From Epithemia pelagica (taxonomy: Eukaryota > Protista > Bacillariophyta), in contig OX337232.1 in assembly GCA_946965045.2 (NCBI GenBank), forward strand, positions 62,001-126,000: 64,000 bases of DNA. Direction: 5' to 3'. Positions 1 to 64,000 of this stretch are shown here, one piece after another (within the stretch, counting starts at the first letter, position 1; the number at the start of each line of letters is the position of its first letter). The notes below the pieces were generated by a model that made no database searches, was not told where the DNA came from, and saw only the letters and a list, made by a program, of their open reading frames with translations. The position numbers and the translations under genes are program-made.

Positions 1-184
1 CTTATCCCGATAACCCAACCACACACCAGTGGTGGTACCAATGCCGTCCGGTATTCAAGGAGGAAGATGATCGCCCTCGTTTGGTCTCGAACATTATTTG
101 TGCGACTACCCGCCCGCGCCAGTCAGATTTTGACGTGAACGCTAGCGAAGGAGCCAGTAGTAGAAATCACACGACTCATAAGTC

Positions 185-1717
185 GTGACTCGCCGCCCGC
201 GTGTGCATCAGTCAAGTTTTTATGTGAACATTCCTCAACGAAGGACGCCACCATACAGCCCAATCGAACCACGAGAAAGAGCGGAATCGCAATCGCCTTG
301 TCCTTTTCCTCAGCAAAGCAACAGACAACGTATTAGTATGAGGTTTGCGAAACTGTTTGTCTCCTTTCTACTCGGTCCAAAACATTCTCAGGAACAATCC
401 TCCAGGTTGGATCACCTTTTGGAAATCCAACGCTCTCCGCTGGGGCTTGCTACCGGACGAATGGATCGCCCGTGGTTTCCTTCTCCAAGGATGAGTTCCA
501 TGGATGACGACCGCATTGAGTATATTTTTGATTTGTTGCGGGATGGCAAAGTGAAGCTCCCCCACGACAGCACCGTCACCAAGGACACTTTGCTGAAAGA
601 GTTGAAATTTTATGGATTGGATCAGAATACAACCGATATCGTATTGTCGAATGCCATTGAGGTTTCCTCTCGTCCGTCTCCTCCTCCTGAGGTTTACGCC
701 GTAGCAGCGGTCGATTATCTCTATTCGTTGGAACAAGCCTGTGAGAAGCGTATCAAGGAACTAGACAAGGAACTGTACCCTTTTGAATACAAGCGCAATT
801 GTACAACATTGGCTCTCCATATCTTTCGGGAATTCAAGAAAACGAATACATGGAAGATTCACGTGGACAAGTATGACGACAAGGAATCATTTGCGATTCT
901 AAAAAATGTAGTAAGCCATCGACCTCCAGGTTTGGAGAAGTTTCATCAGGACTGTTTGGCACACTTCGGCTTGGCGTACAAATTTATTCAAATCCAGTCT
1001 AGCAGCTGGTGGAGGTGGAGGAATGAGTTTCTTATAACATTGAAGAAAGTTCGTGGAGAAGACAAAGGGAGATGGGAACGCTCCGGGCTGGCTGCTGGAC
1101 GAATGGACCCCCCTTGGTTTTCTTCTCCAAAGAGTTCCAAGGATGACGACCGCATTCAGTATATTTTTGAGTTTCTGCGGCATGGTAAAGTCGAGCTCCC
1201 GCACGACAGTACTGTGACCAAGGAAACTTTGTTAAAAGAGTTGGAATTCTATGGACTAGAAAAGAATACCACCGATATCATGTTGTCGAAGGCCATTCAG
1301 GTCTCGTCCTCTCGTTCCTCCTCTCCTCCTCCAGAAGTATCCACCGTCGACGCACTCGATTACCTCGATTCGTTGGAACAAGCTTGTGAAGAGGATATCG
1401 AGAAACTCAAGGAGGAACTGTACCCTTTTGAATACAAGCGCAATTGTACAAAACTGGCTCTCTATATCTTTCGGGAATTGAAGAAACACCCCAATAAGTG
1501 GAAGATCCATGTAAGCGATGAATATAGCCGCGATTGGCGTGAGAAGGAAGCATACGCGACCGTTTCCAAGGTTCGCAACAATCGACCTCAAGGTTTGGAG
1601 AAGTTTCATCAAGACAGTTTGGCACACTTTGGCTTAGCGTACAAATGTATTGAACATAAGCGCCTTCGTCAGTATTCGAGTGATTTCGAGTTTATAATCA
1701 CATTGGAAAAAGCTTGA
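185..1717 (+). CDS. BTB1: two tandem [BTB/T1-like + shared C-terminal domain] modules
   Basis: 510-aa ORF (GTG start; first in-frame ATG at 338). DDDRIEYIFDLLRDGKVKLP...LLKELKFYGL and DDDRIQYIFEFLRHGKVELP...LLKELEFYGL match the C-terminal half of KCTD/T1 BTB; each is followed by a FHQD[CS]LAHFGLAYK module. True start uncertain. Confidence 0.8.
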   Translation: MTRRPRVHQSSFYVNIPQRRTPPYSPIEPRERAESQSPCPFPQQSNRQRISMRFAKLFVSFLLGPKHSQEQSSRLDHLLEIQRSPLGLATGRMDRPWFPSPRMSSMDDDRIEYIFDLLRDGKVKLPHDSTVTKDTLLKELKFYGLDQNTTDIVLSNAIEVSSRPSPPPEVYAVAAVDYLYSLEQACEKRIKELDKELYPFEYKRNCTTLALHIFREFKKTNTWKIHVDKYDDKESFAILKNVVSHRPPGLEKFHQDCLAHFGLAYKFIQIQSSSWWRWRNEFLITLKKVRGEDKGRWERSGLAAGRMDPPWFSSPKSSKDDDRIQYIFEFLRHGKVELPHDSTVTKETLLKELEFYGLEKNTTDIMLSKAIQVSSSRSSSPPPEVSTVDALDYLDSLEQACEEDIEKLKEELYPFEYKRNCTKLALYIFRELKKHPNKWKIHVSDEYSRDWREKEAYATVSKVRNNRPQGLEKFHQDSLAHFGLAYKCIEHKRLRQYSSDFEFIITLEKA

Positions 1718-2689
1718 AAGACAACCGAAGAGACTTTTTAAACCATTCCAAGAGCTCCTCCAAGTCTCTAAGGACACGACATTGCATTTGTTTGTCTGTA
1801 GCAATTGCCAAAGACTTTGAATACTATTAACCCGGACTTTATTTTTATGTTAAGCTGAACTATACATTCGCGGTCCCCATGGAATCGGGTAGTAATAGGA
1901 ATGGCGCCTTTGGGCGGAGCAATGGAGAAACCACCAACCGACTCCTATCGACGCACGTGGACGGACCCTGGCTGTTTCACCATACTAGTAGACGGACGAC
2001 TTGAGGCTTTGTCCCCAACGAATTCGGATCGAGCGAATCCTTGTCGCTTGTCGACGACGTGCTACTAGATACACGACACGACCATTTGTACTGCTACTTG
2101 CGTTTGTTCTGGTTGGAGCTATTCCACTAGCATATATACTTGTAGTAGTAGAGCCACATTCTCATCCTTCGGGTGTTGGTTGGTATTGGTCGACCGACGC
2201 GCAGAATCCCCGTCAATTTCTTCGAGGAGACACACATAAAAGACGACGATGAGACGGCGCACCCGTGTTTTGTTTGGTTTGGTCGGAACACGAACCATTC
2301 GTTTCGACTCCACCACAACCACCAGAAAGGCTATAGGTAGGTATACACTTGTTTGTCCACAACGAGTTTTGGATTGAGGAGAATCGTCCATGAGACTTTC
2401 TTGTTGTCTTGTTGTCCTTGAGCGTGTACTCCTTTGGCCTTGGAGTGTGATTGGGAGCATCCAATGAATGAATCATGTCTTTGCAGAAGTATAGCATAGA
2501 AGGGCTTAGTCCGACCAAAAATGGCGTGGTGGTTTCTCGAGATAGAGGAGGAGGAGGGTAAGGAGTGTGGGCGGAATCGTTTGTGTGCTTCTTGAAACAC
2601 GTGACATTCACTGAGTCGATACGACATGACCAACCAGAGGAGGGGGGAGGATGATCCAGCATCCTCCGCCGCTGTACTCCTTTCCACGA

Positions 2690-2826
2690 ACCCGCAGCAA
2701 CACGAGCAAGAGCAACCAGAGTCACCGCAGTCAGGCGAGTAGCAGTAGTAGCCACAAGAGTGTCACCACCTTTACCAGATTGGCACGATCCTTTTCATGT
2801 GCGGCACCCTTCTTTGCGTCCAAACC
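2690..2826 (+). pseudogene. Inverted fragment of the 5' part of the 1255-aa gene
   Basis: Encodes SHRSQASSSSSHKSVTTFTRLARSFS versus SHRSQASSSSSHKSVATFTGLARSLS in 5708-9475(-); matches the reverse complement of about 9080-9220. Confidence 0.8.
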
Positions 2827-3013
2827 AACCACACCAGTCCAATCATCTACCCACACAATCCCTGAATTTGGTTTCCATCCTTTCACAAGCACCCAAAACC
2901 AATCTCGTTGACAGCAAACTTTTGTTCCGTCCCTCCCGTTTCACCAACTTGTCCTGTCGTGGTGTTTCCTCCCACTCGCCCAGTTTCCTTTCCAACAAGA
3001 ACAACAAGCATTG

Positions 3014-4765
3014 ATGATGATGATACCGTTGTTGCACGGGAAGTTCTATGTTCGTAACCCGTCGTCCACCACCAACAACACAAAAATGACCCTCTGGAAC
3101 AACACGACGAAAAGTCTGTTCCCAGACGACTATACTGCGAACCGACGACAAAAGTTTCGAAATAATTATTTGTGCGACTCCCCCAGAGCCAGAGCGATTT
3201 CGCGCCAGTCAGATTTTTACGTGAACCCCAGCGGAGGAGCCGTCACAAGAGTCGTGACTCGCGCGCGTGTGCACCAGTCAAGTTTTTATGTGAACACTCC
3301 GCAACGACCAACACATAGCAAAAGTCCAATCAAACGGTGCACGAGCAAAAAACCACGAGAACGAGCGGAACCACAATCGCCTTGTCCTTTTCCTCAGCAA
3401 CACAACAAACGACGCATCAGTATGAGGTTTGCGAAACTGTTTGTCTCCTTTCTACTCGGTCCAAAATGTTCTCAAGAACAATCCTCCAGGTTGGATCACC
3501 TTTTGGAAATCCAACGCTCTCCGCTGGGACTTGCTACCAGACGAAAAAGTCGCCCGTGGTTTCCTTCTCCAAGGATGAGTTCCATGGATGACGACCGCAT
3601 TGAGTATATTTTTGATTTTTTACGGAATGGCAAAGTCGAGCTCCCCCAGGACAGCACAGTCACCAAGGACACTTTGTTGAAAGAGTTGAAATTTTATGGA
3701 TTGGACCAAAAAACAAGCGATATCGTGTTGTCAAACGCCATTGAGGTTGACGCTATCAAAACGGTCGATTATCTCTATTCCTTGGAACAAGCCTGTGAGA
3801 AGTATATCAAGCAACTTGACGAGGAACTTTACCCGTTTAAATACAAACGCGATTGTACAAAATTGGCTCTCCATATCTTTCGGGAATTCAAGAAAACGAA
3901 TAAATGGAAGATTCATGTGGACAAGGATGACGACTACGAAGCGTTTGCGAGTCTCTTAAATGTAGTAAGCCATCGACCTCAAGGTTTGGAGAAGTTTCAT
4001 CACGAATCTTTGGCACACTTCGGCTTGGCGTACAAATTTATTGAAAGTCAATCCAGTAGCTTGAGGAAGAGCAAGTTTATCATAACATTGAAAAAAGTTG
4101 GTGAAAAAGACAATGGGGGATGGCGACGCTCTCGGCTGCTTGCCGGACGAATGGATCCCCCTTGGCTTCCTTCTCCAAGTAGTTCCAAGGAGGACGACCG
4201 CATTGAGTATATTTTTGAGTTTTTGCGGAATGGTAAAGTCGAGCTCCCCCACGACAGCACAGTCACCAAGGAAACTTTGTTGAAAGAGTTGGTATTTTAT
4301 GGATTGAACGAGAATACAAGCGATATCGTGTTGTCGAATGCCATTCAGGTCTCGTCCTCTGGTCCCTCCTCTCCTCCTCCTGAGGTATCCGCTGTCGATG
4401 CACTCGATGATATCTTTTCGTTAGAACAATCTTGTGAAGAGCATATCAAGAAACTCAAGGAGGAACTGTACCGGTTTGAATACAAACGCGATTGTACAAA
4501 ACTGGCACTGTATATCTTTCGGGAGTTCAAGAAAACCCCCAACAAGTGGCAGATCTATTTGAGCAATAAAAGGAGCTGCGAGTGGTATGAGATGGAAGCA
4601 TACTTGACCGTTTCCGATATTCGCAACAATCGACCTCAAGGTTTGGAGACGTTTCATCAAGACAGTTTGGCACACTTTGGCTTGGCGTACAAATGTATTA
4701 AACATGAGCGCTTTGATTGGTACCCGTATGATGCCGAGTGTATAATCACATTGGAAAAAGCTTGA
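3014..4765 (+). CDS. BTB2: paralog of BTB1 with two modules
   Basis: Uninterrupted ORF (track 3011-4765, first ATG 3014) with the same two-module layout and the same ITLEKA end. Confidence 0.82.
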   Translation: MMMIPLLHGKFYVRNPSSTTNNTKMTLWNNTTKSLFPDDYTANRRQKFRNNYLCDSPRARAISRQSDFYVNPSGGAVTRVVTRARVHQSSFYVNTPQRPTHSKSPIKRCTSKKPRERAEPQSPCPFPQQHNKRRISMRFAKLFVSFLLGPKCSQEQSSRLDHLLEIQRSPLGLATRRKSRPWFPSPRMSSMDDDRIEYIFDFLRNGKVELPQDSTVTKDTLLKELKFYGLDQKTSDIVLSNAIEVDAIKTVDYLYSLEQACEKYIKQLDEELYPFKYKRDCTKLALHIFREFKKTNKWKIHVDKDDDYEAFASLLNVVSHRPQGLEKFHHESLAHFGLAYKFIESQSSSLRKSKFIITLKKVGEKDNGGWRRSRLLAGRMDPPWLPSPSSSKEDDRIEYIFEFLRNGKVELPHDSTVTKETLLKELVFYGLNENTSDIVLSNAIQVSSSGPSSPPPEVSAVDALDDIFSLEQSCEEHIKKLKEELYRFEYKRDCTKLALYIFREFKKTPNKWQIYLSNKRSCEWYEMEAYLTVSDIRNNRPQGLETFHQDSLAHFGLAYKCIKHERFDWYPYDAECIITLEKA

Positions 4766-5145
4766 AAGACAAACAAGGTGACTGCCATGAATAAGGGCTA
4801 CTCTTCCTAAACCATTCAAAGAGCTCCTCCAAGTCTCTGAGGACACGACATAGCAACTGTTATTCTGTAGCAATTCCGAAAGAATTGGAATAATACTTTC
4901 CCGAACGTTGTTTTTATGTCAAGCTGAACCATACATTCGCGGTTCCCATGCAATCGGGTAGAAGGACACCAGGATGGCGCGTTTGGGCGGAACAGTGGAG
5001 AAACCACCAATCAACTCGTATTGACTGCACGTGGACGGCCCCCTGGCTGTTTCACCATACTAGTAGACGGACGACTTGAGACTTTGCCCCCAACGAATTC
5101 GTATCGAGCGAATCCTTGTCGCTTGTCTTCGATGTAGTACTACAT

Positions 5146-5358
5146 ACAACCAATGAATCGAACATTGTGGTGGACAGGCATAACCACATGGAAGCAATTG
5201 CAACTCTTTCAAATGTAGTAAAGACAATCGACCAAAAGGTTTGGGGAAGTTCCATCACAACTGTTTGGGCACACTTTGGCTTGGCGTACAAATTTATCAA
5301 AAAAACTGTACTATCAGTACCTGGGCTGAGTATACGATAACTGTAGAAAAAGCTGGCA
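5146..5358 (+). pseudogene. Frameshifted C-terminal remnant of a BTB1/2-like module
   Basis: NIVVDRHNHMEAIATLSNVV...AHFGLAYKFI aligns to module 1 (KIHVDKDDDYEAFASLLNVV...AHFGLAYKFI) only with frameshifts; no BTB part. Confidence 0.75.
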
Positions 5359-5374
5359 AGTGAAATGTAAAATG

Positions 5375-5600
5375 GAGAGATTCAAAAATCAAGAACTATT
5401 TTCAAAGCATTGAGGATTACACACAATGCGACTTTGCTAAGTGATACGCTTCAATCCGTGAGATTCTTTGACGAGTATAGTATTTTAAAATCAAGCAGTA
5501 GAGAACAATGTTGTCCAAAATCAAGCTACCAGTTGGTTGCATTCGTACCGCCAAGACTGTGGAGCGTTCTTCGGCTTGACGTACAAAATCGGAAGGCATA
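5375..5600 (+). pseudogene. Degenerate remnant of a BTB4-like C-terminal domain
   Basis: tcg tac cgc caa gac tgt gga gcg ttc ttc ggc ttg acg tac aaa = SYRQDCGAFFGLTYK versus PYFQDCLAFFGLTYK in BTB4. Confidence 0.6.
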
Positions 5601-5707
5601 CAATGTATCCACGCTGTTTTCATTTTGAAACTTGAGTGGTGTGCTCCATCATAGAGTTACTGTCCAATAGAAAGAGTACTGATGGGAATCCCATCACGGC
5701 CTCCTCT

Positions 5708-8700
5708 TCAGAAAGTGTTTGTCCACAACATGTCGTTGTGGGACAGTGTGTTTGTGCTTGTACTGTCGCCATCGAAATGGAATGAATGATTGTCGTAGAT
5801 AAACGCCAAATGTGGTCCACTTTCCGTGTCGGTTTCATCTTCGATCAAAAAGGCAGAGGAGTATGCTGGTTTCGATCGTAGAGGAGCGGGTGTTTTGCGG
5901 TTGCCATGGAATGGGTGCAGCTTGTCGGATGGAGTCGTTTTTGTGGTTGGAAGCCACAAACAAAGGTTCATTTCGGCATTGGGGTCACAAACTTGGCCCC
6001 CGCAATCCTCCTTGGCATCATCGTCGTCGTCGTGGTCGTCGTCGAGCAAGGCCAAAGATCGTGGTGTTTGGGAACAGCGAAGATTCTTATTGTTGGTGTC
6101 CAGAACACTGTAATCATCCTGACATTGCAATTCCCAAAAGTAATCTCGTTTTTGATGGTTGGACTGATAGGTTTTGTACTTGGCGCAGTGTCGTCGTCGT
6201 GGACTCTTGGGTTTGGTACTGGGCGAACGCTTGCGTCGTCGTGGAGAAACGCAACTCCTCGTGGTGGCGGTGGTGGTAGGTCGGTGCGCTCGGATGGTAA
6301 TCGCGTCTTCCTTATGGGGATCCAGGAGAATGCTGATTCCATCTTCACTGTCCTGGGGGGCGTGGCTGCTACTGGCCCCAATGCTATCGTCACTGCTGCT
6401 GCTACTGCCATTTCCGCTCGAGCGTCGTCGCGAAACGCCGACGGTACTTTCCATGCTGCGCTTGAGAATTTCAACGCCATGTTCCAAGAAGTGCACACGA
6501 AAGGGAGACCAAGGCTCCTCCGTATCGTCGTGGTTCGGTGGTTCTTGCGATTGCGATCGGTCTCTCCGTTGTTGGTGGTGTTCCAGGAGACTTTGAGTCG
6601 TCACATAAACGTGGTCCTTATTAGAGTGTGGGTGGTCACCAACAGTGGGTGTGCAGGAACTGGTCAAGGTTCGACAGGGATCCTTTGTTCTCCCACAGAC
6701 CTCGCCCGTGTACAGCAAGTCATCCTCGTCGTCGTCGTTGTCGTCATCGTCGAGCGAGGGGTGATTGGCCGCCACGGAATTGTCGGCATCGTAGTCATGA
6801 GTGTAATCACGACGATGGACAATACAGGAATCTTCGTCATCATCATCATCCTCGTCATCGTCTTCATGTCGACTCGTCGACGATCGCGTCGTATTCGTTC
6901 CAGTACTAGTTGAGGACCCGGTTTGAGTCGAATCAAGACTGCAATTAATGGCATCTTGCTTGGATGGTTTGCAGGGATAGTGCAACTCTTCGTCCTCGTC
7001 ATCCTTCTCCTCCTTTGTGGATTGTGGTCGGTCGTTTTCGTGAAGTACCACAATCACCTTGTTGTTCTTGTCGTTGCCCTTGGTATTCTTGAGTTGCTGT
7101 TGTGAGTGGGGAGAGTTTATATTTGTATGATTCTGGTCGCCCGAGCTCTTGTTCCTTGGATTGCTCCAATTTCGTTTGAGAAGAAGGGGCTTACTATTGG
7201 ATCGAATCGTTCCTCCTTTTCCTCGTTCTCGTAGTTGTCTGTTGCGATGCCGCTGATGCAAGAGACCAAACTTTTTCTTGGTCGAGAGACGGGGGCGTTG
7301 TGAGGACTGGTTGGGCAATGGCATTACTTCGGTACCTCCTCCTTCTACTTCTTCTCCTTCGGGCGATACAATTTGCAATTGGACCGCATTCGCCATGTTG
7401 GATCCCTGGACAATGGTAGTGGTGGTGGTGAGAGGTGCGTCCTGGTGGGTGGAAGAGGGGGAGCCAAGAGTCTCGGCAGCAGCACCCGCAAGAATAGGGG
7501 TATTGGTGCTGCGTCGTCGTCCCATTGGCCAAGCGATGGACCGTCGTCGTCGCCATCGGGGTGTCGTTGGTGTTGTGGTGGTGGTACGAGTCGAATCAGT
7601 GGCACCATTTTCGGGAGACAGGAGATTGGTATTCGTTGGTGTGGCAAAACACGTGTCCGTTGTTTGGGGTGTGGCGGAGCATGCAGTGGTGTCGTCCTTC
7701 CGGGAGTTGTTGGAGTTGTGGGAGTTGGTTCTCGTTGTTGTTGCGTTGGGAGAGGAGGTGCGTGGAAGGTCCTTGTGGGTGGTGTTGTTGGCGCTGGGGG
7801 GAGAAGAATGAACCACGTCGGAGGCGGCGGCGGCGGTAAACCGTCGGAGACGTTCGGTATGATTGCGCAGAATGCTCCGCAATACGGGGGCCTTCTGCAC
7901 GTCGTGGTCCTGGTTGTTGTTGTTCTCGTGGGGTTTGTCGTTGGCCGGTTGCGGCACGGCAAACGGCTGGTCTGGTGGTGTTGTTTCCTGGTTCTCCTTC
8001 TCCTTGTCGTCGTCCGAATCATCCTTCTTGTCAGTTTCGTCTGGTTCTTCTTGCTCTTCGTCGTCGTCCTCTTCAAACGACAGTAGTGACGGCAAGAGTC
8101 GTTGCAGTGGACTGACGAGACGGTGTTTGCTGACATTGCCCACAAAGGGGGTTTCCTCTTGGGGTTGTTGGTGCAACCGCTCCAGGCTCGTCAAATCATG
8201 ATTGGATTGGTACTTCTTGTTGTTCTTGTTCTTTTCAAAAGACGAAAGGATTTTGGGTTCCAACAATCGTGGTTCTTCTTCTTCTTGTTGTTGTTGTTCT
8301 TCTTCTTCTTTGGATTGTGGGAGCAATCGTGAAAGGGTATTGTTGTTCTTTTCAAACGACGAAATAATTTTGGGTTCCAACAGTTGGGGTTCTTCTTGTT
8401 CTGGTTCTTGTGGGAGCAATCGTGAAAGGGTAGTGTTGCCAGAATCATTCTGACTCGTCGGGTTCTTGGTGGTGGTGGTACTCGGGTTCTTGTGCTTGTT
8501 GTTGTTGAGGCGGTGATGGTTCGCAGCAGCTGGAAATTGCTGGGAGGATACCGAGGAAATGGATGACCCAAGGGACCAGGACGACGAGGACGAAGCGGCG
8601 TCACTCTCCTCTTGTTCATTTTCGTCCTCCTGGTTCTGGTCGTCGTCGTGGGACGAGTTCGGTTCCAGCACACTACGTCCTTGTTGTTGGTTGGTAGTCG

Positions 8701-9475
8701 TCGTCAAGGAGTGGCTGTGGGGAACTGGTTGGTTCTTGTTCTTCTTGTTCCAACTGTTCTGGTTCCTAGTATTCCTATTCTTCTTGGTCTTGTTGTGTTG
8801 TACTGGATGGGGACACAGAACTTCGAGTGCCACAGCGGCATTCTCCTTGCTTCTTCTTCGTCTGGTCGAGTACGCGGGGCGAGTGGTGGGCGGAAGCACC
8901 ACGACCGGATAACGATGGAGTGGCTCCTCCTTATCCTCATGGTGGGAGAAGGAACTGACCGATTGGGTTGGTGCAGAATGATGATGATGAGAGTGCTGCG
9001 GTTCGTTCGAAACAGCCAAGACTGCTGGAACACGATTCTCCTCCTCCTCCTCCTCCTCTTGGTCGTGATGTTGTCGTTTGGTACCAAAGGAAGGTGCCGC
9101 ATACGACAAGGATCGTGCCAATCCGGTAAAGGTGGCGACACTCTTGTGGCTGCTGCTGCTACTGGCCTGACTGCGGTGACTTTGCTTGCTCGTGCTGTGG
9201 CTCGTGTTGCCGCTGCGAGTTTTGGAAAGTAGTACGGCGGCGGATGCCAGATCAGTCTCCTCGTCTTGTGGTGCTTGTACCGACGAAACCGAGGACGATG
9301 ACGATCGCGCCAAGAGGGGAATGTGATCCGAGGGAGCCGCGTGAGATTGTCGTTGTTGGTGTTGACGACGACGTTGGTGGCGTCCTTGTTTCCAGTGCAC
9401 CAATTGTTGCTTTTTGCGAGCCGCCGCCGCCGCAAACGACAAGGATGAAGTCAAAGTGCTGGTTCCATCCGTCAT
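5708..9475 (-). CDS. 1255-aa low-complexity, probably disordered protein of unknown function
   Basis: ATG-initiated 3.8-kb ORF with poly-D/E/S/T/N/Q tracts and an internal repeat (NTLSRLLPQ...LLEPKI[IL]SSFEKN x2). The C-terminal segment NLCLWLP...DNHSFHFD...NDMLWT is conserved in a paralogous fragment. No recognised domain. Confidence 0.75.
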   Translation of the reverse strand: MTDGTSTLTSSLSFAAAAARKKQQLVHWKQGRHQRRRQHQQRQSHAAPSDHIPLLARSSSSSVSSVQAPQDEETDLASAAVLLSKTRSGNTSHSTSKQSHRSQASSSSSHKSVATFTGLARSLSYAAPSFGTKRQHHDQEEEEEEENRVPAVLAVSNEPQHSHHHHSAPTQSVSSFSHHEDKEEPLHRYPVVVLPPTTRPAYSTRRRRSKENAAVALEVLCPHPVQHNKTKKNRNTRNQNSWNKKNKNQPVPHSHSLTTTTNQQQGRSVLEPNSSHDDDQNQEDENEQEESDAASSSSSWSLGSSISSVSSQQFPAAANHHRLNNNKHKNPSTTTTKNPTSQNDSGNTTLSRLLPQEPEQEEPQLLEPKIISSFEKNNNTLSRLLPQSKEEEEQQQQEEEEPRLLEPKILSSFEKNKNNKKYQSNHDLTSLERLHQQPQEETPFVGNVSKHRLVSPLQRLLPSLLSFEEDDDEEQEEPDETDKKDDSDDDKEKENQETTPPDQPFAVPQPANDKPHENNNNQDHDVQKAPVLRSILRNHTERLRRFTAAAASDVVHSSPPSANNTTHKDLPRTSSPNATTTRTNSHNSNNSRKDDTTACSATPQTTDTCFATPTNTNLLSPENGATDSTRTTTTTPTTPRWRRRRSIAWPMGRRRSTNTPILAGAAAETLGSPSSTHQDAPLTTTTTIVQGSNMANAVQLQIVSPEGEEVEGGGTEVMPLPNQSSQRPRLSTKKKFGLLHQRHRNRQLRERGKGGTIRSNSKPLLLKRNWSNPRNKSSGDQNHTNINSPHSQQQLKNTKGNDKNNKVIVVLHENDRPQSTKEEKDDEDEELHYPCKPSKQDAINCSLDSTQTGSSTSTGTNTTRSSTSRHEDDDEDDDDDEDSCIVHRRDYTHDYDADNSVAANHPSLDDDDNDDDEDDLLYTGEVCGRTKDPCRTLTSSCTPTVGDHPHSNKDHVYVTTQSLLEHHQQRRDRSQSQEPPNHDDTEEPWSPFRVHFLEHGVEILKRSMESTVGVSRRRSSGNGSSSSSDDSIGASSSHAPQDSEDGISILLDPHKEDAITIRAHRPTTTATTRSCVSPRRRKRSPSTKPKSPRRRHCAKYKTYQSNHQKRDYFWELQCQDDYSVLDTNNKNLRCSQTPRSLALLDDDHDDDDDAKEDCGGQVCDPNAEMNLCLWLPTTKTTPSDKLHPFHGNRKTPAPLRSKPAYSSAFLIEDETDTESGPHLAFIYDNHSFHFDGDSTSTNTLSHNDMLWTNTF

Positions 9476-10263
9476 GGTGGCTGTATGAATTTACTAGACA
9501 AGGAACACTCGTCTCCATGAGAATGAGAAAGCAACACCCGAACGACGGCGCAAAGGGACCTTGCTGGAGTCTGTGACGGCCGGATCGATCCGAGGCGGCC
9601 GACTGTGGCGTTTCGGCGCACCTATAGTTCTAGGCTTTTCTTTGAAACTATGTGACGGGCCGGCCTTGGATCTTGATAAACAGCTGTTCGGGAGGGAGCC
9701 CATTTGGGGGAACGCGCGCACGACGAGCCTTCCAAAACACAACCATTCGTAGGGTGGCACACTTTTTTAGACATGCGCATCCAACAAAAAGAGAGATTCT
9801 CTGTCCCACCCCAAAACGTTTGGTTTTGTGAGCTGCTGTGATTCTTCCATTGGTAGATTCCAGCCACCACAGGAGTTCTCGTTGTTGTTGTTGTTGTTGC
9901 TGTGCTGGATGCAAGGGGAGTGTGACCTTGTCGGCCGTGGAATGGAAACATGCCATGCGTCTCTCCCCTTTTGCCGTGGTGGAATTCTCAGTACGTATAC
10001 CTTCAATTTCGACAGTCCCACAACCATTCGTATGGATTCTCGTGCTGATTCCACAGTCTTTAGTTCAAGACTCATTCAAAAGACACCACTGGGATACGAG
10101 GTTGCATCCTTCCATGGATTTGAAGGACGGACCGTCCACTGGAAAAATCAGTCCACTGGAAAAATCTGTATTCCCTTCTTGTGTCCGTAATGGAGTGGTG
10201 CAAGACTATTTCCGCTCGACATGGGGAAAACTCGTACTCTAGACCCCAACTTTGGTTCGTATA

Positions 10264-10355
10264 ATGAAGGCAAGACTTCAAAGTCTGTTTTTAATCCACT
10301 ATTCCTTGACTTCAAAGTCTGTTTTTAATCCACTATGAAGGCAAGACTTCAAAGT
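10264..10355. repeat. Left half of a short tandem array (core gacttcaaagtctgtttttaatccact) split by the retrotransposon
   Basis: atgaaggcaagacttcaaagt recurs at 10264 and 10335 (71-bp period); the array resumes at 16992-17053. Confidence 0.9.
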
Positions 10356-10512
10356 TGAAATTGTGCATGTATCCGTGAGAGATCTAATTGTATGTCACAT
10401 TGTATAACCGTTCCAAACGGTCAGCGATACGAGCCGGCCGTCTTCGCCAAACTGGACGACGACAGTAGTAGAAAATAATTTTATAATCTCTTTGAAACAC
10501 GAAATTTTAGCA
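10356..10512 (+). repeat. 5' LTR (157 bp)
   Basis: TGAAATTGTG...TTTTAGCA; read base by base as identical to the 3' LTR. Confidence 0.95.
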
Positions 10513-10529
10513 GTTTATCAGACCCATCG
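10513..10529 (+). other. Putative primer-binding site, non-canonical
   Basis: GTTTATCAGACCCATCG directly after the LTR. Assigned by position only; it lacks the TGG complementary to tRNA CCA. Confidence 0.45.
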
Positions 10530-10569
10530 TCTGCTTTGAGATTGTTTTTGTTGTGAAGTACGAAGTACT

Positions 10570-12165
10570 ATGGTCCTCACCGCTGCCCAGAACACCGCTT
10601 TCTTCGAGAACCCTGATCAAATGGGCATTCCCCATGCGACAGTGGTCCAGCTTCAAGTTGAAGGGATTTCGACAATCCTTGATTTGGCCGACTTCGACTC
10701 GGAAACTCTCAAGCAGTTGGCCGAGAACCTCCGTAAGCCGGCAGGGAGAATCCCCGATCCCAACCCTGGAGCTGCCCCTGGCGCAACGATACCTACACCA
10801 CCGTTTACCTTCGGCGCGAAGTCTCAGCACCGCCTGGGCGTAGCCTGTGAGCTGGTCCGATTCTATGAAACGGTTGGGCGTGATCCATCGGCTGGTAATA
10901 TGCGTTGGACGCATGTTGTAAAGAATTTCGAGGTCCAGTGGAAGGCTTTGAAGGACCGAAAGGATGGTGACGATCCAGAAGTTCCTAAAATCACCAAGGC
11001 CCTACCGATCATCAAATGGACGGAAGCATTTCACGACTATGCCAACCGCGTGATCGGTGCGAGAATGATTCCCCTTTCATATGTCATCAGGCCCGAGGTC
11101 GATGTCCCGGTTGTTGCACCTCCCCAGGCAGCAAATAAGCCCCATTCGGAAGAACATGGTTCTGTTGAGGCGGAACTAGTTGCCCGTGCCTCACATGGAC
11201 ATGAATTATATCGTGAGGACAATGCTACCGTGTACTACAGTTTGGAAGAGGCGACGCGTGGTACGTCCTATGCCGCGTTGATTAAACCTTTCCAACGTAC
11301 AAAAGATGGTAGGGGAGCCTGGAATGCTCTCACAAATCAATATGCGGGGAAAGACAAATGGGAGTCGGAGATCAAGAAACAAGATGATCTACTCCATACC
11401 CGTATCTGGAAAGGGCAAAACAATTTTCCCCTTGAGGGATTTTTGGCCCAACACCGAAATGCATTCGTGTCTATGCAACAGTGTGCTGAGCACGTTGAGT
11501 ACCAACTGCCCAATAAACATACCCGAGTAGGGTATTTACTCGAAGGCATCCAATGTTCGGATGCTGGATTACAGGCTGCTATGGCCAGTGTGCGGACCGA
11601 TGACGGCCCGAATGGAATGCGTAATAATTTTGAAGCAGCAGTGGCACATTTACTGCCATATGACCCCGTTGCTAAGAAAAGGGCTGCTGCTGGAGCCAAA
11701 CGACAGTCGGCACAAATCTCTTCTGTCGATAATGAAACCAGTGAATCAACCGTTGCTGAGGTCAGTGGGGCCAGTGCTGGTGGTGGAAAGTCTACAGCCA
11801 AGCCGAGCATTGGCAAAACAGGCGTCCACTTTCGATACCACACACCCGATGAATATCACACCCTATCCAATGAGCAAAAGGATGAGCTCCGTGAGTGGCG
11901 CAAAGCCAATCCTCAGAAGTCGGAAGGGAAAGGCAAGAGTGACCGAAAGGCCAAACGAGCAGCACGACGCCAAATCTCGTCGGCAGTCGCAAAAGCCATC
12001 AAGAAATTGGCAAAAGAATCCCAACCGACAAATGACGACCAAGTCAGCCTCGACGCCCAGGTTGCATCCATGGTTCAGAACGCATTAGCACAAGAGGCAG
12101 ATTTGAAGCCTCCTGCAAAGAAGCAAACAACTCTTCAGTCCATCCTGAAGTCTGTTCGAAATTGA
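10570..12165 (+). CDS. gag: Gag of the copia element (531 aa)
   Basis: First ORF after the 5' LTR, upstream of and in frame with pol; no canonical CCHC knuckle seen. Confidence 0.85.
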   Translation: MVLTAAQNTAFFENPDQMGIPHATVVQLQVEGISTILDLADFDSETLKQLAENLRKPAGRIPDPNPGAAPGATIPTPPFTFGAKSQHRLGVACELVRFYETVGRDPSAGNMRWTHVVKNFEVQWKALKDRKDGDDPEVPKITKALPIIKWTEAFHDYANRVIGARMIPLSYVIRPEVDVPVVAPPQAANKPHSEEHGSVEAELVARASHGHELYREDNATVYYSLEEATRGTSYAALIKPFQRTKDGRGAWNALTNQYAGKDKWESEIKKQDDLLHTRIWKGQNNFPLEGFLAQHRNAFVSMQQCAEHVEYQLPNKHTRVGYLLEGIQCSDAGLQAAMASVRTDDGPNGMRNNFEAAVAHLLPYDPVAKKRAAAGAKRQSAQISSVDNETSESTVAEVSGASAGGGKSTAKPSIGKTGVHFRYHTPDEYHTLSNEQKDELREWRKANPQKSEGKGKSDRKAKRAARRQISSAVAKAIKKLAKESQPTNDDQVSLDAQVASMVQNALAQEADLKPPAKKQTTLQSILKSVRN

Positions 12166-15100
12166 TGGCGTCCGGCGGCTCTTATCTCCTCGCTCTCATC
12201 AAGAGGAGAGAGTGAGACAGAAGTGCTGCAGCCGGATTCAACAACGACGTGGGACCCAGGGGTGGCCCACATTTCAAATTTTCACAGCACGCGTGATGTT
12301 GCTAGCAATGTTGCGTCGGCTGCAACCCATGGTGATGACAGCGATGAGACCATGGATGACAACGAAACATCCTTCGACGGACCTCGAACGGATCTAGACA
12401 GTCACGCAAATATGCCGGTCGTAGGCCGAAACTCCTACGTGATTGAGAGGCTTGAAAGGACAGTAGATGTCAAGCCATTTTCAAATGATTACAAGGCCAT
12501 GACGGCCGAACTGGTTCATGCTGCCGTACGGTACGAGTCACCATATAACGGCAAAACGTATATTCTGGTAATACGAAACGCTATATACGTCCCAACCATG
12601 AACAACAACCTAATTCCTCCTTTCATGATGAGAGAAGCAGGAATCCATGTCAACGAAAGAGCCAAGATACACACGAGTGAGCCCACAATTGATGACCACT
12701 CGATTGTTTTCCCATCAACAGGTTTCCGAATCCCCTTGTCTCTCCATGGCGTATTCTCATTCTTCCCTTCGGACAAGCCAACAGAAGATGATCTTCAGGC
12801 TGGGTACGACACCTATGTGTTAACACCTTCTGTCTGGCAGCCTCATTCAACGGTCTATGCTGACAACGAGGCTGGGAGAGTGGATTGGGAGGGGAATATC
12901 AAGGAGCAGAGAGATTGGTCCATCCGCGTTGTGTTGGATGACTTGCCTCCAGTCGACGAATCGACAATGACAGCTAATGTGGCATCTGCTTTGGAAGCAA
13001 AATCAATTGACTGCACGTGTGGGCAAAGAGAGGCTGGCAGGCCAGAGAGGAGTAAGCGGCAAATAAGAACGGCCGATTCCCAACTCCACGAAATCTCAGC
13101 TGTGCTTGTAGAAGAAACCATGATCAATACTTTGACAGAAAGGGCAGAGTTTGGCCATGACTGCATGGCAATTGGGGCAACAGATGTGGACGAAAACCCA
13201 TATGTGGTAACGGACGATGATGACAGGTCCATGAGTGATGGCTCGCATGAGTCGGTGAGCATTACAAGTGAAATGGATCTCGATGAATTCTTTGTTTCCG
13301 GTGTGACTGCTGGTAAATCACATGGAGTGGATGCTGCGCATCTGTCAAAAGTGTGGCGAATCAGCCATGACGATGCCAAAAGGACAATACAAGCTACGTC
13401 ACAGCATAGTGCCCGTCCAACTGACCCAACTCTCACCCAAAATTATGGTACGAATGACCGCATGCTTCGATACCGCCGAATCCACGAATACTTCTACATG
13501 GATACCTTCTTTGCTACAAAGCACGGGGGTAAATCTTCTCGTGGAAACACGTGCTGCCAACTGTTTGTGACGGACAAAGGTTTCATCTACGTGGTACCGA
13601 TGAAACGTAAATCCGAGGTCATGTCTGCTGTCAAGCAATTTGCCAAGGAAATTGGAGCTCCCGATGCCATCATCTGTGATATGGCACAGGAACAGGTCTC
13701 GTCAGACCTAAGAATGTTCCTGAATGACATAGGAACGACCCTTCGCGCGTTGGAGGAAGGGACACCATGGGCGAACAAGGCTGAACTCTACATCAAATTG
13801 ATGAAAGAGGCCGTTCGCAAGGATATGCGGGAATCCCACTCCCCTCTCCCTTTCTGGGACTATTGCCTTGAGAGGAGGGTGAGGATTTACAATCTGACGG
13901 CCCGCGATTATCACAAGGTACGAGGCTCCAACCCGTACACACTGACTCTTGGGGAGGAGGGCGACATATCAAATTTATGTCAGTTCCAATGGTACCAGTG
14001 GTGTTATTTTAGAGAACACACCGCTCGATTTCCCCACAACCAAGAGGTCCTTGGACGAGTTTTGGGCCCTGCACGAGGCGAGGGAAATGAGATGGCTCAG
14101 TGGGTATTGAAGGCGAATGGACGCATTGTCCCACGGCGTTCCGTGCGTGCCTTGCACCCCGCTGAAGAAACGAGTTCCAGTGAGCAATCAAAGCGACAAG
14201 CTTTTGACGCATTGATCGAGAGGAGGTATGGGAACTCCATCAATCCTCCACTACACCCCATCTCAGAAAATTCCGAAACTTTTGATCCGTATGAAGATGA
14301 TCAAGAACCAGCTAGACCAATTCCAGAGATCGAAGACGCCGTCGACTTCAACGGTAAACTGCTGGATCAAGCACCGGTCTATGACAGGCTGATCAATGCA
14401 GAAGTCCAACTGCAGCTTGATGAACGAATGGCGAAAGGTATGGTCAAGCGTCGTGCACTGGGACCTGATGGAAAAGTATCAGGGAAATACGACCATAACC
14501 CAACAAACAACTCCATCATATATGAAGTAGAATTCGATGATGGAACGGTGAAAGAGTATGCCGCGAATGTGATTGCAGAGAATATGCTCTCACAGGTAGA
14601 CTCAGACGGAGTCACGATTCAGCTATTGGAAAGCATCATTGACTACAAGAGAGATGAGTCGGTCGCCGTGTCTAAGGCGGACAAATACGTCTACAATAAG
14701 CATGGACGACGACGGCTACGGAAAACCACAGCTGGCTGGTGGCTACTCGTACGGTGGCGCGACCAGTCTGAGTCCTGGATGAGGCTGTGCGAAATGAAGG
14801 AGTCATATCCAATTGAGACGGCAGAATTTGCGATCGCAAGAGGAATAGATGACGAACCGGCCTTCATATGGTGGGTTCGATACACCATACGACGAAGGGA
14901 TGCGATAATTGCGGCCCTGAAAACGCGTGCAAAACAAATCCGACACAAATATGGGATTGAGATTCCCACGAGTGTGGAGCATGCCAAGGAATTAGATCGC
15001 AAGAACGGAGACGATTACTGGATGAAAGCTCTCGCAAAGGAAATGTACAATGTGGGAGTTGCTTTTGAGATCCTGGAACCTGGTCAGCCTCCGCCGAAAG

Positions 15101-16680
15101 GCTGGCATAAGGTGACAGGCCATCTGGTGTGGGACGTGAAGATGGACTTTACCCGCAAAGCCAGATGGGTATTGGATGGGCACAAGACACCAGACCCTGA
15201 GGGATCCACTTTTGCTGGAGTTGTATCTAGAGAGAGTGTTCGGATTTCCTTCACCTATGCTGCGTTGAATGGGCTGGATGTCTTTGCGGCCGACATTAGA
15301 AATGCCTATCTCCAAGCGCCATCATCGCGCAAGGATTACATTATTTGTGGCCCCGAGTTTGGGCTCGAGAATGTGGGGCGAGTTGCGCTGATACATCGGG
15401 CACTCTATGGGGGAAAGACAGCCGGAAAAGATTTCCGTAACCATTTGCGGTCTTGCATGCATTATCTGAAATTCCAGTCATGCCCTGCCGACCCTGATGT
15501 GTGGATGAGACCAGCTGAGAAAGCTGATGGTACCCCATATTATGAATTTGTGCTTCTGTATGTTGACGATGCACTGGTGATCAGTGAGAATGCCGAGAGG
15601 ATCCTACGAGAGGAAATCGGTCGATATTTTGAACTCAAGGAAGAGTCCATTGGAGCGCCAACGCTCTACCTTGGTGGAAGAGTACGAAAGGTACAATTGG
15701 AAAACGGTGTGTATGCATGGGCCTTCAGTTCGTCGCAATACGTTCAAGCCGCTGTGAAAGGGGTGGAAGAATGGATAAGCAAGCGGGCTGATGATCGTTG
15801 GAAGCTGCCAGCAAAGGCCGAAACACCGATGAGATCGACATATCGTCCGGAGCTTGATGTGACCCCTGAGCTTGGTCCAGAGGAGGCATCATACTATCAG
15901 TCGTTGATTGGTGTGTTGCGATGGATTGTCGAGCTGGGGAGAGTCGACATCTGTCTGGAAGTGTCCGTAATGTCTTCACATCTGGCTCTACCAAGGGAAG
16001 GACACCTTGAGCAAGTCTTCCAAATCTTTGCCTATCTCAAGAAATACCACAATGCCGAGTTGGTTTATGATCCGAGTGATCCCGTTGTGGAGATGAGTGA
16101 TTTTGAGAGGAGAGACTGGACGGCAAGCGAGTTTGGCCATATGGAGGGTAAGGAAGAATATCCGCCAAATATGCCTGAGCCTCGCGGTATGGGTTTTGTG
16201 ATGCGAGCGAAGGTTGACGCCGACCATGCGTCGGACACTGTTACCCGCCGATCCCGCACGGGCTTCTTTGTATTCCTGAACAGTGCCCTGGTCTTTTGGT
16301 GGAGTAAGAAACAGACGAGTGTTGAGTCCTCGTCTTTCGGGTCAGAATTCATTGCCATGAAGCAATGTTGTGAGTACTTACGTGGTTTGAGGTACAAGCT
16401 CCGCATGATGGGGATTCCATGTGAGGGACCTGCTTTTATTTACGGCGACAACCAATCGGTATTAGCCAACACGACGATACCCGACTCTGCTTTGAAGAAG
16501 AAGAGCCAGTCGATTGCGTATCATTTTGTAAGAGAAGGATCTGCCAGAGACGAATGGCGGACAGCTTATGTGAACACCCATGAAAATGAGGCAGATCTGT
16601 TGACGAAACTTCTGCCGAGCGGTGAAAAGAGGAGAGGGTTTGTGATGAAGCTCCTACACCACATTTTCAGAACTGGATGA
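12166..16680 (+). CDS. pol: Pol polyprotein (protease, integrase, chromo-like module, RT, RNase H), same frame as gag after one TGA
   Basis: Protease LDSHAN; integrase core YMDTFF...ICDMAQEQ...PWANKAELYI; RT LLYVDD; RNase H VDADHA...SSFGSEFIA...GDNQSV...NEADLLTK. The frame is open from 12166. Confidence 0.95.
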   Translation, partial: WRPAALISSLSSRGESETEVLQPDSTTTWDPGVAHISNFHSTRDVASNVASAATHGDDSDETMDDNETSFDGPRTDLDSHANMPVVGRNSYVIERLERTVDVKPFSNDYKAMTAELVHAAVRYESPYNGKTYILVIRNAIYVPTMNNNLIPPFMMREAGIHVNERAKIHTSEPTIDDHSIVFPSTGFRIPLSLHGVFSFFPSDKPTEDDLQAGYDTYVLTPSVWQPHSTVYADNEAGRVDWEGNIKEQRDWSIRVVLDDLPPVDESTMTANVASALEAKSIDCTCGQREAGRPERSKRQIRTADSQLHEISAVLVEETMINTLTERAEFGHDCMAIGATDVDENPYVVTDDDDRSMSDGSHESVSITSEMDLDEFFVSGVTAGKSHGVDAAHLSKVWRISHDDAKRTIQATSQHSARPTDPTLTQNYGTNDRMLRYRRIHEYFYMDTFFATKHGGKSSRGNTCCQLFVTDKGFIYVVPMKRKSEVMSAVKQFAKEIGAPDAIICDMAQEQVSSDLRMFLNDIGTTLRALEEGTPWANKAELYIKLMKEAVRKDMRESHSPLPFWDYCLERRVRIYNLTARDYHKVRGSNPYTLTLGEEGDISNLCQFQWYQWCYFREHTARFPHNQEVLGRVLGPARGEGNEMAQWVLKANGRIVPRRSVRALHPAEETSSSEQSKRQAFDALIERRYGNSINPPLHPISENSETFDPYEDDQEPARPIPEIEDAVDFNGKLLDQAPVYDRLINAEVQLQLDERMAKGMVKRRALGPDGKVSGKYDHNPTNNSIIYEVEFDDGTVKEYAANVIAENMLSQVDSDGVTIQLLESIIDYKRDESVAVSKADKYVYNKHGRRRLRKTTAGWWLLVRWRDQSESWMRLCEMKESYPIETAEFAIARGIDDEPAFIWWVRYTIRRRDAIIAALKTRAKQIRHKYGIEIPTSVEHAKELDRKNGDDYWMKALAKEMYNVGVAFEILEPGQPPPKGWHKVTGHLVWDVKMDFTRKARWVLDGHKTPDPEGSTFAGVVSRESVRISFTYAALNGLDVFAADIRNAYLQAPSSRKDYIICGPEFGLENVGRVALIHRALYGGKTAGKDFRNHLRSCMHYLKFQSCPADPDVWMRPAEKADGTPYYEFVLLYVDDALVISENAERILREEIGRYFELKEESIGAPTLYLGGRVRKVQLENGVYAWAFSSSQYVQAAVKGVEEWISKRADDRWKLPAKAETPMRSTYRPELDVTPELGPEEASYYQSLIGVLRWIVELGRVDICLEVSVMSSHLALPREGHLEQVFQIFAYLKKYHNAELVYDPSDPVVEMSDFERRDWTASEFGHMEGKEEYPPNMPEPRGMGFVMRAKVDADHASDTVTRRSRTGFFVFLNSALVFWWSKKQTSVESSSFGSEFIAMKQCCEYLRGLRYKLRMMGIPCEGPAFIYGDNQSVLANTTIPDSALKKKSQSIAYHFVREGSARDEWRTAYVNTHENEADLLTKLLPSGEKRRGFVMKLLHHIFRTG

Positions 16681-16823
16681 AACACAGATGGGTGACGAGT
16701 GGATTACGTACGGAGCGGAACCACTCGGTTAGAATGCGGTGGACGTAGCCATGTTGGTGAACCACCCGAAATACGAAATTGTGGGAACGGTTGCAAGGTT
16801 ACCCCATGCGGTGGGATCACCTT

Positions 16824-16831
16824 GAGAGGAG
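16824..16831 (+). other. Polypurine tract
   Basis: GAGAGGAG, 3 nt upstream of the 3' LTR. Confidence 0.7.
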
Positions 16832-16834
16832 TGT

Positions 16835-16991
16835 TGAAATTGTGCATGTATCCGTGAGAGATCTAATTGTATGTCACATTGTATAACCGTTCCAAACGGT
16901 CAGCGATACGAGCCGGCCGTCTTCGCCAAACTGGACGACGACAGTAGTAGAAAATAATTTTATAATCTCTTTGAAACACGAAATTTTAGCA
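16835..16991 (+). repeat. 3' LTR (157 bp)
   Basis: Identical to 10356-10512. Confidence 0.95.
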
Positions 16992-17053
16992 AAAGTCTGT
17001 TTTTAATCCACTATTCCTTGACTTCAAAGTCTGTTTTTAATCCACTATTCCTT
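16992..17053. repeat. Right half of the split tandem array, including the TSD
   Basis: aaagtctgtttttaatccactattcctt followed by gacttcaaagtctgtttttaatccactattcctt. Confidence 0.9.
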
Positions 17054-17080
17054 AGGATAGAGATTGACTTTGGGATAGGA

Positions 17081-18088
17081 TCACGGCGGTAGGTGCTTCT
17101 TCACACGGACAGCGATACGGTTCTTCTTCTTCGAAGAGTCGTCAACATTACCCCAGCAGTCTGCCCAAAACAGCCTGTGGTACATTAAGCCAAATTCATT
17201 CAAACAATCTTGATGATAGGTGCCCAACTCATCGTCCGGGGACATATCGAAAATGTCCTTCACTGTCTCAAAATAGTCATCATCCTTGTATATCAAAAGC
17301 TGCACCTTGCTGAACTGCCGGTATTGTTGAAACACGTAAAGAGCAAAGTCCAGACACTTGCGTTTGTAGGAAATTTGGTTCGCCTGCCGGGTAATCTCCG
17401 CAACGCGTTGTGCGTGATGCTGCTTTTCCATGGCAAACAAGTGTTGCACCGAATCGTAGGCGGGAAACGGAGCCACCTGAATGGCGTTGGCACAGTCCTC
17501 CACAAGAAACCCAAAATACTGGAATTCCACCAACAAGGATTCCTTGGTAACAACCACGCTGTTGTACGGGAGAATCACTTTGCCATCCCGCATGAAATCC
17601 AAAACGTAGCGGAAGCGATCACCATCGCGGTCGATAAAAATCGGCTCACGGTTCAGTTCGGCAGTCGTTGCAGCAGCACCATCGCATTTCTCTTTCGGTG
17701 TTTCCTTGGGACCGCTGCTATCCATATCCTCGAGCAGGTCAAAGCATAGAGTTTCTTTCATTTGTTCTTCTACGGCATCCACTTGGGCCTCCGGATCGGC
17801 CGTGTCGCCACCTGTAGAATTGGAGCCATTTTTGGAGTTTTCAGCATCCTTTTCACCGGCATCCATTGCTTCTGGTTTGGTTGGTCCGTTGGAAACCGTA
17901 CCGGGTGCATCACTATTCTTCAGGGTCTGTGTCCCTACCAGTTGAGCAAGCTTGGTATCCGGAAAGCGCTCGAGAAGAGACCGTGAAATCTCATATCGAG
18001 TTCCACCCACGACAAAGCAAACGGTGTTCGACGGAGCAGCACCACTGTGGCTATCTGCAACCATGATGTCTGTTTGCTCTCGAACCAT
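17081..18088 (-). CDS. BTB3: KCTD/T1-type BTB protein, the most canonical member
   Basis: VCFVVGGTRYEISRSLLERFPDTKLAQL...IFIDRDGDRFRYVLDFMRDGKVILP...EFQYFGF with a long insertion, then YHQDCLNEFGLMY. ATG at 18088. Confidence 0.9.
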   Translation of the reverse strand: MVREQTDIMVADSHSGAAPSNTVCFVVGGTRYEISRSLLERFPDTKLAQLVGTQTLKNSDAPGTVSNGPTKPEAMDAGEKDAENSKNGSNSTGGDTADPEAQVDAVEEQMKETLCFDLLEDMDSSGPKETPKEKCDGAAATTAELNREPIFIDRDGDRFRYVLDFMRDGKVILPYNSVVVTKESLLVEFQYFGFLVEDCANAIQVAPFPAYDSVQHLFAMEKQHHAQRVAEITRQANQISYKRKCLDFALYVFQQYRQFSKVQLLIYKDDDYFETVKDIFDMSPDDELGTYHQDCLNEFGLMYHRLFWADCWGNVDDSSKKKNRIAVRVKKHLPP

Positions 18089-18166
18089 GATCTCCACGTG
18101 ATTTTTGGTTTTGTCTTTGTTTGCTCTCGTACCTTGTGATCGAGAGTATCATCCGGTTAGCGGCCG

Positions 18167-18381
18167 TTTGTTCTGTTCACTTCAAAACTTCTGATGTTGC
18201 TGGCGGTATCTTTTGTTCTGTTCACTTCAAAACGTCTTTCTGACACAAGATCCTTCTGTTCGCTTCAGATGTTGGTATCTCCTGTTCACTTCAAAACTTC
18301 TTCTGACGCAAGATCTTTCTTCACAGTTGGTGCGCTTCGGTTCACGTTGTTGGCATCTTCTGTTCAGTTTCACTTCAAAAC
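18167..18381. repeat. Imperfect minisatellite upstream of BTB3 (core ctgttcacttcaaaac)
   Basis: Exact 22-mer tttgttctgttcacttcaaaac at 18167 and 18212, partial copies at 18282 and 18370, interleaved with tctgacRcaagatc variants. Confidence 0.8.
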
Positions 18382-18739
18382 ACTGGATGTTTTTGACCCA
18401 ATAAGATCCTTTCACAGCTACTCTTACTGCGCTTCCCTAGTATTTCTAGGCGTATCATCCCTATACTAGAGTAGCTATCAGACAAAAACCTTTGGTAGTC
18501 GTGTCTTTTGTTCACCTGAAAACCTGTTCTGTCGCTGTCGGGACTTGGAACTTTCAAACGCATCTCAAAAAAGTATGCGACTGGGAGGCTCGCAGACTCA
18601 CGCCAGCCATCTGCTTCGTTCTTCACGCCACACGGTCTAGAACTCAGGGCTTCGAACACGTGGACGAAGCAGATCGGGCCGGAAACTCTATGGATCGTTG
18701 TTGTCGTCCTAGTTTCCATTGCACCTTTTTGCGCACTAA

Positions 18740-19070
18740 TACCGAAATGAACCTTTGTTTGTGGCCCCCGACAACGACGACCAACAGCACTCCATCCGAC
18801 AAGCTGCACCCATTTCATGGCAACCACAGAACATCGGCTCATCTACGACCCAAACCAGCATACTCCTCTGCTTTTTAGATCGAAGAAGAAACGTACACGG
18901 AGAGTGGACCACGTGTGGCGTTTATCGACGACAATCATTCATTCCATTTCGATGAGGACAGTACAAGCACCAACACACTTTCCCACAACGACATGTTGTG
19001 GACAAGCACATACGGAAAAGATCGTGGTGGAATTCCCAGTACTCTTTCATTTCGACAGTAACTATATTAT
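18740..19070 (+). pseudogene. Degenerate 3' fragment of the 1255-aa gene
   Basis: NLCLWPP...DKLHPFHGN...PAYSSAF followed by TAG where the intact gene reads SAFL; inverted relative to about 5630-6000. Confidence 0.85.
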
Positions 19071-19151
19071 GGAAGACACTGTTGGATTAGGAGATAAATC
19101 AGCCAGGTAACGTAATTTAAAATGATTTGTAGCCAGTGTTATCGATTCTCC

Positions 19152-20063
19152 TTACTTGTCATATTTATCCAAACTGATTTTGAAGACACTGGAATACGAG
19201 CCATTTCTTTCGATGGATTTGTAAGTCAAGCCAAAGAACGCTAGACAGTCTTGGAAATACGGTTCCAACTTCAACTTGCCTTTTGCTTCCTTGTACATAA
19301 TGGCTTTGAGTACTTCTTCCGAGATGTGTTGGTCGTCCGCGTTTTCATGGGCTGATAGCTCCAATTTGAGTTTCTTACTGTTCTTGTATTTTTGAAACAT
19401 ATGGAGAGCCAGATCCAGGCACTTACGCTTGTACTTGAGATCTTCTTGCTCCTGTTCCATCTCCTTGACACGCTCTTGGTGGCGTTGCTCCAAGGAATAG
19501 AGATATTCTACCGAATCCACAACGGAGAATCCAGATTCATTGGCTGGAAAGGGAGAGACCTGAATGGCATTGGACAAGACATGATTGGTATTATCAAAAC
19601 CGTAAAATCCAAATTCAGTCAAAAGTGATTCTTTGGTCACGACCGAACTCTTGTAAGGAAGGATCACTTTTCCGTTGCGCATGTAGTCCAAAATATAGGT
19701 AAATCGACCGCCATCCCGGTTAATCGAAATAGGATCACGATTGCTAGCTGTAGCTTTCCGGGAGATTTCTGGATCTATATGCTTTCCGGAAGAATCTTGC
19801 GCAGACTGGAGACGGATATCTCTGTGAGATGACGGTCCATGTTTGTCGGCCGCCGCCAGTTGCGTGAGCTTTGACTGTGGAAATCGATCCAACAGCGCTT
19901 CAGGAACGTCATAGGTTGTCCCTCCCACCAAGAAGGAAATACTGCGAACATAAGGACGGCGTCCGAGCAAAAAGGAAATGCTACGAGAAGCGGACCGGCT
20001 ACAACTCCAATTCATTCTTGCCAGTCTTAGGGCATGACAAACACCACTGAAAATTTTTGGCAT
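19152..20063 (-). CDS. BTB4 (303 aa)
   Basis: SISFLVGGTTYDVPEALLDRFPQSKL...INRDGGRFTYILDYMRNGKVILP...EFGFYGF, then YFQDCLAFFGLTYK. Confidence 0.9.
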   Translation of the reverse strand: MPKIFSGVCHALRLARMNWSCSRSASRSISFLLGRRPYVRSISFLVGGTTYDVPEALLDRFPQSKLTQLAAADKHGPSSHRDIRLQSAQDSSGKHIDPEISRKATASNRDPISINRDGGRFTYILDYMRNGKVILPYKSSVVTKESLLTEFGFYGFDNTNHVLSNAIQVSPFPANESGFSVVDSVEYLYSLEQRHQERVKEMEQEQEDLKYKRKCLDLALHMFQKYKNSKKLKLELSAHENADDQHISEEVLKAIMYKEAKGKLKLEPYFQDCLAFFGLTYKSIERNGSYSSVFKISLDKYDK

Positions 20064-20717
20064 GCTTTTGTCTTGCTAACGAACCACCAATTTATGGTTT
20101 GTCGCTTCCTGTCCATTCCCCTCATCTGTGGAAAGTCACGCTCGTGCTTCTTTCCTCGCTACACGCTCGTGTGGATCGTCGGTTGGCTCCACGTACGACT
20201 CACTCCTCCACGGTTTCTTTGACGACCACAGCACCTCTATTAGTTGCTCACTGCAAGTGCTGGAACGAAACATTGCGACACGTCATCCAGTTCACGATCG
20301 TACATGGTTCGTAGGCTTCCGAGGCGACGGCTATCACACACACACGGTGTGTGAGTGAACGACCGACACGGTCCACCCCGAATCCCTATTGTTGATTGCC
20401 GGAAGAGAAGAGTGAGAGAAGTCGTCTCCGTCGGCGTGCCTGCGAGCCATTCAGGTCGCATGCGATTCACGGTCTGCTACCAGCTTTCGATTCGCACCGA
20501 GAGATCCTAATCCATGATAAAGATAGAGGAATGTAATATAGGCATCGGTCTATCGGAACATCGGAACCTCGCCTGGATTACCAAACATGAATGCGTATAT
20601 CGAAGCTGACTTTCTGGTGACGGCTCTACTACTGCACTGACACGATACTCGTATCCAGAGCTAGGAATCACGACCGACACCTTTCAGTATCCATCAAGTC
20701 GGTTTCCAAGTGGATTC

Positions 20718-22148
20718 TTAGTACGGGTCGAGAATAATCTCCACCTCAACTTCAATGTGGTCGTGCCAGTAACAGATCTCCTTGTATTTAAGACCAAATG
20801 GAGCCAACGACTCTTGATACAACGACGACTTTTGCTCATCTTCCAACTGATGCTCCAACATGATTTCTTTGAGTTGGTCGTATATTTCTGGATGATCCCT
20901 GCGACAACACAGAACTATCCCATCCTCGCAATTTTCAAATAGAAAAAGAGCCACGCGAAGGTAATTCAACTTGTGATCGATAGTCTTTGCTTCTTTTGGA
21001 TTCTTTTTTTTTGCTTCCATCAAGTCATGAATCCGCTGGAGTTGTTCATGTTGAAGGTCCTTCAAGTATTGTTCAGCGTGAAGCTTATGACCATGCATCT
21101 TTCTGAGCACTAGCCAATAAGGAATACCCCAAACCAAGGCATTGCCTGTACGAATTTGAGTATCATCAAAATCAAAGCTTTGGAATACCTTCGACAAGGA
21201 TTCTTTGGTAACATGGCTCTTGTACGGAAGACTGACTTTACCATGATGCATAAAGTCCACAAGGAAACGAAAATGGATCAAATCAACGTTGATCGTAATA
21301 GGCTTGTCGTCGTATGTGTGAACTTTTTCGTCTATCCGGCGCCACTTAGCCTCTTTCGTTAGCCAGCAATGAGGAAACTCGTCAAGCAGTGTTTGTGGCA
21401 TATTCACACAGAGTCCTTCGACCAAAAACGGGACAGTGTTACTGTTGAAGGTCCAAAATTTGGATTGCCCTTCTGCTGGTGAGGGTTCGGTAATACAAGT
21501 CTCGGTCCAATTTTCCTTATCATCGATCCGAAACCTCTTCCTAACCTTCAACAAGGACTGTGGGGTGACTTGGTTCTTGGGCGGAAGAATGACTTTCTCG
21601 TCTCGCATATACTTCACAAGGCAACGAAAATGGTTCAGATCCACGTCAATCGCAATAGGCTCGTCTTCTTCTTCTGCTGGGCGTTCTGCACTAGCAAGTT
21701 TGGCCAGCTTGGTATCGGGAAACTTGTCCAGGAGCTTTTGTGGCACATTCACAGAGAGTCCTTCCACCAAAAACGGAACGCTCTGACGGCGAGGCATAAT
21801 GACTTCACCATTCCCAGACAGATCTGAATCCAGCTGCTGGAACAGAAAAGTGCTCGACCACCCGAGCATTAGTCCTCTCACAAACATCAAGATCATGGTC
21901 TCGTGTCTCTTCTTTCTCTTCTTGCACTCCAGTCTTTCCGGGTAAGGAGCTTTTTGTGAGTGGCAGCGTTTGGTACCGGGATCGACATTTACCTCAAAAC
22001 CCAAAATGCCGCCGTGCGGGTTTTCGTGGTCCGCGTCCAAAACTGTCCCATCTCGTTGTGGGTACGGACGATTGACGGACGACCTGTGTGTATTAGCGTC
22101 TCGCATTTGGGGGCTGGGGGGGGTCACGCACTTTGGGGGAGGGGCCAT
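20718..22148 (-). CDS. BTB5: two tandem BTB domains plus one C-terminal domain
   Basis: VPFLVEGLSVNVPQKLLDKFPDTKL...HFRCLVKYMRDEKVILP and VPFLVEGLCVNMPQTLLDEFP...HFRFLVDFMHHGKVSLP, then YQESLAPFGLKY. Start is ATG 22148 or 21896. Confidence 0.85.
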   Translation of the reverse strand: MAPPPKCVTPPSPQMRDANTHRSSVNRPYPQRDGTVLDADHENPHGGILGFEVNVDPGTKRCHSQKAPYPERLECKKRKKRHETMILMFVRGLMLGWSSTFLFQQLDSDLSGNGEVIMPRRQSVPFLVEGLSVNVPQKLLDKFPDTKLAKLASAERPAEEEDEPIAIDVDLNHFRCLVKYMRDEKVILPPKNQVTPQSLLKVRKRFRIDDKENWTETCITEPSPAEGQSKFWTFNSNTVPFLVEGLCVNMPQTLLDEFPHCWLTKEAKWRRIDEKVHTYDDKPITINVDLIHFRFLVDFMHHGKVSLPYKSHVTKESLSKVFQSFDFDDTQIRTGNALVWGIPYWLVLRKMHGHKLHAEQYLKDLQHEQLQRIHDLMEAKKKNPKEAKTIDHKLNYLRVALFLFENCEDGIVLCCRRDHPEIYDQLKEIMLEHQLEDEQKSSLYQESLAPFGLKYKEICYWHDHIEVEVEIILDPY

Positions 22149-22477
22149 AACGGCGAAACACCATGGTAGGCTGCCGCAAACACAAAAACAAAGGCACACC
22201 AACGCCTCTATACAAGCGCGCCAGTAGACACGTCAGAAGCGAAGCATCGTCCAACAAAGCTGAAGCGAACTCAATTGATGGAAACCACGGTCGTGTTCAG
22301 GCTCCGGGATTGGAGGTTCAACGATTCACACTTGGTGAGACCTCTAGGAGAAGGAAAACTTGGCTGTTAAACAACATTGTTTCGACTACTACAGTCAACA
22401 AAGGAACTTGCCCAGTGCTTACGCTTGGAATACAAACCAAGCTCTTTCAATATTCACTCAAGCAACTTTCGGAGGTT

Positions 22478-23367
22478 TTACATTTGCTGCAACACAACCT
22501 TGATTCCATCTCCAGATTCTTCATGATACATGTCCTTGTACTCCAAACCAAATAACGCGAGGCACTTTTGATGGTACTCTTTCAGTTTCCAGAATACGCA
22601 GTAAGTTCCCATCAAATCGTTTTCAGTGGACCACTTTGCAATGTCGGAACTTGGGGAAACATTCCATAGGATCGTGTCGAGTGCCTGATAGATGGCCTTG
22701 TTCTCGCTCGTCACCGTCATATCAAATAGCTTGGTCTTTCGTTGTTCCTGAAATAGGTACAGCGCCGCGTCCATACACCGTTTCTTGTACTCAATCATGG
22801 CTCCTTCCTTTTCATTCTGGACACGTTCCTGCTCAAGTACCAACAGACGTGAATCATGTAGTTCTTCGAGAAAACCTTGGTTTTTCGCCCCATGCGGCAA
22901 TGAACAGATTAATTCCTGGATTGTGTCGACATATTTCTCAATTTTGTGAGTGCGAGACTGGAAAGTATAATCATCCACATTGTCTTGGTTTGTGAACCCT
23001 AACGACTTCATAGTCTTTTGCAACGTCTTTTTCTTGACATGCGGGGGAAGCTCCACGCCGAGATTGCGCATATAGTCCAAAATAAAGAAAACTGGACCTG
23101 GCCGACTTCCAGCTTATACGGAGCAGGATTCTTTCCCTGCAAAGCTGCGAACACTGATGATGGGGATGACGCGAGCGTGGCAAGCTTGGTGTTGGGAAAA
23201 CGGTTCACTAAGGACTTAGGCACATCAATGGTTCGTCCGTTCGCGAGAAACGCAATGCCTCGATGGAGTCCAGCAGCGCTAGTACCCAGCAGACTTGTAG
23301 TTGTTGTACTAGTCCGTTGCGGATACTTAGTACGAACCAGATTCCAAAGAAGAGTGCTTCGCATCAT
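22478..23367 (-). pseudogene. BTB6: single BTB gene with a 1-nt deletion (or sequencing error)
   Basis: The N-terminal frame (MMRSTLLW...IAFLANGRTIDVPKSLVNRFPNTKLATLA...QVQF) joins FILDYMRN only if one base is restored at about 23087-23091; ends YHQKCLALFGLEY. Confidence 0.8.
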
Positions 23368-24422
23368 CGTCTTCAAAACCAAAATCAATAGCCGTTGCCT
23401 GGACTTGAGATTTGTGGCATCCTCCAGATTTGTGGGCTGCTCAGGGATACTGTGGTGGTGCGAGAGTTTTTGTGATTGGATGCGACAGATGGTTCACTGG
23501 CAAAAAAACTGTTTGAGGGATGGTGACTGTATGTATGGTTCCGCGCGACGCCTCTTCGCTCCGTGTCCTGATACAACCAACAACACAGTGTCAAGTCATC
23601 ACGCCCCATCACATGAACGTTTTGCTACTCGACAGGTGAGGACGACGTCCGTTCTGGTGTTTCTATGCGTCTGCGCGCCGTGGGATGAAAGCGTGGTGGT
23701 TTCTGTTCACCGACGCACCGTAAGGTACGCCACACGCTCTCTCTTCTATTCCAGTTCCGGTCCACCGAGTGGAACTAGATTCGCTATACCTGCCTTTAGG
23801 TGTGCCGGATCGAGGAACTTTTTTTCCCTTCACACCGAATAGTTCTACCTGTATCTGTGGAAATTCACGCTCGTGCTTCTTTCCTCGCTACACGCTCGTG
23901 TGGATTGGTGGTTGGCTCCACGTACGACTCACTCCTCCACGGTTTCTTTGACGACTACAGCACCTCTATTTGTTGCTCACTGTAAGTGCTGGAACGAAAT
24001 ACATCATCCAGTTCACGATCGTAAATGGTTCGTACGGGGGACGGCCTCACATCACGCACACATGGTCTGTGAGTCCACTCCCCGATCAGTGTTGATTGCC
24101 GGAAGAGAAGAGTGAGAGAAGTCGTCTCCGTCGGCGTGCCTGCGAGCCATTGTGGTCGCATGCGATTCACGGTCTGTTACCAGCTTTCGAGTCGCGCCGA
24201 GGGAGAAATCCTAATCAGAGGAATATCATAATAAAGGCATCGGTCTATCGGAACATCGGAACCTCGCCTGGAATAAAACGTATTACCAAACATGAATGCG
24301 TACATCGAAGCTGACGTTTTGGTGACGGCGATACTACTGCACTGACACAATACTCGTATCCAGAGGTAGGAATCACGGCCGAAACCTTTCTGTATCGATC
24401 AAGTCCGTTTCCAAGTGAATGA

Positions 24423-25658
24423 TTAGTGCGGGTCGACAAGAATCTCCAACTGAACTTCAATGTGGTCGTCCCAGTAACAGATCTCACTGTATTTAAGACC
24501 AAATGGAGCCAACGACTCTTGATACAACGATGACTTTTGCTCATCTTCCAACTGATGCTCCAACATGATTTCTTTGAGTTGATCGTATATATCTGGATGA
24601 TCCCTGCGACAACACAGAACTTTCATATGCTCCTGATACCATGGTAACGACCATTCTTGAAATACAAAAAGAGCCACTCGAAGGCGATTCAACTTGTAAT
24701 CGATAGTCTCTGCTTCTTTTTTATTCACTTTTCTGGTTGCCATCAAGTCATGAATCCGCTGGCGTTGTTCATCTTCAAGGTCCTTCAAGTATTGTCTCGC
24801 GTGAAGATTGTGACCATCCATGTTTTTGAGTAGCATCCAATAGGGCACACCCGAAACTAAAGCATTGCCTGTACGAATTTGAGTATCATCAAAATCAAAG
24901 CTTTGGAATACCTTCGACAAAGATTCTTTGGTAACATGACTCTTGTATGGAAGTCTGACTTGACCATGATGCATGTAGTCCACAAGGAAACGAAAATGGA
25001 TCATATCAACGTCAAGCGCAATGGGCTTGTTGACGTTTCTGTCGCGCCGCAACCATGCATCTGTCGTTAGCCTGCAATCAGGAAACTCGTCAAGCAACGT
25101 TTGTGGCACATTCACACAGAGTCCTTCGACCAAAAACGGGACAGTGCTACAGTTGGTGGTCCAGAAATTCCTCTCTTCTTCTTCCAGAGACGGTTTGGTA
25201 TTACAATTGTCGGTCCAATTTTCCGTTTCATCAATGTCAAATCTCTTCATGACCTTCAACAAGGACTTTGGAGTGACTTTGTGCTTGGGCGGAAGAACGA
25301 CTTTCTCATCTCGCATATACCTCACAAGGCAACGAAAATGGTTCAGATCCACGTCAATCGCAATAGGCTCGTCTTCTTCTTCTGCCGGGCGTTTCGTGCT
25401 AGCAAGTTTGGCAAGCTTGGTATCGGGAAACTTGTCGAGGAGCTTTTGTGGCACATTCACAAAGAGTCCTTCCACCAAAAACGGAACGTTCTGACGAGGC
25501 AAAATGACTTCACCAACGGTTCGTCCTTTCACGAGAAACGCACTACCTCGATGGAATCCAGCAGCACTGGTACCCAGCAGACTTGTAGTTGTTGTACTAG
25601 TCCGTTGCGGATACTTAGTACGAACCTGATTCCAAAGAAGGGCGCTGCGGAACATCAT
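24423..25658 (-). CDS. BTB7: intact chimera of the BTB6 5' end and the BTB5 body
   Basis: 411-aa ORF. The first about 47 codons match BTB6 and the rest matches BTB5; junction at 25511-25516. Confidence 0.88.
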   Translation of the reverse strand: MMFRSALLWNQVRTKYPQRTSTTTTSLLGTSAAGFHRGSAFLVKGRTVGEVILPRQNVPFLVEGLFVNVPQKLLDKFPDTKLAKLASTKRPAEEEDEPIAIDVDLNHFRCLVRYMRDEKVVLPPKHKVTPKSLLKVMKRFDIDETENWTDNCNTKPSLEEEERNFWTTNCSTVPFLVEGLCVNVPQTLLDEFPDCRLTTDAWLRRDRNVNKPIALDVDMIHFRFLVDYMHHGQVRLPYKSHVTKESLSKVFQSFDFDDTQIRTGNALVSGVPYWMLLKNMDGHNLHARQYLKDLEDEQRQRIHDLMATRKVNKKEAETIDYKLNRLRVALFVFQEWSLPWYQEHMKVLCCRRDHPDIYDQLKEIMLEHQLEDEQKSSLYQESLAPFGLKYSEICYWDDHIEVQLEILVDPH

Positions 25659-28045
25659 TTCAAAACCAAAACCACTAGCCGTTGCCTGGACTTGAGATTT
25701 GTGGCATCCTCCAGTGGGCTGCTCAGGGATACTGTGCTGGTGCGAGAGTTTTTGTGATTGGATGCGACAGATGGCTCACTGGCAAAAAGAAACTGTTTGA
25801 GGGATGGTGACTGTATGGTTCCGCGCGACGCCTCTTCGCTCCGTGTCCTGATACAACCAACAACACAGTGTCATGTCATCACGCCCCATCACGAACGCTT
25901 GTCGTGTCCACTACTCCGCAGGTTGGGGTCGTCCGTTCTGGTGTTTATATGCGTCTGCGCGCCGTGGGATGAGAGCGTGATGGTTTCTGTTTGCCGACGC
26001 ACCCTACGCAACACGCTGTCTCTTCTATTCTGGTTTCGGTCCACCGAGTGGAACACAATTCGCTACCTGACTAATAATAGGTGTGCCGGATCGAGGACCG
26101 GTTTTTTTCTTCACACCGAAACGTTGTACCAGCATCCTCGGGTTGGTGTGCCCTTTGTTTGTCGCAGCCACAGAGTCCCATCTCGGTACACAGGCAAAAG
26201 GAAGAAAGTATAGACGTGATAAACGTGTGCGCAATATATTTTTGCAGAGTTGTTGCACACCGCGTCTCAACAGGACCGACTATTCTTTTTGTAGATTCCA
26301 CCGGTAGTAGCATGGCTCGTTTCAATGGTTTCCATTGAAAAATTCGCTCCATGGGAGGATGCCACTGTCGTTCCATCACAAAACACGCTTGTTCTTCCTC
26401 GTCGACATTATGTTTTGGACTGGGCACAGTGCTCCATGATGTTGTCTGCTTGGTGTACGAGAAGACCACCAGCGTTCCCTTTCCGGAATCGTTCCGTCTC
26501 GATCGGACTGTTGTTCTGGATTCGGTAGTTTGCAAAACGTAGTCCCAACGTATTACGCGAGTCAAATGCGTTTGGATCGTCCTCGTCACTCGTCGTATTC
26601 TTGTCCTCGTTCCGAGAGTTATCATCGGACTCCAATGGTTGTGCGCTGGTCTTGTGTGGAATTTTCGGACTGGGCCGCAACCCCTCGAACGAGAGATGGT
26701 GGTTGTGCTTGTTTGGTTGTGGCTGATTCGGCAACCGACGACAAGAGGGTTGCATCGTCGTCACTTTTGCTGTGATATGAAATAAGAAGAATGGGGATTG
26801 TGCAAAATCACTCTTTGTAATGGCCTTGTCGGTCGTTCCTGTCGTCGACACTGGACACACACGGACATAACAAAGAATTACTTTTTCATCCAATGTGCCA
26901 TTCTCGTCGTCCTGTGTGAGACAGAGATGCCTGATTGGACGACCCTCGTGTGATTTGCGCCAGGAATCAAACTCTGGAATCCACAAAATTGTCTCTCATT
27001 GCAAAATCGAGAGGGGGTCCCCTCAAAAAGACTGAGAGTTTCTTTTCGACGATTGGCACCCGCAATTTCTCAAGTCATACGTTGTATAGTCTCGATCGAT
27101 CGATGGGGACCGAGACGAGCCGCCGCAAACCCTGCCATTCCACAAACGGAAAGTGTTGCGCTTCTCGTAGGAATGGTCTGTATAAGAGAAAAAAAGAGAG
27201 AGGGAGAGAGTTCTTTTGGGCTCTCCATCCTATATAGCTCATATGGAAACGACAGCAAACGAACCTCTCTTGTTGATTGAGGTTTGTCATGAAAGGGACC
27301 CCCTCCCTGATGCGTTGGATTGTCTCTTGTTTCTGGCACACAGAGGATCCAAAACGAGCACTCGTGTGGAACGAATGGAAAAAGGATCAACAAGATTCTT
27401 TTGTGGCCAAGGCAAAAGAGTGTGCGTGGGAGAGTGCGTGTTCCACTCTCGTCTCGGTCGGCGTAACTGCGAGCCATCCATACCGCTCAAAAGATCCGCA
27501 ACATGATGAGTCATGAACGAGACTCGATAATAGGGAAGCTAGCTGTTCCTCTAGTTAGAGACTACTCCCCATGCGAGAATCGATACTATAGCTATGGCTG
27601 GATCTACTACAATGGTTTGGATCGCCATTTCTAAGTTCCTGGATGGTGCAACGGCTTGGAACCACGAAACATGGCGACCAACCATGTCAATAACTCCTCC
27701 TCAAGAAGACCCTCATGACTGTTGGCGTGTCCAGAAGGGATCTACCTAGTTGCTGTTTCCCAAGAACCAACTGGAGGACCGAGTGACTTCCACGAAAACG
27801 CAAGTCACTTTAGATTGGAGTCAATGGTGTTCCAACCAACTGGTCGTTCTTGTCGTTCCATCGTTACGTTTGCGTTATACAAGTGGATGTGATGAAATCT
27901 AGTTACTGTTTCGCAAGAACCCATCCGGAAGATGCGCCAGACCGAGCGAATTCAACGAAAAAGACTTTTGCAACGACAAGATCGCCTTGTCCATAGCTAT
28001 ATTCCATGAACATCCATACTAGGATTTTTTCATTCAAGTCGAGTG

Positions 28046-28996
28046 TTATGGTTCGGAACGAACCAGGTCGATAATAAAATCTTCCGTGCCCAAGTTGCAC
28101 GAAATTTGATGATATCGTAACCCAAAGACCACCAAGGACTCTTGATGAAACGTCTTATCCTCATCTTGTACCAGTCGATGATCCACCATGATGGCTCGGA
28201 CAAGGCCATAGATTTCTGGATCCGTAGATTTCTTGGGACAGACAATTCTCAATTGGCCCGTCCGTCGGTATTCTTGAAACAAAAACAGTGCCACGCGAAG
28301 GCGACCCACCTTGAATTCAATATTCCGTGCTTCCTTGGGATTTTGTTCTTTTTCAATCATCATTTCCGAAATCCACAAGCGCTGTTCCGCTTCCAGGCCA
28401 TCCAAGTAGTGGATTGCAGTGGGGACCGATACCACCGCCGTGAGCTTCTGGTCCTCGGGTCGCCAGAAATTGCGCATCCTCGCAAACCATCCATTCTGAC
28501 CTTTACTACTAGTAGTACGAACAGTCATATCTGGAAACCCAAAGTCCTTCAACACCTTGGACAATGATTTGTGGGTGACGCGGCTCTTGTAGGGAAGAAG
28601 GACTGGTTCCTGTCGCAGTAAGTTCACAAGGTACCGAAAATGAATCAAATCCACGTCAATTGGAATCGGCTTGTTACTACTACTCACGCCGTTGATTACT
28701 GTTGGGTCATTCTCCTGGTTGTGGCGCTCCTCCAATGCGGCCAGTTTGGCAAGCTTGGTATCCGGAAACCGGTCCAAGAGTGATTGTGGCACATGTACCG
28801 ACAATCCTTCCACGAGAAACGCAATCTCGTCACTGCTGCGAGAACAGACTCCACCCTCAGAATCATCCTCATTGCTACTACACCACAGTGGATTTAAACC
28901 TGTCCCCCGCGGCTGCTGGTGGTGTCCTCGTAGAACCACCATGCTCGTCCACAACAACACTCCTTGCGCAAACACCATGATCGAAATTTTCCTCAT
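28046..28996 (-). CDS. BTB8 (316 aa)
   Basis: IAFLVEGLSVHVPQSLLDRFPDTKLAKLA...HFRYLVNLLRQEPVLLP, then FHQESLVVFGLRY. Confidence 0.9.
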   Translation of the reverse strand: MRKISIMVFAQGVLLWTSMVVLRGHHQQPRGTGLNPLWCSSNEDDSEGGVCSRSSDEIAFLVEGLSVHVPQSLLDRFPDTKLAKLAALEERHNQENDPTVINGVSSSNKPIPIDVDLIHFRYLVNLLRQEPVLLPYKSRVTHKSLSKVLKDFGFPDMTVRTTSSKGQNGWFARMRNFWRPEDQKLTAVVSVPTAIHYLDGLEAEQRLWISEMMIEKEQNPKEARNIEFKVGRLRVALFLFQEYRRTGQLRIVCPKKSTDPEIYGLVRAIMVDHRLVQDEDKTFHQESLVVFGLRYHQISCNLGTEDFIIDLVRSEP

Positions 28997-31900
28997 CGAT
29001 TGTAGAGCGTGTAATCCGAACTATCCTCTTTCGTTGCGGACGGTTCTGGGTTTTCCGGTACCGATTCTTGCGTCACCTCAAAGTCTGAAAACTCGTAGAT
29101 CGCGCACAGTTTCTGGAATGTGCATTTCGCGGTGTGCGCATTGGCTCGTTCCTAAGTCCAACCGAAACCATGTGGGCTGGATGCAGCAAAGAACCTGGTT
29201 GGTGAAAATGTTGTTGGACTTGGTCCATCCTCTTCTAGAGACACCTCGTCCTTGTGGTGGTTGTCGCTGCTCTGTGGTGTGCGTGTCTGCTCGAAAGCCG
29301 GCGCCAACAACAACGACGACGACGACAATTTGCCACCGCCCGAGACTGAGGATGGCAGCAGGGCCGCGTTGTAAAAAATAATGTCCAGGCGCTCCGCCGA
29401 TTTTTGCTAGGTATGATATAGTTCCTGGCAGTTTATATAGCGCAAGTGTTCATCGATCCGGGGCCCAACATGCCGTGATGGTTCTGTTCTGGACCCACGA
29501 TGCCAGTGGGATGGTTCAGAACCAACCATGACGGTATGTGGATGGTCCGTGACAACACGGACCCTGTCTATCGGTGCCAATGGCACCTCCAGGCGGGACA
29601 CTTTACGGGGCACAATGGACTGTTGCATGTAGTACCAACCACTGCCTTTCGTGCTTGTCCTCGTCTGCCATTGGATCAGGAGTGCGCAACTCATGAGAGA
29701 ATGATACTCACGAGATGCACGCCTTTAAAAGGAGAACCAAGTGAGCGTCGGCTCACGTCAAAAGGGCCAAGGCATGGACGACCAAGAACAGGCGCAGTTT
29801 CATGGGCAATACAAGTGGTATGACTCTTGTGACTCTGTTCACCAACGAACAAAACACAGGGACTGTCATTCGTTGTTGCAAGATCAGGATAACTCCACCC
29901 ATGACAGAGGAATCGGCCTTTTTTTGGGTCCACCAGCAGTTGGAACTGGCAAGGTGGGACGGACCGTCACCATGACGATTCAAGGCTTGGTATTATAAAA
30001 GAGAGTGTGAGAATCGAAGGAGGGCAACCCACTGTTTGCCAAAAAGTCATGACAGAATACCGCCAAGTCTCTGACTTGCTTTGGATTCCAGTCCGAGAAT
30101 GGAACGTCCAGAGGCATGAATCATTCGTTCAGGCCCAACCAGTCCGAAAAAGGACACTCTGGCTTCCCCAACCCCACACCTCAATCATCTCATCGAATCA
30201 AACCCAACAAGTGCCATGATAGTCGGATGCTCGGGGCTTGGATAAGGATGGAATCGTCCGAATCTCCTCTCAGCTTTTCTCTCGGCTGATTGTACATGTG
30301 ATGGGAGGACGTGCGCCAAAAAGACGACAGTTTGTTGGCGGTGTGGTGGGTTCCGCTTTCCAAAAAAGCATGCGAGGAGCCAACGCAACACGGCGTCGTA
30401 CCTCCCAAAGGAACCCATTGAAAGCCCTTGGGACACACACCCAACAGCGACAGAAACAGACCTGTCGCTTCATTGACACGGCGACACTATGAAAGATGGT
30501 CCTGTGGTGGTGGACAGTGCGAATCGTTGTACAACGAGTCGCTGGAACAAGGAATAGTCTCGACCGTCGCAGTATTGGCGCGCGCGAGAGAGAGGGATCG
30601 GAACAGCGACGACAAGTGCAGTGTTTTGCCATGCTTCAAATCGACGATTGGACTCTAGTACTGCGAGGGTCTCTCCATGACACACACTGTATGACGTGTT
30701 GTGGCGTTGCATACCCAGACTTTTTGTGTTGCGACACCAGTAATGGCTGTCGGACGGTCGGTTGTGCCATTGGCTGAGATTCTTCTCGACTGCTGCCGCT
30801 GCTGCAAGAGTTTCTCGAGTTGCTGTCATTACGATTCGGCGCGTTCCCTTCTCCCGCAGTAGTAGAGATGCTTGGTTGGAAGCGAATCGCATCGTTTCGT
30901 CCTCTACAGATTCGATCGATCCGCAAAGGGTTGGTATTGTACGAGAGAGAGAGAGATAACAAACCACACAAAGCTCTCTCTCTCCGCCATTGGCGAGGAA
31001 GAAAACGAGAGTGCGAGCGTTCGTCTCGGTCGGCGCGTCTGCGAGCCATTCCAGTCGATTTTCCGCGACCAATATCTTGAGTCACGATTGGTCTGGACTC
31101 CATCAGACTTAATTGTCTCGGAACACAAAAAAAGATACCAGACCATATGTCGGCGTCGTTCTGTTGTTGTTGTCGTCTTCTGGATGAGACGGAACTCGAC
31201 GTTGCACCTTGTGGTCGTTTCGGTTCACTCTCTCGAACCCTTTGACTGTGCCAGACCACATGTGTTGCTTTCCGGAACGACGAACAGTCTCGGGGAGGAT
31301 GGTTCTCCTGGAACTATATACAACGACCGACACGCTTTTCTTGTGGATCATCCTTTTGGCGCTTCTTTGGCAATCCAAACGAAAGCCCACATGTTGCCGT
31401 CGGAAGCGTATGTGTACCAATCCATCATGTCCAGGCCACAATAATGCGTTTTGGATTTCGAAAGCGCAAGACTGTTCGTTCAATGGTTCGATAACATTGG
31501 ACTGACGAGAACGACGAGTAATACTCTTGGTGTTGTTCCTTCCTCTCGACAAGGGCCTGCTGTTGGCCGTGGCGTTGGATTCGCGGTGGTGAAATCTGTG
31601 GACTGTCATGTACAAAAGAAGCGCGACCCCAACAGGAAGGACTCCTGTGAGGTACAAGAAGCGCGAGTCCCAAACCGCAAGGACTCTTGCTCAAGCAGGA
31701 GCAATTCCGAGGCAGCATCCTTGGCTCCTACTCTATACGGTCCTTGTCATACAGTCCGCGGTCCATTCTCTCTCCATCAATCGATTGCTCTAGCAATCAA
31801 TCGATCCGTCCATACTTGAATCTTTGGACTGTTCGCGGTATTTATAGAATGATACGTGAGAATGGCGCATCTTGCTGGGAGGTTCGCTCCTCGGCAATGG

Positions 31901-32166
31901 CCGTGTGCCGTGTCGACAGTGCGTTTGCACACTTTAGAATTGATATCGGAACCATGTCGGTTTGGTTTGTGCATGGGAACGGAACCATGGGAAATTGTAC
32001 GATCGGCCAAATCGCCCTTGGATGTTTCGTGGTTCGGATCGCAGTCTCTGGATTCAAGGCTGCGTCATCCAAAGGAAAAAGGAACAAACGCATTGTGGTT
32101 GAATACACACACATGAGACGTGAGGGTTTGGACGCGAAACAGTGTGAATTGGACCGTCGCACATAA

Positions 32167-32538
32167 AGACTGCCCAACACTATCATGACGATGCAATCAC
32201 GGTTCATGGACGACTTTCGTGGTGGACCCAGTACGTACTGACGTTGCATCGTCCGTAACCAAACAGGTTCCCATTGTACGAACAAACCACGTTTCTCAAA
32301 GAAGAAACTCGAAACCAGTACAAAATGTCCTCTTCTCTCCGTGAGTTTGACCGATGCACAGGAGGAAGACTGCCAAACAATATCCTGACGATGCAATCAC
32401 GGTTCATGGACGACGTTCGTGGTGGACCCAGAACGTACGGACCTCCTCGCATCGTCTGTAACCAAACAGGTTCCCCTTGTACGAACAAGCCACGTTTCTC
32501 CAAGGAGAAACTCGAAACCAGTACAAAATGACCTCTTC
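32167..32538. repeat. Tandem duplication, about 170-bp units at 200-bp period
   Basis: aagactgcc...acaaaatg(t/a)cctcttc at about 32167 and about 32367. Confidence 0.85.
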
Positions 32539-32609
32539 CCTGTGCATACGAGAACAATAACTCCATCGCATGAGAACTTGGAGAACCTCCGTGAAACTAC
32601 CATGCTCCA

Positions 32610-33990
32610 TCTAGAGTGGTTGTCTTGTGTGGATGTGATTCGACTCCACTTACTGTGCTTGTCTTGGTTGATACCGATATGTCCTCTCGAGTATTGTCCA
32701 TCGTCGATGAGAGATATTCGCTTGGAGAACGAAAATGATTGATGAATAAGATTTTTCACTTGTTGATGGAAACTCGAGATCCGAAATCGTTTGAATCCTC
32801 AATGGCTCCCTCACAGAAGGGGATCTTCCCAACTCTTTTAGCACGGTCCGAATAGATGAATTGGAGCCATATGGATCAATTGGATTCCATCCAAAGGGAA
32901 GATTATAAAGAAAAGATGATTACAGGACGATCGGATCCATGATCTTATTGAGGCCTGGCCGAGCGTCTGTCCGTTTGGAGCGTTGAGTGCGCGCCGGGCG
33001 AATACTCCAAAATGCTGGACCCTCAATGATCGGTCTTGGAAAGACTCCTTTCATAATTGCATGACATGCATCCTATGGTAGCCGTGACGTACGCCGGTGA
33101 ATATTTCAATAAGTTTGCTCGTGCCCACATATCGGACGTGAATCCGTTGTAAGCGTTGCACGCCGGTGGAGGCGCCCATATTTCTCACACCGCCGTTGGC
33201 GCACAGATTTCCTTCTTGATCTCTACTATCCCACACATCGTTTTTTCCTGCTCCATGGACCAACAGGCAGTGTTTCAAACGCTGCGAATCTTTTCCCAAG
33301 CACAGTTGTCATTTCCGGGATTTCAGTGTTGTGGGTTTCTTAGCTGGTGACTTGCTGAGAGTGTGACTTGTCACAGAGTGCTGGTGACAGTCCGTAGTAG
33401 TCGTTTCGTGTGATAACGGCATCGTCGTGATGGGCCATCAAATCGACAAAGATGCCCCCAAGTCATTATGCCACCACGAATAGGTATGGACCATTGCAAC
33501 ACGAACACGTTGTCTTTGATCGGAGAAAAAATTCTCCCGAGGCCAGCATCCGAACGACACCATACGAGAAATGTCGATTCATTCGCGCACATTCGCCTCA
33601 AGGCCACGCGATAAAGGAAAGTCTCGGTTTCGATTCCTAGCGATGATCCATGATGGTCTAACTGCTATTCATTAGAATCCACAAGACACGGGGACCGTTC
33701 GACAGACGGCGTCATTGTGGTTTTGGTGACTCATGACTGACACTGCACGAGGATGGATTTCGAACCAAACGGAATCGGAATGGAAACCAATTCCTCCCCT
33801 GCCGTCCATTCCCAATATCCAACAAACCCCCTGGGTTGGAGGAACCAACCAATATGCACATTTATTGCCTCCGAGAGAGTGTATCAGCTTGCCATGTTTG
33901 GTCCACCATCCTTCATTTCTTGTATAGATCTTTATATTACACTCGCTAAATGATTCTCCAAAACGAAAGAGATGTTGCAGTTGTCAAAAG
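32610..33990 (-). repeat. Left arm of an inverted duplication (partner 39835-41005)
   Basis: The reverse complement aligns with gaps to the upstream region and first about 30 codons (MDNTRED.SVST.TSTVSGVESHPHKTTTL) of the gene starting at 40914. Confidence 0.85.
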
Positions 33991-34697
33991 GCTGTTGACT
34001 TGGTTTCACAACATGACAAAGCGTTGTTGATGTTGATGGCTTTCCGGAATGCTCCTTGACGAGGATGGCATTTGCACCTCCTCGATGCAACAAAAATAAC
34101 GTAACCATAGCTATGGCTAGCTAGCTAGCCAGCAGGTCCTAGAAACTAGAGCTACCTGCCCTATGGAGCAAACTACTCCTCCACAAATCTAGCAAGGAGA
34201 ACGACCAACGAACCACATTCGGGTGGGCAGGTGTGGCCAGTGGCCACTCTCATGGTCAAAACGACGGCAGTGAGGAGAGTAGGATGGTTTTTGCGGTTGT
34301 CTATTTTCATTGTGGGATATAACTATGATACCAATGTGTTGTGGTTTGGTTGAGTGGACACCGTGGTCGGACATGACGACAACCACATGGGAGATTTGGA
34401 TTGCCGTCGAAGGAGACGATCCATCGCCGTGGTAAGGATCGTTGTCTCGTTCCTGGAACAACAGGACAACATCCAGTCCCTCTCACCTCCAGGAATAGCT
34501 ATAGTTTGCTAGCTATAGCCAGCCTACCCTAGTAGCAAACGACTCCTCGACAAAGCTAGCCAAGAGAACGACCAGATGTGGCTGTTTTTTGTGGTTGTGT
34601 CTATTTTTCATTGTGGGATAAAGAGGATACGAATGTGTTTTCTTGTTCTGTTTGGTTCGTCCTTCGCGGTGCTCCTGGCTCGTCCAGTCTCTTGTGT

Positions 34698-36437
34698 TTA
34701 TTTGAACCATCCCGCCACCAAATTTTGAATATTGGGTTTCTTGCCATCCGCCTTTTGGGAATCAATGTCGGGCAACAACAAGTCGCCCGCTTTGGATGAG
34801 GGACGGAATCCGACGGGGAACAATTCGGAATCGGCGACTAATTCGCATTCCGTCGGACTGACACAGTACACTTGTTCGACAATTTCTCGAAACGAGACCC
34901 ATCGATTTTCGGCCGCCGACTTGTCGGCGGCAATGGCCATGATCAAGGCCACCAAGCCATCTTCGCCCGTGCAGGGGACGGGCGTGTCATTGACGAGCGA
35001 TTCGCAAAAGGCAATGGTTTCCGTGACATAGGCTTCATTGTACCGACTGAGAAAAAAGTCGTAGGGCATGTCGGCATTGCCGGTATAATCGGATTTGAAA
35101 ATCTTGGCCGTATTGGGATAGACATTGTCGGTCTGAATCATGCCTTCGGTACCCAAGACTTCGGCCCGTTGGTCGTAGCCAAACGAGGATTGGCGACAGA
35201 CATCGACCATGGCTTGGACGCCACCGGGATAGCGGACCAAACAGGAGGCGGTATCAAACTTTTCCGATCCTTCAAATTGTTCAATCGTCTTGTCAATGTG
35301 ACAGCTGCCAATCGCCAAAATGTCAATGGGATCGCTGCCGGCCAAGAAGCGCGTCATGTCCAAATCGTGCACCGCCATGTCGGCAAAAATGCCGCCGCCG
35401 CCCTTGACGTACGAGGCCGGTGGCGGCGCGGGATCGCGCGAACACAATTTAATCATGATTGGTTGTCCCACTTCCTTGCCCTGAACGGCATCGCGAACGC
35501 GTTTGAAATTGGAATCAAACCGCCGTTGCAAGCCAATCATGAGTTTGACGCCCGCCTCGTTGCACGCGTTAATCGCTTCGACCGTTTCACTCAACTCCGT
35601 CGCAATGGGCTTTTCGCAAAAGACATGCTTGTTGTTGGCCGCGCAGGCCTTGATTTGTTCGGCGTGGTATTGACTCGGCGAACAAATCCACACGGCATCC
35701 ACTTCCGGGTCGGTAATCACGTCCATGGCGTCGCCCGTAAATTTGGGGATGTTGTACTGTTTGGCGGCTAATTTGAGTAGAGTAGTAGTAGTCGTAGAGG
35801 ATAGTAGAGAATCGAATCCAAAGGACAACGACAAGGACGACAACAACAGCAACAATCCATGGCAATCGAGTGAGAACAAGAGACACACACAAATACAGGA
35901 CAATCGAGTGAGAAGGAGACAGCCCGACCGCACAAATGGCGCTATCTTACGAACGAATTGAGACGACGACTTTTGGCATGTACGCCACTCCAGATAGAGA
36001 GCAGCAGTGGGAAAGGAACTTTCAACCGACTACTCCATCGTCGTTTGGTACAACGCCATTCGTGTTGCCAAGCTTGATCGGAGCCAGCCACAGCCACACT
36101 CCACATTTCCAAACCACATTTTACCACCCACCAACTCTCACTTCCACTTTTACAAACGAGTCGACTCACCCTTTTCGGCCTTGGCGACGGTGGGATTGGA
36201 GACAATGACGGGTGTGACGCCCGGTGCCTTGGTAATGGCTTCCAAATGGACCAATCCAATGCGACCCATGCCAATTACGCCCACCTTGACAATTTCCTTG
36301 GTATCCAACGTTTCCACATTCATGGACAATTTGGTGTCAGACGACTTGATTGGGGACGACAAGCGCACATGAGGGGCAAAGGCGGTGCAGGATGTTACTC
36401 CCACCAAGACTACCAATAGCGAACGAGGAGTGAACAT
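34698..36437 (-). CDS. iolG: Myo-inositol 2-dehydrogenase-like oxidoreductase (Gfo/Idh/MocA family) with a plastid presequence; 2 exons (36437-36170 and 35767-34698), 445 aa
   Basis: GVIGMGRIG Rossmann motif, FCEKP, GLQRRFD, SRDPAPPP, GGIFADMAVHDLD, GYDQRAEV, FFLSRY. Phase-1 GT-AG intron 36169-35768 restores AEK-A-AKQY. Signal peptide ends TSCTA|FAP. Confidence 0.9.
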
Positions 36438-37869
36438 GGTGTACAAGAAGATGCTTTTTTTTCAATCCAAACAAACGCCGCTTTCAATCTCGTAATCTCT
36501 CTCGACAACAACAGAAGAGAGATTCGTTGGTTTGTCTCAATTCTCTCGGTCAATTCTCGATGCGTGCGCATGTTGGTACGACATGGTGGTATCTTTCCAT
36601 TTGGCACGGGCCTTCGTGTTGGGGAGACTGACGTCATGCGAATCTTCGACTCCCGATCGACCTTCAATCGTGACTGAAAGAACGGAGTCGCGGATATAGT
36701 GGGTCGCCGTTGTGGGTGGTCGCTGTTGTGATCAAGTCGCGGTTCGCCTCACGGACGGACGCTCATAAAAACGTGAACAGACAGCACAACACACCCAACA
36801 ACACGGACACTGACACTCGTGAATGCGCCGGCAGAGTCTACCATCGCCACAATGTGTTGTGTCGTCGTCTGTTCCACAAGACCAGAGCGGTTTTGGTTTC
36901 AATATTAAAGTATAGACACCACGACAAGCGCAACAACCTCAACAATGAAAAGTAGTCCGTAGTTTCAACCTAGGCTAAGGACATGACGACATTCGACAAT
37001 CTGTCTACTACTACTACTACACGGATTCGTATGGAAGGCCCAGGAGTTCATTCTCACTCGGAAGCAATACTACTACGACAGATTTGGTGGTCACCGACAC
37101 TGATAATCTTGGCATGTGCTCCTCTGCTCTACAACCACCACCACCACCAAACCAACCGAGGACGAACCCACAACTCGAAACTCGACGAGGAAATGTCCAG
37201 CATTGGTACTCTGGAACAGCAGCAACCACCAATCCACGAAAACAGAACATAGAAGAAGAGGAGTGGGTTGTTTGACACTTGACATATGACATCATACCCA
37301 TACTATGGGTAGCTATCCAACAAAAAATTAGTAGTATCCGTGATCCGTGAAGGCTCGTCTACTACAGTATCTGATCGGAGTAGCTCCCTCCTCTCGTTGG
37401 TACGAATTGGACGATTCGCTCGGGAGCCAACTCTAGACTTGATGACACCAAACCGCGCACATGCTCATACTGTGACTGTGCAACATTCTCCAAATAAAAC
37501 AGCAGCCAATGGATGACTAATGTCCAAGACAGCGAGTCATCCAAAACTCTTGTTCCTCGTCCATACTCTACACAACCGACGCGGTCGTCCCACACGATCC
37601 CAGTACTAGTAGGTAGAGAGCTGCTGACCATGTGCATTCGGACCAGGTTCATCGCAACGTTCCTATAATCCTCCCATATTTCATTCCCCCGTATTATCTA
37701 CCTATAGAGTCTGCTGTTCGTGACCCAGACTCCACAACCAGCGCGGTACCACACGCAAAAGACGGAGCGGAGCACATGCCGCAGTACATTTGCAGAGGTT
37801 TTGAGGTGAAACAACAACCGTATCGTACAGGGTCATTTTCGCATAACCACAAAGAGGCAAACAGTCATT

Positions 37870-38763
37870 ATGTTGTCGAAACAAGGCCTATGGAACATGG
37901 TTTGGAACCATCAACGGGCTCGAACTTGCATGTCTATCAGTATGAATAGGGCTGCTTGTGGAATCTATCATCGTCCCGTCTCGTTCTTAGTCGAAGGACT
38001 CTCTGTGGATGTGCCACAAACACTGTTGGATCGGTTTCCAAACACCAAGCTCGCGAACCTTGCGGAGGAGCATAAGGGAAGTCAGGCCCACGACGACGAC
38101 AACGAGCCGATTGCGATTGACGTTGAGTTGTCGCATTTTCGTGACATGGTGGCCTTGATGCGCGACAAACGAGTAACGTGTATGAGGGCACACCCCTTTT
38201 TGACAACGCTCGACAGTTTTGGATTTCAGTATTCCAGTGACATTGCGGTGGTCAATGACCATTTGAATGACACGCCATGCAGCGCCCCCATTCTGCATGT
38301 CAGGAAACACCTCGATACCCTGGAAGCCGAATATCAATCACGCATAGCAGCTGTCCGGAACGAACATACTGCAACTCCAAAAGAAACAGCCAAAAAGCTA
38401 TATAAAGCACATTGCCTAACCGCAGCGCGCTTTTTGTTCTTGGAGCACTTGAGGACCAAGAAACTGGAGATATGCGTACCAATGCCTCCTCATTGCAAGT
38501 TGTACACCAACGACGACTGTCACGCACTTGCAACTATCTTGACCTTGATTTACTCCAATGCCGACGAACATGAGGACTTTGCTTGGCATGGGTACGAGAT
38601 CAAACTAACGAAGGAGTGTTTCGAGAAAGACAATGAGTATAAAGCGTACCATCAAGAATGTCTGATGATGTATGGATTGGAATATACGGATATGAATTAT
38701 TTCGACGACGTGGATGAATGGGAAATCATGGTACGCTTGACACAAACTTCGAAAAATGGTTAA
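37870..38763 (+). CDS. BTB9 (297 aa)
   Basis: VSFLVEGLSVDVPQTLLDRFPNTKLANLA...HFRDMVALMRDKRV, then YHQECLMMYGLEY. Confidence 0.88.
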   Translation: MLSKQGLWNMVWNHQRARTCMSISMNRAACGIYHRPVSFLVEGLSVDVPQTLLDRFPNTKLANLAEEHKGSQAHDDDNEPIAIDVELSHFRDMVALMRDKRVTCMRAHPFLTTLDSFGFQYSSDIAVVNDHLNDTPCSAPILHVRKHLDTLEAEYQSRIAAVRNEHTATPKETAKKLYKAHCLTAARFLFLEHLRTKKLEICVPMPPHCKLYTNDDCHALATILTLIYSNADEHEDFAWHGYEIKLTKECFEKDNEYKAYHQECLMMYGLEYTDMNYFDDVDEWEIMVRLTQTSKNG

Positions 38764-39360
38764 TACTCTTGGCCGAGCATTTTAAGTTCCTCTCCGAACG
38801 CCTGGAATGTCGTATATAATGGTGGAATTGCGACAAGTTTGAAAAGTAGTACCTAAACGCTCTTGGTCGAGCATAACTAGCAATGCAATGCGGGTTTGAA
38901 AGAGGATTATGTGTAGGTGACTGTCCCGTTTTTCTGTCCTCGTTTCTCCCTTTGTTGCTTGCTGGTTCTTGGCACTGGAATGGCCTACCGTTCGTACTGT
39001 TTCCCCACTCGGATTCCATTGGATCGGATGCAGCGTGGGAGAGCACTTGAGGTCACTGATTAATCATTGCCTTTTTTGGACCCAGACATATTCATACGTT
39101 TCTCGGAGCTTTTTAGTGCACGCCTTTGTCTTTTAAGTGCACGCCTTTGTCTTGTTGATGCTTCCCCCTCTATGTGGTGATACATTGCTCGCTCGAAAGA
39201 CATCATATAAAAGGGCCTTCTGTGGTTGCAGATGCATTCATGTCGATGTCTAATGATAGATGGGATGGACTATAATGGCACAGCGTCGTGGTTCTGAACC
39301 TTTCCATTCTTGTGTCGAATCGGTCCCATACCTTCACAGCCAAACTTTTCGGGGAACAGG

Positions 39361-39690
39361 GGCATGTCGTACTCTCTACGAGGTAGAGAGCCTTCAGGCG
39401 ACGAAAGCACAACACTGAAATCCACAGATGATGGCTTTTGTGCTTGGGAAACGAAAGCATCCTTTGAAACACGGCCTGTTTGTCGAATGTCCACAAGACG
39501 CGCAGCTTGAATGTCATTATCACACGGAACTAGAGTACAAACTGTCTCCAGCAGAACACTGGCATGTCATACTCGCTACAAGGTAGAGAGCCTTCAGGCG
39601 ACGAAAGCACAGCACTGAAATCCAGATGATGGCTTTTGTGCTTGGGAAACGAAAGTGTCCTTTGAAACACGGCCTGGTGGTCGAGGAATG
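39361..39690. repeat. Tandem duplication, about 130-bp units at about 200-bp period
   Basis: ggcatgtc...gagagccttcaggcgacgaaagcac...ttgaaacacggcctg at about 39361 and about 39561; a related core occurs at about 40308-40395 and inverted at about 33255-33345. Confidence 0.85.
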
Positions 39691-39834
39691 TCCGCAATCT
39701 TGTTATTTGTTGTTGTTGCGCGGAGCGGAGGAGCACATGGCATCCTCGACAAGGAGGATTGTGGAAATCCCTGAAATAAAAAGAGTCCTTTCCCATCCAT
39801 TGGGTCGAATCTATCAACACCAACAAGTCTTTGT

Positions 39835-41005
39835 TCTTGACAACTGGAACGTCTCTTTTTTGGAGAATCATTGAGCTTGTGTTACATATAGATAGATAAG
39901 AAATGCCGGATTGTGGAACAAACATGACAGACGTATCCACTCTCGGAGGCAGTAAATGTGTAGTATATTGGTTTGTTCCCCGATCCGAGGGGTTCTTGGA
40001 TATTGAGAATGGAAGACAGGGAAGGAAATTATGGTTTGGATTTCGAGTCCGCTCGTTTCCATGGCATTCTTGTGGACCAGCCTTCGTGTAGTGTTAGTCA
40101 GGAAGTCACGAAACGATTATGACAAGATCTGTACAAACGGTTCCCGTGTCTTGTGGCGTTTGGCTCACACCTTTGCTTGGTGATGTGTAACGACTTGCTG
40201 GTATATATGTGTCGACTGGAAGGCTCGTCACGAAAATGCCATTATCACACGAAACCACTTCTATGGACTGTTACCAGCACTCTTGCAAGCCACCAGCGGA
40301 GGAACCCACAACACTGAAATCCAAGAAATGGCGATAGTGCTTGGGAAAAGCTTTGCGTGACTCGAAGCAGCGCTTGAAACACTGCCTGTTGGTCCACTTG
40401 CAGGGAAAAAAGGATGTCTGGGATGGTAGAGATCAAGTTTGCGAAAAATAGACGATTCCCCCGGCGTGCAACGTTCGCAACGGAGACACCCAAGAACTGA
40501 GTTCCCAAACAATTTTAGCGGAACATTCACCCGGCGCTCCATCAACAGAACCATCGGATGCATCTGGCATTTATGGCAAGTATTTCCAAGACTGATCATA
40601 GAGGGTCCGGTATTATTGAGTAATCCCCCGGCGCGCACTCAACGCTCCAAACGGACAGACACCTCAATAGAATAATCCCTGTTCTACCTAGACGAAAGAG
40701 ATCCGATCGTCGTGTCGTCGTGTAATCATCTTTTTTCTTCTCCCTTGTACCCCTTTGGATGGAATCCAATTGATCCATTTGGCTGCAGTTCATCTATTTG
40801 GACTGGACGAGAAGATCCCCTTCTTTGAGGGTGTCGAGTGAGGATCAAAATCGAGAGTGAAGAATCTCATTATCAATCATTTTCGTTCTCCCAACGAAAA
40901 TCTCTCATCGACGATGGACAATACTCGAGAGGACGCATCGGTATCAACCATGACAAGCACAGTTAGTGGAGTCGAATCACATCCACACAAGACAACCACT
41001 CTAGA
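39835..41005 (+). repeat. Right arm of the inverted duplication
   Basis: See 32610-33990. Confidence 0.85.
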
Positions 41006-44000
41006 AGAGAAGAAACAGGAAGAGGGAGAGAAGGATCAGGAGGCGGAGAAAGAAAATGAGAAGGGGGTGATGAAAGAGGAAGAGATGGAAGCGGAAGAAG
41101 ACAAGACGGAAGAGGAGAAGAAGGAAGATGAGAAGCAAGAAAAGAAAGAAGATGAACATAAGAAAGAAAATGACCCTCATCAAGGACAAGAACCACTAAC
41201 GAAGACGACAAGCCGCAACTTGCCTCCGCAGAAGAAAGAAGAGGAAGAAGAGAAGAAAGAAGAAGAAGAAAGGGGGCAAAAGAAGGAAGAGATCCAGAAG
41301 AAGGAAGATCATCCACACTGCAGTTCTCGTGAGGAAGAAGCTGGATTAGACGGCAACAAGGACCCAAAACAAAACGATGGACCAGGGGACAACGGCCACC
41401 ACACGAACCATCGCCCAAAGTAGAAAGAGCCTTAGAGGAGGAAAAGAGCAAAGACACAAACAGTTCAAGGCAGCAGCAACATGCACAACCGATGACTACG
41501 TGGTTCGGATTACGAAGACGCATGATTGCTACTCCTTCTCGTCAACCAATGAACAACCATCCCGATCCCGACAAGACTGAGAAGAGTGGGAATGTGTTGT
41601 CAATGTGGTTACCTGAGGATACCTACAGTTTGTTGGTGGTTGGTCGACATCCCCTAACGATTGGTATTGCCGTGGCCGTCATGACGGTCCAACTGTTTAT
41701 AGTCACTATTTTGATGGCGGACTTGATTCAAAGAAATTCAGAGGATGATTATACCCCGTACAATCCCCTGAATATTCCTGCCGCCGTGACAGGCCCTGTC
41801 GCCACTGCACAATTCATTGCCGTTCTAGTCACCTTGGTGAGCGTTGACAATATGACATGGGCTCTCCTTGTTCATTGGCAAAATGGACATTTTCAAGATC
41901 CGGCTCGTGTCGGCTACCATCAATGGATGACCCTGAGGCCTCGGTACCATAGTGAGGACGAAGAACGAGAACCACTCAATCCAGATAAAGATGAGGAATC
42001 TGCACTCTCATCATCCTCGTAAGACAATAAAGAAGAGGAGTCATCGGTGAATTCAGCAGTACCCTTGCCAGTGTCACTTGCAAAAGGGACAAGCCCCACC
42101 GTATCCAAGTGGTTCGCTGTCATTTGGTATGGTTCGAATGGGCTGCGATCTTTGGAAGGCTGCTCCTCCTTTGTTGGCACCTTTTTGTTGATTGTCACCT
42201 CTGAAACAGTAGTGGACGTCTTGTTGACCTTTTCGGCCATCCATTTCGTATCCTATTTGGACAATGTCGTCTTTTGGTTGGCCTGCGTTGGGTACTTTGG
42301 ACGAACCGTCCAAACCGAAGCCCTCCATCCCATGTGTTGCAGCGCCAACTTCACGACCATTCCAGCATTGATGCAACCCATGATACAACGACACAGGCAA
42401 CGAGAAAGAAGCGGAGAGGACCACACCAAGACCAATGATTCGGACGTTACGCGGTCGTCCTTGGAGGAGAAGAACGAAACGAAGACTGGTACGGCAGTGA
42501 CAACCATTCCCATTCTTCTGGGAGGATTTGTGCTCCGAATTGCCTTGGCTGTGATTGCCATCATTGCCTGGTCGACAGTGCTGGCCAAACAGAATAATGG
42601 CGATTTTTTGGTGTCCCATCTCTATGTCCAATTAGGCGATGCCACCAACTTAAAGTTGGGTACCTACAGTGGCGTCTATGTTCGCTCTCAACGTCGAGAC
42701 CCGGATACCAAACGATTTTCCTTTCACAGTCGTCATGTCCTCCTGGGAGAACACAGAGGCGAGCTTTTGTATTGTGACCCACTTAAATCTTGGGTGTTTC
42801 GAGATGCCGGCGACAAGCAAAATAATGGTCGTCCCTGTGGATGGATGCTCAAGAGCGCCGAAACGACTTCGTTTGATGTGTTTTCCACAGCCTCCTTACA
42901 ATGGTTCTTGGATGAATCTTTCCATGTCAAAACGCCAGCGGAATGGATGTACCTCACCGCCTACAATCCCATACACAAGCCCCACGAAACATTCTGTGAG
43001 GCAATGTCGAATTCCAGCCGATATGGCTTGAATTGCGAGTTTACAAATCCATGTGAAAACTTGACGGTGAATAAAAATACCAACGAATTTGGGGAAGGCT
43101 TTCGACGGTTTCCCTCGGAATTTCGACTTGTCCCCGAGTTGGAAATTTATCATCGACCCGTGTATTATGGACGAATCCGAGAAGGACATGTAATTTTGTT
43201 TACTGGAAGACGATGGGTTATGATATCAATACAATTGCCAGCTACGACAAGGACCGGATATAACACTCTAGCACAACGACTGGCCACCATTGGACTGACA
43301 AATGACTTTCAAGTACCCTCGTTCTCCGGGAATCAAACAATGATTGTCGAATACATTAGTGAACCCGTTGATGCCACAGCACCCAAGGATGACTGGTACT
43401 ATGTCACACCCACTCATTTGCAATGGTTTCCCACCACACGCAGCAGTCTAACGACTGCATTTGAAGTGGATGGCAGTAGGACTGATGGTGGAACACGGTT
43501 GGTCTGTGCTACATGCTTGGTTCCCACAGAGGACGCAAATGAGGAGGAGAGGAAACGAGAACGTGACGGTGAATGCCTGTACAATGGAACTTGCCAGGCG
43601 GGATCCAATACTTGTCTTTGTCAATTTGGCAGTCGAGGACAAATCTGTGAGGTCCCACCCACTGGAAACGGCTTATGCGACTTCAACTTTAATCAGGCGG
43701 CCTATGACTTTGACAGGGGGTATGTGTAGTATAGAGTTCTGATGGAACCATTTGCTTATCCTTGTTCATGCTATTCCTAACACTGTATTTGTTTCATTGG
43801 GGACAGGGACTGCTGCATGTCCACATGCAATGGTGACGGAGAGTATTTATGTGGCACGAGCCGAAGTGGTGGATTGACAAAAAAATGTTGCCTGTAAAGT
43901 CGCAACAGAATTGAACGGGTGGAATCCGGGTGTCTCACAATCTGAGATTCAACCACCCTTCACAGGACCCGTGTTTGGGCTGTCTTTGGCATCGAATTGG

Positions 44001-46076
44001 CGAGGATCATTGGTGGCGACCGCAGGCAGGGAGCAGGACGGGAACTACTACATAGCTTTGCATCGTAGTGCAGGTTCCCATTGGGTGATGGAAACCAACT
44101 CCGTCATGAGATCCGGTTATGTTGGAAGTTTGACGGCATATGTCACGTCGATATTTGGTTGGGAAATTCAAATGGCGGATGTCATGCCGAATGTGGTGGC
44201 CACCAAGAATAACAGAATGCCTGTCCATGTTATGGCGAGTGGAATCAGGCTCCGTACCAGTTTATTCTTTGGGAATACAATCGATGACTTGGGGAATACA
44301 ATCGCTGAAATGCTCCTCGATGCATTTTACTGCAATTCAATAGGAATAAGGTCCTGTTCCCGTCCACGGTTTCTGTTCGACCCCTACTTTTACTTTGCAA
44401 CATCAAGCTTTTTTCCTGACCCGGTTGACGACTTTTTACCGCCTCCTCCCATTGACAATGCAGCGATGTTGTATGACCCAGAGAAGAATCTCTATTCCAC
44501 CTTTTCCTCTCCACTCCCATTTTTTCCTTATCGCGCGATGGCCGGTACTTGGCACTGGCAAATATGAATTCTTTCACCATTCAAGAATGGTACTTTATCC
44601 CGCTCGGAACGTGGGGTCCCTCGTATGGAACTAAACGACTGGGCCTGGATACAGACGACTTGCCCACCACCATTCTCTACGTGGCTACTTCGGATGGCAT
44701 GGGCTCCGACAATCAAGAAATTGTCGTCGCATTGGGATTACTTCGGTCCAATCTTACCATCTTTGGATTTCCGTCCGGCATTGCCCCACCCTCCATTGTC
44801 GAGGAAGGACCGTTGCATGTGCTGGTCTATAGATGGACCAAAGGGGAAAACCCGGCCAGAATGGGAAAGACAATCAAAACTTCTGCCCATTTGCATCCTT
44901 TCTCAGCTGGAAATCGTATGCTCCCCAAAGAGTCTGTGAAAATCTCTACAAATGGAAGAGTGTTGTCCATTTTATCATATTTCCAAATCGAGGATGTCTT
45001 TACCAATACGATGGCAATGATTAAAGTATACGAATGGGATGACGACAATGACGATTGGAAGCCACGACAAACATTACTGTTGCCTGAATCGAGGTATATC
45101 TCCACGGTGTCACATTCTCTTTCTTGGGATGGCTCGGTCGTTGCTATTGCCGAGTCATACTCGGTCGATAGAATGACCATTTACAGATGGAATACCGAGA
45201 AACGGCAATACATACAACAGTATATAGAAGAGAAGCCTGTTCAACAATCGTCTCTGCTGGATCATGCTGACCGAACTACGTCCTTGTCAGGTGATGGTTC
45301 AACTCTTTTGGTGTCTACGCCCTTGAGAGGTGGCAAAGTATTGACGTACAGGGACGACTTTGCTACAGCAATCAGACACATCCACACTTGTTGCACATTG
45401 CCCTTCAATCACGATATTTGGATGGTACTCAGTGGTCATTGAGAAAACGTTCCACCAATACCACCATTCGACGGAATGGGCCGCAAGTATACGGGGACGA
45501 CAACCCTCTAGCTTTTGATTTATGGACTTCTTCGGCACGCGTCAACTATGCAAGCTTTACCTACCAAGAGTGTTTGGCTATCACTGAGTGCTCTTCCATT
45601 GGTTTGACAGTCAAAACCTTTCCCAGAGAAGACGTGTCTCTTGGGCAATTGCAAGATCAATACGTGGCCATTTTTACTGGCAAGAATCTCACAAGGGGCC
45701 TTTTCAACGAGGATGTGAATTCTGTCCAAGATTCCGATTGTGAGTTGGTTATCCATTTGCACGTGGTTAACAGCAGCGAGTCAGTGTTTAATATCAGCAA
45801 CGATTATATCAGCAACGATGCTCTTCCATGTCCATGGATGTTGAATAGTCATTGTTCGAAATAGTCATTGTTCGAATGTCGGTACTATCGTCGGGTCGGG
45901 ATACAGAACCCGGAGGTCAAGCGTATCTTTGGGGGGAGCTTTACCCTCTTTACATGTGCTTACTCGTTTGCTGCGTAGTTATAATCGTTGTTAGTTACAC
46001 GTTTTACCAAGGAATAAGACACGACTGGGTTCAGGAGGATCTGAACGTGTCGCATATTGGGTGGAGGAGGCGGTAG
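40914..46076 (+). pseudogene. Disrupted large membrane/cell-surface protein: E/K-rich N-terminus, several TM helices, EGF-like and LNR-like Cys motifs, propeller-like SLSxDG repeats
   Basis: Hydrophobic segments (IGIAVAVMTVQLFIVTILM; VVDVLLTFSAIHFVSYLD); CLYNGTC...CLCQFGSRGQICE; GNGLCD...FDRG|DCCMSTC joined by an 87-nt GT-AG intron (43720-43806, CTAAC branch site). Lesions: -1 at about 41400, TAA at 42020-42022, +1 in A7 at 43879-43885. The 3' structure and end are uncertain. Confidence 0.65.
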
Positions 46077-49000
46077 TTGTCAGTAGAAAGAGACTCAGGA
46101 GTACACGTAAAGTTTGTAGGCCAATTGGAGCAAGGTAGCTTGACCGACTGTTGACAAGTCAGGAACGTGTGTCTGTCGAGCGTTGTCCTGGAGCTTATCG
46201 GTCTCTGTTTGGTTGCGTTTGCAAAGTCTGCACTGTGGTTCCAATCAGCCGATTTTCCTCTGTGATCTCATCGTCATGAGAATTTGACATTCTTGAGGAG
46301 GGTCTCCTTTGAAAGATCAAAAGTCTTGGTGAATTCATGAATCGATGGAAAGGGGATTGACTCTAGTGACGAGGACCGTAGAAGGAGTGCCTCACAAAGT
46401 CCCATCGCTAGTACAAGAAGTTACAACATCCAGACGATCGAACACTGTATCGACGCACACGGCCATCGCAGATAAGCACATCACAGATCCGAAAATAAAA
46501 ACATTTACGAGAAGTGATCCTGAAACAGGTACATCCAAACACCGTTTCTTTAGTCCTCCATCATGTCTCCTTCCTTGTGTCCTTTGAGACTGGTTCCTTC
46601 TCCATGGACCACATACTGTCGGAGCTGATACAGCATAGTGTCCCAACTGTACATGAACATTCCAAGCATCCAAAGTCCAGATTCATTGATTGATTGATTG
46701 ATGTACGAGTTGCCTCATGACCAACGAACGACCGCTTGAATCAATGGTTTCTCAGACCAGAAACAGCATTCATTGGTCCTCCTGCTCTGTTTCCCACAAA
46801 AGCGATCGACCAGTTCTCTCAGTCATTCGTGTGGCAAACATGAGATTGGACATGGGTAGTCTAACCAGTAGAACACCATAACTCGTGTCGAACTCGTGTC
46901 GCGGAACGCGGCTTGCAACATGATACTCAGCAGTCGTCATTCTCGGGAATGAAAACGAGTCTAGCTCAACGATCGATACTCCAATCGGCTTTCATGGTCC
47001 CTGCTTTTCCAAACAGCAATGTGGGGAACTATGGACTCTCACCAACAACAACACACACAATGGTTTGGTAGGATTGTGTTGTGGCGTGCAGGGACAACTT
47101 TCGGCACAATGAAGATCATTGTCCGTCATGTCTCCACAGGGCAGGACGGAGTTAAGGTCTGCTTTTGGAACGTTGAGGGAGAAGTGATTGCTGATGCCAT
47201 AGAGACCTGCGGCACTGGTATTCTCAGACGGCCAAACGGATTCGGTCTCAAGCATAAAGAAGAGGCCCACCAGAACTGGAACCACGCGTTCTCGACTATA
47301 CTTTGTACACCCATTGGAACGACCACCCAAATATCTTGGCCATCGTTTGGACCATGTCCTTTCGGCAACCCAAATGTCCATTATTCTTGCTTTCCTTTTG
47401 TTTCCCCAGTTTTGGTTCTCGAGATTGTCCGAGCATATATGTTTCGGTTCGTTGTCGCACACTAGAATCGTCCATCCACGGACACCAAGCACACTTGCTC
47501 CATAGATCAACACAACCACGGAGTGTCTAGGCAGTCCGGATTCCTGCATGGGTGCTCCCACAAGAATCCTGGCATTGTAGTACCGACAATGTGTGTGTCA
47601 GCAACCGTCGAGGAGCATCCTCCGTTGGTTGTCCGCAAGCAGCTTTTTGTCCTTCTTCATGGTGTTTCTGTGGTTTGCCACCTCGTTGTGCGCTTCCTTG
47701 TTGGAGAATGCCTCACACACGGCCCGAGTCTCGAGTTGCTCATAGCGATTGAGATTCCACGGTTTCCCATGGAGTATGGTAGTGGATTCCAGCATTCTTC
47801 TCTCGTTGGCGATGATCGTCCTCTGTCTCTACGAAAGGGAAAGAGTGAGCACGTTCGTCTCGGTCGGCGCGCCTGCGAGCCATTCCAGACCTCGTTCCGC
47901 GACCAACATCGGAGTCCCATGGGACTCCACAGATTTGGGGGGACGGAAAAAAGATCGCGAAAACGCACACACAAAAGATACCTCCACCATATGTCGGCGT
48001 CGTTCTGTGCCGTCGTTTGCAAAAGATGGACCGTTTGGCCTTCTGGCAGCCTGTTCTGCTGTTTCTCTCTAGGTGTCTCCGTGGAAAAAGTAAAACGAGA
48101 GAATCGACTTGAATCGAATCAATCCATCAGGTCCAATCAAACATTATGCGCTTGTCGAATTTCCAAAGCGTGGGCAAGACGTTCCTGTGTTCCAGACTGG
48201 CTCTGAAACAACAACGACTTGTCGTCGTCGTGTGTTTGGTCGTTGCGTTGGATTCACGGTCGAGGAATCCATTTTGGCGGAACGCACGATGAAACGCCAA
48301 GAAGGGATTCAAGACGATACATGCTCCACTGTGCTCGGTCGGAAAGGTTTTTGGGTGGTCGGCCAAATGGGTGGTGGTGTGTACGATGAGTACTACCTAG
48401 ACAACGCATAGAACGACTACTGGTACCAGTTCTGGTGGGCCTCCTTTTGGTATGCTCCCCATTGGGTGGTCGCTCAAGGTCCGACCGACCGATCATTGGT
48501 ACACGGAGGATGCTCCACAATCCACTGTGTTTGTGTGTGTGTTTTGGAGCAGCAAGACGAGACGAACGAAAGAATCGCCCACTGGTCGTCGTCGTCGTTG
48601 TCTAGGGGTAATGATTTCCCATAGGCGCTTGGCGTCCTTTCGAACATGAATGGACGATTCTCTCGTGTGCGACCACCAACCAAACGCCGTTTTCGTGCTC
48701 TGCAGGACGAACCATCTCGAGAACCAAACATGGTGGGGAACGTTTGGAATGGCCTGTGAATTCGAGAGGACATGATGTCAAGAAATTCGGGCGGTCCTAA
48801 TGAGTGTATTACACGAGGAAAACGCCTGGTTCCAGTTCCCCGTGGGCCTCCGTTTCATTGACTCCCCGTTTGGTTGGTCGGGACGAAATTTTTTGTACAG
48901 TACACGACACGGAGCATGGTGCTCCACGATCCACCGGGCCGAATCACACACACAAGGCTGTGGTGACCATACAATCCAATCCAAATGGGTTTCTTTCGGA

Positions 49001-50048
49001 AACCAATGTTCGAACCAATCCATGTCACAATTAACTCGTGTGTGTGGTTCCATCCTGGAGAGAAACGCGCTGCGCCCTTTTTGCAGCAAGAGGATGACTC
49101 CTCTACCACAACGTCACATGAAAGGAGACCACGCGCTATCTATCCCAACGCGCACACACACATGTCTGGAACTGCCCTCAATGGTCCAACAATGAAAAAA
49201 AAACAGCAGAACCAACTGGTGGTTTCGCCTTTGGATCGTGGTACCAAAATTTCCGGAATCATCCGTGCCCATCCCGATATCGCTTTCGGGTGTGGTTGTT
49301 CACAGCCAAGAGAGTTGTCGTCGTTTCCTTGAAAAAGCGTTTGCCTGCATCGAAGGAGAGTCCAACCAAGCCAGACAACGTTCCAAGAAGGAGAGCACTC
49401 GACACACGCAACAGCAACCACACACGCACCACCCAAATGGAGACCAACAAAGCCTCTACTACAATCGTGTGGACTCCACACAAAGTTCGGTTCCTACGAT
49501 CTCGAGTGGAAAGAGAGGTGGAGTTTATACAGGTCCCTTTCACAAGGAGGCGACCACGGAACGCGACGGTTGCCGAACCAGTACTACGGATTTCGTTTTT
49601 GATCGAGAGTATACGTGTTGCACACTCGTTTTGTCGGACACACGATTGTTGACCCACCATAGACTCGACACAACACTCACACGCTCCTACATCAATCAGT
49701 GCGGCGTCTTCCACAACGAGAAACACTCCACGGTACGCCAAACCACGGCCGAACTGAACGTGTGCATTTCGAATCGTGAGCACCTTGACAGTCGAAGCCA
49801 GTCGTTCGAATATGGAACCTATTCCACGTTCCCAACCATTGGCGTGGTCCCACACGATCCTTATTGCTTGACTGTCAAATCCACTTGGAGGAACGTGGAC
49901 AAGATTTTGGACCCCTTATAGCGAAAGATTGAGTACAGCACGTTTTCAGGTTTTGCGGTAAAACAACAACCAGCTGCGATACTTGAGCAAAAGCACAAGA
50001 TCATTTTTCGCATTCGTGTCTTTATTCCTGGAAAAAACAATCATTATC

Positions 50049-50918
50049 ATGCTTTCGAAAGGAGTCCTCTGGAACAGCATGGTTCGAAAGCACCTCCGGG
50101 CTGCTTTTGCAGTCCATCATCATCGTGGCGTGGCGTTTTTGGTCGAAGGACTCTCGGTGGATGTACCACAAACACTGTTGGACCAGTTCCCGGACACCAA
50201 GTTCGCCAAACTCGCAATGGGAAGTCAGGCGAAGGAAGACGAGCCGATTGAGATTGATATTGATTTGCTCCATTTTCGCTACATAATTGATTACATGCGC
50301 AACGGAAAAGTAACGCTTGCGCATCCGGGCATGGTGGACAAGGAATCCTTGAGGACAAAACTGGATAAATTTGGATTTCAGGATACAAATGGCCTTCTGG
50401 TGGAGAATACTGACACGTCATTTAGCTCCACAGCAATGCATGCCAAGAAAAACCTCGATATCCTGCAGTCCGAATGGGAATCACGTCTAGCAGCTGTTTG
50501 CAACGAACATGAAGCAGCTACAACGTCAAAAGAAAAAGCCAGGCAGATCTACAAGTACGGTTGCTTAGCCGCAGCGCGATTTTTGTTTTTCGAACACTTG
50601 AGGACCAACGAACTGGAACTAATTTTCTCAATGTGTGCAGGAGGCCATGTTACGCAACTTCAAACAATCCATACCTGTGTTTACAACGGCAACGATTTCG
50701 ATCCGAAACCTGATTTTGGTATAAAACACTTGGACGGGGTTTCCGAAGACGACGAGGATGATCATGAAGATATCAAATTCATGATCGAACTCTGTGAGGA
50801 AGATAGTGAGCTTAGAAATTACCATCAAGACTGTATGATGTTGTATGGTTTGGAATATACGAAGCTGCGAACGAATCGGTCGTTTGGTTTGGTGACGTTG
50901 AAACCGGCTTTGAGATGA
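50049..50918 (+). CDS. BTB10
   Basis: VAFLVEGLSVDVPQTLLDQFPDTKFAKLA...HFRYIIDYMRNGKV, then YHQDCMMLYGLEY; ATG at 50049. Confidence 0.9.
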   Translation: MLSKGVLWNSMVRKHLRAAFAVHHHRGVAFLVEGLSVDVPQTLLDQFPDTKFAKLAMGSQAKEDEPIEIDIDLLHFRYIIDYMRNGKVTLAHPGMVDKESLRTKLDKFGFQDTNGLLVENTDTSFSSTAMHAKKNLDILQSEWESRLAAVCNEHEAATTSKEKARQIYKYGCLAAARFLFFEHLRTNELELIFSMCAGGHVTQLQTIHTCVYNGNDFDPKPDFGIKHLDGVSEDDEDDHEDIKFMIELCEEDSELRNYHQDCMMLYGLEYTKLRTNRSFGLVTLKPALR

Positions 50919-53484
50919 ACGTAACACTGTTGGTGGACTATTTTCGTACCCCCTCGCCGTGGGGCTGGTATGTCGGATGTCATGGAGGAATTGCAGCACG
51001 TTTGAAAACTGATTTAAAATGCTTGACAGACCATAGTATGACAATGCAAATCTCGTAATTCTACAACATTTCTCCATTCGTTTCTTGGTACTCAAATATG
51101 TGTCTTTTTGTGTTTCAAGTCATTCTTAGTCATTGTTGCCGATAGTGGCAAAAACTCTGTCAGATTGTCTGGAAGCTTCCATACACGTGGTTGTTGTTGC
51201 TGCTGATGTGTCTTGTTTTCTCAATGTCACTGAAAGAAGATATCTTGACGCTTTTTTTGTCGTCGACGACGATAACGACGAGTCCATGTCTTCGGGGCTT
51301 TTGTGTCGTGTTTGTGAATCTATTCCAAACGTGCACTGTTAGGGGTCGTTTTGTTGTGTTGTTGTAGTAACGACTGAACAGTCCTCCTCTTTCGAAATCC
51401 GACATGCATGATTGTTGACTCGACATGATTGGTAGATATACACACTATCGCTACGGCACTATAGGAGCATTCATTTGGATTGGGAAATAAGCGCTAGTTC
51501 CAAGATAACCATCATCTACGAGCTACGAGACCGTCTGTCGTTCCCGAAAGCAATAATACACGGTCTGTCACAGTCGCCGTGTCTTGTTGTCCTCAAAGAT
51601 CCTCCTTCATAGCAGCCGCAGGACACAATGTCGAGCTCCGTAAGGCTAACATCAAAACGATGACGGCGTCACCACCGATGGGGAAAAGTGATGGGTACCT
51701 TACCTTTTTCTGTTTTCCATATCCACAGTTTTTCCAATGAAAGCAGCTGGAGTCCCTCGGGACTCAAATCTTTGTGGTCGCGGAGAATAAACTGGAATGG
51801 CTCGCATGCGCGCCGACCGACGCCACGTTTACCACTTTTCTCTTTGCGAGCATCGCCAACGCATCTTGTTTCTCACAAAAAAAGGCATTCATTCCTTGAT
51901 CCTCCTGCTCGGTCTATCAAAACCGACCGACCGACCGTATTGTATCTCTCTCTCGCTATTTCTTTTGGTAATACGATAGAACACCGTAAATCGTGTCACG
52001 GAAAGTGACTTGCAATACTCAATTGTGAATGAATCAGAGTCCATTTGGATGACTCACAATACCATGCAATCGTTCTTCGTGGTTCAGGTGTCTCAACACA
52101 GCATACCCAAGAATGCCTGTTACAATCCTTCTCTCTATCATGATTCTCTGGATGCTATAGAGTGACATGGCAGATCCAATACACACCAGAACTTGTCGTC
52201 GGAGGCTGGTTGATCCATTCTCGCTTTCCCAAGACCCAACGGGTGAGAACACACTGTCGAGAACAAAAACTAATGGGGAAACATACCACAATTTTGCGCA
52301 GTAACCAACGATATGGGGCATCCTCCACAATCCACCGACCCGAACCAAAACAGGTGAATCCAAAAACGAAAAAAAGGCAGGGGATCCAACGGGTGTGTGT
52401 CAAAAACAAAACTCAAGTCCCCTATGGTACAATACAGTGGGAGAACAGAGAGAGCATAGAGAAACCGTGAACCCCGACAAAGACTGCATGTCCCCTGTTT
52501 CGTCGGCCGTTTTCGAGATAGAACATGACTATTGCCAGTGATTGGTCATGAAATATGGTACAGCAGACAACAACAACAATAACATTATACTGTGGGTCCT
52601 GGTGATTTGGTGCTGGTAGTCGTCGCATCTTTGTCGATGAACATGGAATAGCTTGGTTTTCCTTTTGGATCGTCGAACAAAGATGTTTCGAATCCTCAGG
52701 GCCAATCCAAACATTATCGGTTCGAAGAGGTTGAGTGGAGGAAGAGGAGGAGTGTCGTCGTTTCCTCGAAAAGGCACCGAGTCTGACACACACAAGTGTG
52801 TGCCTGTACGAAGGAGAGTACAACCAAGCCAGACAATGAGAGCACTCGACACGCAACAGCAATCACAGGCACCACCACACAAAGGTAGACCAAAAGCCCT
52901 ACAATCGTGAACTCTACCCAAAGTTCGGTTCCTGCGAGTTCGAGTGGAGGAAGAGGAGGAATACAGGTCTCGAGTCCATTCCACAAGGAGCGACCATGCA
53001 ACGTGACGGTTGTCGAACCAGTACTACGAATTTCGTTTGGATCGAGTACCGGTCGCAATCGAGTACCTGTCGCACATCCGTTTTGTCCGACAAACGATTC
53101 TGGGCCCATAGACTCCTCGACAAAACACGCACACGCTCCTACATCAGTGCGGCGTCTTCCACAACGAGAAACGCTGCCCGTACTCCAAACCAAGGAATAA
53201 CGGTACGTGCGTATTTCGAATCGTGAGCACCTTGACAGTCGAAGGCAGTCGTTCGAATATGGAACCTATTCCACGTTCCTAACATTTGGCGTGGTCCCAC
53301 ACGATCCTTGCGGGTCGTGCTTGACTGCCAATTCCGATCCCTGGAATTGTATCCTAGTGGCACATGTACAAGATTGGACAGACTGAGACAGCACGTTTTC
53401 AGGTTTTGCGGTAAAACAAGAAAAAACGATAGAGGGACATTTTTCGCATTCTTGGCTTTCTTCGAGGACCACACAATCATCATC

Positions 53485-54336
53485 ATGTTTTCGAAAGGAG
53501 TCCTCTGCAACAACATGGATCGAAACCACCTATGGGGTTCAAATCGGATGCCGACTACTAGGGCTGCCACTGTGGTCTATCATCGTGGCGTCTCGTTCCT
53601 AGTTGAAGGACTCTCGGTGGATGTGCCACAAACCCTTCTGGACAAGTTCCCGGACACCAAGCTAGCCAAACTTGCAATGGGCAGTCAGGTGAAGGATGAC
53701 GAACCGATAGCGATTGACGTCGATTTGCTCCATTTTCGCTACATGATTGAGTACATGCGCAACGGCGAGAAAGTCACCCTTGCACATCCGGGCATTGTCG
53801 ACAAGGAATCTTTGATGACAACGCTGGATAATTTTGGATTTCAGGATACAAGTGACCTCACGGTGGTGAATCCGGACACGTCCTTTGGCTCTGCAGTGAT
53901 GCATGCCAAAAAACACCTTGAAGTCCTGAACGCCGAACATAAATCACGCGAAAAAGCTCTCTGGAACGATATCAACACAGCTACAACAGCAAAAGAACGC
54001 GAGAAACACCGTTACAAGTCCAACTGCTTATACGCAGCGCAGTTTTTGTTTTTCGAACATTTGAAGACCAACGAACTGCACATAGATGTGCCGGAAGACC
54101 CGTTAGAGTGGCACTTCCACCATTACTTCCTTGAAACAATCTATGCCTATGTTTACAACGGTGAACACAACCAAGAAGACGAATCCATCAAATTCATGGT
54201 CGAGTGTTGTAATGAAGATAGTGAGCTTCGAAATTACCATCAAGACTGCATGATGCTGTATGGTTTTGAATATGAGGAGATGAATGTTTACAGGGGTATG
54301 TCCGTACTCTTGAAACCGTCTTTGAAATCAACGTAA
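53485..54336 (+). CDS. BTB11
   Basis: VSFLVEGLSVDVPQTLLDKFPDTKLAKLA...HFRYMIEYMRNGEKV, then YHQDCMMLYGFEY; ATG at 53485 by alignment to paralogs. Confidence 0.9.
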   Translation: MFSKGVLCNNMDRNHLWGSNRMPTTRAATVVYHRGVSFLVEGLSVDVPQTLLDKFPDTKLAKLAMGSQVKDDEPIAIDVDLLHFRYMIEYMRNGEKVTLAHPGIVDKESLMTTLDNFGFQDTSDLTVVNPDTSFGSAVMHAKKHLEVLNAEHKSREKALWNDINTATTAKEREKHRYKSNCLYAAQFLFFEHLKTNELHIDVPEDPLEWHFHHYFLETIYAYVYNGEHNQEDESIKFMVECCNEDSELRNYHQDCMMLYGFEYEEMNVYRGMSVLLKPSLKST

Positions 54337-55044
54337 CACTCTGGGTGGAGCATTTTCGGGTCTTTTTCTTCACAACGTGACTGGTTCTGTCGGTGGAATG
54401 GCAACACGTTTCAGTCTGGACAAAAAACGCTTGGGCAGTATAGACTTGTGAAAAGCAGCACTCGACGTAGGCCATTCCTTTGTGATTTTATACCGTGTCT
54501 CCACTAGTTGCATGGCACCGAACTATGCGTGTCTTGTTGTCTAATACCATAGGTTCTACTACCACACGCCCTGCAAGGAGACTCCCCTCCCTAATGGTAG
54601 ATGGTGGTTGCCGTCGTTGTATTTGTGTGTGTGCGGATTGTGGATTTCGTATTCCAAAGATACAGCCTCGTAGTAGGGGTCATTTTCCCTCGTGTCGTGT
54701 TGTTGTTGTTGCGGCTACTGCTTTGCTTGTTTCGTTGCAATACACTTGGCCCATTCGAGTTGTTGTGCCATCTCGTACAACCGTTTGTAGACACGATGCA
54801 AGGGTATACTCCCGTGGCGATTGTTGTTGGAGTCGTTGGAGCAGTGGCATTCGTGTCTGTTCCACAGACACACGTCGTCCTCCTCCTCCTTGTCCTTCTC
54901 ATTCGTTGGCCATCGAATCGTTGTCATATGCCTTGTTGGTACCCATCCAAAGGATGCCACAGTGTGCATGACGAATCCAAATCGCCCCGTCGACATTCAG
55001 CATTACGCGATTCCATGCATCCGTTTCCTTGTTCTTGTGTCATG

Positions 55045-55440
55045 CTATACTACTTTGTCTTTGTCGTTTGTTTCTGTTTCGTTGCGATACATGGCCTGTT
55101 CCAATTGATGCATTTCATACAACATTTCATGGACGCGATGCAAGGGCACTCCCTCCTGCGACATGGTTGCATTCTTGCCTACTGTCACGTCCGTTTCATT
55201 CGAACGTGGAATCGGAGTCATCATGCCTTCGCACCCGGTGCCTTCCAAAGGATCCCACAGTGGCAATTCCGACGCGTCCTCCAAATCGCCGCGTCGACAT
55301 TCGGCATTCCACGTTTCATGGATTCCAACAAGTTGGGATAAAAGGGATAAATACTGCATTGCCAGGGTCGAGCCGGATAAATTTGACAATGCTTGGTCTC
55401 CTCGTCGTAAAAGATGCAAAGTCTCGATTGATTGATTGAT
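55045..55440 (-). pseudogene. YkgJ/UPF0153 (CxxCxxCC family)-like C-terminal remnant, copy 1
   Basis: LCIFYDEETKHCQIYPARPWQCSIYPFYPNLLES, then a -1 frameshift at about 55318-55321 into W..ECRRGD...GCEG; N-terminal CxxCxxCC not found. Confidence 0.65.
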
Positions 55441-58006
55441 TGATTGATGGATCTAGAGGTACGGAGAGCATTGACCACGGACTGACTTGGACCATAACAA
55501 AGGAGAAACGGCGGTAGAAAGGACCCTGTCTCGGCATTGGTTCTTTTGTGCAATATGGATCCTTCGTGTTGAGATGGTCGCGCTTTGTGTGCACCAAGTC
55601 ATGGAAATCAACCGCATCGAGCATATCATCAAGTCGTGGGTTCCGAACCATTCTTCAGGAACGCAGGAACTATTGCAGTACGTGCGGAGTTGTAAGTTCC
55701 CGATGGGGAGTAAGTTCGGACAATTTGGTGAGTTGGCGTCGTAAGGATCTCGACGTTCCGACCACCATTGTCATGTTGTTTGTAAAGGTAAGACATTTTG
55801 ATTTGTGAATGTTTTGTTTTGAGAAGTTCTTGCCAACGAGAATGAAGAAGAAGAGTCCTCTCCGCTTTGGAAATTCGAAGTACATGATTGGCAACTGGAC
55901 ATGATGGATTGATTCGATTCCAGTCGATTCGAGGTTCTAGAGAATTGTCCAGACGTCGAGAGAAGCGCATCTCGTGTCTCGTTGTCTTGTGTGTAGTTCG
56001 AGGAGCTACACGACCGTCCGTCGTTCCTGAGAAAGTAAAACACACACCGTGTCTTGAGAGAGAGTCTTCTGAGAGTCTTTCTCCACGGCCGGGAGACATT
56101 AAGAGAGTAACAGCAGAAAAGGTTGCCAGAATGCGCCAAAGGTGAATCTCCGTACAACAAAAATACGACGAACGACGACGGCGACAGCCATGGTGGTATC
56201 TTTTTGGGATTTTCCCCCGTGATATGTGGTGTCCCCCTCCCCCCAAAGTCTCTGGAGGAGGGTCCCTTCCAAATGTTTCGGTCGCGGAAATAGAGGACCG
56301 GAATGGCTCGCAGGCGCGCCGACCGAGGCGAAGTGCCACACTCTTTATGGTTTTCATCGCCAACAACCGCACTCTTGCTCCTCGACGGTCGGTGGCACAC
56401 ATCCTTGTGGTCCTACTACTTCAGGTTGATAAACGTCGTGTATCGCGGCATCTTGTTGGAGCACACAATCAGGAATCAGGCATGTCAAGACACACCATGG
56501 TGGTGTGTTCGTTTTGGAGCAGCAAGGAAGAAATCGCCCACTGGTCGTCGTCGTCTGCTTTTCCACCAGGAATGGACGATTCTCGGGTGTGCGACCACCA
56601 ACCAAACGCCCTTTTCGTACTCTGCAGGACAAACAATCTCGAGAACCAAACATGGCGGGGAACGTTTGGAACAGCTCACCACGAATGGACCTTCGGATTC
56701 GACAGGACATGGTCGGCCAAAAGAATCGGGTGATCCAAATGGGTGTATTACACGAGCAAAACGCCTGGTTCCAGTTCCCGTGGACCTCCGTTTCTTCTAC
56801 TCTCTTTCTGGTTGGTCGGACCGACAGTTTGTACAGTGCACGACACGGAGCATGATGGTGCTCCACAATCCACCGGACTGGACCGGACCGAGCCGAACCG
56901 AACCACACACACACACACCAAACAATCGAATCGAAATGGGATTCTGTTTCCAAACCATTTTCGAAACAATCGATGCAACCACTCGCGTGTGCATCCATCC
57001 TGGAGAGAACTGCCTTGTCCCATTTTTGATCGAGAGGATACCAGCCATGACGACTTCTCCATCACAACGTCACATGAAAAGAGACCACCTTATATATCCA
57101 TCCCAACGCACACATGTTTGGAACCAGCCTCTAAGGTCCAAGAATAGAACAAACAGCGGAACCAACGGGTGTGGTGGATTGGTTTTGCCTTTTGGATCGC
57201 GTCGCACCAACATTTCCAGAATCATCCGTGTCCATCCCGATATCGCTTCCGGGTGTGGTTGTTCACGGCCAAGAGAGGTGTCGTCGATTCCTTGAAATGG
57301 CGCACAAGCGTGTGCCTGCATCAAAGGAGAGTACAACTAGTAAACAGACAAAGCGGAGCACTCGAGACGCAATAGCAAACACACACGCACCACAGAACTG
57401 TACACGGATACAGACCAAAGCCACTACTATACAATCGTGTGGACTCCACCCAAAGTTCGGCTCCTGCGAGTTAAGGAAGAATACATGTCTCGAGTCCCTT
57501 CCACAAGGAGCGATTATCGAACCTTTCGTGTTGATCGACAGTACCTGTCGCCTGTCGCGCATTTTTGTTGTCTCACACACGATTCTGGACCCATAGACTC
57601 CTCGACGCAACACACACACGCTCCTACATCCGTGCGGCATCTTCCAAGCAAGAGAAACGCTCCACGTACGCCAAACCACGGCCGAACGGAACGTGTGCAT
57701 TTCGAATCGTGAGCACCTTGGCGGTCGGAGCCTGCAGTCGTCCTACCATGGGACCTATTCCTACCCACACGATCCTTATTGCGGGTCGTGTGCTTGACTG
57801 TCAAACCCAATCCCTGTATCTTGGTGGCAAATGGACAAGATTGGACCCCTAACGAAAGATCGAGTGAAGCGCGCCGCGGCACGTTTTTAGGTTTTGCGGA
57901 AAAACCACAAACGGGTCCGATACTCTCGGGTACCAAAAGACGTCTCGTTTTCGAGTTTAGGTGAAGGATACAACAGCAAGAGACACACACAGTCATCATC
58001 ATCATC

Positions 58007-58894
58007 ATGTTTTGGAAAGGAGTCCTCTGGAACGCACTGATTCGAGACCACCTACCGGTTCTTCGAACTCATCAGATGCCGACTGCAGGAAGGGCTGCTT
58101 TTGCCGTCTATCATCGTGATCGCGGCGTCCCGTTCCTAGTGGAAGGACTGTCGGTGGATGTGCCACAAACACTTTTGGACAAATATCCCGATACCAAGTT
58201 AGCCAAACTTGCAATGGGCAGTCAGGCGGAGGAGGACGAGCCTATTGCGATTGACATTGAATGGAACCATTTTCGTTTCGTTATAGATTATATGCGTCAT
58301 GACAAAGTCGTTGTGCCGTACAAGAGCAGTGTCACCAAGGAGTCCTTGTTGAAGGCGCTTCTAAGTCTTGAGTTTGGTGATGAAGACAGTATCATGTCGT
58401 CAGGCGGCGGAATCCAGATGACAAATGAACCAGATCTGTCGGAAGAAGTCAAGAAATCCAAAATTTCAACTAGAGACGCGATCAAATGGCTGAATACTCT
58501 GGAAGACAAGCAAAACGCACGGATTTTGGCCGTGCAGAAAGAAAAGCAGGAAACTATACAAGACGGAAAGATTCTCGATTACAAGGAAAGTTGCTTTCGT
58601 TTGGCGCTTTCCCTTTTTCAAGAATACAGGAAATTGGGCTCCTTGACAATCCTAGTGTACCTGGTTCCCAATTGTGGAGCAGCCATGGCAGAGCTACATC
58701 ATAAAATTGAAGAACTCATGGTTGTGAAGGAGATTCCTCTCCAACATAAACGCAGGCCGTTCCATCATCTACCAGATAATTTCAAGATGATCCATCAAGA
58801 GTCATTGGCTTTGTTCGGTTTAAAATACCGTGACATTTCAATAGACAGGAACCGTGACATCCTAGTTAAGTTGGAAATTCTTTCGGACGCGTAA
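58007..58894 (+). CDS. BTB12 (295 aa)
   Basis: VPFLVEGLSVDVPQTLLDKYPDTKLAKLA...HFRFVIDYMRHDKVVVP, then IHQESLALFGLKY. Confidence 0.9.
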   Translation: MFWKGVLWNALIRDHLPVLRTHQMPTAGRAAFAVYHRDRGVPFLVEGLSVDVPQTLLDKYPDTKLAKLAMGSQAEEDEPIAIDIEWNHFRFVIDYMRHDKVVVPYKSSVTKESLLKALLSLEFGDEDSIMSSGGGIQMTNEPDLSEEVKKSKISTRDAIKWLNTLEDKQNARILAVQKEKQETIQDGKILDYKESCFRLALSLFQEYRKLGSLTILVYLVPNCGAAMAELHHKIEELMVVKEIPLQHKRRPFHHLPDNFKMIHQESLALFGLKYRDISIDRNRDILVKLEILSDA

Positions 58895-59271
58895 AACCGT
58901 CCTACGAACAGGTCATGCTGACATCTGATCGATGGAGTTTGTAAATGTGAGTAGTTTGCGAGTCTATGTACCTTCTGTTGCTCTTGATCTTGTCAGTCAT
59001 TGCACTCGTATAGCCGCATTGTCGGGCGATGTAGTGGCTGTACCAACCATCGTTGACAGGAATGATGCTGACATCCCCAAACATGTTGCTGGTGGACAAC
59101 ACAACGAACTTGCGCGGTCCCACACGATCCAAGTACACTGTGTAACAGACAGATCACAGCACACGAAAACCTGTGCGTACGGCAGCACGTTTACAGGTTT
59201 TGCGGTAAAACAACAAACGGGTACCAAACGACAGGGTCTCGTTTTTGAGTTTTCGTGGAGGAAAGAACAAG

Positions 59272-60117
59272 ATGATGATGGTATCAAAAGGAGTCCTCTG
59301 CAACAACATTGTTCGAAACCATCCATGGGCTTGGAATCGAATGCCGACTACCAGGGCTGTGTCTGCGGTCTATCATCGCGGCGTCTCGTTTCTGGTTGAA
59401 GGACTCTCGATGGATGTGCCACAAACACTGTTGGACCAGTTCCCGGACACCAAGTTAGCCAAACTTGCAATGAGCAGCCCGGCGAAGGATGACGAACCGA
59501 TTGCGATTGACGTCGATTGGCTCCGTTTTCGCTACATGGTTGAATACATGCGCAACGGGTAAGTCACTTTTGCGCATCCGGGCATTGTCGACAAGGAATC
59601 CTTGTTGACAACGCTGGATAATTTTGGATTTCAGGATACAAGTGACCTCATGGTGGTGAATCCTGGCACGTCTTTAGGCTCTGCAGTGATGCATGCTAAG
59701 AAACACCTTGAAGTCCTGAACGCCGAATATGAATCACGCGAAGAAGCTATCTGGAACGATAAAAAGACGGCTAAAACAGCAAAAGAACGCGCCAAACACG
59801 AATACAAGCACAGGTGCTTAAGGGCAGCGAAGTTTGTGTTCTTCGAACAGTTGAAGACCAACAAACTGAAAATAGACATGCCGCAAGACTTCTTAGAGTG
59901 GGACTTCCACCATATCTACCTTGACACAATCTATGCCTGTGTTTACAACGGTGAACAGAACCAAGGAGGCGAATCTTTCAAATTCATGGTCGAGTGTTGC
60001 AATGAAGATAGCGAGCTTCGAAATTACCATCAAGACTGTATGATGCTGTATAGTTTGGAATATGAGGACGTGGAGGAAGGCTATGTTATCTTGAAACCGT
60101 CTTTGAAATCCACGTAA
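59272..60117 (+). pseudogene. BTB13: BTB11 paralog with one in-frame TAA
   Basis: aac ggg TAA gtc act (59560-59562) where paralogs encode Lys; the same frame continues to LKPSLKST. Confidence 0.85.
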
Positions 60118-60796
60118 CACTCGATCGGGCTGGAGCATTTTCGAGTCTTTTTTCTTCACGACGTGACTGGTTCTGTTGGTGGAATGGCAGCATGTTTCAG
60201 TCTGGACAAAATACGCTTGGGCGAGTAGTACAGAATAGACTTATGAAAAAGCAGGACTAGGCGTAGGCCATTCTCTTGTGACTTTCTACCGTGTCTCCAC
60301 TGGTTGCATGGCACGGAACTAGGTGCGTCTTGTTGGCTTTGGCCTTTTCTTCTCCAAAAGTGTTGCGCGCGCATTTCATTCCACAGTTTCTACAACTGCA
60401 CGCCTTGCAAGGAGACTCCCCTCCCTAGTAGTAGATGGTGGTTGCCGTCGTGGTATTTGTGTGTGCGCGGATTGTGGATTTGTTCCAAAGATACATCAGC
60501 CTAGTAGGAGTCCTTTTCCCTCGTGTCGTGTTGTTGATGTTCTTGTTCTTGTTGTTGCGGCTACTGCTTTGTTTGTTTCGTTGCAATACACTTGGCCTGT
60601 TCGAGTTGTTGTGGCATCTCCGACAACAGTTTGTACACACGATGCAAGGGTATACTCCCGTGGTGATTGTTGTTGGAGTAGTTGGAGCAGTGACATTCGT
60701 GTCCACAGACACACATGTCGTCCACCTCCTTCTCCTTTTCATTCGCCGGCCGTCGATTCCGTGTCATATATCTTGTTGGCACCCATCCACAGGATC

Positions 60797-61290
60797 TCAC
60801 AGTGCGCAGGACGAATCCAAATCGCCCCATCGCCATTCGACATTTAGCGATTCCATGCATCCGTTTCCTTCTTTTGTTATGTCTTTCTGATATACTACTT
60901 TGTCTTTTTCGTTTGGTTCTGTTTCGTTGCGATACATGGCTTGTTCCAATTGTTGCATCTCGTACAGTATTTCATAGACGCGATGCAAGGGCACTCCATC
61001 AGTGGTCGAAGCATTCGCGCCCTTGTCGTCTGGAATCACAAATGGCACCTTGTCGGCTTTCGTGTCATTGGGACGTGGAATCGGCGTCATGCCTTCGCAC
61101 CCCGTCCCTTCCAACGGATCCCACAGGGGCAATGTACTGTCCATATCCAAATCTCCCCGTCGACATTCGGTGTTCCACGATTCGATAGATTCGAGCAAAT
61201 AGGGATAAAATGGATAAATCGAACATTGCAACGGTCGAGCGGGATACATTTAGCAATGCTTGGTTTCTTCGAGTTGGCAATGCCCGTCGA
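60797..61290 (-). pseudogene. YkgJ-like remnant, copy 2
   Basis: EETKHC*MYPARPLQCSIYPFYPYLLES...GCEG, with TAA at 61250-61252 where copy 1 has CAA. Confidence 0.65.
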
Positions 61291-62887
61291 CATTCGTCAT
61301 GGTATCCTCCGATTCCCGCACAAACGGTCGTGTCATGGGCGTTTTCTTGAGGCGAATCCATTGCTGAGACAAGAGGCGTTATGGTAAAAAACGGTATCCT
61401 TGGAATCGAATCAACCAGAATTATACGAAAGACCATCCTCCTTTTCTCCATGACTGGAAAGACCACGTCTTGGGGATTCATTCAATACGGTCTTTGAAAT
61501 CGTTCCGATTCTAGGTCCGCTCTCGTATTATAAGGAAAGCCTTGATCCTGATGGATAAGAGAGGACTGACCAAAGCAGCGTGTACATGGTGAACGAACGA
61601 CGACGAGACTTCGGGATCTTTTTTCTTTTGTGGTTGTGGGTCGCACAGAGGGATCCAGTCGCGTGTCGTGACGGATTGACTGGTCGCGGGTATAACGGCA
61701 GAGAATGGCTCGCAGACACGCCGACCGACGCGAGCTTTCCCACTTTTGGTAGATCCTCGCCAACGGTCCCCTCCAGGTGTGGTAAAGCATCTCTCACAAT
61801 AACCAAAAGAGGCATTGGTCTTGCTCTCCCTCCTCGCCATCTTTCTTGTTATTACACGACAGGCAGACATTCATGTTCCACACAAACGATGTGACGTAAT
61901 AATAACATGGAGACAAAGAACAACACTGTAAATCATGTCACGATAAAGAGACGTGCCGTATCAGCAGCAGCAATCTACAGTCTGGTGTGAATGAATCAAA
62001 AGTCCATTTGGATGACGACTGACACACCAATCGTCGTCCTTACAACAGGAAGGATCCATTCATGTGGCCACAAGTGTGTTACTTGAGTGGTCACAAGACA
62101 GATCAAATTCACACCAGAATCTCTTGTCGTGGTGGGACAAAGTCGATCCTCGAACTACAGCTTGCTGTGCGGCCAGTTATTGATCCATAAGGGCGCTTCC
62201 CCAAGACCAAGCTTGCGCGCGCAATTGCAGGCTGGACACTCTCAATCTCTTTGTGTCCGTGTCGCCGTTCCGATCCAATGTCCACAAGACACGCCTTGTT
62301 GTGGCGTTCCGACAACAAGGATGGATCATGAAACAAAGCCACGCACATTCTGGATGAGAAGCATTTCGCCGATTGGGAGGAAAACGGTGAGACGGATTGT
62401 TGGTTGGAGTATGCCTAGTTTCAATCCACACGACAATGACGAAAACGACAAGAGAAACTCAATGCCAGACCAAAAAGTGACTGGGCTATGAACGTCCTTT
62501 TGGAGCAACGACAGTCTTGGCAACCCAGTGCCGCAACGCTACCAACAAACGAACAAGACCAACGTTTGTGTTTGGGAATGGCGCTCCAGAACTTTATTCA
62601 TACCGAGGCGGCACGGGACTCACCTTTTTCATTCTGATGGAGCTTGTTTGGAATGAAGAACAAGCAGCTTGATTGGAAGAAACCAAGCAGAACGGCCAGT
62701 GGCAAGATCACTGTGGAGAAACACTACCAATAACTCAAGGAGAAGATCTTGTTCTGCACATAGCTATGAGACGGCAGCAAAGGTTTTGAGGGGAAGCACT
62801 CACTGCAGAAAAACATTAACACACATCAAACCAGCACATGCTGTGTAATTTGTCCGTATCGACAAAGATAAAGAAGAAATCACAAGA

Positions 62888-63774
62888 ATGATTCCAACGG
62901 TCGTTGTGAAAACCGCAGTGCGGTGCAAGAACATGCTTTGTTCGGGGACGACGACGAGCCGCTTTGGAAGCGTTTCATGTCGAAACCTGCGTGGCATTTC
63001 GTTTCTGGTCGAAGGACTTTCCGTGGATGTGCCACAAACACTCCTGGACAAGTTTCCCGATACCAAGCTAGCGAAACTTGCCAGGGACAACTCAGGAAAA
63101 GACAGTGAGCCTATTGCGATTGAAGTTGATTTGAACCATTTTCGTTTCCTTATAGATTATATGCGTCATGACAAAGTCGTTGTGCCGTACAAGAGCAGTC
63201 TCACGAAGGAGTCCTTGTTGAAGACTTTTCAAAGTTTTGAGTTCGATGATGGAGACAGTGTCTTGTCGTCAGGTGGCGGAATCCAGATGGAAAATATGCC
63301 AGATCTGTCGGAAGAGGTCAAAGAATCCAAAATGTCAACCACACAAACGCGATCCATTGGATGAATACTCTTGAAAAAGAGCAAATTGCGCGTATGTTGG
63401 CCGTGGTGCAAGAAAAACATGAACAAAGACTAGAAGGACATAATCTTGACTACAAGGAAAGGTGCCTTGATGTGGCGCTTTTCCTTTTTCAAGAATACAG
63501 GAAAGCGGGCAGCTTGTCAATTAAGGTGTACGCCAAAGAAAGAGTGAAACGTTTTGAAGACATGAGCCGCAATACTGAAGTAACCGTTTCAGCAATGCAT
63601 ACTAAAGTTGAAACAATCATGACTATGACGGAACATCAGCTCGTTCCTAATACCCTCAAGACGTTCCACCAAGAGTCATTGGCTTTGTTTAGTTTGCAAT
63701 ACGCTGGTTTTTCTAAAACACACGATGGCATTGAAGTTCAGCTGGTCCCCCTTCTTTCGGAAACAGACCCGTAA
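62888..63774 (+). pseudogene. BTB14: BTB12 paralog with a 2-nt insertion
   Basis: Removing one AC from accacaca (63338-63345) gives KMSTTNAIHWMNTLE, matching BTB12 KISTRDAIKWLNTLE. Confidence 0.85.
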
Positions 63775-64000
63775 AAGCATCCTAAAGCAAAAATAAGATC
63801 GATGGAGTTCGGAAAAGTAAGTAGTTTGCTCTCCTATAGTCGCACTGTCAAGTGCCGGTAGCCAACGATGATAGGAATGATGCTGGCTTGGAATCCTCTT
63901 TTGCTGGACAACATTCGACCGACTCAACGGACAAAAACATATCTGACGAGTACGTTCCATACACATAACAACGACCACATCTACAGGTTTTGAGGTGAAG

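Follow-up and report, generated by a model that had tools for sequence, protein, structure and literature searches.

Two short segments in the second C-terminal domain of a tandem family of probably diatom BTB genes are the fastest-changing parts of that unit in an unbiased scan of eight second-unit copies, while the preceding BTB part is held by purifying selection and recombination among the copies is strong. Diversifying selection on these C-terminal elements, together with recombinational re-assortment, is the best reading of the data and one that we favor with modest confidence; a ratio of replacement to silent change (omega) above 1 is supported but not secure.

The genes in question are the tandem paralogs g1 (BTB1) and g2 (BTB2), which lie in the window (the whole 64-kb stretch of DNA analysed) among 14 members of the BTB family; all features given here are on the plus strand. 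The g1 gene occupies 338-1717 (459 codons from a conserved ATG, MRFAKLF..., to the stop, inside an open frame of 185-1717), and g2 occupies 3422-4765 (447 codons, open frame 3011-4765). Each protein consists of two units of a BTB_2 stretch followed by a C-terminal domain, with unit A at 455-1051 and unit B at 1097-1714 in g1 and the corresponding units at 3539-4099 and 4145-4762 in g2. The 459-residue g1 protein has an identical call on the ENA contig ctg1226l, and the allele LE, on the other contig, differs from g2 with a dS of 0.049. Self-BLAST and sliding identity place the genes in two duplicated blocks, 93-2073 and 3165-5148, each holding a gene and, in block 1, about 350 nt of 3′ flank; the blocks are 82.0% identical over 2041 columns, with about 14% mismatches in the non-coding flank. 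Directly 3′ of block 2, at 5148-5390, lies a fragment of a further unit comprising the C-terminal domain only (BLASTN 78% to 841-992 and 3895-4041; tblastn matches at 5149-5301 and 5226-5390). Sequencing runs of unrecorded type (DNA or RNA) yielded short contigs only; one of 1487 nt from run X4 covers exactly 3427-4883 and has a transcript-like look, but it was set aside as a transcript because it is indistinguishable from an assembly break.

The array varies in copy number, with three two-unit genes on one contig and four plus one on a syntenic, 96%-identical contig of the same assembly that carries its second copy. Relatives elsewhere are very scarce (14 matches among 1.84 billion representatives), and the closest clusters in the ESM-Atlas consist of BTB_2 proteins from Bacillariophyta. 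The family shares with adaptively evolving adaptor families a lineage-specific tandem expansion and a changing copy number.

The BTB assignment is based on Pfam BTB_2 (PF02214), which g1 matches with 41.6 bits (E 1.6e-10) and g2 with 39.3 bits (E 8.4e-10) against a curated cut-off of 21.4, in two stretches per gene that cover only profile positions 54-90 of 94. A complete BTB_2 domain with its N-terminal strand and helix (V.F.VGG..Y..) was not found in g1 or g2 by the profile search. The N-terminal BTB part is retained in more distant paralogs and in P0008/P0009; in unit A it looks degenerate when aligned by eye (FVSFLLGPK), and unit B is without it. The full-length AlphaFold2 model, built on a 7-sequence alignment, is poor (pLDDT 52, and below 50 at the N-terminal BTB part) and added only the repeated pattern of secondary structure. 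The recognisable C-terminal half of BTB_2 is followed in each unit by an alpha/beta domain of about 125 residues, which in unit B is modelled confidently (pLDDT 83-96). Foldseek and the VIA wide search yielded no convincing PDB fold relative of the unit-B model: the top Foldseek rows, KCTD5, KCTD1 and KCTD7, are weak (E 0.14-0.6, TM about 0.2), and the best VIA wide match (Z 5.2) is to unrelated proteins, with no KCTD chain among the 50 matches listed.

In the C-terminal domain of unit B, the preliminary description had singled out two patches of almost purely replacement divergence between g1 and g2, and its counts were reproduced exactly by codon-by-codon comparison. Patch 1 (1499-1585, partner 4547-4633; unit-B residues 135-163, modelled as strand b1, a loop and helix 147-161) has 13 replacement codons among 29, none silent, and 16 that are nucleotide-identical. 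Patch 2 (1640-1717, partner 4688-4765; the b2-b3 hairpin and the stop codon) has nine replacement codons and one silent among 26 including the stop. The intervening scaffold PQGLE.FHQDSLAHFGLA (1586-1639, partner 4634-4687), modelled as a loop, helix 170-176 and the start of strand b2, is near-invariant as claimed, with one replacement and one silent change in 18 codons and an omega of 0.08 across the eight copies. Neither patch contains an indel between g1 and g2. Both patch windows were chosen after inspection. By the Nei-Gojobori method the patches give omega values of 4.7 (dN 0.309, dS 0.066) and 3.1 (dN 0.247, dS 0.080), compared with 0.49 for the whole gene (dN 0.117, dS 0.237), and the last 72 codons include 23 replacement and 2 silent codons, the remainder of the gene 71 and 44 (Fisher P 0.004). 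The case for omega above 1 from this pair alone is nevertheless weak. The patches offer only about 29 silent sites, at which 2 silent changes are seen where about 6 would be expected neutrally (P about 0.05, uncorrected), and their dN is about equal to the gene-wide dS and about twice the mismatch level of the non-coding 3′ flank. In other paralog pairs the same windows reach an omega of only 0.4-1.5.

It is very improbable that g1 and g2 are simply an ordinary diverging pair from which the two most extreme windows were picked. The post hoc choice of windows favors such an account, as does the position-corrected permutation, in which codon classes (94 replacement, 46 silent-only, 307 identical) were shuffled over the 447 aligned codons and a 29-codon window with 13 replacement and no silent codons arose anywhere in the gene with a P of only about 0.03. 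However, the same two places rank highest in copies outside the original g1-g2 comparison, and it is these places that carry indels and drive the signal of the site models.

The scan that identified them used eight second-unit copies representing 4-6 lineages. Core 1 (1514-1540, partner 4562-4588) spans nine codons, covering the loop that follows strand b1 and the first helix turn, and core 2 (1652-1693, partner 4700-4741) spans 14 codons, from the end of b2 over the tip of the hairpin into the beginning of b3. Along the unit the number of silent changes varies little, at 0.22-0.40 per codon, whereas replacement changes per codon reach 2.67 in the cores versus 0.06-0.77 elsewhere. In the scan the cores change amino acids at 2.4-2.8 times the unit-wide silent rate. 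In core 1, 21.8 replacement changes compare with 9.2 expected at the silent rate, with silent changes as expected (2.2 versus 2.1) and a scan-corrected P of 0.11. In core 2, the best 14-codon window, at alignment columns 188-201 and thus shifted by one codon in the 3′ direction from the defined core, has 39 replacement changes versus 13.9 expected (P 2.5e-8, or 5e-6 after multiplication by 195 windows), with silent changes also high at 8 versus 4. That silent excess suggests that this stretch has a deeper history, mutates faster or is misaligned around indels. With windows specified beforehand, the cores were also top in the subsets LA/LB/LC/LD and LA/LB/LC (P 0.002 and 0.013). The nucleotide alignment of the eight copies shows in-frame indels of 1-3 codons in both cores in other paralogs, and many core codons differ at two or three positions.

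Sites with a posterior above 0.95 are residues 142, 143, 144 and 148 in core 1, residues 188-192 and 194 in core 2, and additionally residues 154 and 158. On the AlphaFold2 model of unit B they fall in the loop, on the helix and at the tip of the beta-hairpin, which agrees with the earlier placement of the variation on two loops of what proves a well-modelled domain; the ligand-facing orientation proposed for them is putative, and by topology the variable sites may be exposed and contiguous, with the two cores adjacent in space.

Recombination among the copies is supported by the PHI test (P<=0.001) and by GARD-like searches, which place breakpoints at alignment codons 72, 102, 132, 151 and 185. 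The g1 gene combines core 1 of LB with core 2 of LD, and LB and LC have core 2 in common; recombination was finer than the partitioning scheme could resolve. An alternative is that indel-associated or multi-nucleotide mutation, or short conversion tracts from diverged donors, gave the cores a deeper history than their flanks and inflated replacement and silent differences alike. The core indels, the multiply changed codons, the doubled silent changes of core 2, the PHI result and the two breakpoints inside or beside the patches (151 and 185) are what such processes would leave behind, but we consider this origin improbable, as the g1 and g2 patches differ without indels and donors under purifying selection would have brought many silent differences, of which core 1 has no surplus. 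Nor do the g1 or g2 core sequences recur in the 64-kb window at <=3 mismatches. Inspection shows all four bases among those that have changed, which does not suggest a base-specific mutator; a mutator of the DGR-like kind was rejected from this inspection of the substitutions only.

Site models, run in our own maximum-likelihood implementation with fully optimised branch lengths, locate the signal for diversifying selection in the C-terminal partition. There M2a is preferred to M1a with a likelihood-ratio statistic (LRT) of 21.4 (P 2e-5), which becomes 14.1 (P 8.5e-4; 31% of sites at omega 3.9) when the C-terminal segment is given three local trees, 13.7 (P 0.001) when gapped columns are removed and 9.9 (P 0.007) when the most divergent clade is left out; in four null simulations the statistic was 0.01-1.2. 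The other three partitions have LRTs of about 0 and omega values of 0.28-0.79, first-unit copies have a non-significant LRT of 3.9, and the BTB part is under purifying selection (partition 0-72, M0 omega 0.28, LRT 0; tree-free omega 0.40). Single-tree site models (M2a versus M1a LRT 21.9; M8 versus M7 LRT 23.6) were not used as evidence because of the recombination detected by the PHI and GARD-like searches, and a cores-only M0 test against omega = 1 (omega 5.5, P 0.001) was discounted because the cores had been defined by amino-acid variability. The joint whole-unit model, with site classes shared over four partition trees and full optimisation, gives an LRT of only 4.7 (P 0.09). M8 versus M7 gives P 0.08 and M8 versus M8a P 0.015. 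A joint four-partition version with M0 branch proportions held fixed gave 4.4, so the low value is real rather than an effect of approximation, since full optimisation did not remove it; it comes from sharing the site-class proportions with three partitions in which there are no fast sites. According to the treatment of recombination, the same test gives P values between 2e-5 and 0.09. The expectation that dN/dS would exceed 1 once recombination was accounted for is only half borne out, being supported in the C-terminal partition with local trees but not in the joint model, and recombination is pervasive.

A less probable but serious alternative is that the cores are structurally tolerant loops that drift nearly neutrally (omega about 1) and accept in-frame indels, the all-replacement look of g1 and g2 being due to few silent sites, post hoc windows and recombination. 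Besides the joint test, the agreement of patch dN (0.25-0.31) with gene-wide dS (0.24) and the range seen in other pairs, this account draws on tree-free minimum-change counts, in which omega is 1.84 with the cores' own silent changes (P 0.066) and 1.4-1.5 in the patch 1 and patch 2 windows (P about 0.2). Moreover, the same columns in first-unit copies have an omega of about 0.9, and the codon-position spectrum of the cores, 28:25:17, does not differ from 1:1:1. On the other side, M1a is rejected in the C-terminal partition at P 0.001 or below under several schemes, the replacement excess over the silent rate survives scan correction in core 2, and the segments are modelled with high confidence as ordered strand, helix and hairpin. 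Between alleles, in addition, there are 3 core differences in 258 sites versus about 8 expected at the allelic silent rate, which indicates that the cores are not free of constraint today. The diversifying selection originally proposed thus gains from the recurrence of the hypervariable places and the C-terminal LRTs of 14-21 and is held back by the joint and tree-free results. As for the arms-race framing, the cores are almost alike among the alleles of any one paralog, a pattern more suggestive of paralogs that first diverged and were then conserved than of an arms race still under way.

On the favored reading, g1 and g2 are neighbors in a young, copy-number-variable tandem array of KCTD-like (BTB_2), probably diatom genes, and each protein is an internal duplication of one unit. 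Selection for amino-acid change may have driven apart the loop after b1 with the start of the helix, further helix sites and the end of the b2-b3 hairpin, while purifying selection holds the remainder of the protein, and unequal crossing-over and gene conversion between copies would have produced new combinations of the two cores. If BTB substrate adaptors are a guide, these variable elements may form a partner-binding surface, in which case each paralog would have a different partner; oligomerisation and Cul3 binding through the BTB, as in adaptors of Cul3 ligases, would be putative as well.

The closest parallels are the MATH-BTB (BATH) and F-box adaptors of nematodes and grasses, which likewise combine lineage-specific tandem expansion with a BTB part that is conserved and a rapidly changing second domain that presumably selects the substrate. 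Thomas, in 2006, reportedly found site-specific positive selection in the substrate-binding domains of BATH and F-box families. In contrast to these, g1 and g2 have no match to Pfam MATH or F-box profiles, their BTB is of the T1/KCTD type with the C-terminal half alone recognisable, their variable domain is an uncharacterised alpha/beta domain, and the signal is confined to the second unit of an internal two-unit duplication. Likeness to KCTD proteins consists of the BTB_2 match, the order of BTB and C-terminal domain and the weak Foldseek rows; unlike them, g1 and g2 gave no Pfam KCTD_C match and no KCTD C-terminal domain recognisable by Pfam, Foldseek or VIA wide, and their N-terminal BTB half appears degenerate in unit A and is absent from unit B. 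In the genome of Seminavis robusta, probably of the same phylum as the g1/g2 array, expanded BTB/POZ families respond to sexual reproduction and are among the families with genes whose piN/piS suggests positive selection (PMC7335047). The comparison is by family description, orthology aside, and the statistics reported there are at family level only; variation is not traced to particular loops in that paper, nor does it describe a two-unit architecture or recombinational re-assortment of cores.

A further-reaching and rather doubtful extension is that the array serves as a combinatorial recognition repertoire. A new alpha/beta domain would carry two hypervariable loops that selection keeps distinct between paralogs and that gene conversion and unequal crossing-over re-assort, which would provide a diatom with KCTD-like adaptors each suited to its own fast-evolving partner. 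Candidates for these partners include proteins of viruses or parasites and factors of mating or self-recognition. If true, this would be a protist counterpart of the adaptor arms-race families of nematodes and plants. Diatoms are major primary producers, and to our knowledge very little is known of how they recognise pathogens, partners or self; a species-restricted, copy-number-variable BTB array in which the final domain bears two recombining surface elements of fast evolution would, if confirmed, be a concrete candidate recognition system with defined residues. Should the loops prove merely unconstrained, the array would still illustrate clearly that exchange between tandem paralogs by recombination can either exaggerate or hide signals of positive selection.

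The tandem paralogs g1 and g2 (BTB1 and BTB2 of the preliminary description) occupy open frames at 185-1717 and 3011-4765 on the + strand, or 338-1717 and 3422-4765 from a conserved ATG, and both frames lie within a duplicated block (93-2073 versus 3165-5148, 82% identity). Each gene is built by internal duplication of one unit, present as unit A (455-1051 in g1, 3539-4099 in g2) and unit B (1097-1714 in g1, 4145-4762 in g2). The Pfam BTB_2 match in each unit exceeds the curated cut-off yet covers only profile positions 54-90 of 94. After it comes a C-terminal domain of ~125 residues, and in relatives that are more distant the same domain is preceded by a T1-type BTB that is still complete. 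The N-terminus of g1 (338-440, MRFAKLFVSFLLGPK...) resembles a signal peptide at first sight, and it may represent a degenerate BTB N-terminal half, as by eye it aligns with the first BTB strand (ISFLVGG.., VSFLVEG..) of distant paralogs. A further dozen or so paralogs, less closely related, lie in the window, as does a fragment at 5148-5390. The distant BTB paralog at 59383-60075 (+) is probably a pseudogene given an in-frame stop within its conserved YMRNG.V motif; its neighbour at 53590-54288 is intact. The family is very scarce in public data, with 2 and 4 proteins returned by two word-indexed searches and 14 among 1.84 billion representatives. In ESM-Atlas, the clusters closest in shape and in sequence features consist of BTB_2 proteins from Bacillariophyta, which makes a diatom source probable.

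The preliminary description had reported two patches of almost purely replacement divergence between the C-terminal domains of g1 and g2, and codon-by-codon comparison reproduces its counts exactly. Patch 1 (1499-1585 versus 4547-4633) comprises 29 codons, of which 13 carry replacements, none is silently changed and 16 are nucleotide-identical; patch 2 (1640-1717 versus 4688-4765) has nine replacement codons and one silent, and the 18-codon scaffold between them (1586-1639) has one of each. Nei-Gojobori estimates are dN 0.309 and dS 0.066 for patch 1 (dN/dS, omega, 4.7), 0.247 and 0.080 for patch 2 (omega 3.1), and 0.117 and 0.237 for the whole gene (omega 0.49). Across the gene's 447 aligned codons, shuffled codon classes yield a 29-codon window that matches patch 1 in extremity, at whatever position, with P ~0.03; in the last 72 codons, replacement codons number 23 and silent codons 2, versus 71 and 44 in the remainder (Fisher P 0.004). 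The clustering of replacements is thus real, and chance is a very improbable account of the pattern. The g1-g2 pair by itself cannot establish omega above 1: it offers only ~29 silent sites, patch dN is close to the gene-wide dS, and the mismatch levels of the patch windows (27% and 20%) are not far above those of the duplicated non-coding 3' flank (mean ~14%, one window 25%). In other paralog pairs the same windows give omega 0.4-1.5.

Additional copies of the genes are provided by a second contig. The window is part of ENA contig ctg1226l, which is collinear with another contig of that assembly, ctg1216l; their flanks are 96% identical, and on both the same low-complexity gene of 1240-1255 aa comes after the array. 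The two are taken to be diverged haplotypes or homeologs. On the window's haplotype lie W0 and WA, each located upstream of the window itself, together with g1 and g2, and the other contig carries L0, LA, LB, LC, LD and LE, with g2/LE (dS 0.049), WA/LA and W0/L0 forming allelic pairs. Frames are intact in all two-unit genes. The single-unit LB (L001 9878-10663, other contig) is without the first unit and starts 26 nt past the LA stop. The difference in copy number between the contigs, three two-unit genes versus four plus one, is expected under unequal crossing-over.

Variation among the B units is focused on two short cores amid nearly invariant codons, core 1 at alignment columns 141-149 (g1 1514-1540) and core 2 at columns 187-200 (g1 1652-1693). 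A tree-free scan of minimum-spanning changes per column, with the unit-wide silent rate as neutral yardstick, returns exactly these cores as its top windows. The best 14-codon window of core 2 (columns 188-201) has 39 replacement changes versus 13.9 expected under neutrality (P 2.5e-8; 5e-6 multiplied by the number of windows) and core 1 (columns 141-149) has 21.8 versus 9.2 (P 5e-4; 0.11 multiplied likewise), and the same two windows rank first with LA, LB, LC and LD only (P 0.002) and with LA, LB and LC only (P 0.013). In the A units the scan finds no window above neutral, and omega is ~0.9 in the same columns. Both cores contain in-frame indels of 1-3 codons. Silent changes per codon are near-uniform along the unit (0.22-0.40); core 2 has roughly double the expected number of them. 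Mutation linked to indels or conversion is an unlikely source of the variation, and the 64-kb window contains no second copy, at <=3 mismatches, that could have served as donor for the cores of g1 or g2. With the cores' own silent changes as reference, tree-free counting puts omega at 1.84 (P 0.066), and for the two patches at 1.4-1.5.

Recombination among the copies is indicated by the PHI test (P <=0.001 for B units, 0.017 for A units). In a GARD-like search, a single tree has AICc 4403; the value falls stepwise to 4223 once breakpoints are set at codons 72, 102 and 132, and to 4202 with one more at codon 151, for which codon 185 fits equally well; when both are placed, the C-terminal segment's own AICc falls from 1777 to 1767. 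Breakpoints 151 and 185 divide core 1 from core 2, which matches the visible re-assortment of cores among g1, LB, LC and LD. With core 1 identical to that of LB and core 2 identical to that of LD, g1 is a mosaic that looks like an LB/LD recombinant.

Codon models written for this analysis (GY94/F3x4; M0, M1a, M2a, M7, M8, M8a) were applied to eight unit-B and nine unit-A sequences from both contigs. On one tree, M2a versus M1a gives a likelihood-ratio statistic (LRT) of 21.9 (P 2e-5). Partitions 0-72, 72-102 and 102-132, each alone, give LRT ~0 and omega of 0.28, 0.79 and 0.32, and partition 132-208 alone gives LRT 21.4 (P 2e-5) with 27% of sites at omega 4.5. With three local trees for 132-208 the LRT is 14.1 (P 8.5e-4), remaining at 13.7 (P 0.001) with gapped columns removed and 9.9 (P 0.007) with the most divergent clade removed; the A units give 3.9 (P 0.14), and four simulations from the fitted null model give 0.01-1.2. 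A joint four-partition model with shared site classes and full optimisation gives LRT 4.7 (P 0.09); joint comparisons of M8 with M7 and with M8a give P 0.08 and 0.015. Support for omega above 1 is moderate and model-dependent. The diversifying selection proposed earlier is favoured by the C-terminal partition and weakened by the joint model, the tree-free ratios (1.4-1.84) and the other paralog pairs; once recombination is handled, support for sites above 1 persists in the local analyses and is nearly lost in the joint model.

Modelled with AlphaFold2 from a 28-row alignment, unit B of g1 (pLDDT mean 81, 83-96 in the C-terminal domain) is predicted to contain a long helix at residues 83-130, strand b1 at 136-140, a loop at 141-146, a helix at 147-161, a further, short helix at 170-176 and a b2-b3 hairpin formed by 180-189 and 197-205. 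Residues with fast-class posterior >0.95 (142, 143, 144, 148, 154, 158, 188-192 and 194) map to the loop after b1, spaced positions along the helix and the hairpin tip. A parallel arrangement of b1 and b2 is usual in a strand-helix-strand crossover, and would place the two cores together at one end of the sheet. Comparison with solved structures yields no convincing match (best VIA Z 5.2); Foldseek ranks KCTD5, KCTD1 and KCTD7 highest, with E 0.14 or worse. Neutral drift of unconstrained loops is a possible, if doubtful, explanation of the cores. Simple neutrality is at odds with allelic core differences at 3 of 258 sites versus ~8 expected from the allelic silent rate, with the abundance of aromatic and charged residues in the cores, and with their location within ordered, confidently modelled elements. 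The reading ranked most likely, held with modest confidence, is that paralog divergence is driven by selection on the C-terminal domain of the second unit, at a putative partner-binding surface. Cores 1 and 2 would be re-assorted by recombination between copies, and each core variant would be conserved once formed.

In mode of working the array may be likened to the expanded families of MATH-BTB and F-box adaptors (PMC4091423, PMC6883508). The nematode BTB/F-box likeness suggested in the preliminary description holds to that extent and not as membership: unlike these families, the array has no MATH or F-box domain, its BTB is KCTD-type and truncated, and its variable domain is uncharacterised. 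In the diatom Seminavis robusta, BTB/POZ families are expanded and reproduction-biased, and are among those with genes whose piN/piS suggests positive selection (PMC7335047). The selection reading fits this report.

Other features are found around the array. A GFO/IDH/MocA oxidoreductase frame (34698-35933, -) lies amid the BTB cluster; the ESM-Atlas clusters closest to it all come from bacteria, which alone is no evidence for gene transfer. Retrotransposon-like gag-pol frames at 10570-12165 and 12223-16680 share one reading frame in an element of ~6 kb (10570-16680, +). It is absent from ctg1216l, where window 9729-17165 corresponds to only ~0.8 kb of L002, and looks like a haplotype-specific insertion beside the array. 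In run X4, one 1487-nt contig covers 3427-4883 with 33 mismatches and 30 gap letters, spanning g2 from 5 nt after the ATG to 118 nt beyond the stop; it could be an allele's transcript, or the assembly may simply have broken off at the borders of repeats. Immediately past the array, a 1255-aa low-complexity frame rich in Ser/Thr/Asp/Asn/Gln (5708-9475, -) is 79-92% identical between contigs, far more diverged than the 96% flanks. The g1-g2 spacer contains an inverted, 80%-identical copy of this gene's 5' end (2646-2825 versus 9076-9260); the duplication from which the array arose thus took along part of its neighbour.

Follow-up and report, generated by a model that had tools for sequence, protein, structure and literature searches.

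The N-termini of the BTB proteins encoded at this locus raise the question of whether a tandem gene family has acquired an address for the mitochondrion. The original prediction, made for the 64,000-nt stretch of DNA analysed here (the window), held that most of these paralogs carry mitochondrial presequence-like leaders. The KCTD/T1-type BTB genes form a tandem, single-exon, birth-and-death cluster that occupies about 52 to 126 kb on a contig of 243 kb, most of it inside the window; BTB15 belongs to the cluster and sits just beyond the window end. Retrotransposons interrupt the cluster, and a dispersed paralog is located outside of it (L002:9938-10861); both this paralog and BTB15 are intact. 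The nine leader-bearing members (BTB4, 6, 7 and 9-14) were found where they had been placed, with leaders that are indeed short (27-41 aa), basic (net charge +4 to +8) and acid-poor (0-2 acidic residues); the leader peptides quoted at the time proved exact.

Of the genes described here, six are encoded on the reverse strand: (i) BTB3 (17081..18088; Pfam BTB_2, E 2.5e-12) serves as leaderless reference and has, as originally described, an acidic, non-presequence start (net charge -2 over the 22 aa ahead of strand 1). (ii) BTB4 (19152..20063) is intact in the sequenced haplotype, the allele of the other haplotype being truncated; the tree puts it outside the FLVEG clade, and its type C leader (19941-20063; 41 aa, net charge +8, no acidic residue) ends in VRS. 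(iii) BTB5 (20718..21896) is a double-BTB protein with a hydrophobic, then acidic N-terminus that is not presequence-like. (iv) BTB6 (22478..23367) is a pseudogene, shifted in frame by a 1-nt deletion near 23083, with a leader (23257-23367; 37 aa, +5, no acidic residue) ending in HRG; on the other haplotype the frame is kept at this site and the start codon is lost. (v) BTB7 (24423..25658) is an intact double-BTB member with a relic strand 1 following its leader (25545-25658; 38 aa, +5, no acidic residue, HRG). (vi) BTB8 (28046..28996) opens with a hydrophobic segment of 19 residues, to which an acidic linker is attached.

The six forward-strand genes described here all possess a leader. BTB9 (37870..38763; leader 37870-37977, 36 aa, +5, no acidic residue, ending in HRP), BTB10 (50049..50918; leader 50049-50129, 27 aa, +5, no acidic residue, HRG), BTB11 (53485..54336; leader 53485-53589, 35 aa, +4, one acidic residue, HRG) and BTB12 (58007..58894; leader 58007-58126, 40 aa, +4, two Asp as acidic residues, DRG) are intact. 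BTB13 (59272..60117; leader 59272-59382, 37 aa, +5, no acidic residue, HRG) is a pseudogene due to an in-frame TAA at 59560-59562, in place of which the other haplotype has a frameshift within the leader. BTB14 (62888..63774), with a type B leader (62888-62995; 36 aa, +6, no acidic residue, LRG), is likewise a pseudogene, its frame being shifted by a 2-nt insertion near 63340. Since three of the nine leader-bearing members (BTB6, BTB13 and BTB14) are pseudogenes and the alleles of the two haplotypes are broken in different ways by independent lesions, part of the family is decaying.

Each gene product combines a T1/KCTD-type BTB domain with a C-terminal alpha/beta domain. The Pfam profile PF02214 (BTB_2; gathering cutoff 21.4 bits) recognised BTB3, 4, 5, 7, 10, 11 and 12 with 21.7-47.4 bits, BTB8 (19.0) and BTB9 (21.2 bits) scoring slightly under the cutoff. 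The AF2 model of BTB10, compared by Foldseek, matched the T1 domains of Kv2.1, Kv3.1 and Kv4 as well as the BTB domains of KCTD1, 15, 16 and 17 (probability ~1.0, TM by target 0.6-0.69 and rmsd 3-4 Å against T1/KCTD crystal structures). In this model, residues 1-24 have a pLDDT below 50 and include a low-confidence helix at residues 7-17, strand 1 starts from residue 27, and the leader is predicted to lie outside the fold and to make no contacts with it. The C-terminal domain is modelled confidently (pLDDT 84, pTM 0.81) and has no significant match among PDB structures or Swiss-Prot models (best E-values 0.3-0.5); ORC1/winged-helix-like matches among these were weak and are distrusted. Pfam provided no match for this domain either, KCTD_C included. 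The ESM Atlas yielded a single diatom BTB cluster (TM 0.48), and the detected relatives of the domain are diatom proteins only. Feature searches of the ESM Atlas with BTB10 and with the BTB4 leader alone returned generic BTB clusters only and no clue to localisation.

Automatic gene callers placed the start at an internal Met in the dispersed paralog, in the BTB4 allele and in BTB9, BTB11 and BTB13, and five automatic models (P0006, P0007, P0008, P0012, P0017) begin 13-25 aa before strand 1. Together with the pseudogenes, the independent lesions on both haplotypes and the retrotransposons, this may indicate that the leaders are largely irrelevant, either because translation starts at an internal Met or because most of the cluster is silent and in decay, the basic composition then being inherited from a single ancestor rather than selected. 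We consider this explanation quite unlikely. BTB10 has no Met from residue 11 to strand 1 and therefore requires the upstream start, and the versions shortened by internal Met starts are still basic and acid-free. Start codon and frame are kept in eight paralogs (alignment A1), in which the gaps after the ATG are all frame-preserving, whereas the stretch between upstream motif and ATG aligns poorly with irregular gaps; this also disfavours the leader as a 5' UTR. The other two frames of the leader DNA mostly have net charges of -3 to +3, encode 1-7 acidic residues and are interrupted by stop codons in 21 of 24 cases. The basic, acid-poor property is frame-specific, beyond chance, and an artefact of nucleotide composition was ruled out, as most of these frames are closed and their products are neutral and contain acidic residues. 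Finally, pairwise omega of the BTB core (0.11-0.45) reflects purifying selection, so that the genes have been functional.

The motif referred to above, AGGTTTTGMGGNRAA, is a conserved upstream element exemplified by the copy at 49948..49962 (forward strand) ahead of BTB10. Further forward-strand copies are located at 37796, 53401, 57889, 59195, 62781 and 63985, while that of BTB5 is found on the reverse strand at 21988-22002, about 92-106 nt upstream of the inferred start, thereby supporting the start at 21896. Nine matches compare with 0.07 expected, and in BTB9-15 the distance to the leader ATG amounts to 74-118 nt; the sequence probably acts as a common promoter or 5' UTR element. In five of the seven motif-bearing members examined (BTB5, BTB9-14), no ATG intervenes between this motif and the leader ATG. 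Taken together, the leaders are very probably translated.

The leaders are not independent of each other. BTB9-13 share one homologous leader and BTB6 and BTB7 carry a variant of it, such that seven of the nine go back to a single ancestral leader. Those of BTB4 and BTB14 cannot be aligned to the common type but match it in composition, which also argues against a merely inherited basic character. Across the four leader types, defined for the pooled acid count as not alignable by pairwise DNA alignment, none of 142 residues is Asp or Glu, compared to 16.5 % in the mature parts (P ~7e-12). All 11 leaders pooled contain 61 Lys/Arg and 4 acidic residues among 398 residues. In the pooled composition, Arg and Ser each account for 12.7 %, Leu for 9.2 %, Thr for 8.5 % and Ala for 7.0 %, which we take to be near the values of classical presequences, with His, Asn, Trp and Cys presumably above presequence expectation. 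The richness in Ser and Thr originally attributed to all leaders holds for BTB4, 6, 7 and 14 (20-32 %) and fails in BTB10 and BTB12 (5-7 %).

An Arg at position -2 relative to the V/I/S opening strand 1 is present in all nine members as well as in BTB15 and the dispersed paralog, and in all 11 leaders strand 1 comes immediately after R-(G/S/P). Most leaders end, as originally described, in (H/L)RG (HRG 5/9, LRG 1/9). At position F-4, Arg is found in 11/11 leaders versus 7/130 relatives from other assemblies. Acid-free basic leaders with a fixed Arg at -2, present in versions unrelated in sequence, support the view that they have the composition expected of a presequence cleaved by MPP.

The leader may thus represent a mitochondrial matrix presequence, a reading to which we assign a probability of roughly 0.45. 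It would be recognised by TOM20/22 and imported via TIM23, MPP would cut after Arg-Gly, and the mature protein would start at strand 1. Once imported, the BTB domain would act as an oligomeric scaffold rather than as Cullin-3 adaptor, with partner specificity provided by the fast-evolving C-terminal domain. To our knowledge, no Cullin-RING ligases occur in mitochondria. Literature searches revealed neither a KCTD/T1-type BTB protein of the mitochondrial matrix nor a link between diatom BTB proteins and presequences.

With respect to amphipathicity, no excess was observed: maximum hydrophobic moments (11-mer) ranged from 0.39 to 0.72 and compared with shuffles of the same leaders at p 0.09-0.99. 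The likeness to a presequence lies in composition only and excludes residue order. The original reading is partly supported: composition and the Arg at -2 are those expected of a presequence, amphipathic order is at shuffle level, and the N-termini of BTB8 and BTB5 are at odds with a matrix signal.

Shuffle-level amphipathicity speaks for a translated leader devoid of an import signal, i.e., a disordered basic tail on a BTB adaptor that works in the cytosol or nucleus, which we regard as rather unlikely overall. Such a tail could serve as a membrane- or nucleic-acid-binding arm, as a regulatory or degron segment, or as a strand exchanged between oligomer subunits, and the proteins would act like other KCTD-type proteins, possibly with Cullin-3; we know of no reliable sequence signature for Cullin-3 binding in T1-type BTBs. 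This agrees with the KCTD/T1 fold, with the highest leader conservation being found in the stretch adjoining strand 1, and with near-neutral leader omega in several pairs. It also agrees with the pennate diatom Seminavis robusta, in which tandemly expanded BTB/POZ families with reproduction-biased expression and partly positive selection were described and no organelle link was reported (PMC7335047). However, full exclusion of Asp and Glu across four non-alignable types combined with a fixed Arg at -2 would be unusual for regulatory tails, the leader makes no contact to the fold in the AF2 model, and acidic residues do occur in the N-terminal extensions of relatives from other diatoms.

Other destinations were considered as well. 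The basic leaders lack a hydrophobic signal-peptide core (maximum Kyte-Doolittle 15-mer <=0.85), and the diatom plastid/ER route is therefore excluded for them; inspection by eye revealed no PTS2-type peroxisomal signal in the leaders. A hydrophobic core is present only in BTB8 (maximum 15-mer 1.89, with 6 acidic residues in the N-terminus) and weakly in BTB5, both without the ASAFAP-type Phe junction. BTB5 and BTB8 are members of the leader clade, and the occurrence of their hydrophobic or acidic N-termini within the same clade is an observation that speaks against a matrix signal.

The N-terminus of BTB8 is homologous to the common leader despite its hydrophobic turn. One may speculate that the N-terminus is a labile address label directing paralogs to different compartments, so that the family diversifies in location: basic leaders to the matrix, BTB8 and BTB5 to a membrane (signal-anchor or ER), and the acidic BTB3 to the cytosol. 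This would be in line with the hydrophobic segment and acidic linker of BTB8, with the hydrophobic start of BTB5, and with a relative in another diatom (P0022 cluster) that has a signal peptide, then Phe (a diatom plastid-type junction), then BTB. It would also suit the swapping of leaders between gene bodies through recombination, as seen in BTB7 and the L003 chimera. As the localisation calls involved rest on eye or simple indices, we consider such a label very unlikely.

Returning to the presequence reading, the derived nature of the leader is in its favour. The BTB domain begins within 20 residues in 98 of 145 representatives, and since relatives outside the assembly mostly start BTB within about 20 residues, sequence comparison supports the leader as derived state of a species-restricted clade. 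Basic acid-poor leaders of 20-70 aa belong to the present assembly, besides three basic extensions of different composition found elsewhere (P0079, P0124, P0133), and exact-protein look-ups yielded matches confined to one ENA assembly.

Pairwise omega of the leader (0.33-1.03) and of the C-terminal domain (0.53-0.98) exceeds that of the BTB core. Presequences evolve fast, as do the leaders; leader omega near 0.5-1 equally fits an unconstrained disordered tail and in this respect counts against a presequence. Values of the C-terminal domain, with dN/dS <= about 1, fit relaxed or diversifying selection alike. The predicted tandem, rapidly diversifying nature of the family is thus borne out as regards tandem arrangement, quick turnover and fast evolution outside the BTB core, and left between relaxed and diversifying selection as regards its cause; the comparisons support a species-restricted family of this kind.

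The original prediction had further likened the cluster to plant restorer-of-fertility-like PPR clusters, which are tandem, fast-evolving nuclear genes with N-terminal mitochondrial signals. By analogy, BTB oligomers imported into mitochondria might track, by their variable C-terminal domain, a mitochondrial or mitochondrion-resident target, for example a selfish mitochondrial element or a parasite or virus associated with the organelle, forming a protein-scaffold counterpart of Rf-PPR. Of all proposals considered here this is the least probable. The BTB family shares the tandem arrangement and fast evolution, its mitochondrial signal being merely possible, but differs by lacking an RNA-binding repeat and a known mitochondrial target. 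As the family has no known tie to mitochondrial genes or RNA, the analogy to Rf-PPR and cytonuclear conflict is conjecture. We know of no cytoplasmic incompatibility system in diatoms.

If the leaders are import signals, this would be, as far as could be found, the first KCTD/T1-type BTB family sent to mitochondria, and a young family that acquired an organelle address via a short tail shift from acidic (BTB3) to basic. The hydrophobic or acidic N-termini within the clade and the leader swaps make the cluster a compact natural system for studying origin and exchange of targeting signals among paralogs. If the leaders serve no import, the cluster represents another lineage-specific BTB expansion like those described from pennate diatoms, with the uncharacterised C-terminal domain as remaining interest.

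Compared to classical MPP-cleaved presequences, the leaders are similar in length (27-41 aa), net positive charge, near absence of Asp and Glu, richness in Arg, Ser, Thr and Leu, an Arg two residues ahead of a putative cleavage site, and conservation of composition rather than sequence. They differ by shuffle-level amphipathicity and many His, Asn, Trp and Cys residues, targeting and cleavage being putative here. With KCTD and Kv T1-type BTB proteins (PF02214), the cluster proteins share BTB_2 profile matches and the Foldseek-detected fold, whereas their C-terminal domain matches neither KCTD_C nor any other Pfam family and the presequence-like leader is, as far as known and found in literature, lacking in KCTD proteins. 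MATH-BTB genes in nematodes and grasses represent lineage-specific tandem expansions. Such expansions, as in Seminavis robusta, are the closest known analogues: they likewise form species-specific tandem arrays with a conserved BTB domain, a faster-evolving partner-binding part, pseudogenes and structural differences between haplotypes. In contrast to these, one clade of the present cluster gained an organelle-type N-terminal leader, and the variable domain, in contrast to that of MATH-BTB proteins, adopts a predicted fold seen only in diatom relatives.

The short basic N-terminal extensions (leaders) that precede strand 1 of the BTB domain had been described for nine members (BTB4, 6, 7, 9, 10, 11, 12, 13 and 14), and this observation is confirmed: the nine leaders comprise 27–41 aa with a net charge of +4 to +8 and 0–2 acidic residues, all of them carry Arg two residues before the V/I/S opening strand 1, and the three leader peptides quoted in the original prediction are exact. 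The S/T richness also claimed holds for BTB4, 6, 7 and 14, but not for the remaining named members. The two alternative frames of the leader DNA mostly yield net charges of −3 to +3 with 1–7 acidic residues, and only three of the 24 alternative leader frames are free of stop codons. Leaders of BTB10, BTB7, BTB14 and BTB4 do not align with each other in pairwise DNA alignments, even though the 5′ flanking region of BTB14 is homologous (DNA alignment of eight 5′ regions). Pooled, these four leaders contain no Asp or Glu in 142 residues, compared to 16.5 % in the mature parts (P ~7e-12). Since the property is frame-specific and acid-free across four unalignable types, it is real, and an origin by chance or base composition is ruled out. 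Nine leaders are, however, not nine independent cases, due to the shared ancestry of most: one leader is common to BTB9–13, BTB15 and a dispersed copy, with variants in BTB6/7 and BTB8. Among the nine members, BTB6, BTB13 and BTB14 are pseudogenes, the lesions of BTB6 and BTB13 differing between the two haplotypes.

According to ORF listing and motif scans, the array genes consist of a single exon encoding a BTB_2 domain (Kv T1/KCTD type) and a C-terminal domain of ~150–180 aa, which terminates in a conserved HQ(D/E)(C/S)L..(F/Y)GL.Y motif. The structural model of the latter is confident (pLDDT 84, pTM 0.81) and displays a long helical hairpin and, after it, a small alpha/beta unit ending in a beta-hairpin; it has no significant structural match among PDB and Swiss-Prot models, matching only a diatom BTB cluster (ESM Atlas) and whole-protein diatom models (AlphaFold DB). 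With an omega of 0.53–0.98 the C-terminal domain is the fastest-evolving part of the protein, which fits a predicted module for binding partners, with selection either relaxed or diversifying.

The window lies on contig ctg1226l (243,187 bp), from about record position 61,150 onwards. The range first proposed for the family includes BTB4–BTB14, with BTB3 located just before it and BTB1 and BTB2 at 185–4765. The array extends past the window, as BTB15 (P0010; leader of 36 aa, net charge +6) begins ~80 nt beyond its end, and further, partly broken copies lie ~4–9 kb ahead of its start. The common leader is also borne by a dispersed paralog on a 916-kb contig (L002:9938-10861). Between BTB2 and BTB3 (5708–16680), two LTR-retrotransposon-like coding regions are found, one with an ORF of 1255 aa on the minus strand, the other with ORFs of 531 aa and then 1485 aa on the plus strand. 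Intergenic repeats common to array units (54695–55033 and 60541–60873; 84–92 % identity) and recurrent ORF fragments with an LGRR(A/V)CEPF motif (near 30872, 47523 and 55629) may represent a mobile element, now decayed, that has spread across the cluster.

A second contig (ctg1216l) shares the gene order, with synonymous divergence of ~1–3 % for BTB4, BTB5 and BTB7 and a higher value for BTB8; we regard this contig as the other haplotype. A chimeric gene on it (L003:10001-14731 and L004) fuses the BTB12 leader with a BTB11/13-like body and is interrupted by a retrotransposon of the copia type (matches to Pol_BBD and RVT_2). The two haplotypes of the cluster are unlike in gene content, and different copies are broken. 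Within the array, the paired copies BTB11/BTB13 and BTB12/BTB14 reflect segmental duplication. BTB5 (20718–21896, minus strand) and BTB7 (24423–25658, minus strand) each possess two tandem BTB domains before one C-terminal domain, a layout that points to unequal crossing-over within the array. In BTB7, ten residues remaining from a third strand 1 come directly after the leader, and both are joined to a BTB5-like body; as this gene and the chimera on ctg1216l show, leaders and bodies have recombined.

In the alignment of the eight 5′ regions the ATG is invariant, identity downstream is high and all downstream gaps keep the reading frame; between a conserved upstream element and this ATG, alignment is poor and the gaps are irregular. 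This element, AGGTTTTGMGGNRAA, has 9 matches versus 0.07 expected, on the plus strand at 37796–37810, 49948–49962, 53401–53415, 57889–57903, 59195–59209, 62781–62795 and 63985–63999, and on the minus strand at 21988–22002 and 18511–18525. It is located 74–118 nt upstream of the start in BTB9–15 and ~92–106 nt in BTB5, while in BTB3 three copies of a related repeat, GTTTTGAAGTGAACAG, occur no more than 210 nt from the ATG; AGGTTTTGMGGNRAA probably represents a promoter or 5′ UTR element specific to this family. In five of the seven motif-bearing members examined (BTB5 and BTB9–14), the first ATG downstream of the element is that of the leader, and BTB10 has no Met from residue 11 to strand 1. 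Automatic gene calls chose an internal Met in several members, which was not counted as evidence, and exact-protein look-ups for family members matched in this assembly (ENA ERZ21939226) only. Translation from the upstream leader ATG is likely, but unproven.

The leaders agree with mitochondrial presequences in length, charge, acid exclusion and pooled composition (R 12.7, S 12.7, L 9.2, T 8.5, A 7.0 %), in the invariant Arg at −2, and in TOM20-type hydrophobic motifs present in most of them. Counting against this assignment are frequent His, Asn, Trp and Cys, the N-terminus of BTB5 (hydrophobic start, then acidic) and that of BTB8 (28826–28996, minus strand), where the leader-homologous segment is now a 19-residue hydrophobic stretch with basic flanks and an acidic linker. 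The latter is more suggestive of a signal-anchor or signal peptide than of a matrix presequence, and its hydrophobic character is retained in the BTB8 of the other haplotype (P0009). Three further points favour a presequence: the basic leaders have no signal-peptide core, which in a diatom excludes a plastid route; AF2 models the leader as unstructured except for one short helix; and leader evolution outpaces that of the BTB core (omega 0.33–1.03 vs 0.11–0.45). No leader exceeds shuffles of its own residues in hydrophobic moment, so that the likeness to presequences is one of composition only; the original proposal is reasonable and testable. Baker, Schatz and Lemire reportedly observed in the late 1980s that a considerable share of random N-terminal peptides, if basic and acid-free, can drive some mitochondrial import, which makes at least partial import of the leaders plausible and, by the same token, their resemblance cheap. 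A role of the leaders in mitochondrial targeting may be given a probability of about 0.45.

When 1.84 billion representatives were searched exhaustively with a profile, 1,132 matches were obtained (494 with E 1e-10 or better). Relatives identifiable by name or structure match come from diatoms (Epithemia clementina; an Atlas cluster in which Bacillariophyta predominate), the AlphaFold DB matches presumably being entries of Fragilariopsis cylindrus and Fistulifera solaris, as assumed from the accession series. Of 145 representatives, 98 have the start of the BTB domain within their first 20 residues, and basic, acid-poor leaders of 20–70 aa belong to this assembly, save three compositionally different basic extensions (P0079, Asn/Ser-rich; P0124, Lys-rich; P0133, hydrophobic). 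Relatives of the family in another diatom (P0022 cluster: P0022, P0158–P0162) display a hydrophobic signal peptide with Phe directly after it, then a hydroxylated basic stretch and the BTB domain. Judged by eye, this is a diatom plastid-type bipartite signal, such that organelle-addressed members may exist elsewhere in diatoms.

In a tree built on the BTB and C-terminal domains with leaders removed, the copies of this assembly form one clade (support 99/96), inside which the FLVEG clade (100/99) unites bearers of the common leader, BTB8 and the BTB5/7 bodies. BTB4, whose leader is of a separate type, falls outside the FLVEG clade and adjoins leaderless BTB3. The acidic 22-aa N-terminus of BTB3 and the related motifs upstream of it are similarly spaced, from which the leader looks like a remodelled N-terminal tail, not a captured exon. 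In relatives from other assemblies, the position of the junction Arg is Arg in 7 of 130 and the next position Thr in 84 of 130; the Arg-Gly junction is derived.

The original analogy to plant restorer-of-fertility-like PPR clusters, i.e., cytonuclear conflict, would require mitochondrial import, site-level diversifying selection and a mitochondrial target. It is unsupported and is regarded as very improbable. The duplications, leader/body recombination, retrotransposon insertions and haplotype-specific pseudogenes are ordinary birth-and-death evolution. Tandem BTB expansion in a pennate diatom has already been reported for Seminavis robusta, where species-specific BTB/POZ expansions show reproduction-biased expression and some positive selection (PMC7335047).
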